This document shows, piece by piece, positions 1 through 64,000 of a stretch of 64,000 bases of DNA. Source of the DNA: Amphiscolops sp. MND2022 (Eukaryota); contig OZ076409.1 of NCBI GenBank assembly GCA_964187785.1, positions 10,294,001-10,358,000 of the forward strand, read 5' to 3'. Under the pieces are notes generated by a model. That model was not told where the DNA came from. It searched no databases and was given only the letters and a program-made list of their open reading frames with translations. Both the position numbers and the translations under genes were made by a program. Each line of letters starts with the position of its first letter. Within the stretch, counting starts at the first letter, position 1.

Positions 1-680
1 GCCGTGGATCCTAAGAAAAAATCTAAGCCCCAATATAAAAACTTTTGTACTTTTTGCCACAAAAAAAATCACCATGTTTCAACTTGCGTTCGTAGATTCA
101 ATTTTCTTAACGAATCTAAACCAGAATCATGATCTCGAACTCCTTCCTTTTATCAACATTTTAAAACCTCCTCTAATATTCCTCAATATTCTCGCTACCT
201 TTTAGTAGAAGTAATAGTAATCCTTACCGTAGATCTTCTCGTGACACTCGATATAGATCTCGCTCTTACTCGCGCTCGCATTCTCGTCCTGATACAATGA
301 TAAATCTCACCCTCATAACTATTCGTCTTAATACAACCGTGATCGATCTAGAAATGACAAACAGTATAACCAAAACTCCCACAAATCATACTCTTCTTCT
401 TCACGTCCATTTTATAATTCTATCTCTTCTCGTAGTCCATCTAAATATTATCCTCGTTCTCGTGAACGTTCCACAAGTTATAATAACCCCTCCTCTAAAA
501 GATACAATCTCCTTATTGCCCTCCTTCCAAACCACGTAACGATCGCTATCGTAGTAGATCACATTCAATTTCAAAGAACTACTCTCAATTTCAATATAAT
601 CCCTCTATTAGTCTTACTCACCCATCAACACCGCCTCTTCAAAATAATCCTTCTACAGAACCCAAATTTGAAATTAATAT
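1..680 (+). pseudogene. gag: Gag C-terminus: CCHC zinc knuckle followed by an Arg/Ser/Tyr-rich basic tail
   Basis: Frame 1 reads CTFCHKKNHHVSTC (46-87, CX2CX4HX4C); downstream reads include RYRSRSYSRSHSR. Confidence 0.8.
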
Positions 681-3600
681 GTACCAACCCACTACTTCTT
701 CTTCACAATACTCCTCACTCTCCACTGAACACGCTAACGCTATTACACCTTCAACTTGGTTTGTTAATTTATATCTTTTTTTAAACCCAGTGAAGATACT
801 TCGCTCCCTTCTAAATTGGAAATCCTATTTTTACTCGATAATGGTGCATCTATCTGTGTTTTAAACTGACCCACCTTTACAAATGTAGCCGATCACTTTT
901 TAAAGTGTTCAAAACATTCTCCTCATAAAGATGAGTTCAAAACTTTAACTGTCGCTAATAAAACTGAAGTACCTATTTTATACAATGTCATCCTCACCCT
1001 GCATACTTCTATTCATGGAAGTACTCGCACACTTGTTATTCCTTTTGCAGTAGCAAACATCAAAGACAATATTCTTGGAACTCCTTTTTTGAAAAGTACG
1101 TTAAAACCCTTAATTTTGAAAATATGTCTCTTACATTTAACACTCCTCATGAATCTCGTGTGAACACTCTCCCTATTACAGCTCATAAGGAAAAAGACTA
1201 TCCATATTTCTCTTACCTATACACCATCAAAGTTAAAAATAAAATCTATTTTATACCAAACGCCTCTCAAGTTATCCATTTCCCAATCCAACCAACTCTC
1301 CCTATATATTTTCAAACTTCTGATAATGAAGTTATATTTCCTTCTACCCCTCACCCATTCTTCAATACTTCATGTTTTAATTCTACCTTTAATTTCCTCC
1401 AGGTATATCAAAATATTAAAACTGAACCTACTAGTTGTTCCGTTATTATTCAAATTATCACTCATCATTCTGCTATTCTCACCCCAGGATACATCGGATA
1501 CATCGAATTCCCCGCAACTAATAATAAACCTCTCCATTACAAAGTTGAAGATGTAAACTACTTAATACACACCGTATTTCTTTCATATTACCCAGATTTA
1601 TCTGAACCAAAACCTCCTCTCCGTCGTTTTTCCCTGCGCAAACTTAATGTTGAAATTCATAATTTACAAACCATCTCAAGTTTTAACTCTTCCTCTTCCT
1701 TCATTGACGTACTCACCTGATACTCAACAGTTCCTCAAAATATTTAAATTCCAATAGTATGATGTAACTGACGAAGAATCTTTACAACTCTGCTCTATTC
1801 TTGTTAAATATAGAAATTGCTATGCAACACATAAAAATGACGTTGGTCAAATAGCCACTCCTTTTCGAGTTCGCCTCAAACCTAATGCTAAACTCCAAAC
1901 TCAAAGACCTACCAAAGTTCCCATTTACTATAGGGAAAAACTTAAAAAACTCCTCGATGGATTAGAAAACACAATATTATTCGCCAAATTGGTTCTACTC
2001 CGTCTGATAAATCCATTTATGGTACCACATTTTTAAATCCTATCATTAGTATCTCCAAAGGAGATACTATTAAAGTCGTCCTACACGCAAGACATCTCAA
2101 CTCTAACACCGATCAATCTTTTGAATCTTGGCCTTTTGAACCTTTAGCTCCTCAACTTGCACGCGCTAACAAAAAGTTTAAATCAGCTATTGATCTCATG
2201 TATGCTTATGCTAATGCCCCTTTAGATGAGGAAACTATAACCTTAACTAGTTTCTCATCTGGAGATAAACTTTACGCCTTTACCCAAGGTTTTAATTGCC
2301 TCAAAGATCTGCCCAATTTTTTTCACAAAACAAATGTATTCATTCTTTCAAAAACTCATTGATCAAGGCTTTGCACTTGTTTACATCGATGATATTCATC
2401 TTCTTGGTCTTACAAAACTCATATGTTAGATTTAATTGAACAATTAAATCAAATTTGTCACTCTAACAATCTAAAAATTGCTCCCGAAAAATCATTTTAT
2501 ATTCTCCTCACTGTCATAATTCTTGGACATGAAAATGACCACAACACTATTAAACGCATCTCTTCTAAAGTTGATGGGATACACAAATTAAAAACACCAA
2601 TTTCTAAAGCGAATGGATGCGCTTTATCGGATCAATGAATTTTTACTACTCCAAATTTATTAACAAAATACATAATTCCTCAAAACCCTTTTACACTCTT
2701 CTCCATGACGATGTTTCCTTTGAATGGACTTCTAATCTTGACAAACATTTTAATCAAATTAAACTCTCTCTCTCTAAAGATGCAGAACTTGCTATTCCTA
2801 ATACTACTCATCCATTTTATATAACCGTCGATGCCTCCCTAATTGGTCCAGGCGCAGTCTTATTTCAACCTAACTCCAATAATAAAATGCAAGTAACCTC
2901 CTACAACTCTCGTATTTTAACAACTCAAGAACAAAAACTTTCTACATACGACAGAGAACTTTGTGCTATTACCTTTGCTCTTTCTCAATATGAATTTATT
3001 GTAATTGGTTCTAAATTTCCAATAACTATCTTCACAGATCATACCCCGTTCTTTTCCTTTTCATCCGTAAAGGTAACCTTACTCCCAGACAATATAAAGC
3101 TCAAATGTTATCAACAAAGTCTCCAACTTACAAATTATTCATACAGCTGGTACAATTCTTACTGTTGCTGATATGCTCAGTAGAGATTTTTCAACTAATG
3201 ATAACAAAACATGCCAACTTCAACATAAAACCCTTCCTCCACACATCGATTTTCTTCAACTCAAAAATGATAACATCTTAAAACCAATTCTTTATTTAGT
3301 CAAACACGAAGATGTACTCCCTACACAAAAAAATGATTCACATCTCATTCTAGTTGATTATGGTGATGATCAGTTTACCATTTGTATCCAAGATAAAGGA
3401 AATATTGTTAAATATACCCCTCTTGATTCTTTCTCTTTTCAATCTGTTTCATCATTTTCAAATAAATATAAAAAGAGTATTAGGAATAAAGTTAAAACTT
3501 TACTCCAAGAAAACCCTCTCCTAAATGAAACTGATTTATATGAAACTGACGATCCCGTCATTAAACGAATCCCTACACAAGACTCACATAAACCCCATGA

Positions 3601-5290
3601 ACTTCACATCCTTTTCACTGAAATGCAAAACCACAATTTTGATAATATTCATTTGTCTCAAGACATTTTAACCAACATTACCAATTCCTCTTCTAATGTT
3701 ACCAACAATACTAACATTAATGCTATAACCCAAACCCCTAATAAATCTACATCTACTCAATATTTGTCATGCTTTGACCCATCATTTTTGCCCAAGGTAA
3801 AGCATTTGAGAATTTATTCCTACGTTCGGATACTCTTCTGACACTACCTATTCTGCTTCAATCTCAAAAGGATGATACTGTCCATTCTACTGTCTACAAA
3901 TGGTTAAAACAAAACAAAGACCTCATTCTTTGACTCCAATTCTTTAAGCAAACTCCTTTTTAAACACGTACTATCGACAATTCCAACACCTATATATTGA
4001 CCCAAACTCACATCTCATTCAATATTATACACCTAATTCTCGAATCTTTGAAGAAATCCTTATCAAAACTCAACCTTTTATTAATCAAACCCGCATATGT
4101 TTACCATTTAAACTCTTTTATGCTGCTTTTAATAAAACTCATTCTCATGGTCACTCCGGTGGAAAACTCTATTAAAACATTTAACCAATTTTATTATATT
4201 CCTCACCTGCCTTTATAGTTCTCGATTTTCTTTCATGATTGCATTGAATGTCAAACAAATGAAAATTTTCCTATTTAACCCCAAAATATTTCTCCTCTAC
4301 CATTCTATGAAAACGCCACTCATTTTAATTACCGAATATCGATGGATACTAAAGGCCCCATTTCTCCCTTTTCTCAAAATAACTCATATATTTTTGTTAT
4401 CATTGATGCTTTCAACCACTTTGTTGTTACTAACCCAGCTCCTCACATTACTTCCAAATATGCTATTCAAACTCTTCTTCATCATTGAATTACAAAATTT
4501 GGACCCCCACAATATCTCCTTACTGACCGAGGTATTGAATATGTAAACCAAGTTATGGCCCATCTATGCTCTCTCTTTTATATTAATCACTCACCTCGTA
4601 CTCCATATTCTCCCTGGATAAATGGTTTAGTTGAAGTCCAAAATCGTACCCATGGAACTCATCTACGTCTTTTTGTACCAAAAATGCTCCTACGAACTGG
4701 TCATTCCAAACTCAAATGTATGCTTACGCCCATAATACTACTCCTCTTTCTCAACTTGAACTCTCCCCTTATCAGATTATTTTCCATACCCACCCTCGCA
4801 TTCCTTTAACCTTCTCTCTTAACCTACACCGTGACTCCTCTAACAACTGTATTGCAACATATTGTGATTCTCTCCCCTTCATACACACTATAGTACTCAA
4901 GAGCTTAACCCTTTTTTCCACTCACTCCTTGATAAACCTACCTTCTCATGGCTCTTATCTGCTGAACATGCAATGTTAGAAATATATTCAACTGTTTACC
5001 GCCATATAAATCATAAATTAAATTCTCAAAGCTCTACATTTGAAACAACCCACTTGAAACAGTTACCTCTTCATACTTTCGTTATCCATACGAATTTTAA
5101 ACCTGTCAAATTTTCGCAAAAACTTAAACCTCTCGGGCTTGGACCATATAAAATTCCTAAACATTTTTCTGACGTGACATATGAACTTATGTCTCAAGAT
5201 GGCTCTTCCGTTCAACTCATAGAAATCATATATTACCATATTATCCAAAAGAACCTGTAATTTTTCCATACCTCAAACAATACCACTCTA
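680..5290 (+). pseudogene. pol: Pol (protease, RT, RNase H, integrase), frameshifted
   Basis: LLDNGASICV near 830; YIDDI near 2382; ORF 2617-3171 is RT connection/RNase H; H..GH..CIEC zinc finger near 4140-4250; integrase core near 4340-4640; LGPYKI GPY/F motif near 5140. Confidence 0.9.
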
Positions 5291-7334
5291 CTTTTTCCCT
5301 TATCAATATTCACGATACTGATCCTTATCAGGACACCTTTTCTCAATTTTCTTCATTAGATATACAATCAAATCCTGATCCTCCTTCAACTCAAACTTCC
5401 ACAAAAGATACAAACAAATCAAACGATTCCACCCCTACTCCTAAATATCAAAACCTTTCATATTCTGCTTCTCTACAAGATCATTTAGATATTACACTTG
5501 ATTCTACTGACTCTGATTTGGAATTGCTTCCGAATCCAATCTATTATTCAAACTCATCCAATAATTCCTTTCCTCAAACCTTCCCTCGTATTGCTGACTC
5601 CCCAAACGTCTCGTTAACTCCTTCAACCGACCCCCAAACTGTACCCAATTACACCAGAGCTCCTCATGCCCCATACAACTTACGTTTGCTTACCCTAAAC
5701 ACCCCCTCCCCGAAATTACAATTCCTCCAGACCGAACGTCAGCTTTCCTCCATAACTTAATATTCATCCTTTAATTGGATTAACTGATTAAATGACTATC
5801 CCTATTGTCCCTGACTATCCCTAGTGTCTTGACTTTTAATCAGTCGGATACACGACGATGTAATTACTAACAGTTTCTTACCAACCTTTCTTCATTTTTC
5901 GTTCACGAATTCCAGCTGAACGTTTGCTTTTCATCAATTTCAATTTTGTCTTTAAAATTCATAACTATATTTTTGTACCAAGCAGTGTACCAATCTTTGT
6001 CCAACCCTCAACACTCTCTATTAAAATTAAAACACTCTACAACACACCTCCTCACAAAATTCTCTCCAAATTTTTCAACAACCTCCTCTCAATCCTATAC
6101 CCGTAACTCCCTCTTTAAAGACCACTCCCATCAACGCTCCTAGTCATACTCCTATTAAAACCATATCCTCAACAAACTCAAACTTCTTTACCTCTTCCAC
6201 TTTCTGATACTGAATTTCCTCTTTTTGCTTTTAACATATCCTCCACACTATCTCCACCTCCCTCTCTTCTTCATATTCCTGATCCTAGTGATATTGATCC
6301 TCTCTTACTCGGAAATATTAATAATCCAACAGCAACAGCGAGCGCCTAAATCTATCCTCTTTCCTACTTCCATCAAGTCTTTTCGTAGACGCTCTCAATT
6401 TGATAATTCTCTTCCAGTTCCTCCACCTTGTTCCCATCTCCCATCCCAATCTTCACTTCCGCCACCTTAATCCCGTAAATTCCTGCAATTGAATCGTTTG
6501 ATTCCCTTCAAAAGAAATCTGATCTCAGTGAAATTGATTCAACAACTTCCTCTCTTCTTTATCCCCGTCTTTCTCCTTCTAATTCAGCTTCTAATTACAC
6601 TACTTCTTCTTTAGATATCCTTCTCGAAACTACTTCTGAATCCACCATTCGCCAACCACCTCGTCATAGATACAACCTCCGTAATAATCGTCGTCCTATT
6701 CTTCTCTCGCAAGTACAAACTCTTCTCTTTTACGACATCACGCTCAATCTCTTTCAACAGACTCTCTTTCGATTCCTGATAACGCTCCAACTTCTGAAGT
6801 CGATACTGCTTTCTCTCAACGCTCCTCTCTTTCAACTTATAACGAAACTGGTCATCTCTTTCCTCGGCCAATTTCTCAACATCCTAGTGTTCTTTCATCT
6901 GATAGTCATTTGCTTAAAATTGACCTAACTACTGATCAATACTCTACTCCCCTACACCTAATCGTGTTGACTATCCTTTAATTGTCAACGATATGCTCAT
7001 CAACAGTCCTCGTCAAGATCTTCGATTTCTATAACTTGCCACCCATAAACTTAGTTCCAATCCTTACATTTCAAATGAACGTCGCCGTAAAGAATTTCAC
7101 CGTCTCAATAACACAAACCTAGAAATTAAAATTGAAATTACTGCTAAATTCCCCAATTAAAGCCCCCATCTAATTCCTTCTCACACTACTGTCCACTTCA
7201 AGTCTTTGCCTCATCCTTTCATTGCCTCTAATCTTAGTCTTTTTGAAAGCGACCATCCTCCCTTTCGCCTTTTACACGGCTCTATCACCTTTCTTAACAC
7301 TCTCACCTTCTTAAAATATCCTGCTCAATTTTAA

Positions 7335-9675
7335 ATATGCCTCTCTCTTTCTTTACTATCTCTCCGATTTTCTCTTTTCTTTTTTCTCAATCACTTCCTC
7401 AACTGACTCTTCTTCTGATCATGTTCATCCAAACGATCCCCACATTTCTGATCTTTTAGTTTCTCATTTTGATTGCTCTAAACAACATAACTCAAGACAA
7501 TTTAGCCTCACTCGAGTTCAACCTTGCTCTCAAGCTTTCTCTTCATTTGAAAGTACTCGCGCTATTGTAAAGGTTTTTGTCCGTGCCAAAGCTAAACGTC
7601 TCAAAGATTGGACATGTGAAGCCTACGTTAAACATGAAAAATTTGTCTGTGCTCAGTATGATTACAAATACCGCCGCCATGATCGTTCTGATTACCACCA
7701 AAACACCATTGAACGCCCTCGTACTCTTGACCCTGCGGGATGCAAATATGCTATCCGCCACTTAAATGGAACTAATAATCCTCAACTCGATGCTTTTAAT
7801 TACACCAACTTCTTTACATTCTTTAATGATATTCAAAAACAGCGCCTCCTGGAAACTAAACAACCTCCTTTTCGTATCACCAAACTGAATACACTATGGT
7901 GCTTTTGCCTGGATTGCCAATTCCCGATTAATATTAAACTCAACTCTTGAAGAAAAAGCTGTCTGTTGGGACCGCTATGAATACAATATTGAAAAAGATA
8001 GCTGTCTCCCATTGTAAAAGAAATTGAAATTACCTATGATGATAAAGATAATAAACTTATTTATCATGGGCACACCTTACTCTGCCTCCACGACAATGGT
8101 TTTTGTAAACCCACCATTTTGACACCCTTCACCATTGTTTGCTTCCCTGAAGAACTTTGTTTACTCTTCTCCATTCATTCTTTATTGGACGAATGTCCAA
8201 ACTCAATAACCGCTACTGGCTTGAAACTGAACACTTTTTTAACAATCACGCCTCTACTATTTCATCTGACACTCCTTATTATGATACTAAATCTCAAACC
8301 CGCCTCTCTCGTTTTGAAAATTTCCCCGAAAATAAAATTTTTTGTAACAAACCCACTTTTTTATATATAACTCAATACCCTGACCTCTTCATTGCATATA
8401 AAGAAGGTTTTAACATGCATACTGGTCAACCTAATCCTCTTCAACTCCCTCAAAATAAACAATATAATCAACTCACCACCCAATTAAATTCTGGAAAATA
8501 TTCCATACCCAAGACAAGTTTCTTTTCCCTGCTCTAAATTCTTCTAATAACTTTGCCACCATTGGTTATGAAGCTCACATCAACACCAAAATTGGTTATT
8601 CTAATATCCATGTTATTAAAAGTATGTCCGTTGCTGAACCTATTACTCTTCGTACTATATGCGAAGTCGAACGCACTCAACTCTTAACAATTCTTGCGAT
8701 GTCTGTTAAAAATCCAAAACTTGCTGGTTTCCTCTTAACTCAAAACCGTAGTAATTTTTTGTATGTCGGAGGCTCTACAGCCTGGCTCTATGATTGTCCT
8801 CATCACCTTTCTCCTTTATATATTGCTGAACAATGTTACGATAGAAATTCCAGTTAATTATCTTGATACTGTATGTTGACCCCATTACACTCCAAACCTT
8901 TGAATATGCAAATCAAATCCTTTGTGAAAATAATCCCCAAAATGTCCTTTCTCTTGACCCAGATATTGACCAATATTATGTTTTAACAACTCAACCTATT
9001 AAAAAAGAACCTCCTGTACTTTTCGAACCTACTCAAGATCAAACCGCTATTAGCCCTAACACCTTTACTGCTCAAGATGCTGGTATTTACTCTCAAAAAG
9101 AACTCAAACATTTTTGGAACCGTGTATTATTTACCAAACACTCCGATAATTCTCTTCAGCTTCTTGGTAAAGCTATTAGTTATGAAAATATGAATCAAGA
9201 ATCCCCTGGATCTCTTTCCGACAACCCCTACAGATCTCTTCGAATTGGTCTTCATGACCAAATGTTAAACTTGTACCCATTTTTCGCTCCTGATTGGTTC
9301 ACCGATGCTTTTATTAAACTTTTTGGTTATCCTTGTTATATTTTAACTCCATGTGGAATATATTTTTCCACTGCTCTCTTTTTACAATTTGCTTTCAACA
9401 CACTTATTAGTATTAATCGTTCGTTTACTGTTAGAAACCTACTCAAGAAACAAATCTCTGTAATATCCGCACTCGGATTTGTTTTTTTTGGAATTATCAC
9501 TCAGACTATGATGACTGCGAGGATTAAATCGTCTGATTCACATTCAGATTCAGAAGATTCTGATTCTCCTCAATCTCCGCCGTCTAACTTCCATACCAAA
9601 TCTTTGAACCCTAAGCCCAAATCCCTTAATTATCAACCGAATAGTAAAACAAAACTCCTTAGTTTAAAAAATTAA
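7335..9675 (+). pseudogene. env: Env-like class III fusion glycoprotein (gB / chuvirus G-like), fragmented
   Basis: Hydrophobic signal-like stretch near 7335-7400, then SHFDCSKQH..FSLTRVQPC; ICEVERTQLLTILAMSVKNPKLAGFLL..G..YDC..CYDRIPV..VDPIT..QILC; C-terminal TM (YPCYILTPCGIYFSTALFLQFAF) and a Ser-rich tail. Confidence 0.75.
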
Positions 9676-10431
9676 AATCCCATGCATAGATCTTCGCCTA
9701 CTAAACCTGTTTCTTTTTCCATTTCTCAATCCTACACTATTAGTAATACGCCTCCCGTCAATGAAACTTGTTCACCTCCATCTTCTAATTATAAGTCCCA
9801 TATTATTCCTCATAATAATCTTTCTCCTCGTCACTCCCAATAACCTCCATTATCTTCCCCTCCATATTTCCGTAACTATAATTCTCCTCTACATGATGAC
9901 AGTAATTGTGACAATTCCTCTAATGATTCCCCCATCCACAATATATGGCAATCAACAAAAATTTATCCTCCTACTCCACCACCAATTAAAACTAATGACA
10001 TTCCGTTAACATCTGTCAATAGTATCTTTGATCAATCTGAAAACCCTGTCAAAACCTATTCTTGTCGTTTCGCTCCTGAATAATAAATAACAATCATAAT
10101 TTCGTTAATTTTAACATTTCTTTTCCTGAATATTAATTCTTCATATCTTTTGCATATTAATACTTTGATTCCGGTTCATATTTTTACTTCACTTCTCATC
10201 GTTCTTGCTTCTCGCTTGGTCACTCTTTCTTGATTTCTAAACACCCAAAACATCTCCATTCTTCTCGAACAATATTTACGCCTTTTCCAATTTCAAATAA
10301 TCTTTTCTACAAAAAACGCACTATCCTATAACCCTCACCCTCATAATCTTCAATTTCTAACATTTTGTATCTTTTTGTCCTCTATAATTCAAATGGCCAC
10401 CTCTAATCCCGACCAACAACTTTTTTCTAGT

Positions 10432-11205
10432 ATTACCACTTGTCGATACATCTTTGCCACATCTGCCGACAAGGCATATTGGTGTAGGCGAAAGCGAATG
10501 AGGATGTCGAACACATCGTCTTGTAAGCGAGGTCCAAGCAGTAAGCAATCGTTGAGAGAATAGCCATTTGAGAGAATTTGGGGACTTGCTGCTAGCATCG
10601 AACACGACACGAAGCTCTGTTGTTGTACTATCTATGAACACACAGTGATGGGGTAAGTAGTAACACAACCCTGAAGTCTGACGAGCTTCTTCCAAGCGAC
10701 CCATGTCTAGAAATTCCTTGATGAAGTCACGATACTGCTGCTTCACATCACTGTGATCCTTGAGCTTTCGTTCCAAAGCGAACAATCTCTGCTTAGCTGT
10801 TTGAAAGTTGTTCGAGGGACGTGCCGCAGACTTGAAAGGAAAATGAACTGTGATGCGGCCGTCATCTGCCACATAGGTCGTCGTATCGTAATGTTCCGCA
10901 CATTGACGATTTTCTTTGGACATCGGCTTCACTCGAGGAATCTCTTCAACTTCCCAGAACCGAGCAAGATCCAGTTCCACTGCAATTGGGAAGGATTGAC
11001 ATTGGTAGGCACGCACTTGGGACAACACTCCAGTGACCACCCAGCCGAAGATAGACTTGCGATAGTGAAGCCCATGGGCCTTCCTCCTTTCGTCCAGAAA
11101 GAGATCCTCGTACACATCCGCGCCCAACAATAATTGAACGGGGCCAGGTTGATGGAAGTTTTCGTCAGCTAATGCTACACTTTTCATTGATTTCAATTGT
11201 TTCAA
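10432..11205 (-). pseudogene. pol: BEL/Pao Pol fragment (protease C-terminus, RT N-terminus)
   Basis: LADENF..LLLGAD, FWEVEE, YYLPHHCV, LRVVFDAS, LLLGPRLQ, ADVAKMYRQV; frameshifted by a short duplication near 10555-10580. Confidence 0.88.
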
Positions 11206-12752
11206 ATTAATGGATTGAGAGGGTATTTACCTGCAATTGCGTTTAGCACTAGTGCTGTTACCGGCAGTTTTTGAGGACCAATCACGAGATTGACTGACTC
11301 CTTTGCTGCTTGTTGCCGTCCACCAATCCCTGAGATCTTCACATCAACTGTTGAACGGGCGATGTTGAGTTTCGATGCTGCATCCGCTGTGATGAAGGAT
11401 GTTTGAGAACTTGAGTCCAGCAAGGCTCGAAACATCATTGTCTTTCCCGCTGCATCATCAATGCCAACCATTGCTGTTGACAGAAGCACAGAAGGACCGC
11501 TGAATGTTGCACCACTTGTCACACCACTTTGCTGCTCGACTGAACGATCGAGGTGTAGTGATGTATGATGTCTTCCGTTGCAAGTGCGGCAGTTGAACTT
11601 CGATGGACAATCAGCCACGAAATGCCGTCCCAAACAGTTCATGCACAGTTTGAGCTTCCTCACCACTGCCTTTCTCTCACGTGTGCCCAACTGTTTGTAG
11701 CGATCACACTGAGAAATTGAGTGAGACCCATTGCATTCTTTCATCTGACAGCTTGCTGAGTGCTCAACAGTTGAGGGGTATGCTTCTTGAAGCACCTTCT
11801 TGGGCGTCGTCTTGGGGACGGAAGCCTCTTGCTGGTCGCCGCTTGATTCCAATGCACGGCTTCGTCTATCCATGAATGTAGTTAACTCCTTGAATGTTAA
11901 CACATCTGTGCCAGGATGAGCCAATTCAAACTGCTTCCTCGACTCAGCATCAAGTTTCTCAAGCAGCCAGTACACAAGTATTGCATCCCATTGATCAACA
12001 GGAAGCCCTAAGGCTTCTAGTGCTTGCACATGTTTATTGGTCGACTCCAGTAACTTGCGCAGTTCGACACTTGACTCCTTCTTGATGGCTGGTAGGGCAT
12101 GAATTGCCGCCAAGTGCGCCTTCACGATTGATCGCTTGTTGTTGTAGCGCTCCTCTAACTTACGCTTGGCGATGTCGTAATTGGTATCAGTGACCAACAA
12201 AGATGAAACTATCTGAGCTGCATCACCCTTCAGTGCCAGCTTGAGGTAAGATAGCTTCTCAACATTGGTCATGTCACGTTTGCTGTCAACCAAGGTTGTA
12301 AATTGATCCCAGAAGGAGACCCACTGCGTATATTCGCCACTGAATGAGGGAAGAGTCAGCTTGGGGAGCTTTGTAGTCAGGCTGCCACTTGATGGTGTTG
12401 CTGCAGCGCTTGGGCCTGGAGGCTGCAACTCCTTGATTCTGCCCTGACACCACTTCCCAGCCCTTTCTGCTGCCAGGAACACATCTGCAGCTTCATCCAC
12501 ATCAGCGTCTAGCTCATCGTTTTCTTCAATGAGTTGTTGAATCTGTGAATCCAACTCTGTCAGCATCTTTCGACGGTCGATCAGGAACTCCAATGTGGCT
12601 TGCACATCCTCGAGTGCTCCACCGGCTTGCCGGATTGCTGTAGCCCGTCTTGTGAAGACACCACGATGAGCACCTCTTGATCGCTTCAATTGAGCCAACT
12701 TCTGCACACCACCAGAGCCGTCTGAACCTCCTGGAGCATCTGCTGTTGACAT
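11202..12752 (-). CDS. gag: BEL/Pao Gag plus aspartic protease (frameshift at the 3' end)
   Basis: 517-aa ORF with a BEL-type capsid region, three knuckles (C..C..H..C x2, C..C..H..H) and LLDSSS at the protease site. The ATG overlaps the end of the PBS. Confidence 0.85.
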   Translation of the reverse strand: MSTADAPGGSDGSGGVQKLAQLKRSRGAHRGVFTRRATAIRQAGGALEDVQATLEFLIDRRKMLTELDSQIQQLIEENDELDADVDEAADVFLAAERAGKWCQGRIKELQPPGPSAAATPSSGSLTTKLPKLTLPSFSGEYTQWVSFWDQFTTLVDSKRDMTNVEKLSYLKLALKGDAAQIVSSLLVTDTNYDIAKRKLEERYNNKRSIVKAHLAAIHALPAIKKESSVELRKLLESTNKHVQALEALGLPVDQWDAILVYWLLEKLDAESRKQFELAHPGTDVLTFKELTTFMDRRSRALESSGDQQEASVPKTTPKKVLQEAYPSTVEHSASCQMKECNGSHSISQCDRYKQLGTRERKAVVRKLKLCMNCLGRHFVADCPSKFNCRTCNGRHHTSLHLDRSVEQQSGVTSGATFSGPSVLLSTAMVGIDDAAGKTMMFRALLDSSSQTSFITADAASKLNIARSTVDVKISGIGGRQQAAKESVNLVIGPQKLPVTALVLNAIAGKYPLNPLI

Positions 12753-12768
12753 CACGTCGAGGTCACCA
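12751..12768 (-). promoter_or_regulatory. Primer binding site, tRNA-Trp type
   Basis: TGGTGACCTCGACGTGAT, one mismatch from the classic tRNA-Trp PBS TGGTGACCCCGACGTGAT. Confidence 0.88.
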
Positions 12769-12769
12769 A

Positions 12770-13314
12770 TGTTTTGGGGGTAGCTCTCAAGCTAATACGA
12801 AGAAACTCAAAGATAGAGTTCAAACTAGATAGATTGAGGGAACTCAAAGATAGAGTTCAGGCTAAAGATTGAGGTCTTGTTCTCAAACAAGAAAACTAAG
12901 ATTGATAACGTTTATTGACGATTCTTATCACGGTAACGGTATGAATATAAATGAGTGAGTTTAGAGACAATAGTGGGGAACTGGCTGTTAGCAGGTTGTT
13001 AACCAGCAAATTAGGCATTTAAAGGCAAAGGGGCAACAAAAAGGTCTCTACTGGTTGTTTACATGTATGTAAAAACAACGTTCACAAAAGTGAGCAATGG
13101 GTGGTAAATATTGTACATGAAATAAGCAATGTAATTGCTGTCAAGCAAAGTGATTGATCAAAATTAAAGGTGAAAGAATAAATAGACAAAGAAACTAAAA
13201 AGAGCACTGTCGCAGATTCGAACTCGCGCAGACCGGTTCGAAGGCAAAGACTGATCCACTGTGCTAAGTGGACTAACAATTACTGCGCGATCATTGTGAT
13301 GTCATGCGCCAACA
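12770..13314 (-). repeat. 5' LTR of the BEL/Pao element (545 bp)
   Basis: On the minus strand it starts TGTTGGCG and ends CCAAAACA, 1 nt before the PBS. Contains the internal direct repeat aactcaaagatagagttca twice. Confidence 0.8.
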
Positions 13315-16300
13315 AGAAGCAATGGAACTGAAAAAATTTTGATTCTTGTCATATAGTTTGAAGGTATAGTCAGCCGGATACATGTACAACGAAGTAAGTT
13401 GAGACTTGAATATGAAGCAATTATGACAGAGAAGTGGTATCAAGTGATCATCTCAACTCGTCGAGATTGAAGGTTTGGAAGGTAATATCGGTGGATATGT
13501 CGGTGAAGAAAGAAATGCAGGGTCTTTCATTATTTCATTTCGTTTTTTTGAAGGTGGAGGTGTTCCATGAGATTGTTTAGATTGTTCATAATTGTGTATT
13601 TTTGGAGATCTTTGTTGTTTTTCTGAAGGAATTTGAGGAGGATTTCGCTCGGTATTTGAATTATTATGTTCTGAAGAGGTTTGATCAGAAATGGCATTGG
13701 AAAAATCTTGTTCCATGGCTTCGGAAAATAGAGCCGGAGAATCGTTAAATAGAGGTTGAGTTAAGAGATCAGTATTTTTAGTTTGTTGTTCAAGTTGAAT
13801 ATAAAGGTTTTGCATAACAAGTTGCGCTTGTGTCATTGTAAGGTTTTTGTTGAAGAAATATTGTTCTAACGAGTAGATTTATTGTGTGTTTTAGGAGGAG
13901 GAGCAAGTACTCTAACTTTGACTGAAGGAGTGTTTGGGCGATTCACTGTGATTTCTATAACGGGTATTAATAGGAGCGGCGGAAAAAGCTCAGATTTTAA
14001 AAAAGATGAATGATCATTCGTTTGAAAAAAGATAGATACTTATTCGAATAGAGAATTTTTCGTCTAGGTGGGGAGAGTGTTTGTAGTCAAGAGAATTTTC
14101 AGGCAAGAGGATTTAGGCTTTATCTCGATGAGTAGAGAGTCAGAATGACACGTTTTATAAAAATGGCAGATTAAAAAAAATTGTTTTAGAATAGATTTTG
14201 TCAAGACTTTCGTTTTCTTCAATGACAGATTGTGAATTTAAAGGATAATCATTGGGATTTGAATTGACATTAGAATAAGAAAGTAAAATAGAATCTTGTA
14301 ATGGAGAAGTATTGACGGTTGTGATAACAATGTTAGTAGATTGATTTAAACAGCTTTTTCGTTTGGGAAATAATTTGAATTTTGTCATATTGGAAAATCT
14401 CTTTGGACTTTTTGTATAGAAAAGTGGTGGTGAAATAATTCTAGAAGGTTTAATAGAGGTTATTGTTGGATCGTCTGAGTTGTCAGACGAGTGGTCTAAT
14501 GGGTTTTCAATTATAGATGACAGTTTATATGAACTTTTATGGGGTGACAATGGTCGTCGAGTATGAAAATCTTTCAGGTCATTTATCATGTCGACAGTAA
14601 TAATATAGAAAAAACAATGTGCTATAGAACTAAGGAAAGTAATATTTTGTTTAAAATTTTTTATCGAAAATGTTTTATAGAGTTTCATGAGGAGTGTCAA
14701 AAAATTGTATGAAAAGGAATGTAGAAAAATATATTCCACATTGTGTCACACATTCCTTTATCTAACTTCGCGTTTTACACCTACATGGTTTTCAGACGTT
14801 TTTATAACATTGTTTGGCTATCATTGTTATATTCTTACGGTAGGAATATAACAAGGATAGCCAAACAATGATATAAAAACGTCCAAAAACCATGTAGGTG
14901 TAAAACGCGGAGTTAGATAAATGAATTTATCGCGCAGTCCAATACGATGTGTACTGTAAGGGTTAGTCTGAGAAATGTGAGAATCTGAATAATCAGGAGT
15001 GTTAGTAGACACAAATGAATAACTAAAGGCTTTTCCAAGTATTTCAAGAGTGGTATCTGAATGTTTTGAGAAAAGTATTCTGTTCGAAAATTGGTCAAGT
15101 TCTGCGTTTGAAGATATGCCAGCATCTTGGGCTGTAAATGTGTTAGGTCGTATTGTAGTTTTGATTTGAGATGTTGAAAACATAAGTGGTGGTTTTCTTT
15201 TGATTGGTTCGGGTCTTTTAGGATCAATTTACATAAGAGTATCCTTGAAAAGGATAGTTATATGATCGAAGCAACAATCAGCTTTATATAATGGTGAGAG
15301 AAAATGTGGGCAGTCATAAAGGCATGCAGTAGAACCTTCTACGTTAAAATTACTTCGATTTCCTGTTAAAAGAAATCCTGCAAGTTGTGGGGTCTGTACT
15401 GACATTGCGAGTATTGTAAGGAGATGCTTTCGTTCTAATTCACATATTGTATGGAGAGTATTCAATTTTTGTCCTGTCATAGAGCGAAACACATGGTTAT
15501 TTGTATAAACAGTTTTTGTATTGACATGACCTTCATAGTCTTAGAACCGTTGATTTGACCTTCAAAGTTGTTAGAAACGTTTAGTGCTGGAGATATAAAA
15601 CTGTTTTTATGAGGATCTAGAACTAGTTTTCCTGAGATGTATTCGTTTATAACTGGATGAGGATTTGGTAGTCCTGTATGCATATTGAAACCATTGGTAT
15701 ATGTAACAAAGAGGTCGGAATATTGTGTTGTAAAAAGAGGTTTTGGTTTACCACAGAAAGTTTGAGCATGTGGAAATATTTCAAAACGTGAAAGACTGGG
15801 GTTATGTGGGTTTTGTGAATGTCGAGCTTGGACATATGGAAAAATGAGTTCTTTAATGCCTTGTGTCGTATCAGTTTTATTTGGTTTTGAGGAGTGTACA
15901 AAAGAATCAGTTTCAATCCAATATCTGTCTTCAATTTTTGTCATTCGACCAACAAAGTCTTGTAATGTTAAAATGAGACGAAAGTCATCACGGAACCAAA
16001 CGAGAGTATAGGGGGTTTTAGTGGTTGGTTTACAAACACCACCAACGGAGTAACATGGTAAGGTGTGACCATCAATGATCATAACATTTTCTGTGTCATC
16101 ATATGTAATATCTACTTCGGAAATTTGGAGTCTCCAACAAACGTGACTGACTTCGAATTGATGATGTGCTGGGCAATTTTGAAGAGGATTTCTAATAGAA
16201 TCATAATGCCAATTTTTATCGGCGTGCATGAATGTAAATGTACCAGTATACATTGTGTTCATTTTATAAACAGTAAAAGGGGTTTGAAATCGTTCTAATT

Positions 16301-16655
16301 GTTCTTGAAAGTAATGATCTTCTAGAAGTGAAATAGTTTTGTTGTAATTGAGATTGTTCAATATTTTGTTATTAGTACCATTGAGATGTCGAAAAAGATT
16401 TTTGCATTCTAAAGGGACAAGTGTAAGAGGGAGTGGCATTGTATTATGATTCGTTTTGCTTTGGCGCGTACGAAGACTCTAGCATTAACAGTTGTATGTT
16501 GTATGTTAGAAGTAGCTTCAATGCATTGTTTAACATTCAATAAATTAAACTGGCGAAGGTTGTGTTGTTTTTCACAACCATAGTGAGAAACCATAAGATT
16601 TGTAAAATTTGGGCCATCAGATGGAAGATATCTATCTGTATCAGTTAGTTAAATA
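13315..16655 (-). mobile_element. Fragment of a second env-bearing element (element B): env plus downstream accessory ORF remnants
   Basis: Collinear protein similarity to the env of element A (CEKQHNLRQF, RAKAKR, ICELERKHLLTILAMSV, PNTFTAQDAGI, FGYPCYI). Mirror-image base skew. A Q/P/S-rich ORF lies at 13453-13836. Confidence 0.85.
14155..16655 (-). pseudogene. env: Env-like class III glycoprotein, paralog of 7335-9675, with deletions and a fold-back insertion
   Basis: ORFs 16409-16594, 15477-16439, 15229-15492, 14827-15183 and 14155-14739 tile the same protein as the element A env. Confidence 0.75.
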
Positions 16656-16701
16656 GACATTGTATGAGAACTATACTTATTTAAAGTATACTTATTTAAA
16701 T

Positions 16702-16908
16702 TACACTGAAGATCACGTATTCTGGAAGTCAGTGACAGGAGAAATAATGGGAGAAGAGCTTTTGTTTTGGCTCAGTGGCCGGCCTGATAATTATAAAGAA
16801 AATCAATATCACGTTGTTGTGGCTCCACCATTGCCAGGAACATCCAGCTTTGGATTGGGTGACTATACTAAAACCGGCAGAAGGAGATGTCTTTGTGATA
16901 TGCTGTGA
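16702..16908 (+). pseudogene. C-terminal half of a C-type lectin domain gene
   Basis: YTEDHVFWKSVTGEIMGEELLFW..G.PDNY..NQYHV..GLGD..RRCLCDML aligns with the last ~68 aa of the 45378-46325 protein. Confidence 0.85.
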
Positions 16909-17026
16909 GTCACTGATATCATAAATCTGCTCTATTATTAATTCAGTATGAATGGTAATGCAACAAGTTACCTAATTTTCATTTATCTTCTTTAAAAATT
17001 CGTTTGCATCCATGTTACATGCAAAC

Positions 17027-17509
17027 AAAACTAGAACGTCTAAAGTTGGCGCTATATCTTAGGCTCAAAAAGCGCAAAACATTTTTTTCTGAGAAAAAAC
17101 TTGAAATTTTTGACATTTCTCCTTTCGGAAAATGTGCCATAGTGCCGAAAAATGTAAACGGGGGACCCTTTGGGATTTAATAACAAACATGCAGCTGCAA
17201 ATTATCAAAAAAACTCAAAGGAGGGACATTTAAAGAAATTCAAAAAAAAGTCGCACAGTGCCGAAAAAAATCTAAAGGGGGGATCTTTTAGTCTCGTCCG
17301 GTTTTGTAGGTTACCTTAAAAAAGTAAAAAATGAAAGGGGGACCCTTTGCACTAAGTTTGCACTGGCCCGATTTGGCCTTAGGGTGTTTCAGGAGTTTCT
17401 CTGAAAATTCTAAAAAGTTGACCGATCAGTGTGAGGTCTGTTGTCTGAACAAAAGGTCACTGTAAGAGTCGGGCATTTTTTCTTGAAAGGAAAAAGCGCC
17501 GACTAAAAA
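17027..17509. mobile_element. Non-autonomous element with sub-terminal inverted repeats (Helentron/HINE-like)
   Basis: agttggcgc near the left end and gcgccgact near the right end, followed by an A run; a small hairpin outside the left repeat; internal repeats of agtgccgaaaaa..ggggg. Same family as 48199-48823. Confidence 0.55.
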
Positions 17510-18659
17510 GACAATGCAACACACAAAACATGCAAAAACGATGTAGACTAAGATGCTAAAGAGTAATCAAATAATATAAGCTATCAAAGCGATCGCGCAA
17601 ATACAACTAAATGCTCGGGTCCAACTGTTCATAAAACTTTGGATTACAGAATTTGTAATGATATGAAATTTGTAAAAATGAATTTCCTCTGACAATACAT
17701 GGAAAAATGGAAATTCACTTCCACTCAGTGTGCATGAAAGAATTTGTTTCAACTGGTCTTTTTCTTGTACTGAAATAAACTTTTTTCAAGAACTGGAGCT
17801 TTTCTTCATTACCGTCATCAAAGTGATGAGCGTTGACATCGTTGAAACTTGGCTCCGTAACCGAGGACTGTGGCATCAAACGTCTGACAAGAGTTTTGTC
17901 TTGAAATTTTCACCTTTTTCATCAACGATTTAGTCAGCTAATCTGCACCCTCTAGTATAGAACAGTACTATAGTTCAGAACCATGGACTGTTTTTTATAC
18001 AAATTCGAAGTTGATTGGCCTCATTCGAGTCCTAATTTAGAAAAATGTCGTTACTATATTATTTGGGGGCGGAAAAAATCCCACGACCAGCAGGTGTTAT
18101 GTTCAAACTCCTGAAGTAGACATTTCCCAAAGCGACTGACTTGAGAGAATATTTTGATACCAAGTTTTGTTTTCGAAGTTGACTCTGGTTTTATGCGTGG
18201 AACAATACAGAGTGGATACTTTTTCAAGAAAACAAGAAAAAAAGTTTCTTTGACGATTCCAATTGCATTCATTCTGTCAGTCTTGCTAAAGTAAAGAGTG
18301 AAGAAGCTTCCAAAAATTGAGGTACAAATAAACGAGTTGATGAACAATGAGACCCGTGGTTTGATGGGCAATAAAACGTTGCACAAATCCGCCGACTGAT
18401 AATTGACCTATGGTGAGCAAAATGCAGTGTCACTAGTGAAAAAGTTGTTCAATGTCTTAGGTTTGCTGGTTAAAAAAAACAAGGGATACCGGAAAAGGTC
18501 TACAAAAACGTGGAAAACACGAGTTCTTCATTAACTTGGACGGAGCGAAGGCCCGAAAAATCTTTTTGATAAAAAATGAACATTTTTTTCTTGAGTTTTC
18601 AAATGCACTGGAAACCACAAAGGGAAAAAAACTTCACCCAGAGGAGGGATTGAAAATAG

Positions 18660-18974
18660 ATGTAGGTGCTACAAAGATCTTTTCGGTTTCAGAGTAAGAG
18701 TTCCCTAGGCCTTGTAAGTTAGACGGTTTGTTGACAGAGGGAGCTATGAGTTTAGCATTTCTCTCTGGTTTTCAGCTAAGATTTTAGAGAGATCGGACAT
18801 GATCTTTTTCCCCAAAGACGTTCTCATCTCGTCGAGGTTCTCCGAAAGCACTCTAGGAGAATTACTCGGGCCTGCTATGAGGGTTTCGGATTAATGTTTT
18901 CCAACTATTGGAGTTTCAAGTTCAGCTGAGACTAGCTCTTCTACAGCTTTCCTTTTCTGACTTCTGGCTGTCAT
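18660..18974 (-). pseudogene. Degenerate ORF remnant, possibly a retroelement gag N-terminus
   Basis: Reads MTARSQKRKAVEELVSAELETP..IMSDLSKILAENQREML with stops; coiled-coil-like. The assignment is tentative. Confidence 0.3.
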
Positions 18975-21065
18975 TTTAGAAGAGAAATCAAGAGAAATCT
19001 TGGGGAAGAATGAACTCTTCAAACAAAACGTTTATCGTCGTTTAAACGTTTAAGCAACGGAAGGGTAAAAACTGACTACAAATACATACATGAATATGTC
19101 TTTCCAGCATCATTTGATCCTCACCTTAAAATTCCTAGGAATGCGAAAAACCGGGATTGTTCACAAACATCCTAGTGATTCTTATCATTCATATCATAAA
19201 ATCAGGTATCAAAATTCCTAGCTGCGTCACTTATCCGTCACATTTGTTGGAATTATTTTAGCGTTAGGCAAAAGCATTTCCTGTTTTTACTTCAAAACGG
19301 CGGCAAAAGAAAGTTTGCTCAAGATTTTCATCGATGAAAGAACGTTGGTGTGAGTCCGAGTCAACCTTCAAACTAGCAATTTGGGAAGATCCCAACAAAC
19401 GTTTGACTAGCAAAAGTGACAACGTAACTAGAACTGAATGAATGATTGTCCGGAGGTGAAAATACTAGAGCGCTAATGAGACGGAACAAATGATACCGGA
19501 GCTATTTATTCTCACGATTACTGGTATAAATAATAATCGACGTAAATACATACAATCTACAACAACCTTAAAGTATTCAAACATACATCACGACCATATA
19601 TATCAAAAGTTTCAATTGCAAAATACGTAACCACTGGTATTACGGTGACTTTGCGGTCAACTGGACTCATGCTTTGAAAATAACAATCAGAAAATAAATT
19701 GGTTGTACAGGCATAACACCACTTCAACTGGCTCATAGTATTTGCATTTTTATTGATTTATGAAAAGCGCCAATCCCCGGTTTGATTCAGAAAAAGGAAC
19801 AAACATTCATTCATAACAGATCGCTTCATAATAATTGACGTCATCGTTACGTTGCATTTTTAATCATCCTCTAAATCAGGTTGATTATCACGTTGAGACA
19901 TTCGTTTATAGTTAGGAAGAGAATGTATCGAGCCACGTAAGGGTAACAAACTCTCACAAATGGTTGAAACACTTGAATTGGAAAAAAAAGATATTTAAGC
20001 TCCCATGTATTAGTTTTTTAGAAATGAAAATTAGTTTCACAATTTATCTTACTCCGAAGCGTTTGTTAATCAGAATCTTACCTGAAAACCCATACATTAT
20101 ACTGTTCCGCGTGAGAGTTTCCTTCCAAATTATGTTTAAGTCCTTATTGTCATAGCTACAACTTTACAATCGCTCTGTAACATCTCCGTGTGTATTAGGA
20201 TTAGCTATAGCTGACCAACGGTCAACGGAGGGATTGCGACGACGAACGGAGTGCGTTCTCAATCTCTACCTAATGAGGTCACAAAAATAATTCTTTTTGA
20301 CCTGAGCGCAAATGCTTCACTCAGAAAGCAACGCGATTGGTCCCCTAAGCTAGCTATATAGAATATCCATCCTACCGTATGACGTGAGCATTACGTTGTG
20401 ATTTGTTGTTTAAATTACCTAACTGTAATTTAGGTATGTTTTGACAACTACTTCAAGCTGAAAACAACCTGTTGTAGTATTTGTGTGTTCGATTGTTTTT
20501 TAAATTGTATGAATTTCATTGAGTTTGCGGATTTGAAAATTGTCTTTCATTTCAGGGTGGAAGATAACTAATTCCTTTCTTGACTTCTTTGTTTCTATTT
20601 TGATATTTAGGTTGACTTTGATATTATCTCAAAAGTAAAAACCGGAAGTGGAAAAATCATCACATGTGAACAGTCTGACCGGAAATTCACTAAACTGTTT
20701 CATTGAACTATATTACTTCGCGTCGACCTTCCGTCAACAAATTGGAAAAACTTTTTATCAACCCATTTCAGCTGCGTTGTAAGTCAAACTTCACCAACTC
20801 AGTAGGTTTTAATTTTTCTATGCCTAAGCCCTGTATTTTTTTTGTTTAGTCCGTGCTGGCTATACGTGCACCATCCGAGAGCGGGCTGCGACAGTTAGCT
20901 TCCTGCTAGCTATACTTCAGTCGAAAGTATAGCTTTTAAATCAAAACGAAAAGAATTATGAACGAATATTGATTGAAACGCAAAATTTTTGAAGTAAAAT
21001 TTTAAAAAATAGCATTTAAATTACATTGAATCAAAACTTGTTATGGAAATTAAAGAAAACGGTTT

Positions 21066-21128
21066 ATGCCGAGAATCGAACGTGTAAACTGCTGCTCAGA
21101 AATCGCACGTTTTGACCACTCGGCTATC
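21066..21128 (-). mobile_element. tRNA-derived sequence (SINE head or pseudo-tRNA)
   Basis: A box TAGCCGAGTGG and B box GTTCGATTC at tRNA-like spacing; stems are degenerate. Confidence 0.5.
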
Positions 21129-22111
21129 TTGCCTTGAAGTCAAGATAGTGTTACGAACTATGATATGCCTGGAACCTCGTCCATAAATCACGTCGCAATG
21201 GAAATCACAAGGTTGAACAGGAACATAATATTTTGAAACAGCTGTTTAACCCAAATATAATCCCACTAAAAACAATCAAACATATCTGACATGAAATTTG
21301 CTACAACCAGCAAATAGCAACGTTTAGAAGCTGAAATAATTCCGACTATATTATTGAAAATAGTTGGAAGAACACATGAAATGGTCACATTGACCAACCT
21401 GACGGCAAAAAACAGTGAAAGGCGCCGACTGAGAAATACAACTTGACAGTTTCAGAAATGGTTTGCATGTACGTTTCCAACTTTCATCCAATGATCAACT
21501 CTCTACGAAGCGGTCTAAAAACTGTTGCTATAGTTTCCGTTGATCAGAAGGGGAAAATAGAAACATGTTTGTTCAAAAACCGATGTTTGATTCACTTAAT
21601 TGGGATAAAACTGTTGTAGCAAAAACTTAAATCAGATTTCCCCCTCCTCTTGCAGCTGCGACATCACACTCAGATGTCATCTACAAGTATTCTCAAATTG
21701 TTGCTTGAATGACCATTAAATTCCTTTTTTTTTTAAAAAAAAAATAACCATACAAAATAGAGAAGTGACGTTTCTGTTAACTTCAGTTTCTTTAACACCT
21801 GTCATGATTTCACAAACTCCCACTCGGCTTCAAGTTGCATCAACGACATGAAGACATCAACTGCTTGAAGTCTTCTGTCATTTTCAGCAGAAACAACGAA
21901 ATTTCTTCGAACACTTTGTTCCTTGTTTTTTTTTCAAGAGACAAAAGGTTTTTGCTTCTGCAGATGTCCCTACCTCAATTCTTTGTTTTCAATACTCACC
22001 ACAAAGGCAAACCTTACACTCAGTTCAATAATTTATCATAATTCTACAGTCGGCATCAGAAAAGGTCCACTAAATGAACAAAACCAGACTGCTTCTTAAT
22101 TGAAAAGAGTT

Positions 22112-22824
22112 ATGTTTGAGATTATCAGTGTTTATGTAACATTAACACTGGTTGTAAAAACAACGAATGGCAATCCGAGCATATTTCGTTCCACGGCATT
22201 TGAAAACCCAATCAATGAGAAACGTTTGGACGCAGGAAAAGTTATTGAAACACGACGAGAAGCATCGCGTACAAAATGCGCTCTAGCTTGTTCTAAAAAC
22301 GATGACTGCCTTTCTTTCGGCTTTGTGGAGAAACTTCTTGCGAATTGTACAATGAAGACATTTTTTCAACGGAGCATGGAGAGAACATTCTAGAAGAAGA
22401 TGCAAACTGCAAATATTTTGGAATGAAGAAGAAATCGAAACCAATATGCCAGCAAGATGGCGTGTTTGCAGACATACAGAGTGACGATGGGAACAGTACC
22501 GATTGTCTCATAGGTGGAAAGCGAGTTGACAGAGAGTGGGGCCAATGGGGAGGGAATGAAATAGTAGACGACCCTCCTGATTGGAAGTTAGTAAACAGGA
22601 GAGAGATTGTTATTGAAGCAGCCCATGAAGGAATTCTTGACTTGGGAGGTTCTGAGCGAGTTTTAGAATGGATCAAGTTTGTGGATCAAGAGATGACATG
22701 GGAAGATGCAAAAGCAAATTGCGAAACTTTAGGTGGAACTTTGTTCTCCAGAGTAGATGGAACTGAGGAGCAATTAGATATCTTGCTAGAGAAAATGAAT
22801 GGAAACGTACATTGGTTGGGGTGA
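22112..22824 (+). pseudogene. PAN/apple + C-type lectin gene; frameshifted and truncated after HWLG
   Basis: Signal peptide, CALACSKNDDCLSFG (PAN), frameshift near 22340, then CKYFGM..PICQQDGVFADIQ, VDREWGQWG, MTWEDAKANCETLGG..HWLG*. Paralog of 45378-46325. Confidence 0.85.
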
Positions 22825-23643
22825 TGCCTGGAGGAACTGGCCAAGGTGTGAAAACTGTAAAAATTAGAGAAAAACTGATCAATACTAATAAAAACAAATG
22901 CTCAGTTTCTCAATATGTTCAGTACCCATTGTTTCGATTGTTTCGGAAGAAATCCATGTTTTGATTTCATTCTCGCTTTTATAATCACTCTTTTAAAATC
23001 TTTCCGTAAACTATTAATTGGCAAAATACGAACACTCGATCGTTTTCAGTCATCTTAGTTCCTAGGGAGTTAAAGAAATAACAACGGACGATGTTACGTT
23101 AAATTTAAAAAGTTTATATATTTTCAGGACGTTTCAGGATGACTGAAGAAAACATTTGCCATTGTAAGAGTCTTGGATTTTACTAAGAAGCGCCGACCAG
23201 TAACACTAACCATGGAAAAACTACTTGATCGGACATTAAAAGTACGCGAAAAGAAATGTTCAAAGAGTACAGGAGAAAAACATCACATGCTCTATTGGCC
23301 CAACTGAACTTGGCAAAGTTAAAATTTAACACACCTCTTCATTTTTCTGATTTTAAAAAAAACGAATGCTGCTAAAATATGAAATTTCCCCTTCAAGTGA
23401 TACGCTGGATTTCTTTAACTTGTGAACTGTCTGAAGACAAAACATTGAAATGGCTTCTGTCACATTTTTTTTTCAAAAATTATTCATCAAAATTAATGAA
23501 AATCACAACTTCTCATGCTGTCATTTCAATTTTTTAATTTGGGTCCGTTTTGAGTTTCTCTCAACTCACCAGCATTCAGTTTCACTAGTATTAATTATAT
23601 CGCAGAGCAAAAGTTATGTTGAATTGGTTACTTTGGTTACATA

Positions 23644-24052
23644 ACATTTCGTCCTATACACTTTTAACCTATGCAATTTCAACCGCTGCCATTTCAACCG
23701 TTTACAACTTTAACCTATTGCATTTTCAACCGTCCGTAATTTCGACCTAAACTAAAATTGGCTAATCGATCCTATTAGTTATATAATTATTTGAGGTGGT
23801 TTTCATTTTGATTTATTTCTAAACTTAAATGTGCTAATTTTTACACCAGTTTTGTTACTTTTTGGCTTCTTCATGAATAATTACCACAAATTAAGGCTTT
23901 TTGACTCAATACTAACTTTTATAATGAAACAATAGCTCAACTGAAATAAAACGAAATAGCCAAAATTAGTTTAGGTCGAAATTGCGGACGGTTGAAAATG
24001 CAATATTGGAAAATGCAAAAGCGGACGGTTGAAAGTGTATAGAACGAAATGT
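23644..24052. mobile_element. MITE/fold-back element with long, internally repetitive TIRs
   Basis: acatttcgtcctatacacttt..tttcaaccgtccgtaatttcgacctaaactaa on the left is mirrored by ttagtttaggtcgaaattgcggacggttgaaa..aaagtgtatagaacgaaatgt on the right. Confidence 0.75.
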
Positions 24053-24297
24053 CCCTGTCCTGACACCGAATGTTTGATGAACGATAGGTGGCCCAGGAAC
24101 GTGCCTGAGAAAGTCTTGTGCCAAATGCTGACCCAAATTTGGCACCCAGAGTTGTCCACCTAAATGTATTTCACCACCAATTTCGTGGTCTTTCGAAGCT
24201 GGAACCCGAAGAGTTGATTATATGGTTAGATACGAGCCCAATTAAACAATGCCATTTGCACAGCGCGAAAATTTCTGCACGAACTACTTCATTTACG

Positions 24298-24734
24298 GAG
24301 GTATGCGAAAAACTCGTCGAAAACAACTAGTCGAAATTAAAGGGCGGAAAACTGGTCGAAAATTAACTCGTCGAATAATAATTGAGTTCAAACTCGTCGA
24401 AGAATTATAGATTACACACAGGGATTGTCCAGTGCTAATTATGGACTCATTTTTGTTGATTGATACGTGGAATTTTCAGTTTTACGCATAATATAGCTTT
24501 TTGGTTACATAATTGCTTGAACTGTTTCACTTTTATAGTTTACAGTGCAGTACTTCATAATAATTTAGAGGTTCATAACACGGTATGATCACAAAGTTAT
24601 GACTATATTTGCCTGAGATTATTATCTGTTCTTGCGACGAGTTTTCCGTTTTAGAGTTTCAGCGAGTTGCTTTTCGACGAGTTGTTTTCGACGAGTTGTT
24701 TTCGACGAGTTGTTTTCGACGAGTTTTCCTAGAT
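24298..24734. mobile_element. MITE with 15-bp sub-repeat TIRs and a 9-10 bp target site duplication (Mutator-like)
   Basis: aactcgtcgaaaac repeats on the left and ttttcgacgagttgt repeats on the right; flanked by (t)tcatttacg at 24288-24297 and 24734-24743. Confidence 0.75.
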
Positions 24735-25044
24735 TCATTTACGAATACTTTATTGCTGGAGCGGTAAAGGTTCTGCAGATTTTATTCCTTTTTTAAAAGA
24801 GAAAAAACTCCAAATTTCGTTTTACGATAGTATGCTGAGCAGCAAACATGTTTGTTATTGAAATGTAACCTCTGCAAAAACGTGACCCAATTGTATGAAT
24901 GAGAATTGTACTCAACGAGAACAAAGACGATGCACATTTAAATCCCACGTACTCTCAGCCACTTCTGTCAGAGTCTTCATATCATCACTGAAGGGCCTTT
25001 CTGAAGAGCATCACAAGAAAGCCAGCAATTCAAAACAACAATTG

Positions 25045-25407
25045 GGGGGATCAATGGCGTAGTGGTTAGAGCATTCGGTTTGTACTGGGCGGTAGCAGGT
25101 TCGAATCTCTTTCAACTCACCATTGTTGGTCCTTAAGCAAGTCTTTTATCCCTAGCTCAGTGGTATGGTCAATGACAAAAAATAACTCATTTGGCGGAAA
25201 AAAGCAAAACAAAAAGAGCAACGGTGAGCAGTCAGACCTTTGTGACCTTGAGCGAGTCACTTTGAAATCACAGCTTCAAGTCCACCATTGCTTGGCCACT
25301 TGGCTGCAAATATGGTGCCATAGCTTGCTATGGGAAGATAGTATCCAAAAGGGCACCGACTTAGAAAAGCAGAACTTCCACCCCGCGGTAATGGGGAAAC
25401 TATTTAC
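25045..25407 (+). mobile_element. tRNA-derived SINE
   Basis: A box TGGCGTAGTGG and B box GGTTCGAATC, followed by CORE-like motifs gtccttaagcaagtc and gtgaccttgagcgagtcactt. The 3' end is approximate. Confidence 0.6.
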
Positions 25408-25951
25408 TCCTCCTCCTAACAACCACAAAATGAAAAGTAACAGAACGCGTAACATAAGCAGAGCGTCGACCCTCCGGCAGCAAACAAATCAACCGATTTT
25501 CAGGTAAGTTTATGAACCAGATCTCAACATCGGGAACGAACGTTGAAAATCTTTGCAAGTTCCTGAGGATAACTTAACTCGGGAAAAACCTAATTGCAAT
25601 GCCTATCTTTTTATCTTTAAAATGTTTAAACTTACTCGTTGGGGTGATAAATAACTATGGTCGCTTTTCCAGAGATCAAAAACCTGTGATGTGTTTCTAC
25701 AAAAACCAGGCATTGTGTTTTTTTAACCAAGGAATGTATTTATAGGAGCGGCATTGCGAGAGTTTTATTTCGATTTTTGACGCAAAAACTCAAAATTCTT
25801 TACATTCAATCCTCCTTTGTATGCCATGTATGTACCAGTTTAAAATACAATTTGTTCCAAGATACCCCACCTTCAGTTACATGGTCCGAATTTAGCGGGA
25901 AAGCGTGCGAAAGCTCTAGAAAACTAATGCTCTCCTATGACGTCTAGTTAT

Positions 25952-26676
25952 TGTAACGGCATCCTGTGATCAACGACGATTTTCGAAAGTTTCAAGATTT
26001 GCTGAAAAATTCAGGGATGACGTGGCACTCGAACATGGTTTTTATTCGAATTACCTGCCCAGAGAAGCATTGAAAGCTGGAAGAGCAGACCCCGCGAAGC
26101 GGAGAGAACCGAAAAAGCGTAAGATGGACCTGTGAAACGGTCCGAGAGCCTAGCCTATGCGCTAAACTTCGAAAAAACCCACGGTGACAAGATGAAAACG
26201 TGTTGTGCCAGACAACCCATATGTTGAGATCATTGCCATTCCCGGACCCATGGATGTGATCAGCCCAAGAACCGCCGGTGCTATGCCACCTAGACTCAAC
26301 TGCTCGCCAAACACTGGATTTAACTCTTTTATGAGGCTGTTTTAATGATTTGTTTGATTAATTTGTTATTCGAGAGCTTTTGATGCTATTTACGATTCTG
26401 GACGATTCAATTGAGTTCTATGCAACTAGCCCCGTTTTTATAGGCTGTTTAGACGGTGGTTGTGAAGAGAAAAAGCATAAAGCCCGTTATTCTCAGCAGT
26501 TAAAGACTGGAACAGGTCAGAGAGCATCCCTTAGGACGGTTGCCCCTGCTCGGGACCGGCTACCCACAGGAGGACAAAGTGAGCTGGTGCTATGGTGGTT
26601 TGTCCCGGACCATATCCATAGTGTCAGTTCCTCTACTCCAATGTTTCGTCCCAAACGCTTAGCGCTTGCCGATACA
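25952..26676 (+). repeat. 5' LTR (725 bp)
   Basis: Termini TGTAACGGCA..TGCCGATACA (10-bp inverted repeat, one mismatch). Matches 44146-44850 with about 14 differences counted by eye. Confidence 0.92.
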
Positions 26677-26691
26677 TGGAACTTCATTTTT

Positions 26692-26708
26692 TGGCGACCA
26701 CAGAGGGA
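26692..26708 (+). promoter_or_regulatory. Primer binding site, tRNA-Arg-like
   Basis: TGGCGACCACAGAGGGA versus the tRNA-Arg-type PBS TGGCGACCACGAAGGGA (2 mismatches). Confidence 0.7.
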
Positions 26709-29475
26709 TCGTCTATGGAAAGCTTTCCTGCATGGTTATTAAAATTTCTGACCCTCTGGTGTTTAGCGCCAAGACCGTTTCGACTCTGTGGGAGAAGCCA
26801 GAGTTTTCCTTTACTTTAACGTTTATGCGTATTCCTAGCAGCTGGAACGAAAAAAGCCCAGAAAAACCCGAGAAAGATGCGTTTTCAGGTGTGAAAATAG
26901 CATTTTTCAGGTTGAAAAACCCGTAAATGCATGTTGTGTGATGTCATGTTGTTAGCCCATCAACGGGTACATGTTTTGCAGGTTATGGCTACCGTAGCAC
27001 GTGGCTACGGGTGGTTAACCGGTTTATCTAGCCTTTTTCAGCTTTTTGAGCTATGCAAGACAGGTACCGACGGAGGAAAATCCATACTCCACCCGAGCGA
27101 CGGGGAGGTGAAATTGAGTGCTATGGTTCGCCGTAACCCCTTTCTCGTGGAGACGTCCGTTATAGGTGAGATTTGGTGGACAGCTAGTACAACTCCTGAC
27201 GAAGCTAACTGGTCTCCCGCAAGTCTCTAACTGGTCTGGATGTGGAGAAATTGCGTGGCGAAGGTACACGCCCTTGGACCAGATGTGTCGTTCAGATGGG
27301 TCATGGTCCCTGAAAATTTTAAAATTGCGTCTTTTTTCATAGGGAATCATTGGTACAGAACAATCACACTTTTTGACGATGTAACGACACCCTATGGAAC
27401 GCTTTTGAGCAAAGAAAACAGAGTTTTTCCAAAAAACAGCGAAAATTCGTGTTTTTGAGTGTTTTCTTTGGTTGGAGCACGAGTGCTCCGTAAGTCCAAC
27501 GTAGCTCTGCCAGAATGATGGCAAAAGCTGCCTCAAAGCCTGAGGGAGCAGAAAAAACAACGGGCAAGCGTTCCCGTTGCCCCTTTCAGGTGAAAAAGTT
27601 GGAATTTCCAGTGAAAAGGTGCGAAAAGTGAGAAAAAGGGTAAAGAACACCCTAAAAACACCACAATGACTAGGTGTAGAAGCCTGGGGTACCGCCATAA
27701 AGTGGTTTCTCGAGCGAGTCACAACCCTGGGGTACCGGAAATAACTTTCAGTAACTGTTTGGCTGGTATAGAAGCAGCAAGAAAGTGAAAATCTTGCAAT
27801 ATTGTCCGTCTTTGGGGAAGTTGGACATAGCGTGAAAAATTCATTGAACTCAAACCTTAATTATTTCCGCGAGCCTAAGCGCTCTCATTTTCTGTTTGTA
27901 CAATAAAAACAACGCATTGTGGTGAAAACCGCGTGCAAAAATTCCTTTTCAGTGTCGAGAAAAGTTGAAAAACCTTGACTTTTAGTTAGTTTCAGGAAAG
28001 TCTGAGTACACAGTTAAAACCCCCAGGGCACTCCGTCTTTTTGAGCCTATGCGCCCTCATTTCCTGTTTGTCTATAAAAAATAACGTGTAGTGGTGAAAA
28101 CCGCATGTAAAAACTCCCATTCAGTGCTGAGAAAAGTGGAAAAACGCACTAAATTTGGCCGAACTCCCACAAAATCGGACTGTCCAATTGTTAGGGTCGG
28201 GTCAATAATTCCCGAACCCTAGGTAAAAACCGGTGGCATTTTCGTAACCACTGCCAAAATAAATGCTAGTGCAGAAATTTTGGTGGCCCTAGCGCTAACC
28301 AAAGTCGAGAAAAATCCTCCGACGTTTTGACCTCAGACAGCACCGACATAACCAAAAAAAGCCAAAACTGTAGGACCGACAGCGTCTTATACCTAACGGG
28401 CACGGCCAATTGAAGGGCTTGTGACAGTGCTGTGATTAGTGGGGCAACACGTTGACCCTACTTTGCTTGCCGTAACATTTCTAGTGTCGACCCTCTTAGC
28501 CGATTTGTGAGAATAGTGTCAAAAAGAGGACCGCTTTCTCTAAGAGCGTGTCGGTACTCAGCCGAAGTCCCAAATAAGCCAAGGCGTTTCAATTGGACTA
28601 TCAAACCAGCATAGTGACTGCCCACTGGCAACGCGTACCAAGTTTTGTGTCGATTAGTACAATAGTGATCGAGAAATAGACGGAAACGTACTGTACAAAA
28701 ACGGGTAGAAAAAGGCAGTTTTTTCAAATTTTTTTTCGAAAGACCCGGATGCCTTAGTCGGAGAGTGAGAACAAATTGACGCTCACTGACGTAACTGGTA
28801 CCAGTTGGCACACCGCTAGCGGAAAAACCAGACCGCTGACAATTGCCAGTGTCTAGAAGTTGTGTGATAAGAGTGCATTTTGACCCCTATTGGTATACAA
28901 GAGTACCGCACGTCTGTACCCAGGGGAAAGTGTGCACAAGTCAAGGAACCCAAATCGGCGTTTACCATCGTGTACCTACATGTGTGTACAATCCCCTGGC
29001 CAAATTTGAGCCAGATCCAACTGCTGAGTGACGAATACGAGCCACTTGTGTTTTTTTGCGTAATCTGAGAAAATAGCGAAAGTGTTGTAAACGTTCCGCA
29101 CTGGTCTCCACACACACCTAATGTAAATCCAGGCTCTCTTTCGGAGTTTGTGGGTAAATACCTACTGCGTGTGCAAATTTGAGCTTGATACTACCGTTGG
29201 AAGTGTTTTCGACCTTCCCGAAACGTGCTAAGGTCGAAAATATCTTAAGTCCTCACCGGAACGACTGGAGGTCGCATTTCCCCTGGGAACCCCTGAGGGC
29301 AGATTGCGGGAACCGTAAGGATCTCCCGAGTTCCCGGAACTCCTGTTACGGAAGGTGACCCTTGCAGGGGTGTTGCGGACACGACTTCGCGTGACCACAT
29401 AGCCTATAGGTTGTCGGATTGGACGTCATCGGTACGTTGATTCAAATCACTGCGCGGTCGTCCGATTGATACATC

Positions 29476-32400
29476 ATGTTCTGGACCGGTGTAGCGGCCA
29501 TTGTCAAGCTGCTCACGCGCGGGATGCCGAGAACTAGCGAGTCCAGCACCAGCAATGCAGTAGACACCGATGATGCGCAAGAAACGAGGTCGATCCAACG
29601 AGAGGACTCTAGCACTACTGGCGAACTGAGCCTAACGGCATGGTCCTCTGTGGATTCCTTAGTAACCGGTTCTTCCTTTTCAGAAGCAATGAGTGATTGT
29701 GTAACTGCCGATCAGCAGTGACGAGAGGAGCAGAATGCCATGACTCTCAATCGTGGGGATTCGTCCGTATCCAATGAGCTTATCCGAACGGGACAGTGGA
29801 TCCAAGACAATCGGGGTGAATTGGTATCGCCTCAAACCGCGAGGTTCTGGCCCAACTCAAATCAAACGACAGCGCAGGTGACGCCTACGCGTGATGGGTG
29901 CTTTAGGGCACCCCGAGACGATGATAGCACAGCCAGTGTCGACACTGCGGCGGTCTTGGAGAATATGACCTACGTTGGTGGCATGAACTATGCTAAATAC
30001 CGCCTCGAGGCAAGCCGAGCCAAAAGCGCTGGCAAACAGAAGAAGACACGCCCTCCCACATTGTGTGTGCAAGAAGAATTGGCCGTGACAGTGCCTCTTG
30101 TTGTCGCGATGGCACCACGTCGAGCACCTCTTCGCGACGTTCCTCGGCGTACAGAGCCGTTGAGGAGGCGGCAGCAGCAAGGACCGCGATGCTCAAGGCG
30201 GAAGCTGAAGCCCAGCGGGCCTTGACACGTTTAGCCGACACCCGCGCTGAGTGCAATGAACAACACCAAGCTATCACTGCGGAACTGGAGGCTATGCAGA
30301 CCTCGGTAAAGGAAAGCTTGAGGCCTGCCACCCAACAGACAACAGTGCAAGCAGCCAAGGTCGACGCCTTGGGGTATCGTCTGGAAGAGATGAAAGACAT
30401 GCTCATCCAACGCGAACTGCGCATGGAAGTCCAGATGGTGGAGCTTAACAACCAGATGCATACCCTGAGCGCTGCGTCCCGCACAGCGGCACCTGCAGAT
30501 AAGCAACCCAAGGCCGCCGAACCCATCGCATCCACCAGCAAGACAGTGCCTATGCGCACTCCTAATCAGCCGATCACGTTGAAGATGAGCCCCAAGTCTG
30601 AACCCAGAGTATCCAAACCGCCACCGACAGGCAAGAAGACCAACAAAGTGCTTGTGTGCGCACCCAACCCACTTAGTAGCGTGTCGCTACCGCCGGCACC
30701 AACATTTACTCGCACCCAAAATCGAGCAGTAGATCCCATGACGACTACCTCATCAACCGTCGATCTAACTGACACCAATGCAATAGCTGGCTCACGCGAT
30801 AGCAGCGCCGAAGACGAGGTCTACACCACTGCCAGAAGCGGAACCGCAGGTATCACCTCAATGTTCCTCACTGCGAGTGAGGGAGACCCCACTGGTGACC
30901 CTTGCGCCAGTAGCACTCGTAAGAGGGACGACGTAAATGGTGAACTGTCTATGCAAGCCACCAGGGAAAGTCGAGACAATTCTCCCGCCCCTAGTGAGAA
31001 AGGAGAAGTGGTCTCCCAAGAGCAGTAACTGTTCACTGCGGCAATTTCCAAAGCCATGTCCAAAAAGTTAGCCCCATCGCTGGCCGGGCGTGACCCGACG
31101 CAGGCCAGGCCCAGTGTCTACCGAGGTTCAAAGGAGGGTTCCATTGATGATCCTAGTTATACGTCGCTACCTCCAACGCACTCAGGCCAAAGCCACCCCC
31201 GATGACAAAGCATGGAGAATCATTGGGCACCTAGAAGGTGAAGCCAGAAACTACATCATCAACAAGGCCGAGTCTGAAAGAGACACCCCGGGAAAGGTCT
31301 TCGACTTGTTAGCTAGTCGATTCGGAACGGGAGGTAATCGCATGCAAGTGCGTCAGGCCTTCGCAACGCGACAGCAATCCGACAGGGAAGACTGGATGCA
31401 GTATTTAGATGCATTGGATGGGCTGCGAAGCCAAGGCTTCCCTGGTGAGTCCGTCACAACTAAACGTTATGAAATCTTGCAGCGCTTTATCGAAAACGTT
31501 CGTGACCCAGCCTTGCAGAGGGACTTCTCCATTATCTATGCGTCCGAATCCACGGTCACCGAGCCTCCCACTGTTGAATCATTGCGATTTACAACACGGC
31601 AACTGCAACGTACTCGACAAAGGTCGGCGCCTTATAACCCTCGATACGCCATGAGGTCAAGGCCTCATCCTTTCGCACCACTACCCCCCAACAAGACGTT
31701 GCTACCTCAAGGGGTGATGCCTCCCCCACCTGCGAGCAATGCCCCGCTAAACCAAGCAGCAGCACAACCTGCCGTGCGTTTACCCTTGGGTGCTTGCTTT
31801 AATTGTGGCCAAACTGGACACTCTGCTCGAGACTGCCCCAATCGCGACGAAGCTCGTAAACCACCGGCTGCCCCCGAGCCTGAAGGCGTGAAAGTCACTG
31901 CCGAAGATGTGGCTGATGGTATTCTGGAAGGCTGTCCCGGAATTCGTCAATGCAGCAACTGTGGAATTTTCGATCATGCAGATATGCAATGCGGTGAGCA
32001 CTCTAACTCTCCGAAACCAAGTGACGAATTCGCCTACAACCGATGGGCCGAGGTCGAGTCCGGTGGCGTTGCTGCGCACACAGTACCCCTAGAGGATGAT
32101 CGCGTATTAATGCTACATCCGGCGGAACCGCCAACATTCTACACCCCGCTAACAACTACTTGCGGTGCCAAGCAAGTCCAAACCTGCTGAGAGCCTACCA
32201 CGTTCGACCCACAAGGACGGACGTTGATCTCTATTCACCTGATGTTAGCCGCCGAACAACTGCGGAGGCCAACGTTAACCCTGGCGAAGCTCTGGGTTGA
32301 ACTATCCCTCCTCTATAGACGAGTTGAGTTGCCCCGTCCCAAAGAGTGGTACGCCCCTGGAGATTCTGAAACCCTGACGACGTATTCCCCAGTGCCAATC

Positions 32401-35400
32401 TGTGCCACCATGGACGGTGTGGACGTAAAGTTTGAAGCCTGTGTGGTGGTGGATGTGTTCCCACCTGGCATATGTCTGGGTCCCCAAGAACTGAAATGCT
32501 ACAATATCAACCACCAGGAATCCACTGGTGAGGCGCGTATAGACGAACGTGCGTCACTTGTTGTTTCTTTCGTAGTGCCCCATGCGGCACCTATCCCACT
32601 ACGTGGACTGGTGGACACCGGTTCAGGCGTATCGATATTGACATTCTCCGCCTTCAGTTGAGTGGCTGCTCGGACCGGCACTGTCCTAAAGCCCTATCAA
32701 ATCGACTTGTACGCTGCTAACGGAAAAACAATAAAGACCTTTGGACTTGCCGAGCAGATTCGTTTTCAATTAGGAGGGTACGAACTTGAAACCAACTTTG
32801 TCGTGGTGGACGATGCAATGGGTGTGGAGGACTTTCTGCTAGGCCGGAACTTCCTCCGTTCCTATCAGGTCCTGGTAGATCTCACGTCCATGAAGATTGT
32901 TGTGCGAGCGCCCGTGAAGCCCGTTTGGCATCATGCACACGCCCAGGAAGGTGATACTTCGTTAGCCACCCCGGTTGCCTTGGACAGCAATCTAGTCCTA
33001 CAGCCTTTCGAGCGCACAGTGGTTAAAGCCAAGCTCATCACTGACACGCTTGAACCATTGATCTTTCAAAGTGTAGCCTTGAACGCAGCCATTGCTGACG
33101 CATCGTTGCACAATGTTGTGTTTTTAGAGGACATCGTCGCCACTGTCAGCGAGTCAGGCTTGGTGTTCGTCAACCTGATGAATCTAACAAGTAACCCTCA
33201 ACGAGTGCGGAAGGGAAATCGACTTGGCCATGTAGTACCTGTCTCCTTGGTCTACCAGGCCATCCCCCAGCAAACGCCAGACAACCCCGAAACTGAGGTC
33301 AATAACGACCATCTCTCGTTTGCAAATAGAGTTTATGAGCAAATGAACTAAAGTACTGATTGTCAATTAACCTCTTCGTCCGAATTTGAATTTTTGACTT
33401 CAACTGAGCCAACCGAAGCAGGTCTCTCGGATCGTGAGATACGCAAGCGGACGGACCCGGAGCTCATGGCTCCCATACCGGGACCTGAGTCACAGCTTAA
33501 GGATTTCCAGGACCTCTGGAGCCCAGCGGCTTGTACAGCGCTTGAGAACATTCTTACAGAGTTTGATGATCTGTTCATGAACCACAAAGCTGACATTGGT
33601 CGATGTACCATAGCTAAGCATCCAGTGGAGGTGGAACTAGGCGCCATACCTCTCCGCGAGGGTGCAAGGCGCATGTCTCCTGAAAAAGCCAAACGGGCTA
33701 ATGAGGAAGTGCGCAACTTGCTTGTATTGGGAATGATCCAACCTTCCCTGTCCCCTTGGGCAAGCGGAATTGTGTTGGTGAAGAAAAAGAACGGCGAGTT
33801 ACACTTCTGCTGTGACTTCCGCCCCCTGAATGAGGTCACTGTAAAGGATGCGTATCCATTGCCTCGCATCGATGAAAGCCTAGCTAGGCTGGGCAAAGCT
33901 AAAATCTATACTAGCATAGATCTAACTTGGGCATTTTGGCAAATTCCGGTTCGGAAAGATGACTGCCAAAAAACCGCCTCTGCCTGTGAGTTAGGATTGT
34001 TCCAGTGGAGACGCATGCCCTTTGGCATGTGCAATGCCTCTGCCACCTTCCAAAGAGCAATAACACGAGCACTACGCAACATTGTGAATCGTGAAGGTAG
34101 CATGGTTATGGCCTACATAGATGATATAGTCATCGCCACGGAAACCGTGGAAGACCACATGATACGTCTCCGTGAGGTGTTCAATTGCTTGCGCGAGGCT
34201 GGCTTCAAGATGCGAGTTGCTAAGTGCGATTTCATGAAGTCCGAAATCAAGTACCTCGGTCGTGTAGTGTCCGCGGAAGGGATAAAGCCCGACCCCAAGG
34301 CCGTTGCAAAGCTCCGCGACTGGGAAGTTCCGCGTAACAAGACAGAAATGCAACGCTTCCTAGGCTTTGCCAATTATTACCGCGAATTCATTCCCTGGCA
34401 TGCCAAACTGGTGGCCCCCTTGCATGCCATCACTGGACTCAACGCTACCTTTGCTTGGGGATCCGAACAACAGCTTGCCTTCAATGAAATAAAAAATGCG
34501 CTCATCGATGCCACCGCGCTGGCGCAACCGGATTCCGAAGGCGAATTTGTACTGGATACCGATGCTAGTGCTGTTGCCATTTCTGGCATCCTCCACCAGT
34601 GGCAAGGCCCACCTGGAGAGCGACGTTTACGTCCAATACTCTATGATAGCAAGAAGCTCACCGCGACGCAAGCGAAATACGGAGCGCCTAAACTGGAAAT
34701 GTACGCTGCTTATCACTTCATTGTGAAGAATCACAGCTACCTTTGCCCGCGCAAGTTCACGTTGAGAGTGGACAATCAGGCCCTCTCGTGGCTCAAAACC
34801 CCGAACGCAACATCGCAATGCCGATGGATTGTCCAAACGAACAAATGATTACCCATGGAGGGAACAACAATTCGAGAGGCTGCCCCCAGTAGCAGAGCGC
34901 TGGAATTTCCTATCTCAAGAGGAATACGACCAGCTGCCCACTGCACCCTGGTTCGATCTACAAGGCCGGATTATCCCGAACCATCCTGAGCTACCTGAGC
35001 ATCTCGAAAACCTGCAGCCCACACCTCCTGATATTGTCCAACGCGTGATCCGCCGCGCACAACGTAACCGACAACGAAACCAACGGCAGAAAGCACTGGA
35101 AGCACCCTTGCCGCAACCGCCACCCCCAGTTCTTCATGCTCACGAAGACTTCTATCCCGACTATCCAGAGGACTGGATTGATGTGACTGAAGAAGCTCAT
35201 CATGATTATCTGCTGCCCACGCACATTACCAACGTACCCTCGCATACCACCTACGACCTGGCAAACACTGATGGAATGACCATGCAAAATGTCCCAGGTC
35301 ACATCAGGCAAGCCGCACTGGCTGTTCACAGTGTGGGTACCGAGCTGCACGAGCATACCCACACGGTTCATGGCATCAAGGACCTACTCCTTGCACAGAA

Positions 35401-38400
35401 TCGAGACGTGCATGTTCTTTTACTCAAAAAACTGGTGAATGGGAAAAACAACGATCAAGATATATTTCCCGAGGACGTACGTGCATTTGCCCGGAACTAT
35501 TTCAAGCAAAAGAAGGAGCTACTTTTCCTAAATTCCAACGGCGTGCTCTGTGTGAAATACCCCACTTCATGAACGCCCTTGCATGATTGTGATGCCTCAG
35601 TTATATCAACATTAAATTCTCTTCCGTGCCCTCGATGCTATGGGTCACCAAGGCATCGGCAAAGTCGTGGCACGAATACAGGAACGCCACACCTGGCCTG
35701 GCATTCGCCGCACTGTGGGCGAGTACGTGAGCCAGTGTCTCACGTGCTCGTATGTTCGAGACAAACCTGGGGACGTTCGGTTCCATCTCAAGAATATTCA
35801 ATGCGGATACTTCAATGAATTGGTCCAGTACGATCATATGAAGCTTTGCCCCACCGATGATGGAAACACGGGAATCTTAGTCATTATTGATCACTTGTCT
35901 AAATTTGCCGAGGCAGTCCCTTGTAGTCATGACGAGTATGACGCAATTACCACCTCGCGATTGCTCTTGCAAAAATGGTTTGCCCGTCATAGCACCCCTA
36001 CCCGGATGCAATCGGACAATGCTCCGAATTTAACAGCGGAAGTCTCTAATGAATTTATGAAAGCCTCACAGGTCACGAAGGTGACCTCCACTGCTGGTCA
36101 CCCCCGCACACAAGGTCTAGTAGAACGCCAGAATCGCACGCTACTCACTTTGTTGCGTGTTTTCTGCTCGCGACGAATGCGCGATTGGGATCGTCACTTG
36201 GACGAGGTCCTACGTGCGTATAACTCCACACGTCACGCAACCACAGGGTTCTCACCTTACATGTTCACCAGGGGCACAGAAAAAGCGATACCCCTTACGT
36301 ACCTGTATCCCGAGTTTGCCTCACGGTCCTTCCCCACACATGACGCTTACGTGGATCATGTACTAGCACGTCTCCAAGAGATCCACGACCTGGTGCGTAG
36401 AAACACGCACCAAGCTCAGCTGCGGCAAAAATTAAAGTACGACCGCGCAATACAGGCCAAAGCCTAAAAACCTGGCGACTTGGTCTGGGTCTTTTGTCGA
36501 TACGTTCCTCAAAAAGGTTCACCGAAACTGATGCGAGCTTGGCGTGGCCCGCATCGCATTTTTCATACTCTGCAGGATGGGCGTGTATACATCCTGGACA
36601 CAGGACAAAAGGTCCACTTTGAACGTTTGAAACCTCATAATAGTGGCCCCGTGGAATTCGCCGCCACCCCATTAGATACCGGTGACATCGCCGTGGTAAT
36701 GGATCCTGAGCCCGAGCGCTCCATAGAACCTATTGATGATGATTGCTCCAAGCCCTCCTATCACTCTGAACAATTACTTTAAGAGGCCTCGGATGTGTCG
36801 CTACCCTCTAGGCAACGCCATTGGATGGACACTAGATTGCGCACAAAGCTGCGCGCGGGAAGATCCCGGCAGCATTATCAACAGTTCGATTATTCCACGT
36901 CTGAGACCGACGATGAAACGTCGGACGCGATGCTCCTCATTCCTACCCATTCCCTACAACTGGTCCAGACACAACCTGCAGACATCGAAGCCCCCGCCGT
37001 GCCTGCTATTTCGTCAGACACATCTATGTTCGACTGCCTTCCGCAGTTATTCTCCGATCATGAGCATAGGCGCTCACCCTCACCACAGTTATCACCGTCA
37101 GATGATCCACCGGAGCTATCCCCATCGGGTACCTCTGCTCCGCTGCTGACGCATCCTTCCTTTACCGACTACCTCAGTAATTACCCACTTTGGCCCAATC
37201 ACGCCAAAGATACCAGCGCCCCCACTTCTCGTCCGCCTACACCCCAGCGGACCAAGCCCCACCACCATTACCCAAACCACCCACCGCTCCTTCTGTTAAA
37301 AGGGGGAAAGGGAGACCTCGGAAAAAGACAAGGGCGACAAGGGCACCCCGTTCACGTAAACCTTCGGCAAAGGCAGCGTCCGAGGTCCACGCGCCAATTT
37401 CAGACACGCAAACGGGATCCCAACATAGATACCAATTGAGGCATAAACGGCAGCCCAGATACAAATGTGGCACCTGTGGCTTGCGCGACTGCGCATGCGT
37501 GCTAGCTGTGCACGAGAACCGGGAGGTTCCCATTGGAACCCGGGGAGTTCCCCCGGAGGGACGACACAATGCTGAACTGGTTCATCGTATCGTGGTGCGA
37601 GCGGAAAAGACCTTCATTGGATTAGAGCGAACCGAGAATTATTCAGCAGAAACCATCTTGCAGCGAATGGGCGTACCGGGCGTTGCGAAGGCACCATGTC
37701 CTCAATTTAAGGAATGGACAAATGACGGCAAAGGCCTAGAATTCACGCTGGCAATCGTGGTACCCCCAGTGCCCCCTAACGTCGTGTTTGGTCCGTTCAA
37801 TTTTGAGCGGGAGCCAGTGCAAATGGCCAGATGCACCACTGCTGATCTACGGTTGGACCGATACGGAGGCGTGTATAGTCCAGCCCCGCACTGGTGGTTG
37901 TTGGTGACTGCACCGCGTGTAGTTGCGCTAGTGGAACCACGGCATTTGCTGCTTTGCCTGGAACGTTTGAGGACTTCCACAACGGAACACCTACTCTTGT
38001 GCTTCCACCTTATTGACTGGTATCGTGGGAAAGTAAAATTTGGCTGGTGGTTGGAGCTGATCATAACGTGCTTCACCAACTACCACCGCATTCGTCTATT
38101 GGACGAATGGATCCACACTTTTGAGGAACCCCTGCTAGTGAGAGCAGTATTGAACACGCTGGACACATGGGTCCGAGCAAGTGTGGATAACCAAGCGTTG
38201 CCGCGCTCGGTGTGGCAGGATTTAGCTGCAATACAGGGTCGCAGCGGGTCGCATCGGGTCGCACCCCACGCGTATGCTTACCCCCTGATAATGGACCGGG
38301 TCGGGAAATAGTGTATCCCGGCCGTCTACGCCCGAACATGGTGGAATACATTTCTTATGACACCACTGACTTTTTGCAAGTCGAAAGGCATGTAGCCCTG

Positions 38401-38803
38401 GCGTGCCCGGCGGTTTTAGAAACCAGCTCGGCAGCACTGCGCTACGTGTTGCGGGATTGCGGCAAGGAGCAAGTATTTTCACTGCGCCCCCGGGTAGGAG
38501 AAATTCTGACCCTGACTCCTGCAATCACCAATAAACCCACCCAGACCATACACTTGCTAATCACCCGTGCGAATCAGCGCGCCCCGCCAATAGCAGATGA
38601 TTTCCTATTATGCATGCCACAATTGACGGCATGGTTAGAGGACAGGGGTATTGCCCGAGTCCATTTTCCGATACTGGACCCCGAAAGACCAGTATTCTCC
38701 CTGACCAACCTGTAAAAGGTACTAGTGGATTTGTTCGTGGACACGAACATTCACGTGGTGCTACACAATCGCGTGTACGTGTCTATACTCGGCATAGAGA
38801 TAG
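29476..38803 (+). pseudogene. gag-pol: Gag-Pol polyprotein (about 3,100 aa when reconstructed), disrupted
   Basis: Coiled coil, capsid-like region, two CX2CX4HX4C knuckles (CFNCGQTGHSARDC, CSNCGIFDHADMQC), LVDTGS protease, YIDD RT, LDTDAS RNase H, GH..CLTC zinc finger, QYDH/SDN/VERQNR integrase, WRGPH motif, and a long C-terminal extension. Multiple stops and frameshifts. Confidence 0.93.
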
Positions 38804-39076
38804 GTGTTAAACCACCTGAGTGCCATCTCTCAAGTTATTCTTGCTTGAGCGAAAACTCAAGTAAATTCGGTTTTAATTTCTGTTAGAGTACGTCTTTTCT
38901 GTCATTAAATTTTATTGAGATCTACGTTGAATAAGGACGCCTTCAGCGCCCTCTTAATTAACCTTTCTATATTTACAATTATGTTTTCCACTAACTAGTT
39001 CCCTATAAACCGGTTTTAATGATGCACCAAGTGACATCAGTACCAAGGTTCTAATAGGCACCTATTTTAGAGCAGG

Positions 39077-42000
39077 ATGGCTTACGATCACAATGCCCCT
39101 GCAGCAATGCCTGCCTCGACTCAACCCAATCAGGACGTTGCCCGAACGCAACGTGTAAGGCAAGTGCAGTCTATTGAAGAAAGCATGCGCAATGGCATAT
39201 CGCCAGCTGAAATTGCAGGGATCACTGCTCTTTTAGCGCAACTGGAGACGCAGCCCACACTACCTAGCTTGGCAGTTTCTATAGTCGCCGATGTAGCTGG
39301 CTATAAGCGTACAATGACCTGTAGGAACGGCACTTGGGACGGCTACGATTTGACCCACTCCTTCCTTGATGATCGCTCCTCGGTGGTGCGAGGTCCCAGC
39401 GTGCTCACCACAATGGAGCAGGAAGCGTTGCTGCGGATCCCAATAGCCAACGTACCGATGCCGCAACCTCTCCCACCAGCACATCTGGTGATCCAGTCAC
39501 AGACACCATCAATACAATCGACGAGTCAAGCAGCATACCTGCCCAATGAGCATTCCATGATGCCCCCTGCAGCTCAAATGGCACCTTATGCCAGTGCTCC
39601 AGCGACCATTGCGTCGCACATGGTATTAAGCACAACACCCCAGCAGGAGCCAGAGGACTCCTCTCCAATGTCTATCGCTAGAGTGCAATCAGTGCAGTCT
39701 TCTGCACTTTCATCTGCCCGCAGCAGTATCACTGCACCAGATATGTCACATAGAACGCCAAGTGAGCAGGCAGTTATTCAAGCCCTCCAAGCAGTGGCGA
39801 ACTATCCAGAATCAAGAGAGTTCGTCAAAACTATGTCCAAGCAACTTCCAGGCCTACAAAACCTACTCGAAGCACCTGGTCCAAGCACCAGTTCAAATAC
39901 ACCTGGCCCTAGCACTGCTAGGACTAGAGCCCCCTCACCCATCTCAGGATTGTCACCCGTCTCCGATGAAGAGCTGGGTCGTAAACTAACCTCGCCGCAA
40001 GGGCAATCACCGACAGTCAGTACCACCGATAGTCCAACAAGTCGCCCTCCCCCGGATAAACGCCAGCATGCGCTGCGTTCAGTAGTTATACAAGAGCCAA
40101 CGAAAGTGGGCTACCGTGGTGTACCCATGCCCCAAATGGCAATGGACGAAGCTATAGAACGATATACTCCAAGTCCTAGTTCTTCGGCAAATGCTGAGCG
40201 CTCGAGCACTTCAGTGACATCCTCATCTTCCAGATCTACGGAACCAACACCACCGCCTTATTGTCCCCAGTCTGATGACGTTGCGGCAACTGTGGTGACG
40301 CGCGATGCCAATCGCATATGGCAAGTTGCCCCAAGGCTATATGAGCGGCAATTTCGTGATCGACAGCGAGTTCCACCCTCGAGCGCTGACCAAGCTCAGC
40401 TGAAGAAGCTTTCCATTGTATCTCATGTGACGATGACCCTACGAGCCCATGACATTGACAAAGGTGGGACAGCATGGGAGCAACGGATAGTTCAGAGATT
40501 GACTACTGCTCATGACAACTATTTGCGACCCATGATGAACGACTTGCATGCGCAATGCAGCGCCAGATACTCATTGCAACAAGGCGAAACCTGAGAGACC
40601 CACGGACAGTATCCTCGAAGTCTCAGAGCTATCCAACTCATTTTAAAGAATGCCCTACAGCGCACGCGCTACTGCGTGATGATGGATTCTACGGTCCCAT
40701 GCAGCCTTCCGTTTGACAACTTGGTTCCGGATGTCCTGGTAGTAACCATGCCCTTGTCGCAACTGCCAGAGATGGCCGAAGTAGCCATTGCCATGTTCGC
40801 TCCGGAATTGGAAGGATCTCAAAGGGAGCCACCACCGCGGAGGATTATTTTCTCCAATTAATTGGACCATATGGCTTGCGAAGGCCAGTTGCAAGACCTG
40901 CCGCGTTTACTACGCGAGATGACCACCCGTGACGCCGCCAGAAATGAAGTTTTGAGATTGTTGCACCAAATTGCCACCGCGATGGAGCGTACGGCAGAGA
41001 AGCTCCGCACTCAGTTGAGAGTGCCATCCCTGTTTGTTTCTCCTCCAGGCATGCTGTACTGGGGAGGTATGTTCCAACAGTGCGTATACATGCTGAGTGA
41101 GGTGTGCAAAGCTCGTAGCATCGAGTTTTACTTGTGCGCGCCCAACTTACGCGTCAGCAAGACGGACTTGCGCCCCGCCGCACTGTCAGCGCACGCATAC
41201 CTAGCACCGATCTCACGCCTATTGCAGCCAGTGGAAAAGGGAGGCAATGCACAGCTCACTTGGGATGATGCAGTCTACTATGATCATGGAATGCGTCTAG
41301 GCACGCTAACTTTCGATGAGAATGGCAATCGGACTCGTCCAGAGGCCACACTCAAAGAGCGCGAGATCATGCGCCGGTACAACTGGTTGGTGCGGGAGGC
41401 CCACCCAAATACAATTAAGGCGGATCTAGCTGCAGTTTGGGATCAGATCGGCAGATGGCCACTCAACCGCGAGATCGAGCGAACGATTCCTCTGATCCAG
41501 TTTGCCAACAATACTGAAATTATCAAAATGCCACTGGGCGTGAGGCACCTGGTAGCGCAAGAAGCCGTTACCCTCGATGAACTGGTCCAGGCGCGTGAGG
41601 TCACGTATGGTGACTGGTATCAGGAACGATTGGCCACCGTTACCTTGGAAATGGCAGCCAGAGGATTGTCTGCGTCCTTTCCGGCGCTGCTAACAAGTTT
41701 TGGCTTAGGCTGGCATTTGGATGTGATTGCCGCCGAATTTTGTCTGACGGATGACCAGTTAAAAAAACTCACCGACTTGCTGCAGCGAACCACAGTCAAT
41801 GAGGTACCTGCTCTTGCATTGGCCTTGGGCCCCACTAAATTTGTGGCTGGTCCCCTTGCCATTCTCGTAGATTTGACCACTACCGGAGGGATTCTAGAAT
41901 TCTACACGTATCTGGTTCTCGCACAAGGAAAGTTGACCAGCTTGATTGGTTTCGGAGAGTTGCTATTCTTGCAGAATGGGCGCAACTACACCGACCAGCT

Positions 42001-43347
42001 ATTCCGCATGGGAGCTTCGGTGCAACACTGGTTATACTCAACTCTGATCTATGCATCAGGTCTATTCGTAGGAGTTGACCAGGCTCAACCTCTTCATCAC
42101 CCTGACGCGCAACTGCCGCGCGAGAATGCAGGCTTTCCACTGCCACAGCAGTTGGCAGACTTAACACTCGCTGAAGTGGAGGACCTGGTCCCTGTCATCG
42201 CCCCAGTACTGATTCCTATCTTTGGAGCTTCAGGTGTACTGCGCTATCCCATTAAACCCGTCTACATGGCAGTTCAAGTAGCAACTGTCTCGATATTTAC
42301 TTACCTGCAAGGAAGTCCACCCATGTCATATGAGTGCATGATTCAAGAAACCTTGAGCGGTGAGATGCTTCAAGCATACACGACCATCAAGACTGAGCTT
42401 CAAGCTGAGGAGAACATGATGGGTGTCATTCGTGCCCGCGCGCGCAAAGCCGCAGAGCTCCCTCGTGAATATGGACCAGTCAACGGGTACAACGCACCAA
42501 TGGACCTTCATGGACAACCCTTTCGGTTCCCATGGACCGTGGACTTTATAAAGAAAACTATCAACTCTAGTCTGGATGCAAGTCCCACTGTTCGCTCGGA
42601 TTTTAGGTTCAAGTTCATCAAGGTACCCAACCGCTATTGGAAAGAGCCCGTGGGATATCCCCGTGCCCGCCCAATTGCGCGCGGCCAGGAGCTTTTGAAC
42701 CACCAGCATCGCCACACAGACTATGCGAATGTGCCACAATGGATTAGCGTCGCTGCGCAGGTGCGTGACCGCAATCTTTCCCGCCGGATGGCCCCGATAC
42801 AATATGAGCCGGTCTGGCGTCCGCAAGGCCGCATGACAATGTCGGGAGATACGCCACTGACGTTGTTGGATATTGTGAATCAAGTGCTGGGCGCAGAAAT
42901 GCGCGCCGAGTGGGATGACGAATGTCTCCACTTAGAAGTGACGAATTTCGAAATGTGGAAGAAGGCGTGTACACTATGGAAGCATGGATTTCAAAACGTG
43001 TGGCTCTAGCAGCTCACAATCGCGCTGAAGAGGAGCGTGCTCAGCGCTATGCTCCCACACCATCTCAAAACACCGCTGCCCCTAATATGGCCATGTCCTT
43101 GGAGCAAACCCTCACCGTGGAAGCTGCATCCTTGGAAGATGAGGTTACAGTTGAGACAGCTATGCCTGTAGCCCCTAGTCCTTCCGGTGAGCACACGGCA
43201 GAGCTTACGCCCAATGCGGCACTAGCTGACCCCATTGGACAATTAACCATCGACACCGAGGCGCCTACCAGACGCGTATCCACGAGCGATGCCTCACCCC
43301 CTAAGGAAACTTCTCCTCGCAGCAGAAACAGGCCTGCCGCCCAATGA
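39077..43347 (+). pseudogene. ORF3, ~1,420-aa accessory protein with a central SGNH-like domain
   Basis: ORFs 39077, 40676 and 40862 share one frame separated by single stops; there is a frameshift near 42985. Collinear with the minus-strand ORF3 at 50479-54787. Confidence 0.85.
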
Positions 43348-44127
43348 AGCACCTCTGCCAATACGAAGGTGAGCCCGAGGGCTCACACAAAACCAAATGA
43401 AGCTAAGCCTTCTCTTGCCGTATTCCTGCTACAAACTCATGATAAACATTTTAGCCTTACCTTGGTGCTGTATTAATTTCGGTGCAATTTCAGTTGATAG
43501 TTAGTAAATCAAATGTCTTCACTGCGTGCCTGGGGTGTACGGTCATTGAGTGCGCCTGCCCCTCCTGCTGATATTACGTTAACGAATTCAACAAAAAGAT
43601 ACAAACAATCATTGTTTTTCCTTGATGAATGCCTCCAGTGACGCTCGAAAAAAGAGATCCAGGTGCGCTAGCACAGCAGACTAGCAAAAAGATCTTTTTA
43701 AGTAGTCTGACATTCTTACGTTGAGTCGTGTGTGTTCTATCAATTTTCCATTTTTGAGTTGAGCCGATGCGCTCTTACAAAAAGATATTTTTAGCGAAAA
43801 ACTGAAAAAAAACGAGTTTTGACTAAACTGAGAAAATTTTATTTAGCAGGCACTTGTCGCAAAAAAAAACGTTTTAGCCAGCCAAAGGTGCTTCAAACAG
43901 CTCTAGCTATTGAAAATTTCTAGCTCTCGCGCTAGTGCTATAAACGACTCGAAAGTTTTTTTGTAAAATACTAGGTTTTGCAGTAAAATTGTCATAAGAT
44001 CCAAAAGGCAATGTCCCAAGGTGGCTGTTATATCCAACGGCGATCCGACTTCCAGATGTATCCACAGCATGTACGGGACCCTACTCTCAGCGAAGACCCC
44101 TACAATGCTTGCCAGGAACGACAAGCC

Positions 44128-44145
44128 AGGAGCCCGGGGAGTGGA
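44128..44145 (+). promoter_or_regulatory. Polypurine-tract region
   Basis: aggagcccggggagtgga immediately before TGTAAC of the 3' LTR; conserved in the sister element. Confidence 0.75.
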
Positions 44146-44850
44146 TGTAACGGCAGCCTGTGATCAAAAACGTTTTTCGAAATTTTCAAGATTTGCTGAA
44201 AAATTCAGGGATGACGTGGCACTCGAACATGGTTTTTATTCGAATTACCTGCCCAGAGAAGCATTGAAAGCTGGAAGAGCAGACCCCGCGAAGCGGAGAG
44301 AACCGAAAAAGCGTAAGATGGACCTGTGAAACGGTCCGAGAGCCTAGCCTATGCGCTAAACTTCGAAAAAACCCACGGTGACAAGATGAAAACGTGTTGT
44401 GCCAGACAACCCATATGTTGAGATCATTGCCATTCCCGGACCCATGGATGTGATCAGCCCACGAACCGCCGGTGCTATGCCACCTAGACTCAACTGCTCG
44501 CCAAACACTGGATTTAACTCTTTTATGAGGCTGTTTTAATGATTTGTTTGATTAATTTGTTATTCGAGAGCTTTTGATGCTATTTAAGATTCTGGACGAT
44601 TCAATTGAGTTCTATGCAACTAGCCCCGTTTTTATAGGCTGTTTAGGCGGTGGTTGTGAAGAGAAAAAGCATAATGCCCGTTATTCTCAGCAGTTAAAGA
44701 CTGGAACAGGTCAGAGAGCATCCCTTAGGACGGTTCCCCCTCCTCGGGACCGGCTACCCACAGGAGGACAAAGTGAGCTGGTGCTATGGTGGTTTGTCAC
44801 GGACCATATCCATATTGTCAGTTCCTCCACTCCAATGTTTCGTCCCAAAC
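44146..44850 (+). repeat. 3' LTR, missing its last 20 bp
   Basis: Matches 25952-26656, then switches at ..cccaaac to the duplicated flank. Confidence 0.92.
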
Positions 44851-45377
44851 TCTCCTATGACGTCTAGTTATATTGCTGTGAGCAATCAACTGTTGTTTGC
44901 AAACAACACATTTTTATGTGCGGCTATCCTGAGAAAAATCGAACTTAGGATCTCTTACCACATATTGCTGTCACTATCGAATCAATTTTTTTTTCATTTG
45001 CTTTTTTGATTTAAAAAATTTCAAACTTCAATAAAAAGTTTTTGGTGTTGTGAGGCTGTGAAGAAAGACTGCCATTTTCAAACAGAAGATTGATTAAGCT
45101 CACAAACTGAAAACAAAACTGTTTTAAAGGTCACGGATGTCAATGAGAAATCATTAGTCAAATTTAGTCCCCACGGAAACAAATCTTTTTTTTAGTACTT
45201 CTTTTTGAAACAATGTAAACAGTTATTAAAATTTAAAAAGCTCGAAGGACGAATGTCACTTTTGATTTCTTTATAAAGAAATCGGAACACCTGCTAGCAA
45301 GAAAAGTACAAAGATTCCATTCATTTTTTTGAATATTCAATCTTAATCATTGTTTTGAACTTGTAAGAACTACAAAA

Positions 45378-46325
45378 ATGAACTTTTATTTCATGCTACA
45401 TACTTTTATCTCCTTCTCGTCATATCTTACAGATACAATAGTTGCGAAATCTTTTCCACAGAAAGTTCTCTCTTCATTTTACCAAGAAAATATAGAAGGA
45501 AAATGCTTGAATTCTTCACGTAGTTTGATCAATACAGAAGTAAAATCAGAGTCCAAATGTGCTGTTCTATGCAACAAAAACAGTAATTGCTTATCCTTTG
45601 GAATACGTATTGTCCTTGGAGGCAAAATATGTCAGTTGTACAGCCAGGATATCTATTCACGGGCACGAGGGGTGAAAATTTTACAGAAAGATACAGAGTG
45701 TAAATATTTCGGAATGATAAAGGAAAGGAAGCCGATGTGCCAACAAGATGGTGTGTTCGCAGACATACAAAATGATGGCAAAACCAGTGAGAATTGTGCG
45801 ATGATACGTCGAAAGCGAGTTGACCGGGAGTGGGGCGAATGGGGATGGAACGAAACCCTAGATGACGGAGTTGATAGAAAAACAATCCAACGACGACAAA
45901 TTCTGATTGACGCAGCACATGGAGGAATAGAAGGCAATGGATCATCCGAGAAGATTGTCAGGTGGATCAAGTTTGTGAAACATGAAATGACGTGGGATAA
46001 AGCGAATGAATCTTGTGAGCTTTTGGGTGGTGAACTGTTTCACAGAGTCAATGGAACTCAGCAGCAGTTAGATTTCTTTGTGGATAAAATGGGAAACAAA
46101 TCACACTGGTTGGGAATCTACACAGACGATCACGTGGTCTGGAAGTCAGTGTTGGGTGACGTCATCAAACCAGAGCTTCTGCTTTGGAAAAGGGGTCAAC
46201 CAAATAATAATGGAGGTGATCAGAATCACGTTGCCAACACTGCACCATGGGATAATGTGCCCACAATTGGGTTGAGTGACAACAACAATTCGGAGAAGAA
46301 GCGATTCATTTGTGATATAATATGA
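45378..46325 (+). CDS. Secreted PAN/apple + C-type lectin domain protein, intronless, 315 aa
   Basis: N-terminal hydrophobic signal; CAVLCNKNSNCLSFG..CQLY (PAN); TSP1-like WGEWGW segment; CTLD motifs TWDKANESCELLGG, HWLG, W.RGQPNN, D....K.FICD. The ORF is uninterrupted. Confidence 0.88.
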   Translation: MNFYFMLHTFISFSSYLTDTIVAKSFPQKVLSSFYQENIEGKCLNSSRSLINTEVKSESKCAVLCNKNSNCLSFGIRIVLGGKICQLYSQDIYSRARGVKILQKDTECKYFGMIKERKPMCQQDGVFADIQNDGKTSENCAMIRRKRVDREWGEWGWNETLDDGVDRKTIQRRQILIDAAHGGIEGNGSSEKIVRWIKFVKHEMTWDKANESCELLGGELFHRVNGTQQQLDFFVDKMGNKSHWLGIYTDDHVVWKSVLGDVIKPELLLWKRGQPNNNGGDQNHVANTAPWDNVPTIGLSDNNNSEKKRFICDII

Positions 46326-46529
46326 AGCCGAAAACACGTCATTGCATTCTTAAATTGAAGCTACGTTATAATGTAGAAACTGTATATGAATCAGCTAAAT
46401 TAGACCTGTGTTTTGTTTCAATGTAACGAATTCATTTATCATGGATCTCTAGTGGGCCCAAAATTTGTGTTTTAGTGAATAAAACTTCATCAATGGGGAC
46501 TCTTTGAACCAACCCTAATGAAGACAATG

Positions 46530-47797
46530 CAGTACTGTGATTAAGAAATCGTCCACATATGGTAAATTTGCTTTACAAAAACGCTTGTTTCTCGAAAACG
46601 GCTCAAGTTACAAAGTTCAATTAAATACCAAATGAAACAGAATTGAAAACACTACATATTAATATTTAGTATGATAGCCTTCATTTCTTACAACCATTTT
46701 CAATCGGTTCGGAATTGAACAGTACAAATTTTGAACATAATCAGTCGGAATATGGGAATATTCCTCGAGTGCATATTGGCAAAGTTCGGCAACATAACCT
46801 TCACCGTCAGATAGGACCATAAATTCTTGATAATATTGAGATCCGGGCTTTGGGGGGTGTTGAACTTTTCTAGAAGTTGGACACCGTTTGAGTTCAAAAA
46901 TCTGGCAGTTTTTTGCGATTTATGTGCCGGGGCGTTATTATGTTGAAACAAATCGCCTTCTTGGACGTCTTCTAATAAATTCTCTTTCAAAATATCCATG
47001 TATTTTTCCGAGTTCCGACTTCCTGTAACAATAACGAGGTTTTTTTCGCCGGTAAACTTTATATAACCCCAAAACATGATTCTTTTTCCACCCAATTTTG
47101 TGTATTCTGCAAGTATTTCCGATCCAAAAGCTTTCCTGGGGGATGACGTACAAACTGTCTTCTCCTGGGATTCAATTCGATAATGGTTTCATCAGAAAAA
47201 AAAACTTTTTTTCCAATAATTGTTGTCTTTCTCAATCAAGCTCTGAGACCATTGGAACCGTTTTTGCACAATAATTGCCGATAACAGAGGTTTTCTGGCA
47301 GCAATTCTAGCCGGAAGGCTGTTTTTCAGCAGACATTTCCGAATCAAACTAGAAGAAACAGTCACTTCATTTTGCAATGAATTTTTCAGGTCCGTAGCGT
47401 TGAAAAAAGGATTTTAGTGTCTACCAACTTTTTAATATTTTGGGGCTACATTTTTTTTGATCGGCCCGATTTTGGTTTGTTTTCAAGGCTAGTAGGGTCT
47501 TTCTGGAAACGATTTATGATAGATGTAACGGTTGTTCTGCATAATTTGAGCTTTTTTGCGATAAATCGGTGGGATTTTCTCTTCATGTACAGAACAATAA
47601 TTTTATGCCGTTTTGCAACCGAAATTTGAAGCATTGCGAAAACTATTTAAAATGAGTGTTAGTCAGTCTGATAGAGAATTTTCTCAGTTTTCTGTCAATA
47701 TTTTGTTTGTTTTGTTAGCACTTGTAGACCCTGAGAAAAGTTGATTTTTGTTAGTCTAATTTTAATCTAGGGGGACGATTTCTTAATCACAGTACTG
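46530..47797 (-). mobile_element. Tc1/mariner DNA transposon (1,268 bp), decayed
   Basis: Perfect 25-bp TIRs cagtactgtgattaagaaatcgtcc at 46530-46554 and 47773-47797; TA on the right and TG on the left. Confidence 0.93.
46700..47634 (-). pseudogene. Tc1-family transposase, frameshifted
   Basis: HTH region with SGRSKK, ARKPLL, FSDE, MFWG, FQHNNAPAH, SPDLNIIKNLW; catalytic acidic positions are mutated. Confidence 0.9.
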
Positions 47798-48198
47798 TAA
47801 TGAAAATACGATCAAAGTGATTTTCAAAATGTAAGATTTGAAAGGTTTTAAATACCATACACTATAGTGTATGGTATTCGACTATATTCGAAGCATAAAT
47901 GTCATCAGAAAGTTTTCATTTTTTTCAGCATACTGTTTGCGAAATTTTAATCTCATGACTTTGTGAAAGTAATAAAATTATGAAACTGTTTTAATAAGCA
48001 AGCAAATTGATTGAATCAACAAAACTAGGACGCACACTGAACACTGGGATAGTTTTCGCCTTGAAATGCATTCGAAACGAGCTAGTAGCTGCTCAAGTCA
48101 GTGCCTAGCTCGATTCGTTGAAAGAGCACAATTTTTTATAACGATTGTCTCGTTTTCACGGAAATCAATGGCGGAATCAATTGGAGCAATTTAAAGAG

Positions 48199-48823
48199 AA
48201 CAAGCCGGGACTGGCCCAAGTCGGCGCCATATCCAAGGCTCAAAAATAGAAAAAAGACTTTCAAGTGTCAAGTATTCTCTTTTACAGTACTCGAAAATCG
48301 AAAATTTTACGAAAAAAATTTTTTTCGAAAAAATTACATACTCAAAAAAATGGACCGAGTGGCGCGCTGAAAGGGGACACTTGCGAAATTGTCAACATTT
48401 TTGTCGCAGTTGAAGGGGTTTTGTCGCAAAACATCAAAAAATTGAAGGGGGAAAGTTTTAATTTTCGGAAAAAATCTCACAGTGCCGAAAAAAAACTGAA
48501 AGGGGGACCCTTTGGGATTTTCTAACATCCATTCTGTCGCAAAACAGCAAAAAAGTTGAAGGGGGACCTTTTGGGGAAAAAATTTCCGGAAAAAAAGTCT
48601 TGCAGTGCCGAAAAAAATTGGAAAAGGGACCCTTTGGTCTCGCCGGGTATGGTATGTTACGCGGGAAAACAGGAAAAACCTTTTTGGTTCAGTTCGCTAG
48701 ACCAAATAGTGCAATTTGGTGCAATAATATTTTGTAGAACTATTTTGGTCAGTTCGTGTGGATTGAAAAAAAGAAAAGCCACTATAATAGTCGCGTTTCA
48801 CTTCATGAAGCGCCGACTAAAAA
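48199..48823. mobile_element. Non-autonomous sub-TIR element (Helentron/HINE-like), same family as 17027-17509
   Basis: agtcggcgc..gcgccgact sub-terminal inverted pair, short hairpin gggactggccc, and internal cagtgccgaaaaaaa..aagggggaccc repeats. Confidence 0.55.
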
Positions 48824-48976
48824 CCACTAACTAAACATATGAGAAAATGTGATTGAGATGAAAATACTCAATTAGTCTCTTGGCGCCTATAACACCTCGA
48901 AGAGGACTTTTTTGATCAAACGGACCCAAATAATTTTATAGAGCAAAAGCATGTTATAAACTAGAACACCAACAAT

Positions 48977-49720
48977 TGTAACGATAAGCGCTGGCGCTTG
49001 AACCGCAACGTAGAGTGGAGGAACTAGAACAGCGAATGTAATCTGGGACCTAGATCTCCGCGGCCCTAGCTCATTTTCCCTCCAAAGGAGCCAGTCCCAA
49101 GGTGGGGGAACCGTCTTGTAGGACGCTCTCTGGCCTGGTCCTAGTCTGTAACTGCTAAAAGTAACAGGCATCTTGCAAGACTCAAGACCACTGCTCAACT
49201 AGCCTTTAAAAATTGGGCTGAAAATCGATGAAGGTTGAACCGTAATATTGGAGAATCTGATAAAATCGCCAAATTGGATAAACAGATGTTAAACAACAGC
49301 TCTCGAGCATATTAATTTACCACATCGAAAAATACAACAAGAAATCAAGAGTTCAGAGTCATTTGATGAAAATTGACCTCAGGTTCCCAGCGCTAGCGCT
49401 AGTTGCCACACAGGATACCGCAGGGATACTCAGGCGAACATCTGGAACACTGGTTTCCTTTACTGTAGTAATGGATATCTCCTAGAGATTGACACAATAC
49501 CGTGTTCTGTATACGTCGGGGATGTCTTTTTAGTTGTCTCCGGTGCTTGTTCGTCGCGAGCGGCGATTTCTGCTTTTTCTGGGGTGCCTTTCTGGCAGGT
49601 ACTTCGTCTTGAGCATGTTCGAGTGCCACGTCAAATTTGAACGAATTTTTGACAAAATTTTCTGAACATGTCGAAGTTGCAAAGTTGGTTGATATTGCTG
49701 TACCAGAGCTTGCCGTTACA
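48977..49720 (-). repeat. 3' LTR of the sister element (744 bp)
   Basis: TGTAACG..CGTTACA termini; preceded by aggagcctggggagtga; blocks of similarity to the + element LTR. Confidence 0.88.
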
Positions 49721-50478
49721 TCACTCCCCAGGCTCCTGGCTTGTCGTCCCTGGCAAGCGGCGTCTGGATCGTCTGGGAACTGCATCACAGTGACTGCTGG
49801 GAACCATCGTCCACACATCGGAGAACAAGGACGAGTCCTTGTTTTTCGGCAACAATTTTGGTCGACTTTGCAGTTTTTCGCGAGAAAAAAAAAAGAACTT
49901 ACTGCCTAGCTATTCGTACAAAACATGAACTAGGTTTTAGCACCAGCTCGAGAGCTACAGTTTTCAGCCGGTTTAAAATTCGTTTGGGCAGTCAACTTGT
50001 GTAGAAACCTTTTTGCGACCAAAGTCAGCTAAAATTTCTTTTCCTTACCATTTGAGACTTCAAGTCTTCATTTCATTTCAGGCGATTAAAAACTTTTTTA
50101 GAGCTTGGGGCCTCTTACGGTGAACAACCAGATTGATGAAGAACACTAGACTAGAAAGAAAGGCAATCAAGAGGGATAAGACTTCTTTTGATTGTGACAA
50201 CTCAAAAACACCGCGAACGGTGCGCAACAAAAATGATAGTTTTTTGAACAATAGTTTTCTTTTCTTTCTGCTTGGTCACTCAAGCCACTGGGGCAGGCGT
50301 ACTCTATTGGCCGTACACCCAGTGCAACACTAATGGTACACTAACTATATAACCATAACTAAGAACAAAAATTGCACTTTGTACTATAGCACCGTTCTGG
50401 ATGAGAAGTTTTGAGGCACTGTTTGTTGGCAGTTTATGAGGGCATAGGGAGCGCGAACGCTCCCATTAACGGCTGGGT

Positions 50479-53400
50479 TTATTGAGCTGAACTGCGTCGG
50501 GTCCGCTCTTTGGCGGCATCATCTAGGTTCTGTTCTGGGTTGTCGGTCGACACTGACGCTCGACGTCGGGGAGAGACTTCTGTGGTAACTGTTTCAGAGT
50601 CCGACGGACTTTCGGGGAGCGACAACTCGGCAATAGGCTGCACTAGTGCTGCATTGGGAGTCAATTCGGCAGTGTGCTCTCCGGACTGTTGCTGCGAGGA
50701 CTGAGGGCTCGTTCGCGACGAAGACGGGCCAACTGGGTCTGGCTCCAAGTTATGGGTTGGAAGGTTAATGGTGATCGGTTGAGAGATGGGCCGATCCAAG
50801 GACATCGCCATCGTTGGTGCGAGCATGGTAGGCGCGAACGCCTGTTGTCTCGCTATCTCGGCTATACCTTCTACCGCTAGTGCTACACGGCGTGAGATCC
50901 ATCCAGATTGGCTCCAGAGCTCGCAAGCTCTCTTCCATTTAGGGAAGCTTGCAATCTCCAACTCCAGACAGTACTCTTCCCATCTCGCTCGTTCTGTTGA
51001 GCCCAACACGGAATTTATCTCATCATGCTGGACGATGGACATATCTCCAGACATGGTCATCTTTCCTGTAGGCTTCCGTGCCGACTTCCTGGGGAATGGA
51101 ATGACGCGGGATTGGAGATTTCTCTGCCTAATCTGAGCAGCGCCTTCAATCCATCCTGGGATCTGGGCTGACTCCAAGTGTTGGATTTGGCGGTTGAACA
51201 CCTCTGGGGCGCGTCCAACGGGTTTTGCCCTGGGCCAACCTAACGGCTCCTTCCAATAGCGGTTTGGGAAGGCGATGCATTTGAAGCAGTATAAAGGATC
51301 CACGGGTGGACCAGCACTAGTGCTGGCGCGAATCGCCTTCCTCACGAACTCTTGACTCCAGGGGAACCTAAAGGGAACCCCTTCCAAACTGAGAGGTGCG
51401 GAAAACCAGTTCACAGGTCCATGCTCTCGGGGTAGGGGACATGCTTTCCTGGTGCGCGCGCGCAGCAAGCCCATCAAGTTCCCCTCCAACTCTCTTTCGG
51501 ATTTTATGGTCGTGTACCCATGCGGCACCTCACCACTCAGCACTGCATGTATTACCCTTGGATACGCCAGTGAAGGACGGCCTCGCGGATAGGTACTGAA
51601 GGAGACCATGAGCACTTGGACGGCTGTTGCCAATGGTTTTGTTGGGTATCGGCACACGCCCACTGCGCCAAAGATAGGGGCCAAGACAGGAGCCATTGCT
51701 GCCACAAAGTCTTCTACTTCAGCCAGGGTGAGATCTGCAATCTGTTGCGGCATGGGGAATCCTGCCGTTTCCCGGGAGATCTGCTGGTCGGAGTTATGTA
51801 GTGGTTGGGATTGGTCTACGCCCACGAATAGGCCGGAGGCGAACACCAGGGTGGAGTATAGCCAGTGCTGGATTGACGCACGCATGCGCTCCAGTTGTGC
51901 GGAATAGTCTTGCTGGTCTTTGGAAGTCATCAAGTGTCCCCAACGGGTCAGACTGCGTAGTTGTCCTTGTGCCAGGCCCAAGTAGCTGTAGAACACGGTG
52001 AGGTCGCAGGCAATTACCATGTCGGCTAACAAGGCCAGTGGTCCGGCTACGAACTTGGTTGGGCCCATCGCTAGCGCGAGCGCTAGTATTTCTCCAACGG
52101 TTGCCTCTCCAATTGTTTCTAACAGCTTGTCCGTTTGCGTAGAGGTCAGCGAGAACTCAGAAGTTAGTACCTCTAGGTTCCATCCCAGACCAAGACTGGT
52201 ACAGAAGGCTTCCAATGGACAATCGAGCTCTCGAGCTACTTCTGCCAGAGTTCTAGTGGCAAACCTAGTCTGGTACCAATAAGCATAAGTTGTGGCTGCG
52301 GCGTGGACTTCTGCTTTCAGATTTGTTGCTTCTATTGCTACGATAACATCGCAGCCCTACAGGCAGCTTCACGGGCTCGATTCCCGAGGCGAAGTGGATC
52401 TGAGGAATTGTTCTCTCGACGGTGCGCGCTGCAGGCCATGCACCAATTTGTTTTGTCAGATCGGCTAACTCTGCGCGCACTGGGATTTCTTTATCTTTTC
52501 GCACTAGCCAATTGTACCGGCTAACAGCCTCTCGTTCGGTTACATTAGATTCTCGGGCAGTGCGGTTGCCGTCAAGGTCAAAGGCCAGTCTGCCCATCCG
52601 CATTCCATAATCATAGAGGATAGCATCGTCAATGGTTAGCTGGGCGTTTCCCGAGCGTTTTATAGCCACAAGCGCTCTAGATACGGCGGCAAAGAAGGCT
52701 GGATACGATATGGTATCTGGGCGCAGGTCCTCTCGGTCCACGCGCAAGTTCGGTGCACAGATGGCGAATTCGACTCTGCGCGCCGTGCACACCTCCAGCA
52801 GAATGTAGACGAACTGCTGCAGACTTCGTGGCCAATACATGAATCCCGGTGGGGGTACAAAGAGCGCGAGCGCTCCCAGACGACCCCGAAGGATCCCTGC
52901 GGCACGTTCCATTGCACCGACCACCTCGTTTACCAGGGCAGCAATGTCTCCAAGTCGTCGGACATTGGACATTATGGCGTCCAGGTCATGCAGCAATCCT
53001 TCGCAAGCCATGTGATCCAGGAGATTGGCGAAGATCACTCGCTGTGGGGGTGGTTCCTTTTGTGATCCTCTTAAGTTTGGATCGTATATGGCTCCGACCA
53101 TCTCAGCGACCTCAGCGAAGCGAGACAGGGGCATAGTTAGCACCAGCACGTCAGGCATTAAATTGTCAATGGGGAGGTCACATCGCCAAGTGGAATCAAC
53201 TGCCATGCAGTAGCGCGCACGCTGCAGAGCTGCTTTCAATAGGGGTTTCAAGGATCTCAGCTTGCGAGCGTAACGGGCGTTCGCCTCCCATGTCTCACCT
53301 TCTCGCAACACATACCGTGCGGGAAATTGCTCAGTGATATTGTGTTGCAGGGGCGCCATGTAATCGTTGGTTGTCATAGGCAGCTGCTCTCGAGCACGCT

Positions 53401-54787
53401 GTTCCCAAGCCTGCTCCGACATGTCTGCGTCACGGGGGCGGAGCAAACGTGTGACTTGCGCCGGTATCGTGGTCCGGTTGATCTCCTTTTGCTCCGTTTC
53501 TGTTGGAGGGGTCCTTTTCTTGATAGCGCATTGACTGGGGTGGAGATGCTCAGCCGCCATCCAAATGCGTTTGCTATCATTGGTGACTACTGAGCCGGAT
53601 ACGTCGTCAGATGGAGGGAGGAAAGCTGGAGGATGGGCTTCCTCCACCGTCTCAGGTATCTCCAGGGACATGTCTATTGGATTGGTGCCCGAGGGCACAG
53701 AGCTCACTTCCGAGCCTGCGTCCGGATCTCCATACTGTTCGATCGCGTCTGCTAAAGACATTTGAGGAGCGCTTCGGCCTAGATGACCTACCCGGTACGG
53801 GGGCATAGGGATAACCACACTCTTCAGCTGGGACCGAGGTACATCAGCGCGCTTGTCGGGAGGGGGACGACTAGTTGGGCTCTCGGTTACCGAGCCAGCT
53901 GGGGTAACTGAGACAGTTTCTTCAGTCAGCTGCTTTCTCCCCGCTTCTTCTCGTGTGCCAGAGGCAGCGCTTGCGCTGTTACTCGGTCCAGCGACAATTT
54001 CCATATCCATAGATGCCGTTTCGACTAGGGGAGCAGGAGGGTCACAGCCCGCGGGCTGAGCAGCAGCTTGCAGATACGTGGGTAATCCAGGGATTCTCTG
54101 CTCCACGGCACGGACGAAATCGGTGGAGTTGGGATAGTTCGCCACCGCTTGCAAAGCCACAATTACGGCCTGTTCGCTGGTACTCCTTCCCATCAGCTCT
54201 GGGTTGGGTATGGGTGGCAACCGGGACCCCGAGGGCTCCCGATCAGAGACTGGTGCATTAGTAGTGGTTTGCAGTACCATATGTGGCGCTCGATATGAGG
54301 TCCCAAAGGCAGGCGAACCGGAATAAGTTGGCGTCATTGGTACTGGATTTGGCGCTGGTGGGGGCAGTGCGACGATCTGAGGAGGAGGCATTGTTGCTAC
54401 GCTGGCAGGCACCATACACAGTGAGGCTTCTTGCTCGAATCTCGTGCCTTGGCTGGGTCCGAGCATTGTGGTGGACCGTTCATCCAGGAACTGGTGCGTC
54501 AGATCGTGGCCATCCCACGCATTGTTTTGGCAGGTTAGGGTGCGACGGTAACCGGCTACTTCCGTCACCAGAGACACGGATACGCCAGGCAGCGTCTGCA
54601 TTGTGTCTAGTTGGGTAAGTAGGGCGGCCACGCCCGGTACCGCTAACGGTGAGAGGCCGTTCCTCAATCTCTCTTCAACGTATTGGACTTGGTTAGTCCT
54701 CTGCGCTCGCGCAGGCAATTCTTGGGTCCTATTGGCATGAGGTCCCGTCGTGGAAATAGGTACCGTGTTGTTGGGGTAATAAGCCAT
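50479..54787 (-). pseudogene. ORF3 of the sister element (~1,435 aa, one frameshift near 52340)
   Basis: The 840-aa and 578-aa ORFs align end to end with the + element ORF3 (MAY.., G.DLTH.FLD.RS, SEQAVI.ALQAVANYP, SPTSRPPPDKR, PNRYWKEP, SGEHTAELTPNAAL). Confidence 0.88.
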
Positions 54788-55064
54788 AATATCATAGGTC
54801 TAAAAAGGATTACCGTTAGGCTTACTCAGTGCATTGTGGGGAGAGCTTAAGGCTCATCACTCAGCAGCAAAGATGGTTCCATAGGGGAACCGCAACAAGT
54901 TTAAATTGTAGTTCGACTAACTAATTAGAACACAAAGATAGAAGTTATCTAACGCTACGTTACAATGTAATCATTTCATGGGATAGTTTAAGACTTCCTC
55001 CCAGGCATGACGATTATCGGGTGGGTAAATTGAATAAGGGGGCAACAAAAATGTTTTAGGTGGG

Positions 55065-58000
55065 CTACTCCAGCCCTATGTTCAGAATGGACACATACAC
55101 GCGGTTATGCAACACCACGTGAACACCGGTCCTCTCCAGCAAATTCGTTAGGGTATGGTATAAGTTTACCAGTGAGAGGGCGGGTCGCTCTGGATCCAGT
55201 ATAGGTAGGTGGACCCTCGTGGATCCCTTCTCCATCAAACGCTGTATCAAGTGCGTCATACAACGTAGGTAGTCGTCTGCGAGCAGCGGCGCACGCTGGT
55301 TTGCTCTGATTATTAACAAGTGAATACTCTGATTGGGGTTTGGGGGTTTTTGATATCGGGAGGAATGGTGAGAATCTCCCCCACCTTAGGACGTAAGGAG
55401 AACACATTCTCCTTGCCGCATTCTCGTAGCACGTACCGTAGGGCAGCTGAGTTGGTCTCTAGGTCAGCGGGACACGCCAACACTATGTCACCTTTTACTT
55501 GAAGAAAATCAGTCACATCATATGAGAGGTGTTCTGTTGGGGCTGGATGCAGGATTCCCGGGTAGATGATCTCTATCCCCGGCCCATTGTCGGCAGGCAA
55601 GCATACGCGGGGCGTACGCCCCTGGATTGCAGCCAGGTCTTGCCATACCGAGCGTGGCATCGCTCGGTTATCACTGCTCGCCCTAACCCATGTGTCTAGG
55701 GTGCTCAAAACGGCTTTCGGAGGAAGCGGAATCTCGAAAGTATGAGTCCACTCATCCAGCAATCTAATGCGAGGATAATTGGAGAAACAAGTGATGATCA
55801 GCTCCAACCACCACGCAAATTTTACTTTGCCACGATACCAGTCTATGATGTGAAAGCAAAGTATCAAGTCCGCGGTAGTGAGGGTCCTCAGACCTTCCAA
55901 GCAGGACAGCAGGTGCAATGGTTCCACTATTGTCTCCACTCGTGGAGCAGTGACCAGCAACCACCAGTGCGGCGCTGGGCTGTATACTCCGCCCGGATCC
56001 ACGTGAATTCCGTATTTGTCACAGAGAAGATCAGCGGTGATGCATCGGACCATTTGCACAGGCTCCCGCTCGAAGTTGAAGGGGCCAAAAGCAATATTGC
56101 TGGGTACTGGGGGCATCACCGTCGCGAGGGTGAACTCTAACCCTTTTCCATCGCTAGTCCACACCTTGAATCGAGGACATGGGGCCTTCGCTACTCCAGG
56201 TAGTGATAACTTCTCCAGGATAGTATCCACGGGATGGTCTCCGTGTCGTTCCAGGGAGGAAAAAGTCTTTTCAGCTCTCACCGTAAGGCGATGTACTAGA
56301 TTTTCTCCCCGCTCTGGAGGGACTCCCCGGGCTCCAGTGGGAACCCTCCGGTTCTCATTGACGGCTAGCAAGCAAACACAGTCTCGCAGCCCACAGGTCC
56401 CGCACTTATAGCGTGGCTGCCGTCTGCTTCTCAGTTGATATCGGGGGACCTCGGAAGCCTCGGTCGGTATTGCTGTTTCCGACGGCATTGTTGTTGTAGT
56501 TTCTTTCTTCCTCGTTCTTGCCTTCGCTCTGACCAGCCTTTTTCGCGTTTTGGGTGGTCTCCCCCTCCCCCTTTTGAAAGAAGGAGCGGTCCCCGCTCCG
56601 GGCAATGTTGTGGGAAGAGTAGGGACATTGGACTGAGCGTCGTCATCCTCAGTGGCGGATTTTAGAGGAAGGGAAAGCGCGGCCGGCCAAATGGGATAGT
56701 TGTTGAGGAAACTCGTCAGTGATGGATTTGTCAGTAGTGGGGCCGATGTGCCCAGTAAGGAGGGCTGTCTTTCGGGAGAGGATATCCGTGGTGACGGAGA
56801 GCGCGCGCGCTCATGGTCGGAGAATAGTTGAGGCAGATGATGGGCAGGTGATATTGATTGGTCTGAAGGGAGTTGGGGTTCGGGCTCCCTGCGATCGGCA
56901 TCAACGGGATCAGGAGGTACCGGTAGCACGACTTCGGACAACTCGTCGTCAGTGCCCGAAGTTGAGTAGTCGAATTGCTGGTAGTGCATGCGGGAACCTC
57001 CAGCACGTAACTTTGTGCGCAGACGGGTATCCATCCAATGTTGCTTGCGCGAAGGCAAGGATACGTCAGATGCTTCTGAAAGTAGTTGTTCAGTTTTATA
57101 TGAAGGCTGGGACTTATCGTCGTCAACTGCTTCAACAGAACATTCAGGGTCAGGGTCCATGAGTACCACTATTTCGCCGCTGTCCGCTTGCGCGGTGGCG
57201 AGCTCAAGGGGCCCACTATTATGAGGTTTCAGGCGCTCAAAATGAACCTTTTGGCCTGTGTCCAATACGTAGACACGTCCTTCTTGAAAAACTTGCACTA
57301 TTTTGTGCGGGCCACGCCAGGCGCGCATCAATTTTGGAGAGCCTTTTTGCGGCACGTAGCGGCAAAAAACCCAGACGAGCTCTCCCGGCTGGTAAGCTCG
57401 TGCTCGGATAGCACGATCATATCTCAGTTTTTGGCGCAATTGGGCTTGGTGCGTGTTGCGCCGGACCAAGTCGTGAATTTCTTGTTGGCGAGCCAACACA
57501 TGATCCACGTATGCTTCATGCGTATCGAAGGACTTGGCTGCAAATTCAGGGTATAAAAAGGTGAGGGGAATTGCTTTCTCAACACCCCTTGTTAACATAT
57601 AGGGCGAGAAGCCTGTAGTGGCGTGCCTGGTGGAATTATAGGCACCGATCACTTCATCTAAGCACTGGTCCCAGTCGCGCATGCGACGTGAGCAAAAGGT
57701 TAAGAGGGTACGGTTTTGCCGTTCCACCAAGCCTTGAGTTCGTGGATGTCCGGCAGTGGAGGTCACCTTAGTGACGTGAGCTGCCTTTAGAAACTCATTA
57801 GAGACTTCAGCAGTAAGGTTGGGGGCATTGTCTGATTGCATGCGAGTGGGGCAAATGGCGGGCCAACCATTTCTGCAGCAGCAATCGTGAGGTAGTCACT
57901 GCGTCATAGTCATGATGACTACAAGGGACTGCCTCTGCAAATTTAGAGAAATGGTCGATGATGACCAAAATGCCAGTGTTGTTGTTATCAGAGGGGCAGA

Positions 58001-61000
58001 TTTTTAAGTGGTCATATTGGACCAACTCGTTGAAGTAGCCACTCTGAATATTTTTCAACTGGAATCGTACGTCACCAGGCTTGTCACGTACTTGTTGGCA
58101 GGTGAGGCATTGGCCGACGTATCGACCGACACTGCGCCTTATGCCGGGCCAAGTGTGGCGCTCTTGAATTCGAGCTACCACTTTTGAGATACCTTGGTGT
58201 CCCATTGCGTCGTGCGCGCGGAACAGAATCTCGTGCTGGTACAGTTGAGGCATTATGATCATGCACGGACGTTCGTGCAGTGGGCGTTGGGTGGGGGAGT
58301 ACTGCACGCAAAGGACATGATTCTTGTTTATGAACAAGAGATCCTTTTTCTGGCGGAAGTAATTACGTGCGAACACACGCACGTTCTCGGGAAACACGTC
58401 GTTATCTAGGGATTCACACTGCACGAGCTTTTTCAGTGCTAGCACGTGGACATCGCGGTTTTGGGCTAAAACCAAGTCCTTGATCCCATGCACGGTATGT
58501 GTGTGTTCACGGAGCTCGGTGTCGATGTTCTTGAGGGCCATGATCGATTCGCGCACGCCACCAGGTGAGTTCTGTAGCATGGCTTTACTCGTTCCCGTCA
58601 CGGAATAGATGGTGTGCGAGGGGACATTTACTGCATGTGTTGGCAGCAGGTAATCCTCGCTGGCCTCAGTGGTGACATCTATCCAGTCTTCAGGATAGTC
58701 TGGGTAGAAGTCTTCGTGTTTTTGCAGTACGGGTGGAGGCTGAGGCGGTAAAGGCGCGGCTAGCGCCTTTGCCTGTCGTTCTCGCTTGTTCGCTCGTTGC
58801 ACACGGCGAAGCACACGGAGTGCCTGGTCAGGAGCCTTAGGCTCCAAGTTCTGCAGATGCGGTGGTAGGTCAGGATGATTTGGAATGATTCGACCTTGCA
58901 GGTCGAACCATGGGGCTATGGGGAGGTTGTCGAATTCCTCGGCTGAGAGGAAGTTCCAACGCTCTCCAGTAGCTGGCAGCTGCGCAAGCTGCTGTTCTCG
59001 GCATCGATACTCGTTGGTTCGTTTGCTCAAGCCATCAGCATTGCGGTGCTGCGTTCGTGGTCTATGTTCCACGCGAAAGTGATACCTGACCAGTGTCATA
59101 ATCCAACGTCCAATCAATGCTTGGTCCGTGGAGTAGGTTTTCAACCAAGATAGGGCTTGGTTGTCGACTCGCAGAGTGAACTTGCGGGCACAAAGGTAGC
59201 TGTGGTACTTGAGGATGAAGTAGTAGGCAGCAAACATCTCCAGCTTGGGTGCCCCATATTTGGCTTGGGTGGTGGTCAGTTTCTTGCTGCCGTATATGAT
59301 TGGTCGTAGGCGTCGCTCTCCGGGAGCTCCTTGCCATTGGTGTAGGATACCGGAAATGGCAACAGCGCTGGCATCGGTGTCCAGCACAAACTCTCCTTCA
59401 GAATCAGGCTGCGCGAGCGCAGTCGCCTCGATCAATGCTGTCTTGATTTCGTTGAAGGCTTTTTGTTGGTCAGGACCCCATGCGAACGTGGCATTCAGTC
59501 CCGTAACGGCGTGGAGGGGGGCCACCAGCTTGGCATGCCACGGGATGAATTCACGATAATAATTAGCGAATCCCAGGAAGCTTTGCATTTCAGTTTTGTT
59601 GCGGGGGATGTCCCAATCGCGCAGTTTGGCAACAGTTTCGGGTCCGGTTTGACACCTTCTGCTGAGACCACGCGTCCCAGATATTTGATTTCTGGTTTCA
59701 TGAAATCGCATTTGACTACGCGCATCTTGAAGCCAGCTTCGCGGAGGCATTCAAAAACCTCGCGCAAACGCGCCATGTGATCTTCCACAGTCTCAGTTGC
59801 TATAACTATGTCGTCGATGTATGCCATGACCATGCTGCCTTTGCGATTGACTATTTTTTGCAGCGCTCGCGCTACTGCTCGCTGGAAAGTGGCTGATGCA
59901 TTGCACAAGCCAAATGGCATTCTTCGCCATTCAAAGAGTCCCAACTCACAGGCACAGGCTGTTTTGTGGCGGTCCGCCTTTCGCAAGGGAATTTGCCAGA
60001 AAGCCCAGGCAAGGTCTATGCTGGTGTAGATCTTTGCATTGCCCAGTCGCGCCAGGCTTTCATCGATACGGGGCAGGGGATAGGCATCCTTAATGGTTAC
60101 TTCATTCAGCGGTCGGAAGTCACAGCAAAAGCGTAACTCCCCGCTTTTCTTTTTTACCATTACGATACCGCTTGCCCATGGGGACAGTGAAGGTTGTATC
60201 ATCCCTAAGGCCGATAAGCTCCGAACCTCCTGGTTGGCTCGTTCAGCCTTTTCGGGGGACATTCTCCGAGCACCTTCACGGTGCGGTACAGCCTCAGGCT
60301 CTACCTCTATGGTGTGTTTAGCAATGGTACAGCGGCCAATATCCGCCTTGCGTTTCATGAACAGGTCATCAAACTCGTTAAGAATGTTGTCTAAGGACTC
60401 GCAGGCGCTAGCGCCCCAGAGTTTCTTGACTTCTTGCAATTGAGAATCGGGCCCAGGGATCGGGGCCAATAGGTCGGGATCGGTGCGCTTGCGAATCTCG
60501 CGCTCCGAAAGCCCCGCTTGACTTGGATCCGTAGAAGACAAAAACTCAAATTCAGATGAAGAGGTTAACTCAGAAGCAGTAGATAGATTCATTTCACTGT
60601 ACACTTTATAAACAAAATTTGCTCGACTGTCGTCGGCTTCAGTTTTATGGTCAGTTTCCGCAGTAGCATCCAGCTTTTTGGGCACAGCCTGGTATACTAG
60701 AGACACAGGCACTACCGTGCCTAGGTGGGCACCACATCGTACACGCTGCTGGTTGCTGGTGAGGTTTACCAGACTCACATACAGTGTTCCTGTCTCACTG
60801 ACAGTGGCCACGCTGTCCTCTAAAAAGATGGCATTTTGCAATAAGGGATCAGACAACGAGGCGTTAAGCGCCACGGTCTGGAAGATTAATGGTTCAAGCG
60901 CGTTGGTGACAAGTTTGGCCTTTGCCACTGTACGCTCGAAAGGCTGTAGGACTAAGTCACTGTCCAGAGCAATGGGAGTAGTTAGCGAAGCATCACCTAC

Positions 61001-64000
61001 CTGGGTGTGTGCATGATGCCAGACGGGCTTCACTGGTGCTCGCACCACTATCTTCATGGAGGATAGATCTACCAAGACTTGGTAGGAACGGAGGAAGTTT
61101 CGACCCAACAGAAAGTCCTCCACGCCCATTGCGTCATCTACCACGACGAAATTGGTTTCGAGTTCATACCCTCCCAACTGGAAGCGTATCTGCTCAGCCA
61201 GCCCGAAAGTCTTTATTGTCTTCTCATTGGCAGCGTACAAATCAATTTGATAGGGTTTCAGGACCGCTCCGGTCCGTGCAGCTACCCGGTTGAAGGCGGA
61301 GAAGGTTAGTATGGATACTCCAGAACCAGTGTCCACCAGGCCTCGCAGTGGGATAGGTGCCGCATGTGGCACCACAAAGGAGACAACGAGCGACGCACGC
61401 TCATCTATTCGCGCTTCCCCGGTGGGTTCTTGGTGGTTGATATTATAGCATTTCAGCTCTTGAGGTCCCAAGCATAAGCCGGGTGGGAATACATCTACCA
61501 TCACACAGGCCTCGAACTTCACGTCCACGCCGTCCATCGTTGCACAGACTGGTACTGGCGAGTACGTAGTCAGGGTCTCCGACTCTCCGGGGACGTGCCA
61601 CTGTTTTGGGCGGGGCAATTCCATCCGGTTATAGAGGACAGATAGCTCAACCCAGAGTTTTGCCAAAGTTAACGTTGGTCTGCGCACCTGCTCGGCTGCC
61701 AGCATAAGATGAATCGAGATCAACGTCCTCCCTTGTGGATCGAACGTTGTGGGCTCCAAGCACGTCTGAATCTGCTTTGTCCCACATGTAACTATCAGTG
61801 GGGGGTGAAACGCTGGGGGCTCCGCTGGGTGAAGCATTAATACGCGATCATCTTCCAGGGGTACCGTGTGGGCGGCCACACCAGCGGATTCCACTTCAGC
61901 CCAACGATTGTAGGCCAATTCATCATTAGGCCTCGGAGCTTGAGAATGCTCACCACAGGGGACATCCACATGGTCATAGACTCCACAGTGCGCACACTGA
62001 TGAATGCTTGGATAGCTCTCCAACACGCCATCAGTTACGTCTTCAGCAGTGACTTTCACGCCTTCTGGTTCAGGAGCTGCCACTGTTTTGCGAACTTGAT
62101 CGCGGGCGGGACAGTCCCGGGCAAAATGCCCAGCTTGACCGCAATTATAGCGCGCGCCAACGGGTAGGCGTGCCGCAGGCTGCACTGTTGCTTGATTGGG
62201 GGGAGCATTACTCGCAGGTGGGGGAGGCATTACTCCTTGTGGTAACACCATTTTGTTGGGGGGTAGTGGCGCGAAGGGATGAGGTCGAGACCTCATTGCT
62301 AGTCTGGGGTCATAGGGTTGAGGGAATTGGTTAGGTTTTGGACGGTTGCGCTGCAATTGGCGGGTGGTGAAGCGGAGGGATTCCACCGTAGGTGGCTCGG
62401 TGAGGAAGACTTCCGATGCATACACTATGGCCAGCTCCCGCCTCAGCGCTGGGTCTCGTACACCTTCCATGAAGCGCTGGAGGATTTCATATCGCTTGGT
62501 GGTGATTGCCTCTTGTGGGAATCCTTGACTCCGAAGACCCTCTAGAGCGTCTAAATACTGCATCCAGTCTTCTTTCTCTTGTTGAATGCGGCTTTGGAAA
62601 GCTTGTCGCACTTGCATACGGTTTCCTCCAGCGCCAAAGCGGCTGGATAACAATTCGAACACCTTTTCGGGGGTGTCACGTTCGGATTCCGCTTTGTTGA
62701 TAATTTAGTTGCGGGCTTCACCTTCAAGGTGACCGATGATGCTCCAAGCCTGGTCCTCGGCTGAGACCTTGGCTTGTGTTCTCTTCAGGTATCTCTGCAT
62801 AATAAGGATCCACCCATCAATGGATCCTTCTTTGGACCCGCGATATACATTGGGCCTCGCCTGAGCCAAGTCTCTGCCGGCGAGTAAGGGCGCTAACTCT
62901 TTGGAAATCGCCTTTGATATGGCGGCCGTGAATCTCAGCTGCTCGGGGGATATGGCTTCTCCTTCATCAGCCTTGGCCTCCCCTTCGCGTGTCCTGTCAT
63001 GACTACCAAGAGTGGCTTGTATCGACAGGTCAGCGATTTCGTCCTTTTTACGAGTGCTGCTAGCACAGGGAGTGCCCGAGGGCAGTCCATGTTCGGCTGA
63101 CAAGTCTGCGGTCCAGTATAAAGAATCTGGTCCTGACATCGAAATAGGGGCAGTTGCAAACGTTGCTCCCTCGGTTTGAGAGCCTAGGGTTGCTTTGGTG
63201 TTAGATAGGTCGACTTCGACCGAGGAATCTAGATAGATGGTCGACATCGGGTCCACGCCTTGATCTCGAGTGGTACTCTGGGTTGCAGAAGGCATCGATG
63301 ATTCTGCTGAGTCGTGATGTCCCCTCATCTGCACTCGTGCAGGCTTGCGCTCTGCTTCAGGCGTGGCCATCACCAAATTTCCGGCTACTCCTTCATCTTT
63401 CGGGGCGCAGGCACCGCCGGCCTGGAAGTGCTAGGCTTTAGCGCGCTCGGCAGTTCCGACTTCACTACCTGGCTCGGGCACGTCGGCTCCGAGATACGGA
63501 CTGGACCTCCATTCCGCACGCCTCCACTTGTACTGGGCTGCCGCGGGAGCGACCTCTCACGCCTCATGACATCAATGGCATTGAGTACCGTGTGCATCTG
63601 ATTGCTTAAGTCGTTGATCTGCGTTTCCACGCGCAGCTCACGAGACATCAACGTGTCATTCATCTCTCCTATCCGGTGACCCAATGTGTCCACTCGAGCA
63701 TTTTGCACATTCTGCGCGGTGCGCAATTGATCACTGACCTGCAGGCCTTCACGCATCGTCGTCTGCATCACTTTAATGTTCTCTACGATAGCAAGGTGTT
63801 GCTCATTGCATTCAGCACGAGTGCTGGCCAGACCTGCTAGGGCCCGTTGGGTTTCGGCTTGGGCATCCAATAGTGCTGCCTTGTATACTGAGGACCGTTG
63901 CGATGAGGCCAATGAGCCTGTCATACTCCTGACACGGGATGCCTCTTGACGTGGCTCGCCTACCTGTAGTAGAGGTGGTCGTACCTTCTTGTGCTTCCCG
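55065..64000 (-). pseudogene. gag-pol: Gag-Pol of the sister element, with few lesions
   Basis: ORFs of 179, 223, 1055, 647, 842 and 84 aa tile gag, PR, RT, RH, IN and the C-terminal extension. Confidence 0.93.

Follow-up and report, generated by a model that had tools for sequence, protein, structure and literature searches.

The window, by which we mean the whole 64,000-nucleotide stretch of Amphiscolops sp. MND2022 contig OZ076409.1 that was analysed, contains two decayed members, from different subfamilies, of a giant Ty3/gypsy LTR retrotransposon family whose elements measure 17.9-18.9 kb. To the account as a whole, namely a giant Ty3/gypsy family in which the domains of the Pol tail and a separate third open reading frame (ORF3) are under purifying selection and probably serve ADP-ribose-related and accessory functions, we assign a probability of about 0.7.

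Architecture of the two copies and of the family

The copy on the + strand spans 25952-44849, which agrees with the 18.9 kb from LTR to LTR given in an earlier note on this DNA, and its sister lies on the - strand at 48977-64000, where its 5′ end is cut by the window. Their main parts are as follows.

25952-26676, + strand: 5′ LTR, 725 bp, TGTAAC...GATACA; full length taken from other genomic copies (positions 1-725/726) and their ends
29600-38806, + strand: gag-pol, broken, start approximate; placed by Pfam matches, stops and frames, and tblastx
33778-34830, + strand: reverse transcriptase (RT) and RNase H (RH); RVT_1 E 8e-34, RT_RNaseH_2 E 1e-22 (Pfam)
35628-36233, + strand: integrase (IN) zinc finger and core; Integrase_H2C2 E 1e-10, rve E 6e-7 (Pfam)
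39077-43009, + strand: ORF3, one frame with in-frame stops at 40592 and 40859
44146-44849, + strand: 3′ LTR without its last ~21 bp
48977-49720, - strand: 3′ LTR of the sister copy, 744 bp, TGTAAC...GTTACA
50479-54787, - strand: ORF3 of the sister copy, with a frameshift near 52350; 96-97% identical to the intact 1,435-aa P0002
55065-64000, - strand: gag-pol of the sister copy, 5′ end beyond the window, broken by frameshifts

The LTRs of the + copy (25952-26656 and 44146-44850) are 98.0% identical over 705 nt. Its 3′ LTR is considered short by ~21 bp, since other copies and the sister give a full LTR of 725 bp; in the family, LTR length ranges from 725 to 748 bp. In the window copies and in seven other copies, the direct LTRs end in TG...CA with short inverted ends, TGTAAC...G(A/T)TACA. 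The shared layout of two diverged copies, proposed in the earlier note, is borne out by tblastx, in which the sequence from gag to the end of ORF3 is collinear (30084-43329 on the + strand aligns with 63951-50539 on the - strand in a single order). Amino acid identity between the two is 75-94% in RT/RH/IN, 51-81% in the region behind IN and 47-53% in ORF3. Both copies are damaged: the + copy has in-frame stops at 32188, 32659, 33349, 40592 and 40859 and several frameshifts besides, and the - copy has frameshifts near 59640, 57850, 55337 and 52350. An alternative genetic code was considered and rejected: both TGA and TAA are among the stops of the + copy, which has frameshifts as well, and the standard code leaves other copies open.

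The domain order in gag-pol of the + copy is gag, CCHC, protease (PR), RT, RH, a 280-aa spacer, IN, linker, Cys cluster, domain Y and macro domain. Pfam matches to zf-CCHC, aspartyl protease, RVT_1, RT_RNaseH_2, Integrase_H2C2 and rve were obtained in both window copies, and their positions give the order PR-RT-RH-IN, with IN behind RT, in both copies as well as in the proteins P0385 and P0374. The assignment to Ty3/gypsy is based on the structure of the element and on the Pfam families RT_RNaseH_2 and Integrase_H2C2, which are typical of this group. Five extras add to the size of the element, and all recur across subfamilies: the leader, a long gag, the spacer of ~280 aa between RH and IN, the IN tail and ORF3. 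The IN tail of ~900 aa consists of a near-neutral linker, a Cys cluster, domain Y and a terminal macro domain; in P0385 (2,998 aa), too, some 900 aa follow the IN core.

The earlier note gave gag-pol ~3,100 aa and ORF3 ~1,420 aa; these sizes are real in other genomic copies, but neither window copy is intact. Gag-pol is one frame of about 3,100-3,200 aa, and open frames of 3,111-3,220 aa surround the Pol tail at 30 of the 83 places scored in the same genome. ORF3 has 1,426-1,451 aa across subfamilies, and its frame is open, without stops, over 1,439 codons at 17 of 33 scored places in the same genome. A programmed -1 frameshift between gag and pol, which one copy had suggested, was rejected because the change of frame in that copy is a private 1-nt deletion. 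A first look at the host genome (1.07 Gb) gave 2,047 candidates for the LTR, 5,928 for ORF3 and 5,428 for the Pol tail. Since there are thousands of candidate copies and the LTR pairs are 98.0-99.6% alike, the family is abundant, young and recently active.

Leader, priming sites and integration junctions

The family replicates in the ordinary way of LTR retrotransposons, with LTRs, a primer binding site (PBS), a polypurine tract (PPT), a single gag-pol frame and a 3-bp target duplication. The corresponding features of the window are listed below.

25930-25951, + strand: 22-bp host flank, repeated exactly (100% over 22 nt) at 44850-44871
26677-29600, + strand: long non-coding leader, ending at about 29600-29997
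26692-26710, + strand: PBS, 19 nt, located 15 nt behind the LTR; complementary to the 3′ end of host tRNA-Arg-like genes (16 encoded nt and the CCA)
44136-44145, + strand: polypurine tract GGGGAGTGGA, adjoining the 3′ LTR
44850-44871, + strand: second copy of the 22-bp flank
49729-49721, - strand: GGGGAGTGA, preceding the 3′ LTR of the - copy

The leader of ~2.8 kb that had been noted in the + copy is indeed present; in the family it measures about 2.7-3.3 kb, with 2.7 kb in another genomic copy. In the + copy, no + strand ORF of at least 120 aa lies wholly inside it. Over 26482-27488 and 27878-28760 it is 70-73% identical in nucleotides to its counterpart in the other subfamily, and tblastx identity there is similar in all three frames. 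The leader is conserved as nucleotide sequence and is non-coding.

The PBS is kept in all seven other copies read, and the host tRNA-Arg-like genes that match it lie in a tRNA cluster on another contig. A tRNA pattern in which the T-arm prefix was guessed gave no match, and five loci of a second pattern were without a tRNA. The tract GGGGAGTGGA also stands before the 3′ LTR in five other copies of the + copy's subfamily, and in the sister subfamily copies A and C have GGGGAGTGA as their tract; the PPT regions of the two window copies (44107-44160 and 49758-49704) match at 91%.

The target duplication is 3 bp in seven of seven LTR pairs from other copies, which is shorter than the 4-6 bp usual for Ty3/gypsy elements. 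A 22-bp target duplication was therefore rejected as a trait of the family, and the 22-bp junction of the + copy is non-canonical against this norm, indicating that the + copy did not integrate canonically. A duplicate that lies some 161 kb upstream on this contig (97% over 621 nt) has the same junction as that at 44850-44871.

The Pol tail ends in a predicted macro domain

Behind the integrase, the following parts of Pol were delimited.

38347-38806, + strand: macro domain at the Pol end, with an in-frame TAA at 38713; its translation aligns with the folded homologue
55068-55513, - strand: macro domain at the Pol end of the sister copy, assigned from the fold of the 86%-identical P0230
55526-56383, - strand: Cys cluster (C-x2-C-x4-C-x-C) and alpha/beta domain Y
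56384-57200, - strand: disordered linker behind IN (pLDDT under 50), with a weak AT-hook-like stretch

The folded protein was the homologue P0230, which is 86% identical to the - copy, and not the broken window copy itself. In a Foldseek search of the PDB, the macro region of the model (pLDDT 65-90) had 175 matches at E<=1e-3, the best being TARG1 (4j5q) with E 3e-8, TMt 0.82 and an rmsd of 2.6 over 147 columns. VIA returned 37 chains at Z>=8, led by TARG1 (Z 15.9, rmsd 2.7 over 141 residues), DarG (15.5) and Poa1p (13.4); the macro domains of rubella and chikungunya viruses scored Z 10.0-10.7. According to the model, Pol thus ends in a macro domain of the TARG1/DarG/Poa1p type, a three-layer alpha/beta/alpha domain that is detected by its fold alone. 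None of the 58 members matched the Pfam Macro profile, PDB sequence searches with the Pol tail (single protein and profile) gave no match, and a Pfam search of the Pol tail with E up to 10 returned nothing useful. In the ESM Atlas, the Pol tail obtained scores of 0.81-0.83, and one row carried Pfam Macro on 15% of its members, which we treat as a lead at most. In every protein of sufficient length, the macro domain follows IN on the same chain. Upstream of it, the Cys cluster and domain Y (model pLDDT 72-95) contain invariant or near-invariant columns in 58 sequences.

The modelled fold suggests binding or hydrolysis of ADP-ribose as a putative function of the domain. It could also be a reader rather than an eraser of this modification, forming with the Cys cluster and the AT-hook-like linker a module that tethers the integrase to ADP-ribosylated chromatin; we consider this doubtful, although a real possibility. 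Its position at the extreme C-terminus of IN, where the targeting modules of other Ty3/gypsy lineages sit, would suit such a role, as would the invariant Cys cluster and the AT_hook that Pfam reports, below cut-off, in 16 of the 58 members. Glycine-rich ADP-ribose loops like those of TARG1, which would be the catalytic loops of an eraser, are not evident in the sequence of the macro region. However, the closest folds are those of the hydrolases TARG1, DarG and Poa1p, and the seven 3-bp duplications read have no obvious site preference. Pfam found no chromodomain in any member.

ORF3 has a candidate SGNH-like domain and is probably not an env gene

The start of ORF3, ~385 aa long, is disordered and rich in proline and serine. 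The protein further contains a helical domain and an alpha/beta domain, the latter located in the - copy as given below. Two segments, near aa 913 and aa 1027, are hydrophobic and reach 1.8-2.3 on a 19-residue Kyte-Doolittle window.

52643-53215, - strand: SGNH-hydrolase-like alpha/beta domain of ORF3 (P0002 aa ~525-715), AF2 model pLDDT 74-94

The VIA matches of ORF3 have Z 6-7.8 and rmsd 3.0-4.6 with 136-193 residues aligned, and values of Z under 8 are common by chance, those of 7-8 often being seen with models that lack a clear relative; 38 of the 50 matches listed are by their titles esterases, GDSL lipases or acetyltransferases. Foldseek with the same model gave no match at E<=1e-3 in either the PDB or BFVD. 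The predicted alpha/beta domain is described as SGNH-hydrolase-like in fold, on a middling match. Of the SGNH blocks I (GDS), II (G), III (GxND) and V (DxxH), GDS and DxxH were not visible by eye in the alignment: strand 1 is followed by TMPLS instead of GDS, and the candidate His varies between subfamilies, being Tyr in that of P0002. Since the canonical blocks are absent and none of 67 ORF3 members matches the Pfam GDSL families, ORF3 was not classed as an SGNH hydrolase. Searches with ORF3 against Pfam (E up to 10) and PDB sequences (single and profile) gave nothing useful, and the ESM Atlas held no usable match for its N-terminal part.

ORF3 stands downstream of pol, in the position of env, and could be a divergent envelope gene, in which case the family would be errantivirus-like or endogenous retrovirus-like and able to exit the cell. 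The two hydrophobic stretches are compatible with this, and a fold could be hidden in the protein, since about half of the core model has low confidence (pLDDT under 50; aa 900-1300 are modelled poorly). We nevertheless regard an envelope as very unlikely. No signal peptide was found at the N-terminus, where the long disordered segment is located instead; ORF3 matches no Pfam family, and no fusion glycoprotein is among its Foldseek matches (PDB and viral) or VIA matches, while the confident part of the model resembles an SGNH-type alpha/beta domain. The earlier description of ORF3 as unlike env thus holds as far as it was tested. ORF3 would instead be an accessory protein, membrane-associated or RNA-binding, and may be made from a subgenomic message.

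The accessory blocks are under purifying selection

Between the window copies, third codon positions are saturated (pS 0.66-0.90) and pN is 0.05-0.33, in line with the earlier observation that amino acids are kept while third positions differ. We calculated dN/dS by NG86 among four copies of the minus-strand subfamily, which are 3-8% apart at synonymous sites. The ratio was 0.14-0.24 for ORF3 (1,438-1,439 codons), 0.13-0.21 for the ORF3 core and 0.12-0.35 for PR-RT-RH-IN; for the Pol end with the macro domain it was 0.15-0.56, over 202 codons with few changes. The linker behind IN, with 0.67-1.01, was the sole near-neutral region. These observations support the proposal of the earlier note that purifying selection maintains the extra coding blocks as components of the element; ORF3 and the domains of the tail are constrained much as the core enzymes are. 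Values near 1, named there as evidence to the contrary, were found in neither ORF3 nor the macro region.

The extra blocks might otherwise have no role in the element and be passengers that arose by nested insertion or by capture of host genes, a reading that we find scarcely credible and that is largely refuted. It can draw on the nearly neutral linker and on the fact that giant elements frequently grow by nested insertion. However, the order of the blocks is identical in both window copies and three other genomic copies, the long open frames read through from IN into the tail, and blocks are retained across subfamilies that are merely 38-53% identical. The dN/dS values of ORF3 and its core (0.13-0.24) and of the macro region argue against it as well. 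In all copies examined the blocks, which we regard as parts of the element, are enclosed by the LTR pair, and at least three subfamilies have them.

Proposed function of the macro domain

Macro domains are counter-defence tools of RNA viruses, and in antitoxins such as DarG they clean ADP-ribose off DNA. Countering of antiviral ADP-ribosylation by viral macro domains is described in PMC7232374. In the element, the macro domain would reach the particle and the pre-integration complex as part of the integrase, and would there bind or remove ADP-ribose. It might thereby reverse a restriction of PARP type that acts on the proteins or the cDNA of the element, in the manner of the macro domains of RNA viruses, or tether integration to ADP-ribosylated chromatin, as chromodomains do for chromoviruses. 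The host genome has 32 matches to PARP writers over the Pfam cut-off.

In its boldest form, the proposal is that of a distinct Metaviridae lineage, now or very recently active, with an integrase that carries a TARG1/DarG-like eraser and with env replaced by an SGNH-like, membrane- or RNA-associated protein, which owes its success to the neutralization of an ADP-ribosylation-based defence; we consider this combined claim unlikely. If it were true, thousands of copies, perhaps several percent of the 1.07-Gb genome, would depend on such counter-defence, which would be the first of the ADP-ribosylation kind in a retrotransposon and would imply PARP-type control of transposons in invertebrates. Independently of this, the fusion of the predicted macro domain to the integrase and its retention by selection suggest that ADP-ribosylation may act on reverse-transcribing elements, as a restriction or as a targeting cue, and the family is a natural system in which this could be tested.

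Relation to known elements

The earlier note knew of no described family with such a layout. In the open-access literature searched, neither the combination of a macro-ended Pol with a giant non-env ORF3 nor a macro domain in the Pol of an LTR retrotransposon was found. However, single parts have precedents, and the claim of novelty is toned down accordingly.

The folds of alphavirus nsP3, coronavirus nsp3, rubella p150, TARG1 and bacterial DarG match the Amphiscolops macro domain, and the viral domains are likewise located within a replicase-type polyprotein of a genetic parasite. In contrast to these viral and cellular domains, the Amphiscolops domain, known here from a model, is fused to an integrase in a retroelement and has no sequence similarity to them. 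Chromoviruses also have a module related to chromatin or its modification fused behind the integrase; theirs is a chromodomain at the IN C-terminus, whereas the macro domain lies behind a tail of ~700 aa. Additional ORFs for macro-domain proteins are mentioned for fish epsilon-like ERVs in PMC4977317 (citing Basta et al. 2009), so that a macro domain on a reverse-transcribing element is common to both; as described there, the fish elements are Retroviridae with macro as an extra ORF, whereas in the Metaviridae-type Amphiscolops family it is a C-terminal domain of Pol/integrase.

For ORF3, the precedent is that of the Vesta/Juno LTR elements of bdelloid rotifers, whose ORF3 is a GDSL esterase/lipase according to PMC5408684. 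Both groups have a third ORF downstream of pol that is not env, in the Amphiscolops family as far as tested, and the Amphiscolops protein may share the SGNH/GDSL fold class of the rotifer one. The rotifer proteins have retained the invariant S, G, N and H and are detectable by HHpred (PMC5408684), whereas the Amphiscolops ORF3 lacks the canonical blocks and a profile match, is far longer and has extra helical and hydrophobic parts. If the modelled fold is right, rotifers are no longer the only case in which a protein of esterase fold takes the place of env; ORF3 would be the second.

Giant gypsy elements of another layout are known as Burro and Ogre (PMC6431247); the Burro/GYPSM1 elements are gypsy-like and occur in planarians (Grohme et al. 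2018; Jurka 2007; both via PMC6431247). In the account of PMC6431247 dealing with these elements, Burro shares with the Amphiscolops family a Ty3/gypsy backbone, a length well over 10 kb, thousands of copies and many accessory polyprotein domains. Burro exceeds 30 kb, has an ORF1 of 4,873 aa (about 4,900-5,100 aa for the type) and carries MATH, BIR, BCL2-like, ankyrin, an env-like region and dUTPase between gag and PR/RT; a macro or SGNH-like domain is not among the extras reported in that account. Unlike Burro, the Amphiscolops family has its extras behind RH and IN and in a separate ORF3, and does not have the Burro-type layout. The family multiplies although its genome measures 18.9 kb, its polyprotein 3,100 aa and the product of its third gene 1,440 aa, which is relevant to the limits of size that retroelements are supposed to have.

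Layout and identity of the two copies

A direct repeat of 705 nt (25952-26656 versus 44146-44850, 98.0% identical) bounds an 18.9-kb unit on the + strand (+ copy), and the - strand carries another, diverged unit (- copy) that extends from about 48977 to the window end. By tblastx, 30084-43329 (+) aligned with 63951-50539 (-) in a single uninterrupted collinear order, with amino acid identity falling behind the integrase and in the third gene, ORF3; at the nucleotide level the pol part alone was still alignable (72-76%).

Amino acid identity between the + and - copies (tblastx)
PR-RT: 78-80%
RNase H: 88%
Integrase: 75-94%
Region behind integrase: 51-81%
ORF3: 47-53%

In both units, and in identical order, Pfam reported zf-CCHC, a retropepsin-type protease, RVT_1, RT_RNaseH_2, Integrase_H2C2 and rve. 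Together with the collinearity, this bears out the earlier note's assignment of the two units to one Ty3/gypsy family. G+C content is 49-55% within both units versus 33-40% in the surroundings. Both copies are broken, the + copy by in-frame stops (32188, 32659, 33349, 40592 and 40859) and several frameshifts, the - copy by frameshifts near 59640, 57850, 55337 and 52350. RNase H and the integrase zinc finger are separated by a spacer of ~280 aa, 66% identical between the window copies and without a match in the Pfam search, which is another conserved insertion in Pol:

34831-35627, + copy, RH-IN spacer
58251-59081, - copy, RH-IN spacer

LTR ends, priming and integration

This abundant and young retroelement is bounded by LTRs, primed by a tRNA and inserted by an integrase. 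The 3' LTR of the - copy begins with TGTAACGGCA at 49720 and terminates in ...GTTACA at 48977. Since the 21 bases after 26656 resemble this sister LTR end, the 5' LTR of the + copy was placed at 25952-26676 (725 bp), and its 3' LTR is thus truncated, without the last ~21 bp. A 726-nt query (25952-26677, the LTR plus one base) was searched against the window's own genome (1.067 Gb, 1,929 contigs; window at C1:10294001-10358000, C1 being OZ076409.1). The first look gave 2,047 candidates, and the 41 reported places were 92-100% identical, nearly all spanning positions 1-725/726. We read the ends of seven LTR pairs, from the + copy's subfamily (five pairs) and from the sister subfamily (two). In every pair the LTR was TGTAAC...GTTACA and the flanks carried a duplication of only 3 bp (GAA, ATA, CTG, TTG, GTT, AGT, TAA), against the usual 4-6 bp of LTR retrotransposons. 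The purine tract adjoining the 3' LTR was GGGGAGTGGA in the five former pairs and GGGGAGTGA in the two latter. The primer binding site (19 nt, 26692-26710) does not directly adjoin the LTR but lies 15 nt behind it, and is exactly complementary to the last 16 encoded nucleotides plus CCA of host tRNA-like genes in a tRNA-Arg array; these genes have a properly paired acceptor stem and a T-run terminator behind. The array, a dense 9.1 kb on another contig (C9:57538900-57548000), contains 21 predicted tRNA genes, called as 17 tRNA-Arg (TCG or CCG) and 4 tRNA-SeC(TCA), and additional tRNA-like units not called by ARAGORN; some units carry the matching 3' end.

The + copy is the exception to the 3-bp duplication of the seven other pairs: behind its truncated 3' LTR stand 22 bp that repeat the 5' flank (25930-25951 = 44850-44871). 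The same insertion with both junctions was found again ~161 kb upstream on the same contig at 97-99% identity, indicating that the aberrant insertion was later duplicated with its flanks; this second + copy reflects either a segmental duplication or a duplicate in the assembly.

C1:10159037 and C1:10177873, duplicate of the + copy junctions

Unbroken copies elsewhere in the genome

The earlier note had read from the window a gag-pol of ~3,100 aa with a tail of ~700 aa past the integrase core, an ORF3 of ~1,420 aa and a leader of ~2.8 kb. All four figures hold; the frames of these sizes are open in other genomic copies, both window copies being interrupted by stops or frameshifts. The intact ORF3 protein P0002 (1,435 aa, 97% identical to the - copy ORF3) gave 5,928 first-look candidates in the genome; all 33 scored places span it entirely at 96-100% identity, and 17 are stop-free. 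A third subfamily supplied a further query, its Pol tail (P0280), which gave 5,428 candidates, and 30 of the 83 scored places lie within open frames of 3,111-3,220 aa. A 2,998-aa protein of the P0280 group contains PR (861-982), RT (1263-1423), RH (1489-1621) and IN (1877-2089), with ~900 residues behind IN. Three copies of the - subfamily were fetched, including one of 18,882 bp (733-bp LTRs 98.9% alike, leader 2.7 kb) and one of 17,883 bp (LTRs 99.6% alike). The gag/pol frame change in the former is a private 1-nt deletion, which neither of the other two nor the window's - copy has, and gag-pol is therefore one frame.

The leaders of the two subfamilies (26482-28760 versus the fetched copy A) are 70-73% identical in nucleotides with no reading frame favoured, and are thus alignable between subfamilies whose ORF3 escapes blastn. 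This conservation suggests an RNA or regulatory function of the leader.

A macro domain at the end of Pol

The Pol tail was not recognized by sequence methods (Pfam and PDB sequence searches). We folded P0230, an unbroken 544-aa homologue sharing 86% identity with the - copy, from an alignment that included 57 relatives, some with as little as 35% identity. The model (mean pLDDT 63.8) has two confident domains, of which the C-terminal one (residues 390-535) is a macro domain by fold. Foldseek gave 175 PDB matches at E<=1e-3, the best being TARG1/C6orf130 (E 3e-8, TMt 0.82, rmsd 2.6, 147 columns). VIA-align gave 37 chains at Z>=8, led by TARG1 (15.9) and DarG of M. tuberculosis (15.5), followed by values of 14.4, 13.5 (DarTG) and 13.4 (Poa1p); viral macro domains reached Z ~9-10.7.

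38347-38806, +, macro domain with one stop
55513-55068, -, macro domain with one frameshift

In front of it, the P0230 model has a 210-residue alpha/beta domain (domain Y). Domain Y gave no fold assignment: it aligned solely within tandem-macro chains with rmsd >15, and these alignments were discounted. Upstream of the macro domain and before domain Y there is an invariant Cys cluster, C-x2-C-x4-C-x-C, with basic residues before it. The part ahead of these is a disordered linker, in which 16 of 58 members have a weak AT-hook-like stretch that falls below the cut-off.

TARG1 removes mono-ADP-ribose from proteins, and DarG removes it from DNA. As the last domain of the polyprotein, the macro domain would travel with the integrase, and riding along it could strip ADP-ribose from the element's proteins or cDNA. 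Such removal is the most likely role that we can predict, with a probability of about 0.4. The main alternative, in which the domain would tether integration to ADP-ribosylated chromatin, is considered less likely, and a macro domain with lost function falls within what is left beside these two. RNA-virus macro domains counter antiviral ADP-ribosylation by PARPs (PMC7232374). The host genome has 32 PARP catalytic domain matches above the Pfam cut-off. Several of them lie within uninterrupted open frames of 1,650-2,096 aa, unusually long single-exon PARP-domain genes.

ORF3 protein

A search of 1.84 billion representatives returned 489 ORF3 relatives at E<=1e-3, with identities as low as 27%; every one was a fragment. 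A 1,187-aa relative from other, short contigs is 27-30% identical at most to this genome, so the protein family extends beyond it. The core model (945 residues, 67 sequences, mean pLDDT 58.7) is confident at residues 160-370 and 425-590 and gave no Foldseek hit to PDB or BFVD entries at E<=1e-3. In a full VIA scan, residues ~140-330 of the core aligned with SGNH/GDSL hydrolases: among the 50 rows listed, 38 carry titles of esterases, GDSL lipases or O-acetyltransferases, with Z of 6.0-7.7. The OSK domain of Oskar, which is catalytically dead, scored 6.1, and the top row (Z 7.8) was a crocagin biosynthetic protein, by title not of the esterase/GDSL type. Because Z below 8 is common among unrelated folds, we call the domain SGNH-like rather than SGNH. 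The GDS and DxxH blocks were not seen, and the sole His candidate is Tyr in one subfamily. The N-terminus has ~385 disordered residues and no signal peptide, and two hydrophobic stretches lie near aa 913 and 1027. We commit only to an accessory, non-envelope protein, possibly membrane-associated or RNA-binding, which would be made from a putative subgenomic message.

Selection on the cargo

Between the + and - copies synonymous sites are saturated (pS 0.66-0.90), and pN was 0.05-0.15 for RT/RH/IN, 0.12-0.29 for the folded tail and 0.32-0.33 for the ORF3 core. A comparison of four - subfamily copies was unsaturated (pS 0.02-0.11).

dN/dS (NG86) in the - subfamily, one copy versus three pairwise with a shared reference; values of small regions are based on few changes
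gag: 0.20-0.29
PR-RT-RH-spacer-IN: 0.12-0.35
Linker: 0.67-1.01
Cys cluster and part of domain Y (78-185 codons, 3-10 changes): 0-0.53
End of Y and macro domain (202 codons, 8-26 changes): 0.15-0.56
ORF3 N-part: 0.14-0.26
ORF3 core: 0.13-0.21

The pairwise dN/dS together with the many open frames show that selection preserves ORF3 (0.13-0.26) and the folded domains of the tail as it does the enzymes, but not the linker. The purifying selection on the cargo claimed by the earlier note was thus recovered for ORF3 and, in the Pol extension, for the folded domains but not for the linker.

Relation to known elements and other elements in the window

Chromoviruses carry a different module at the same integrase position. 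The literature searched yielded no description of an LTR retrotransposon with a macro domain in its Pol. The layout of Burro of planarians is unlike that of this family (PMC6431247), the GDSL ORF3 of rotifer elements is catalytically intact (PMC5408684), whereas ours lacks visible blocks, and fish epsilon-like ERVs have macro-domain ORFs (as cited in PMC4977317), whereas here the domain is within Pol. The family is relevant to work on transposons, ADP-ribosylation and host-parasite conflict.

A different, decayed gypsy-like element occupies 1-10000 (+), with a strikingly G-poor coding strand (GC skew -0.39 to -0.50) and an RT_RNaseH_2 match at 2608-3168 (E 4e-23). Its 8845-9672 segment weakly matches the Monjiviricetes fusion glycoprotein family (E 2e-4, under the Pfam threshold) and may be a mononegavirus-type env. 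At 10357-12791 (-), a Bel/Pao-type gag (DUF1759, E 5e-39) stands before an aspartyl protease and adds a third kind of LTR element to the window. Between the giant copies, an ORF encoding PAN and C-type lectin domains (45333-46322, +), on which the reading of the host as an animal was based, is the sole sign of a host gene within the window.
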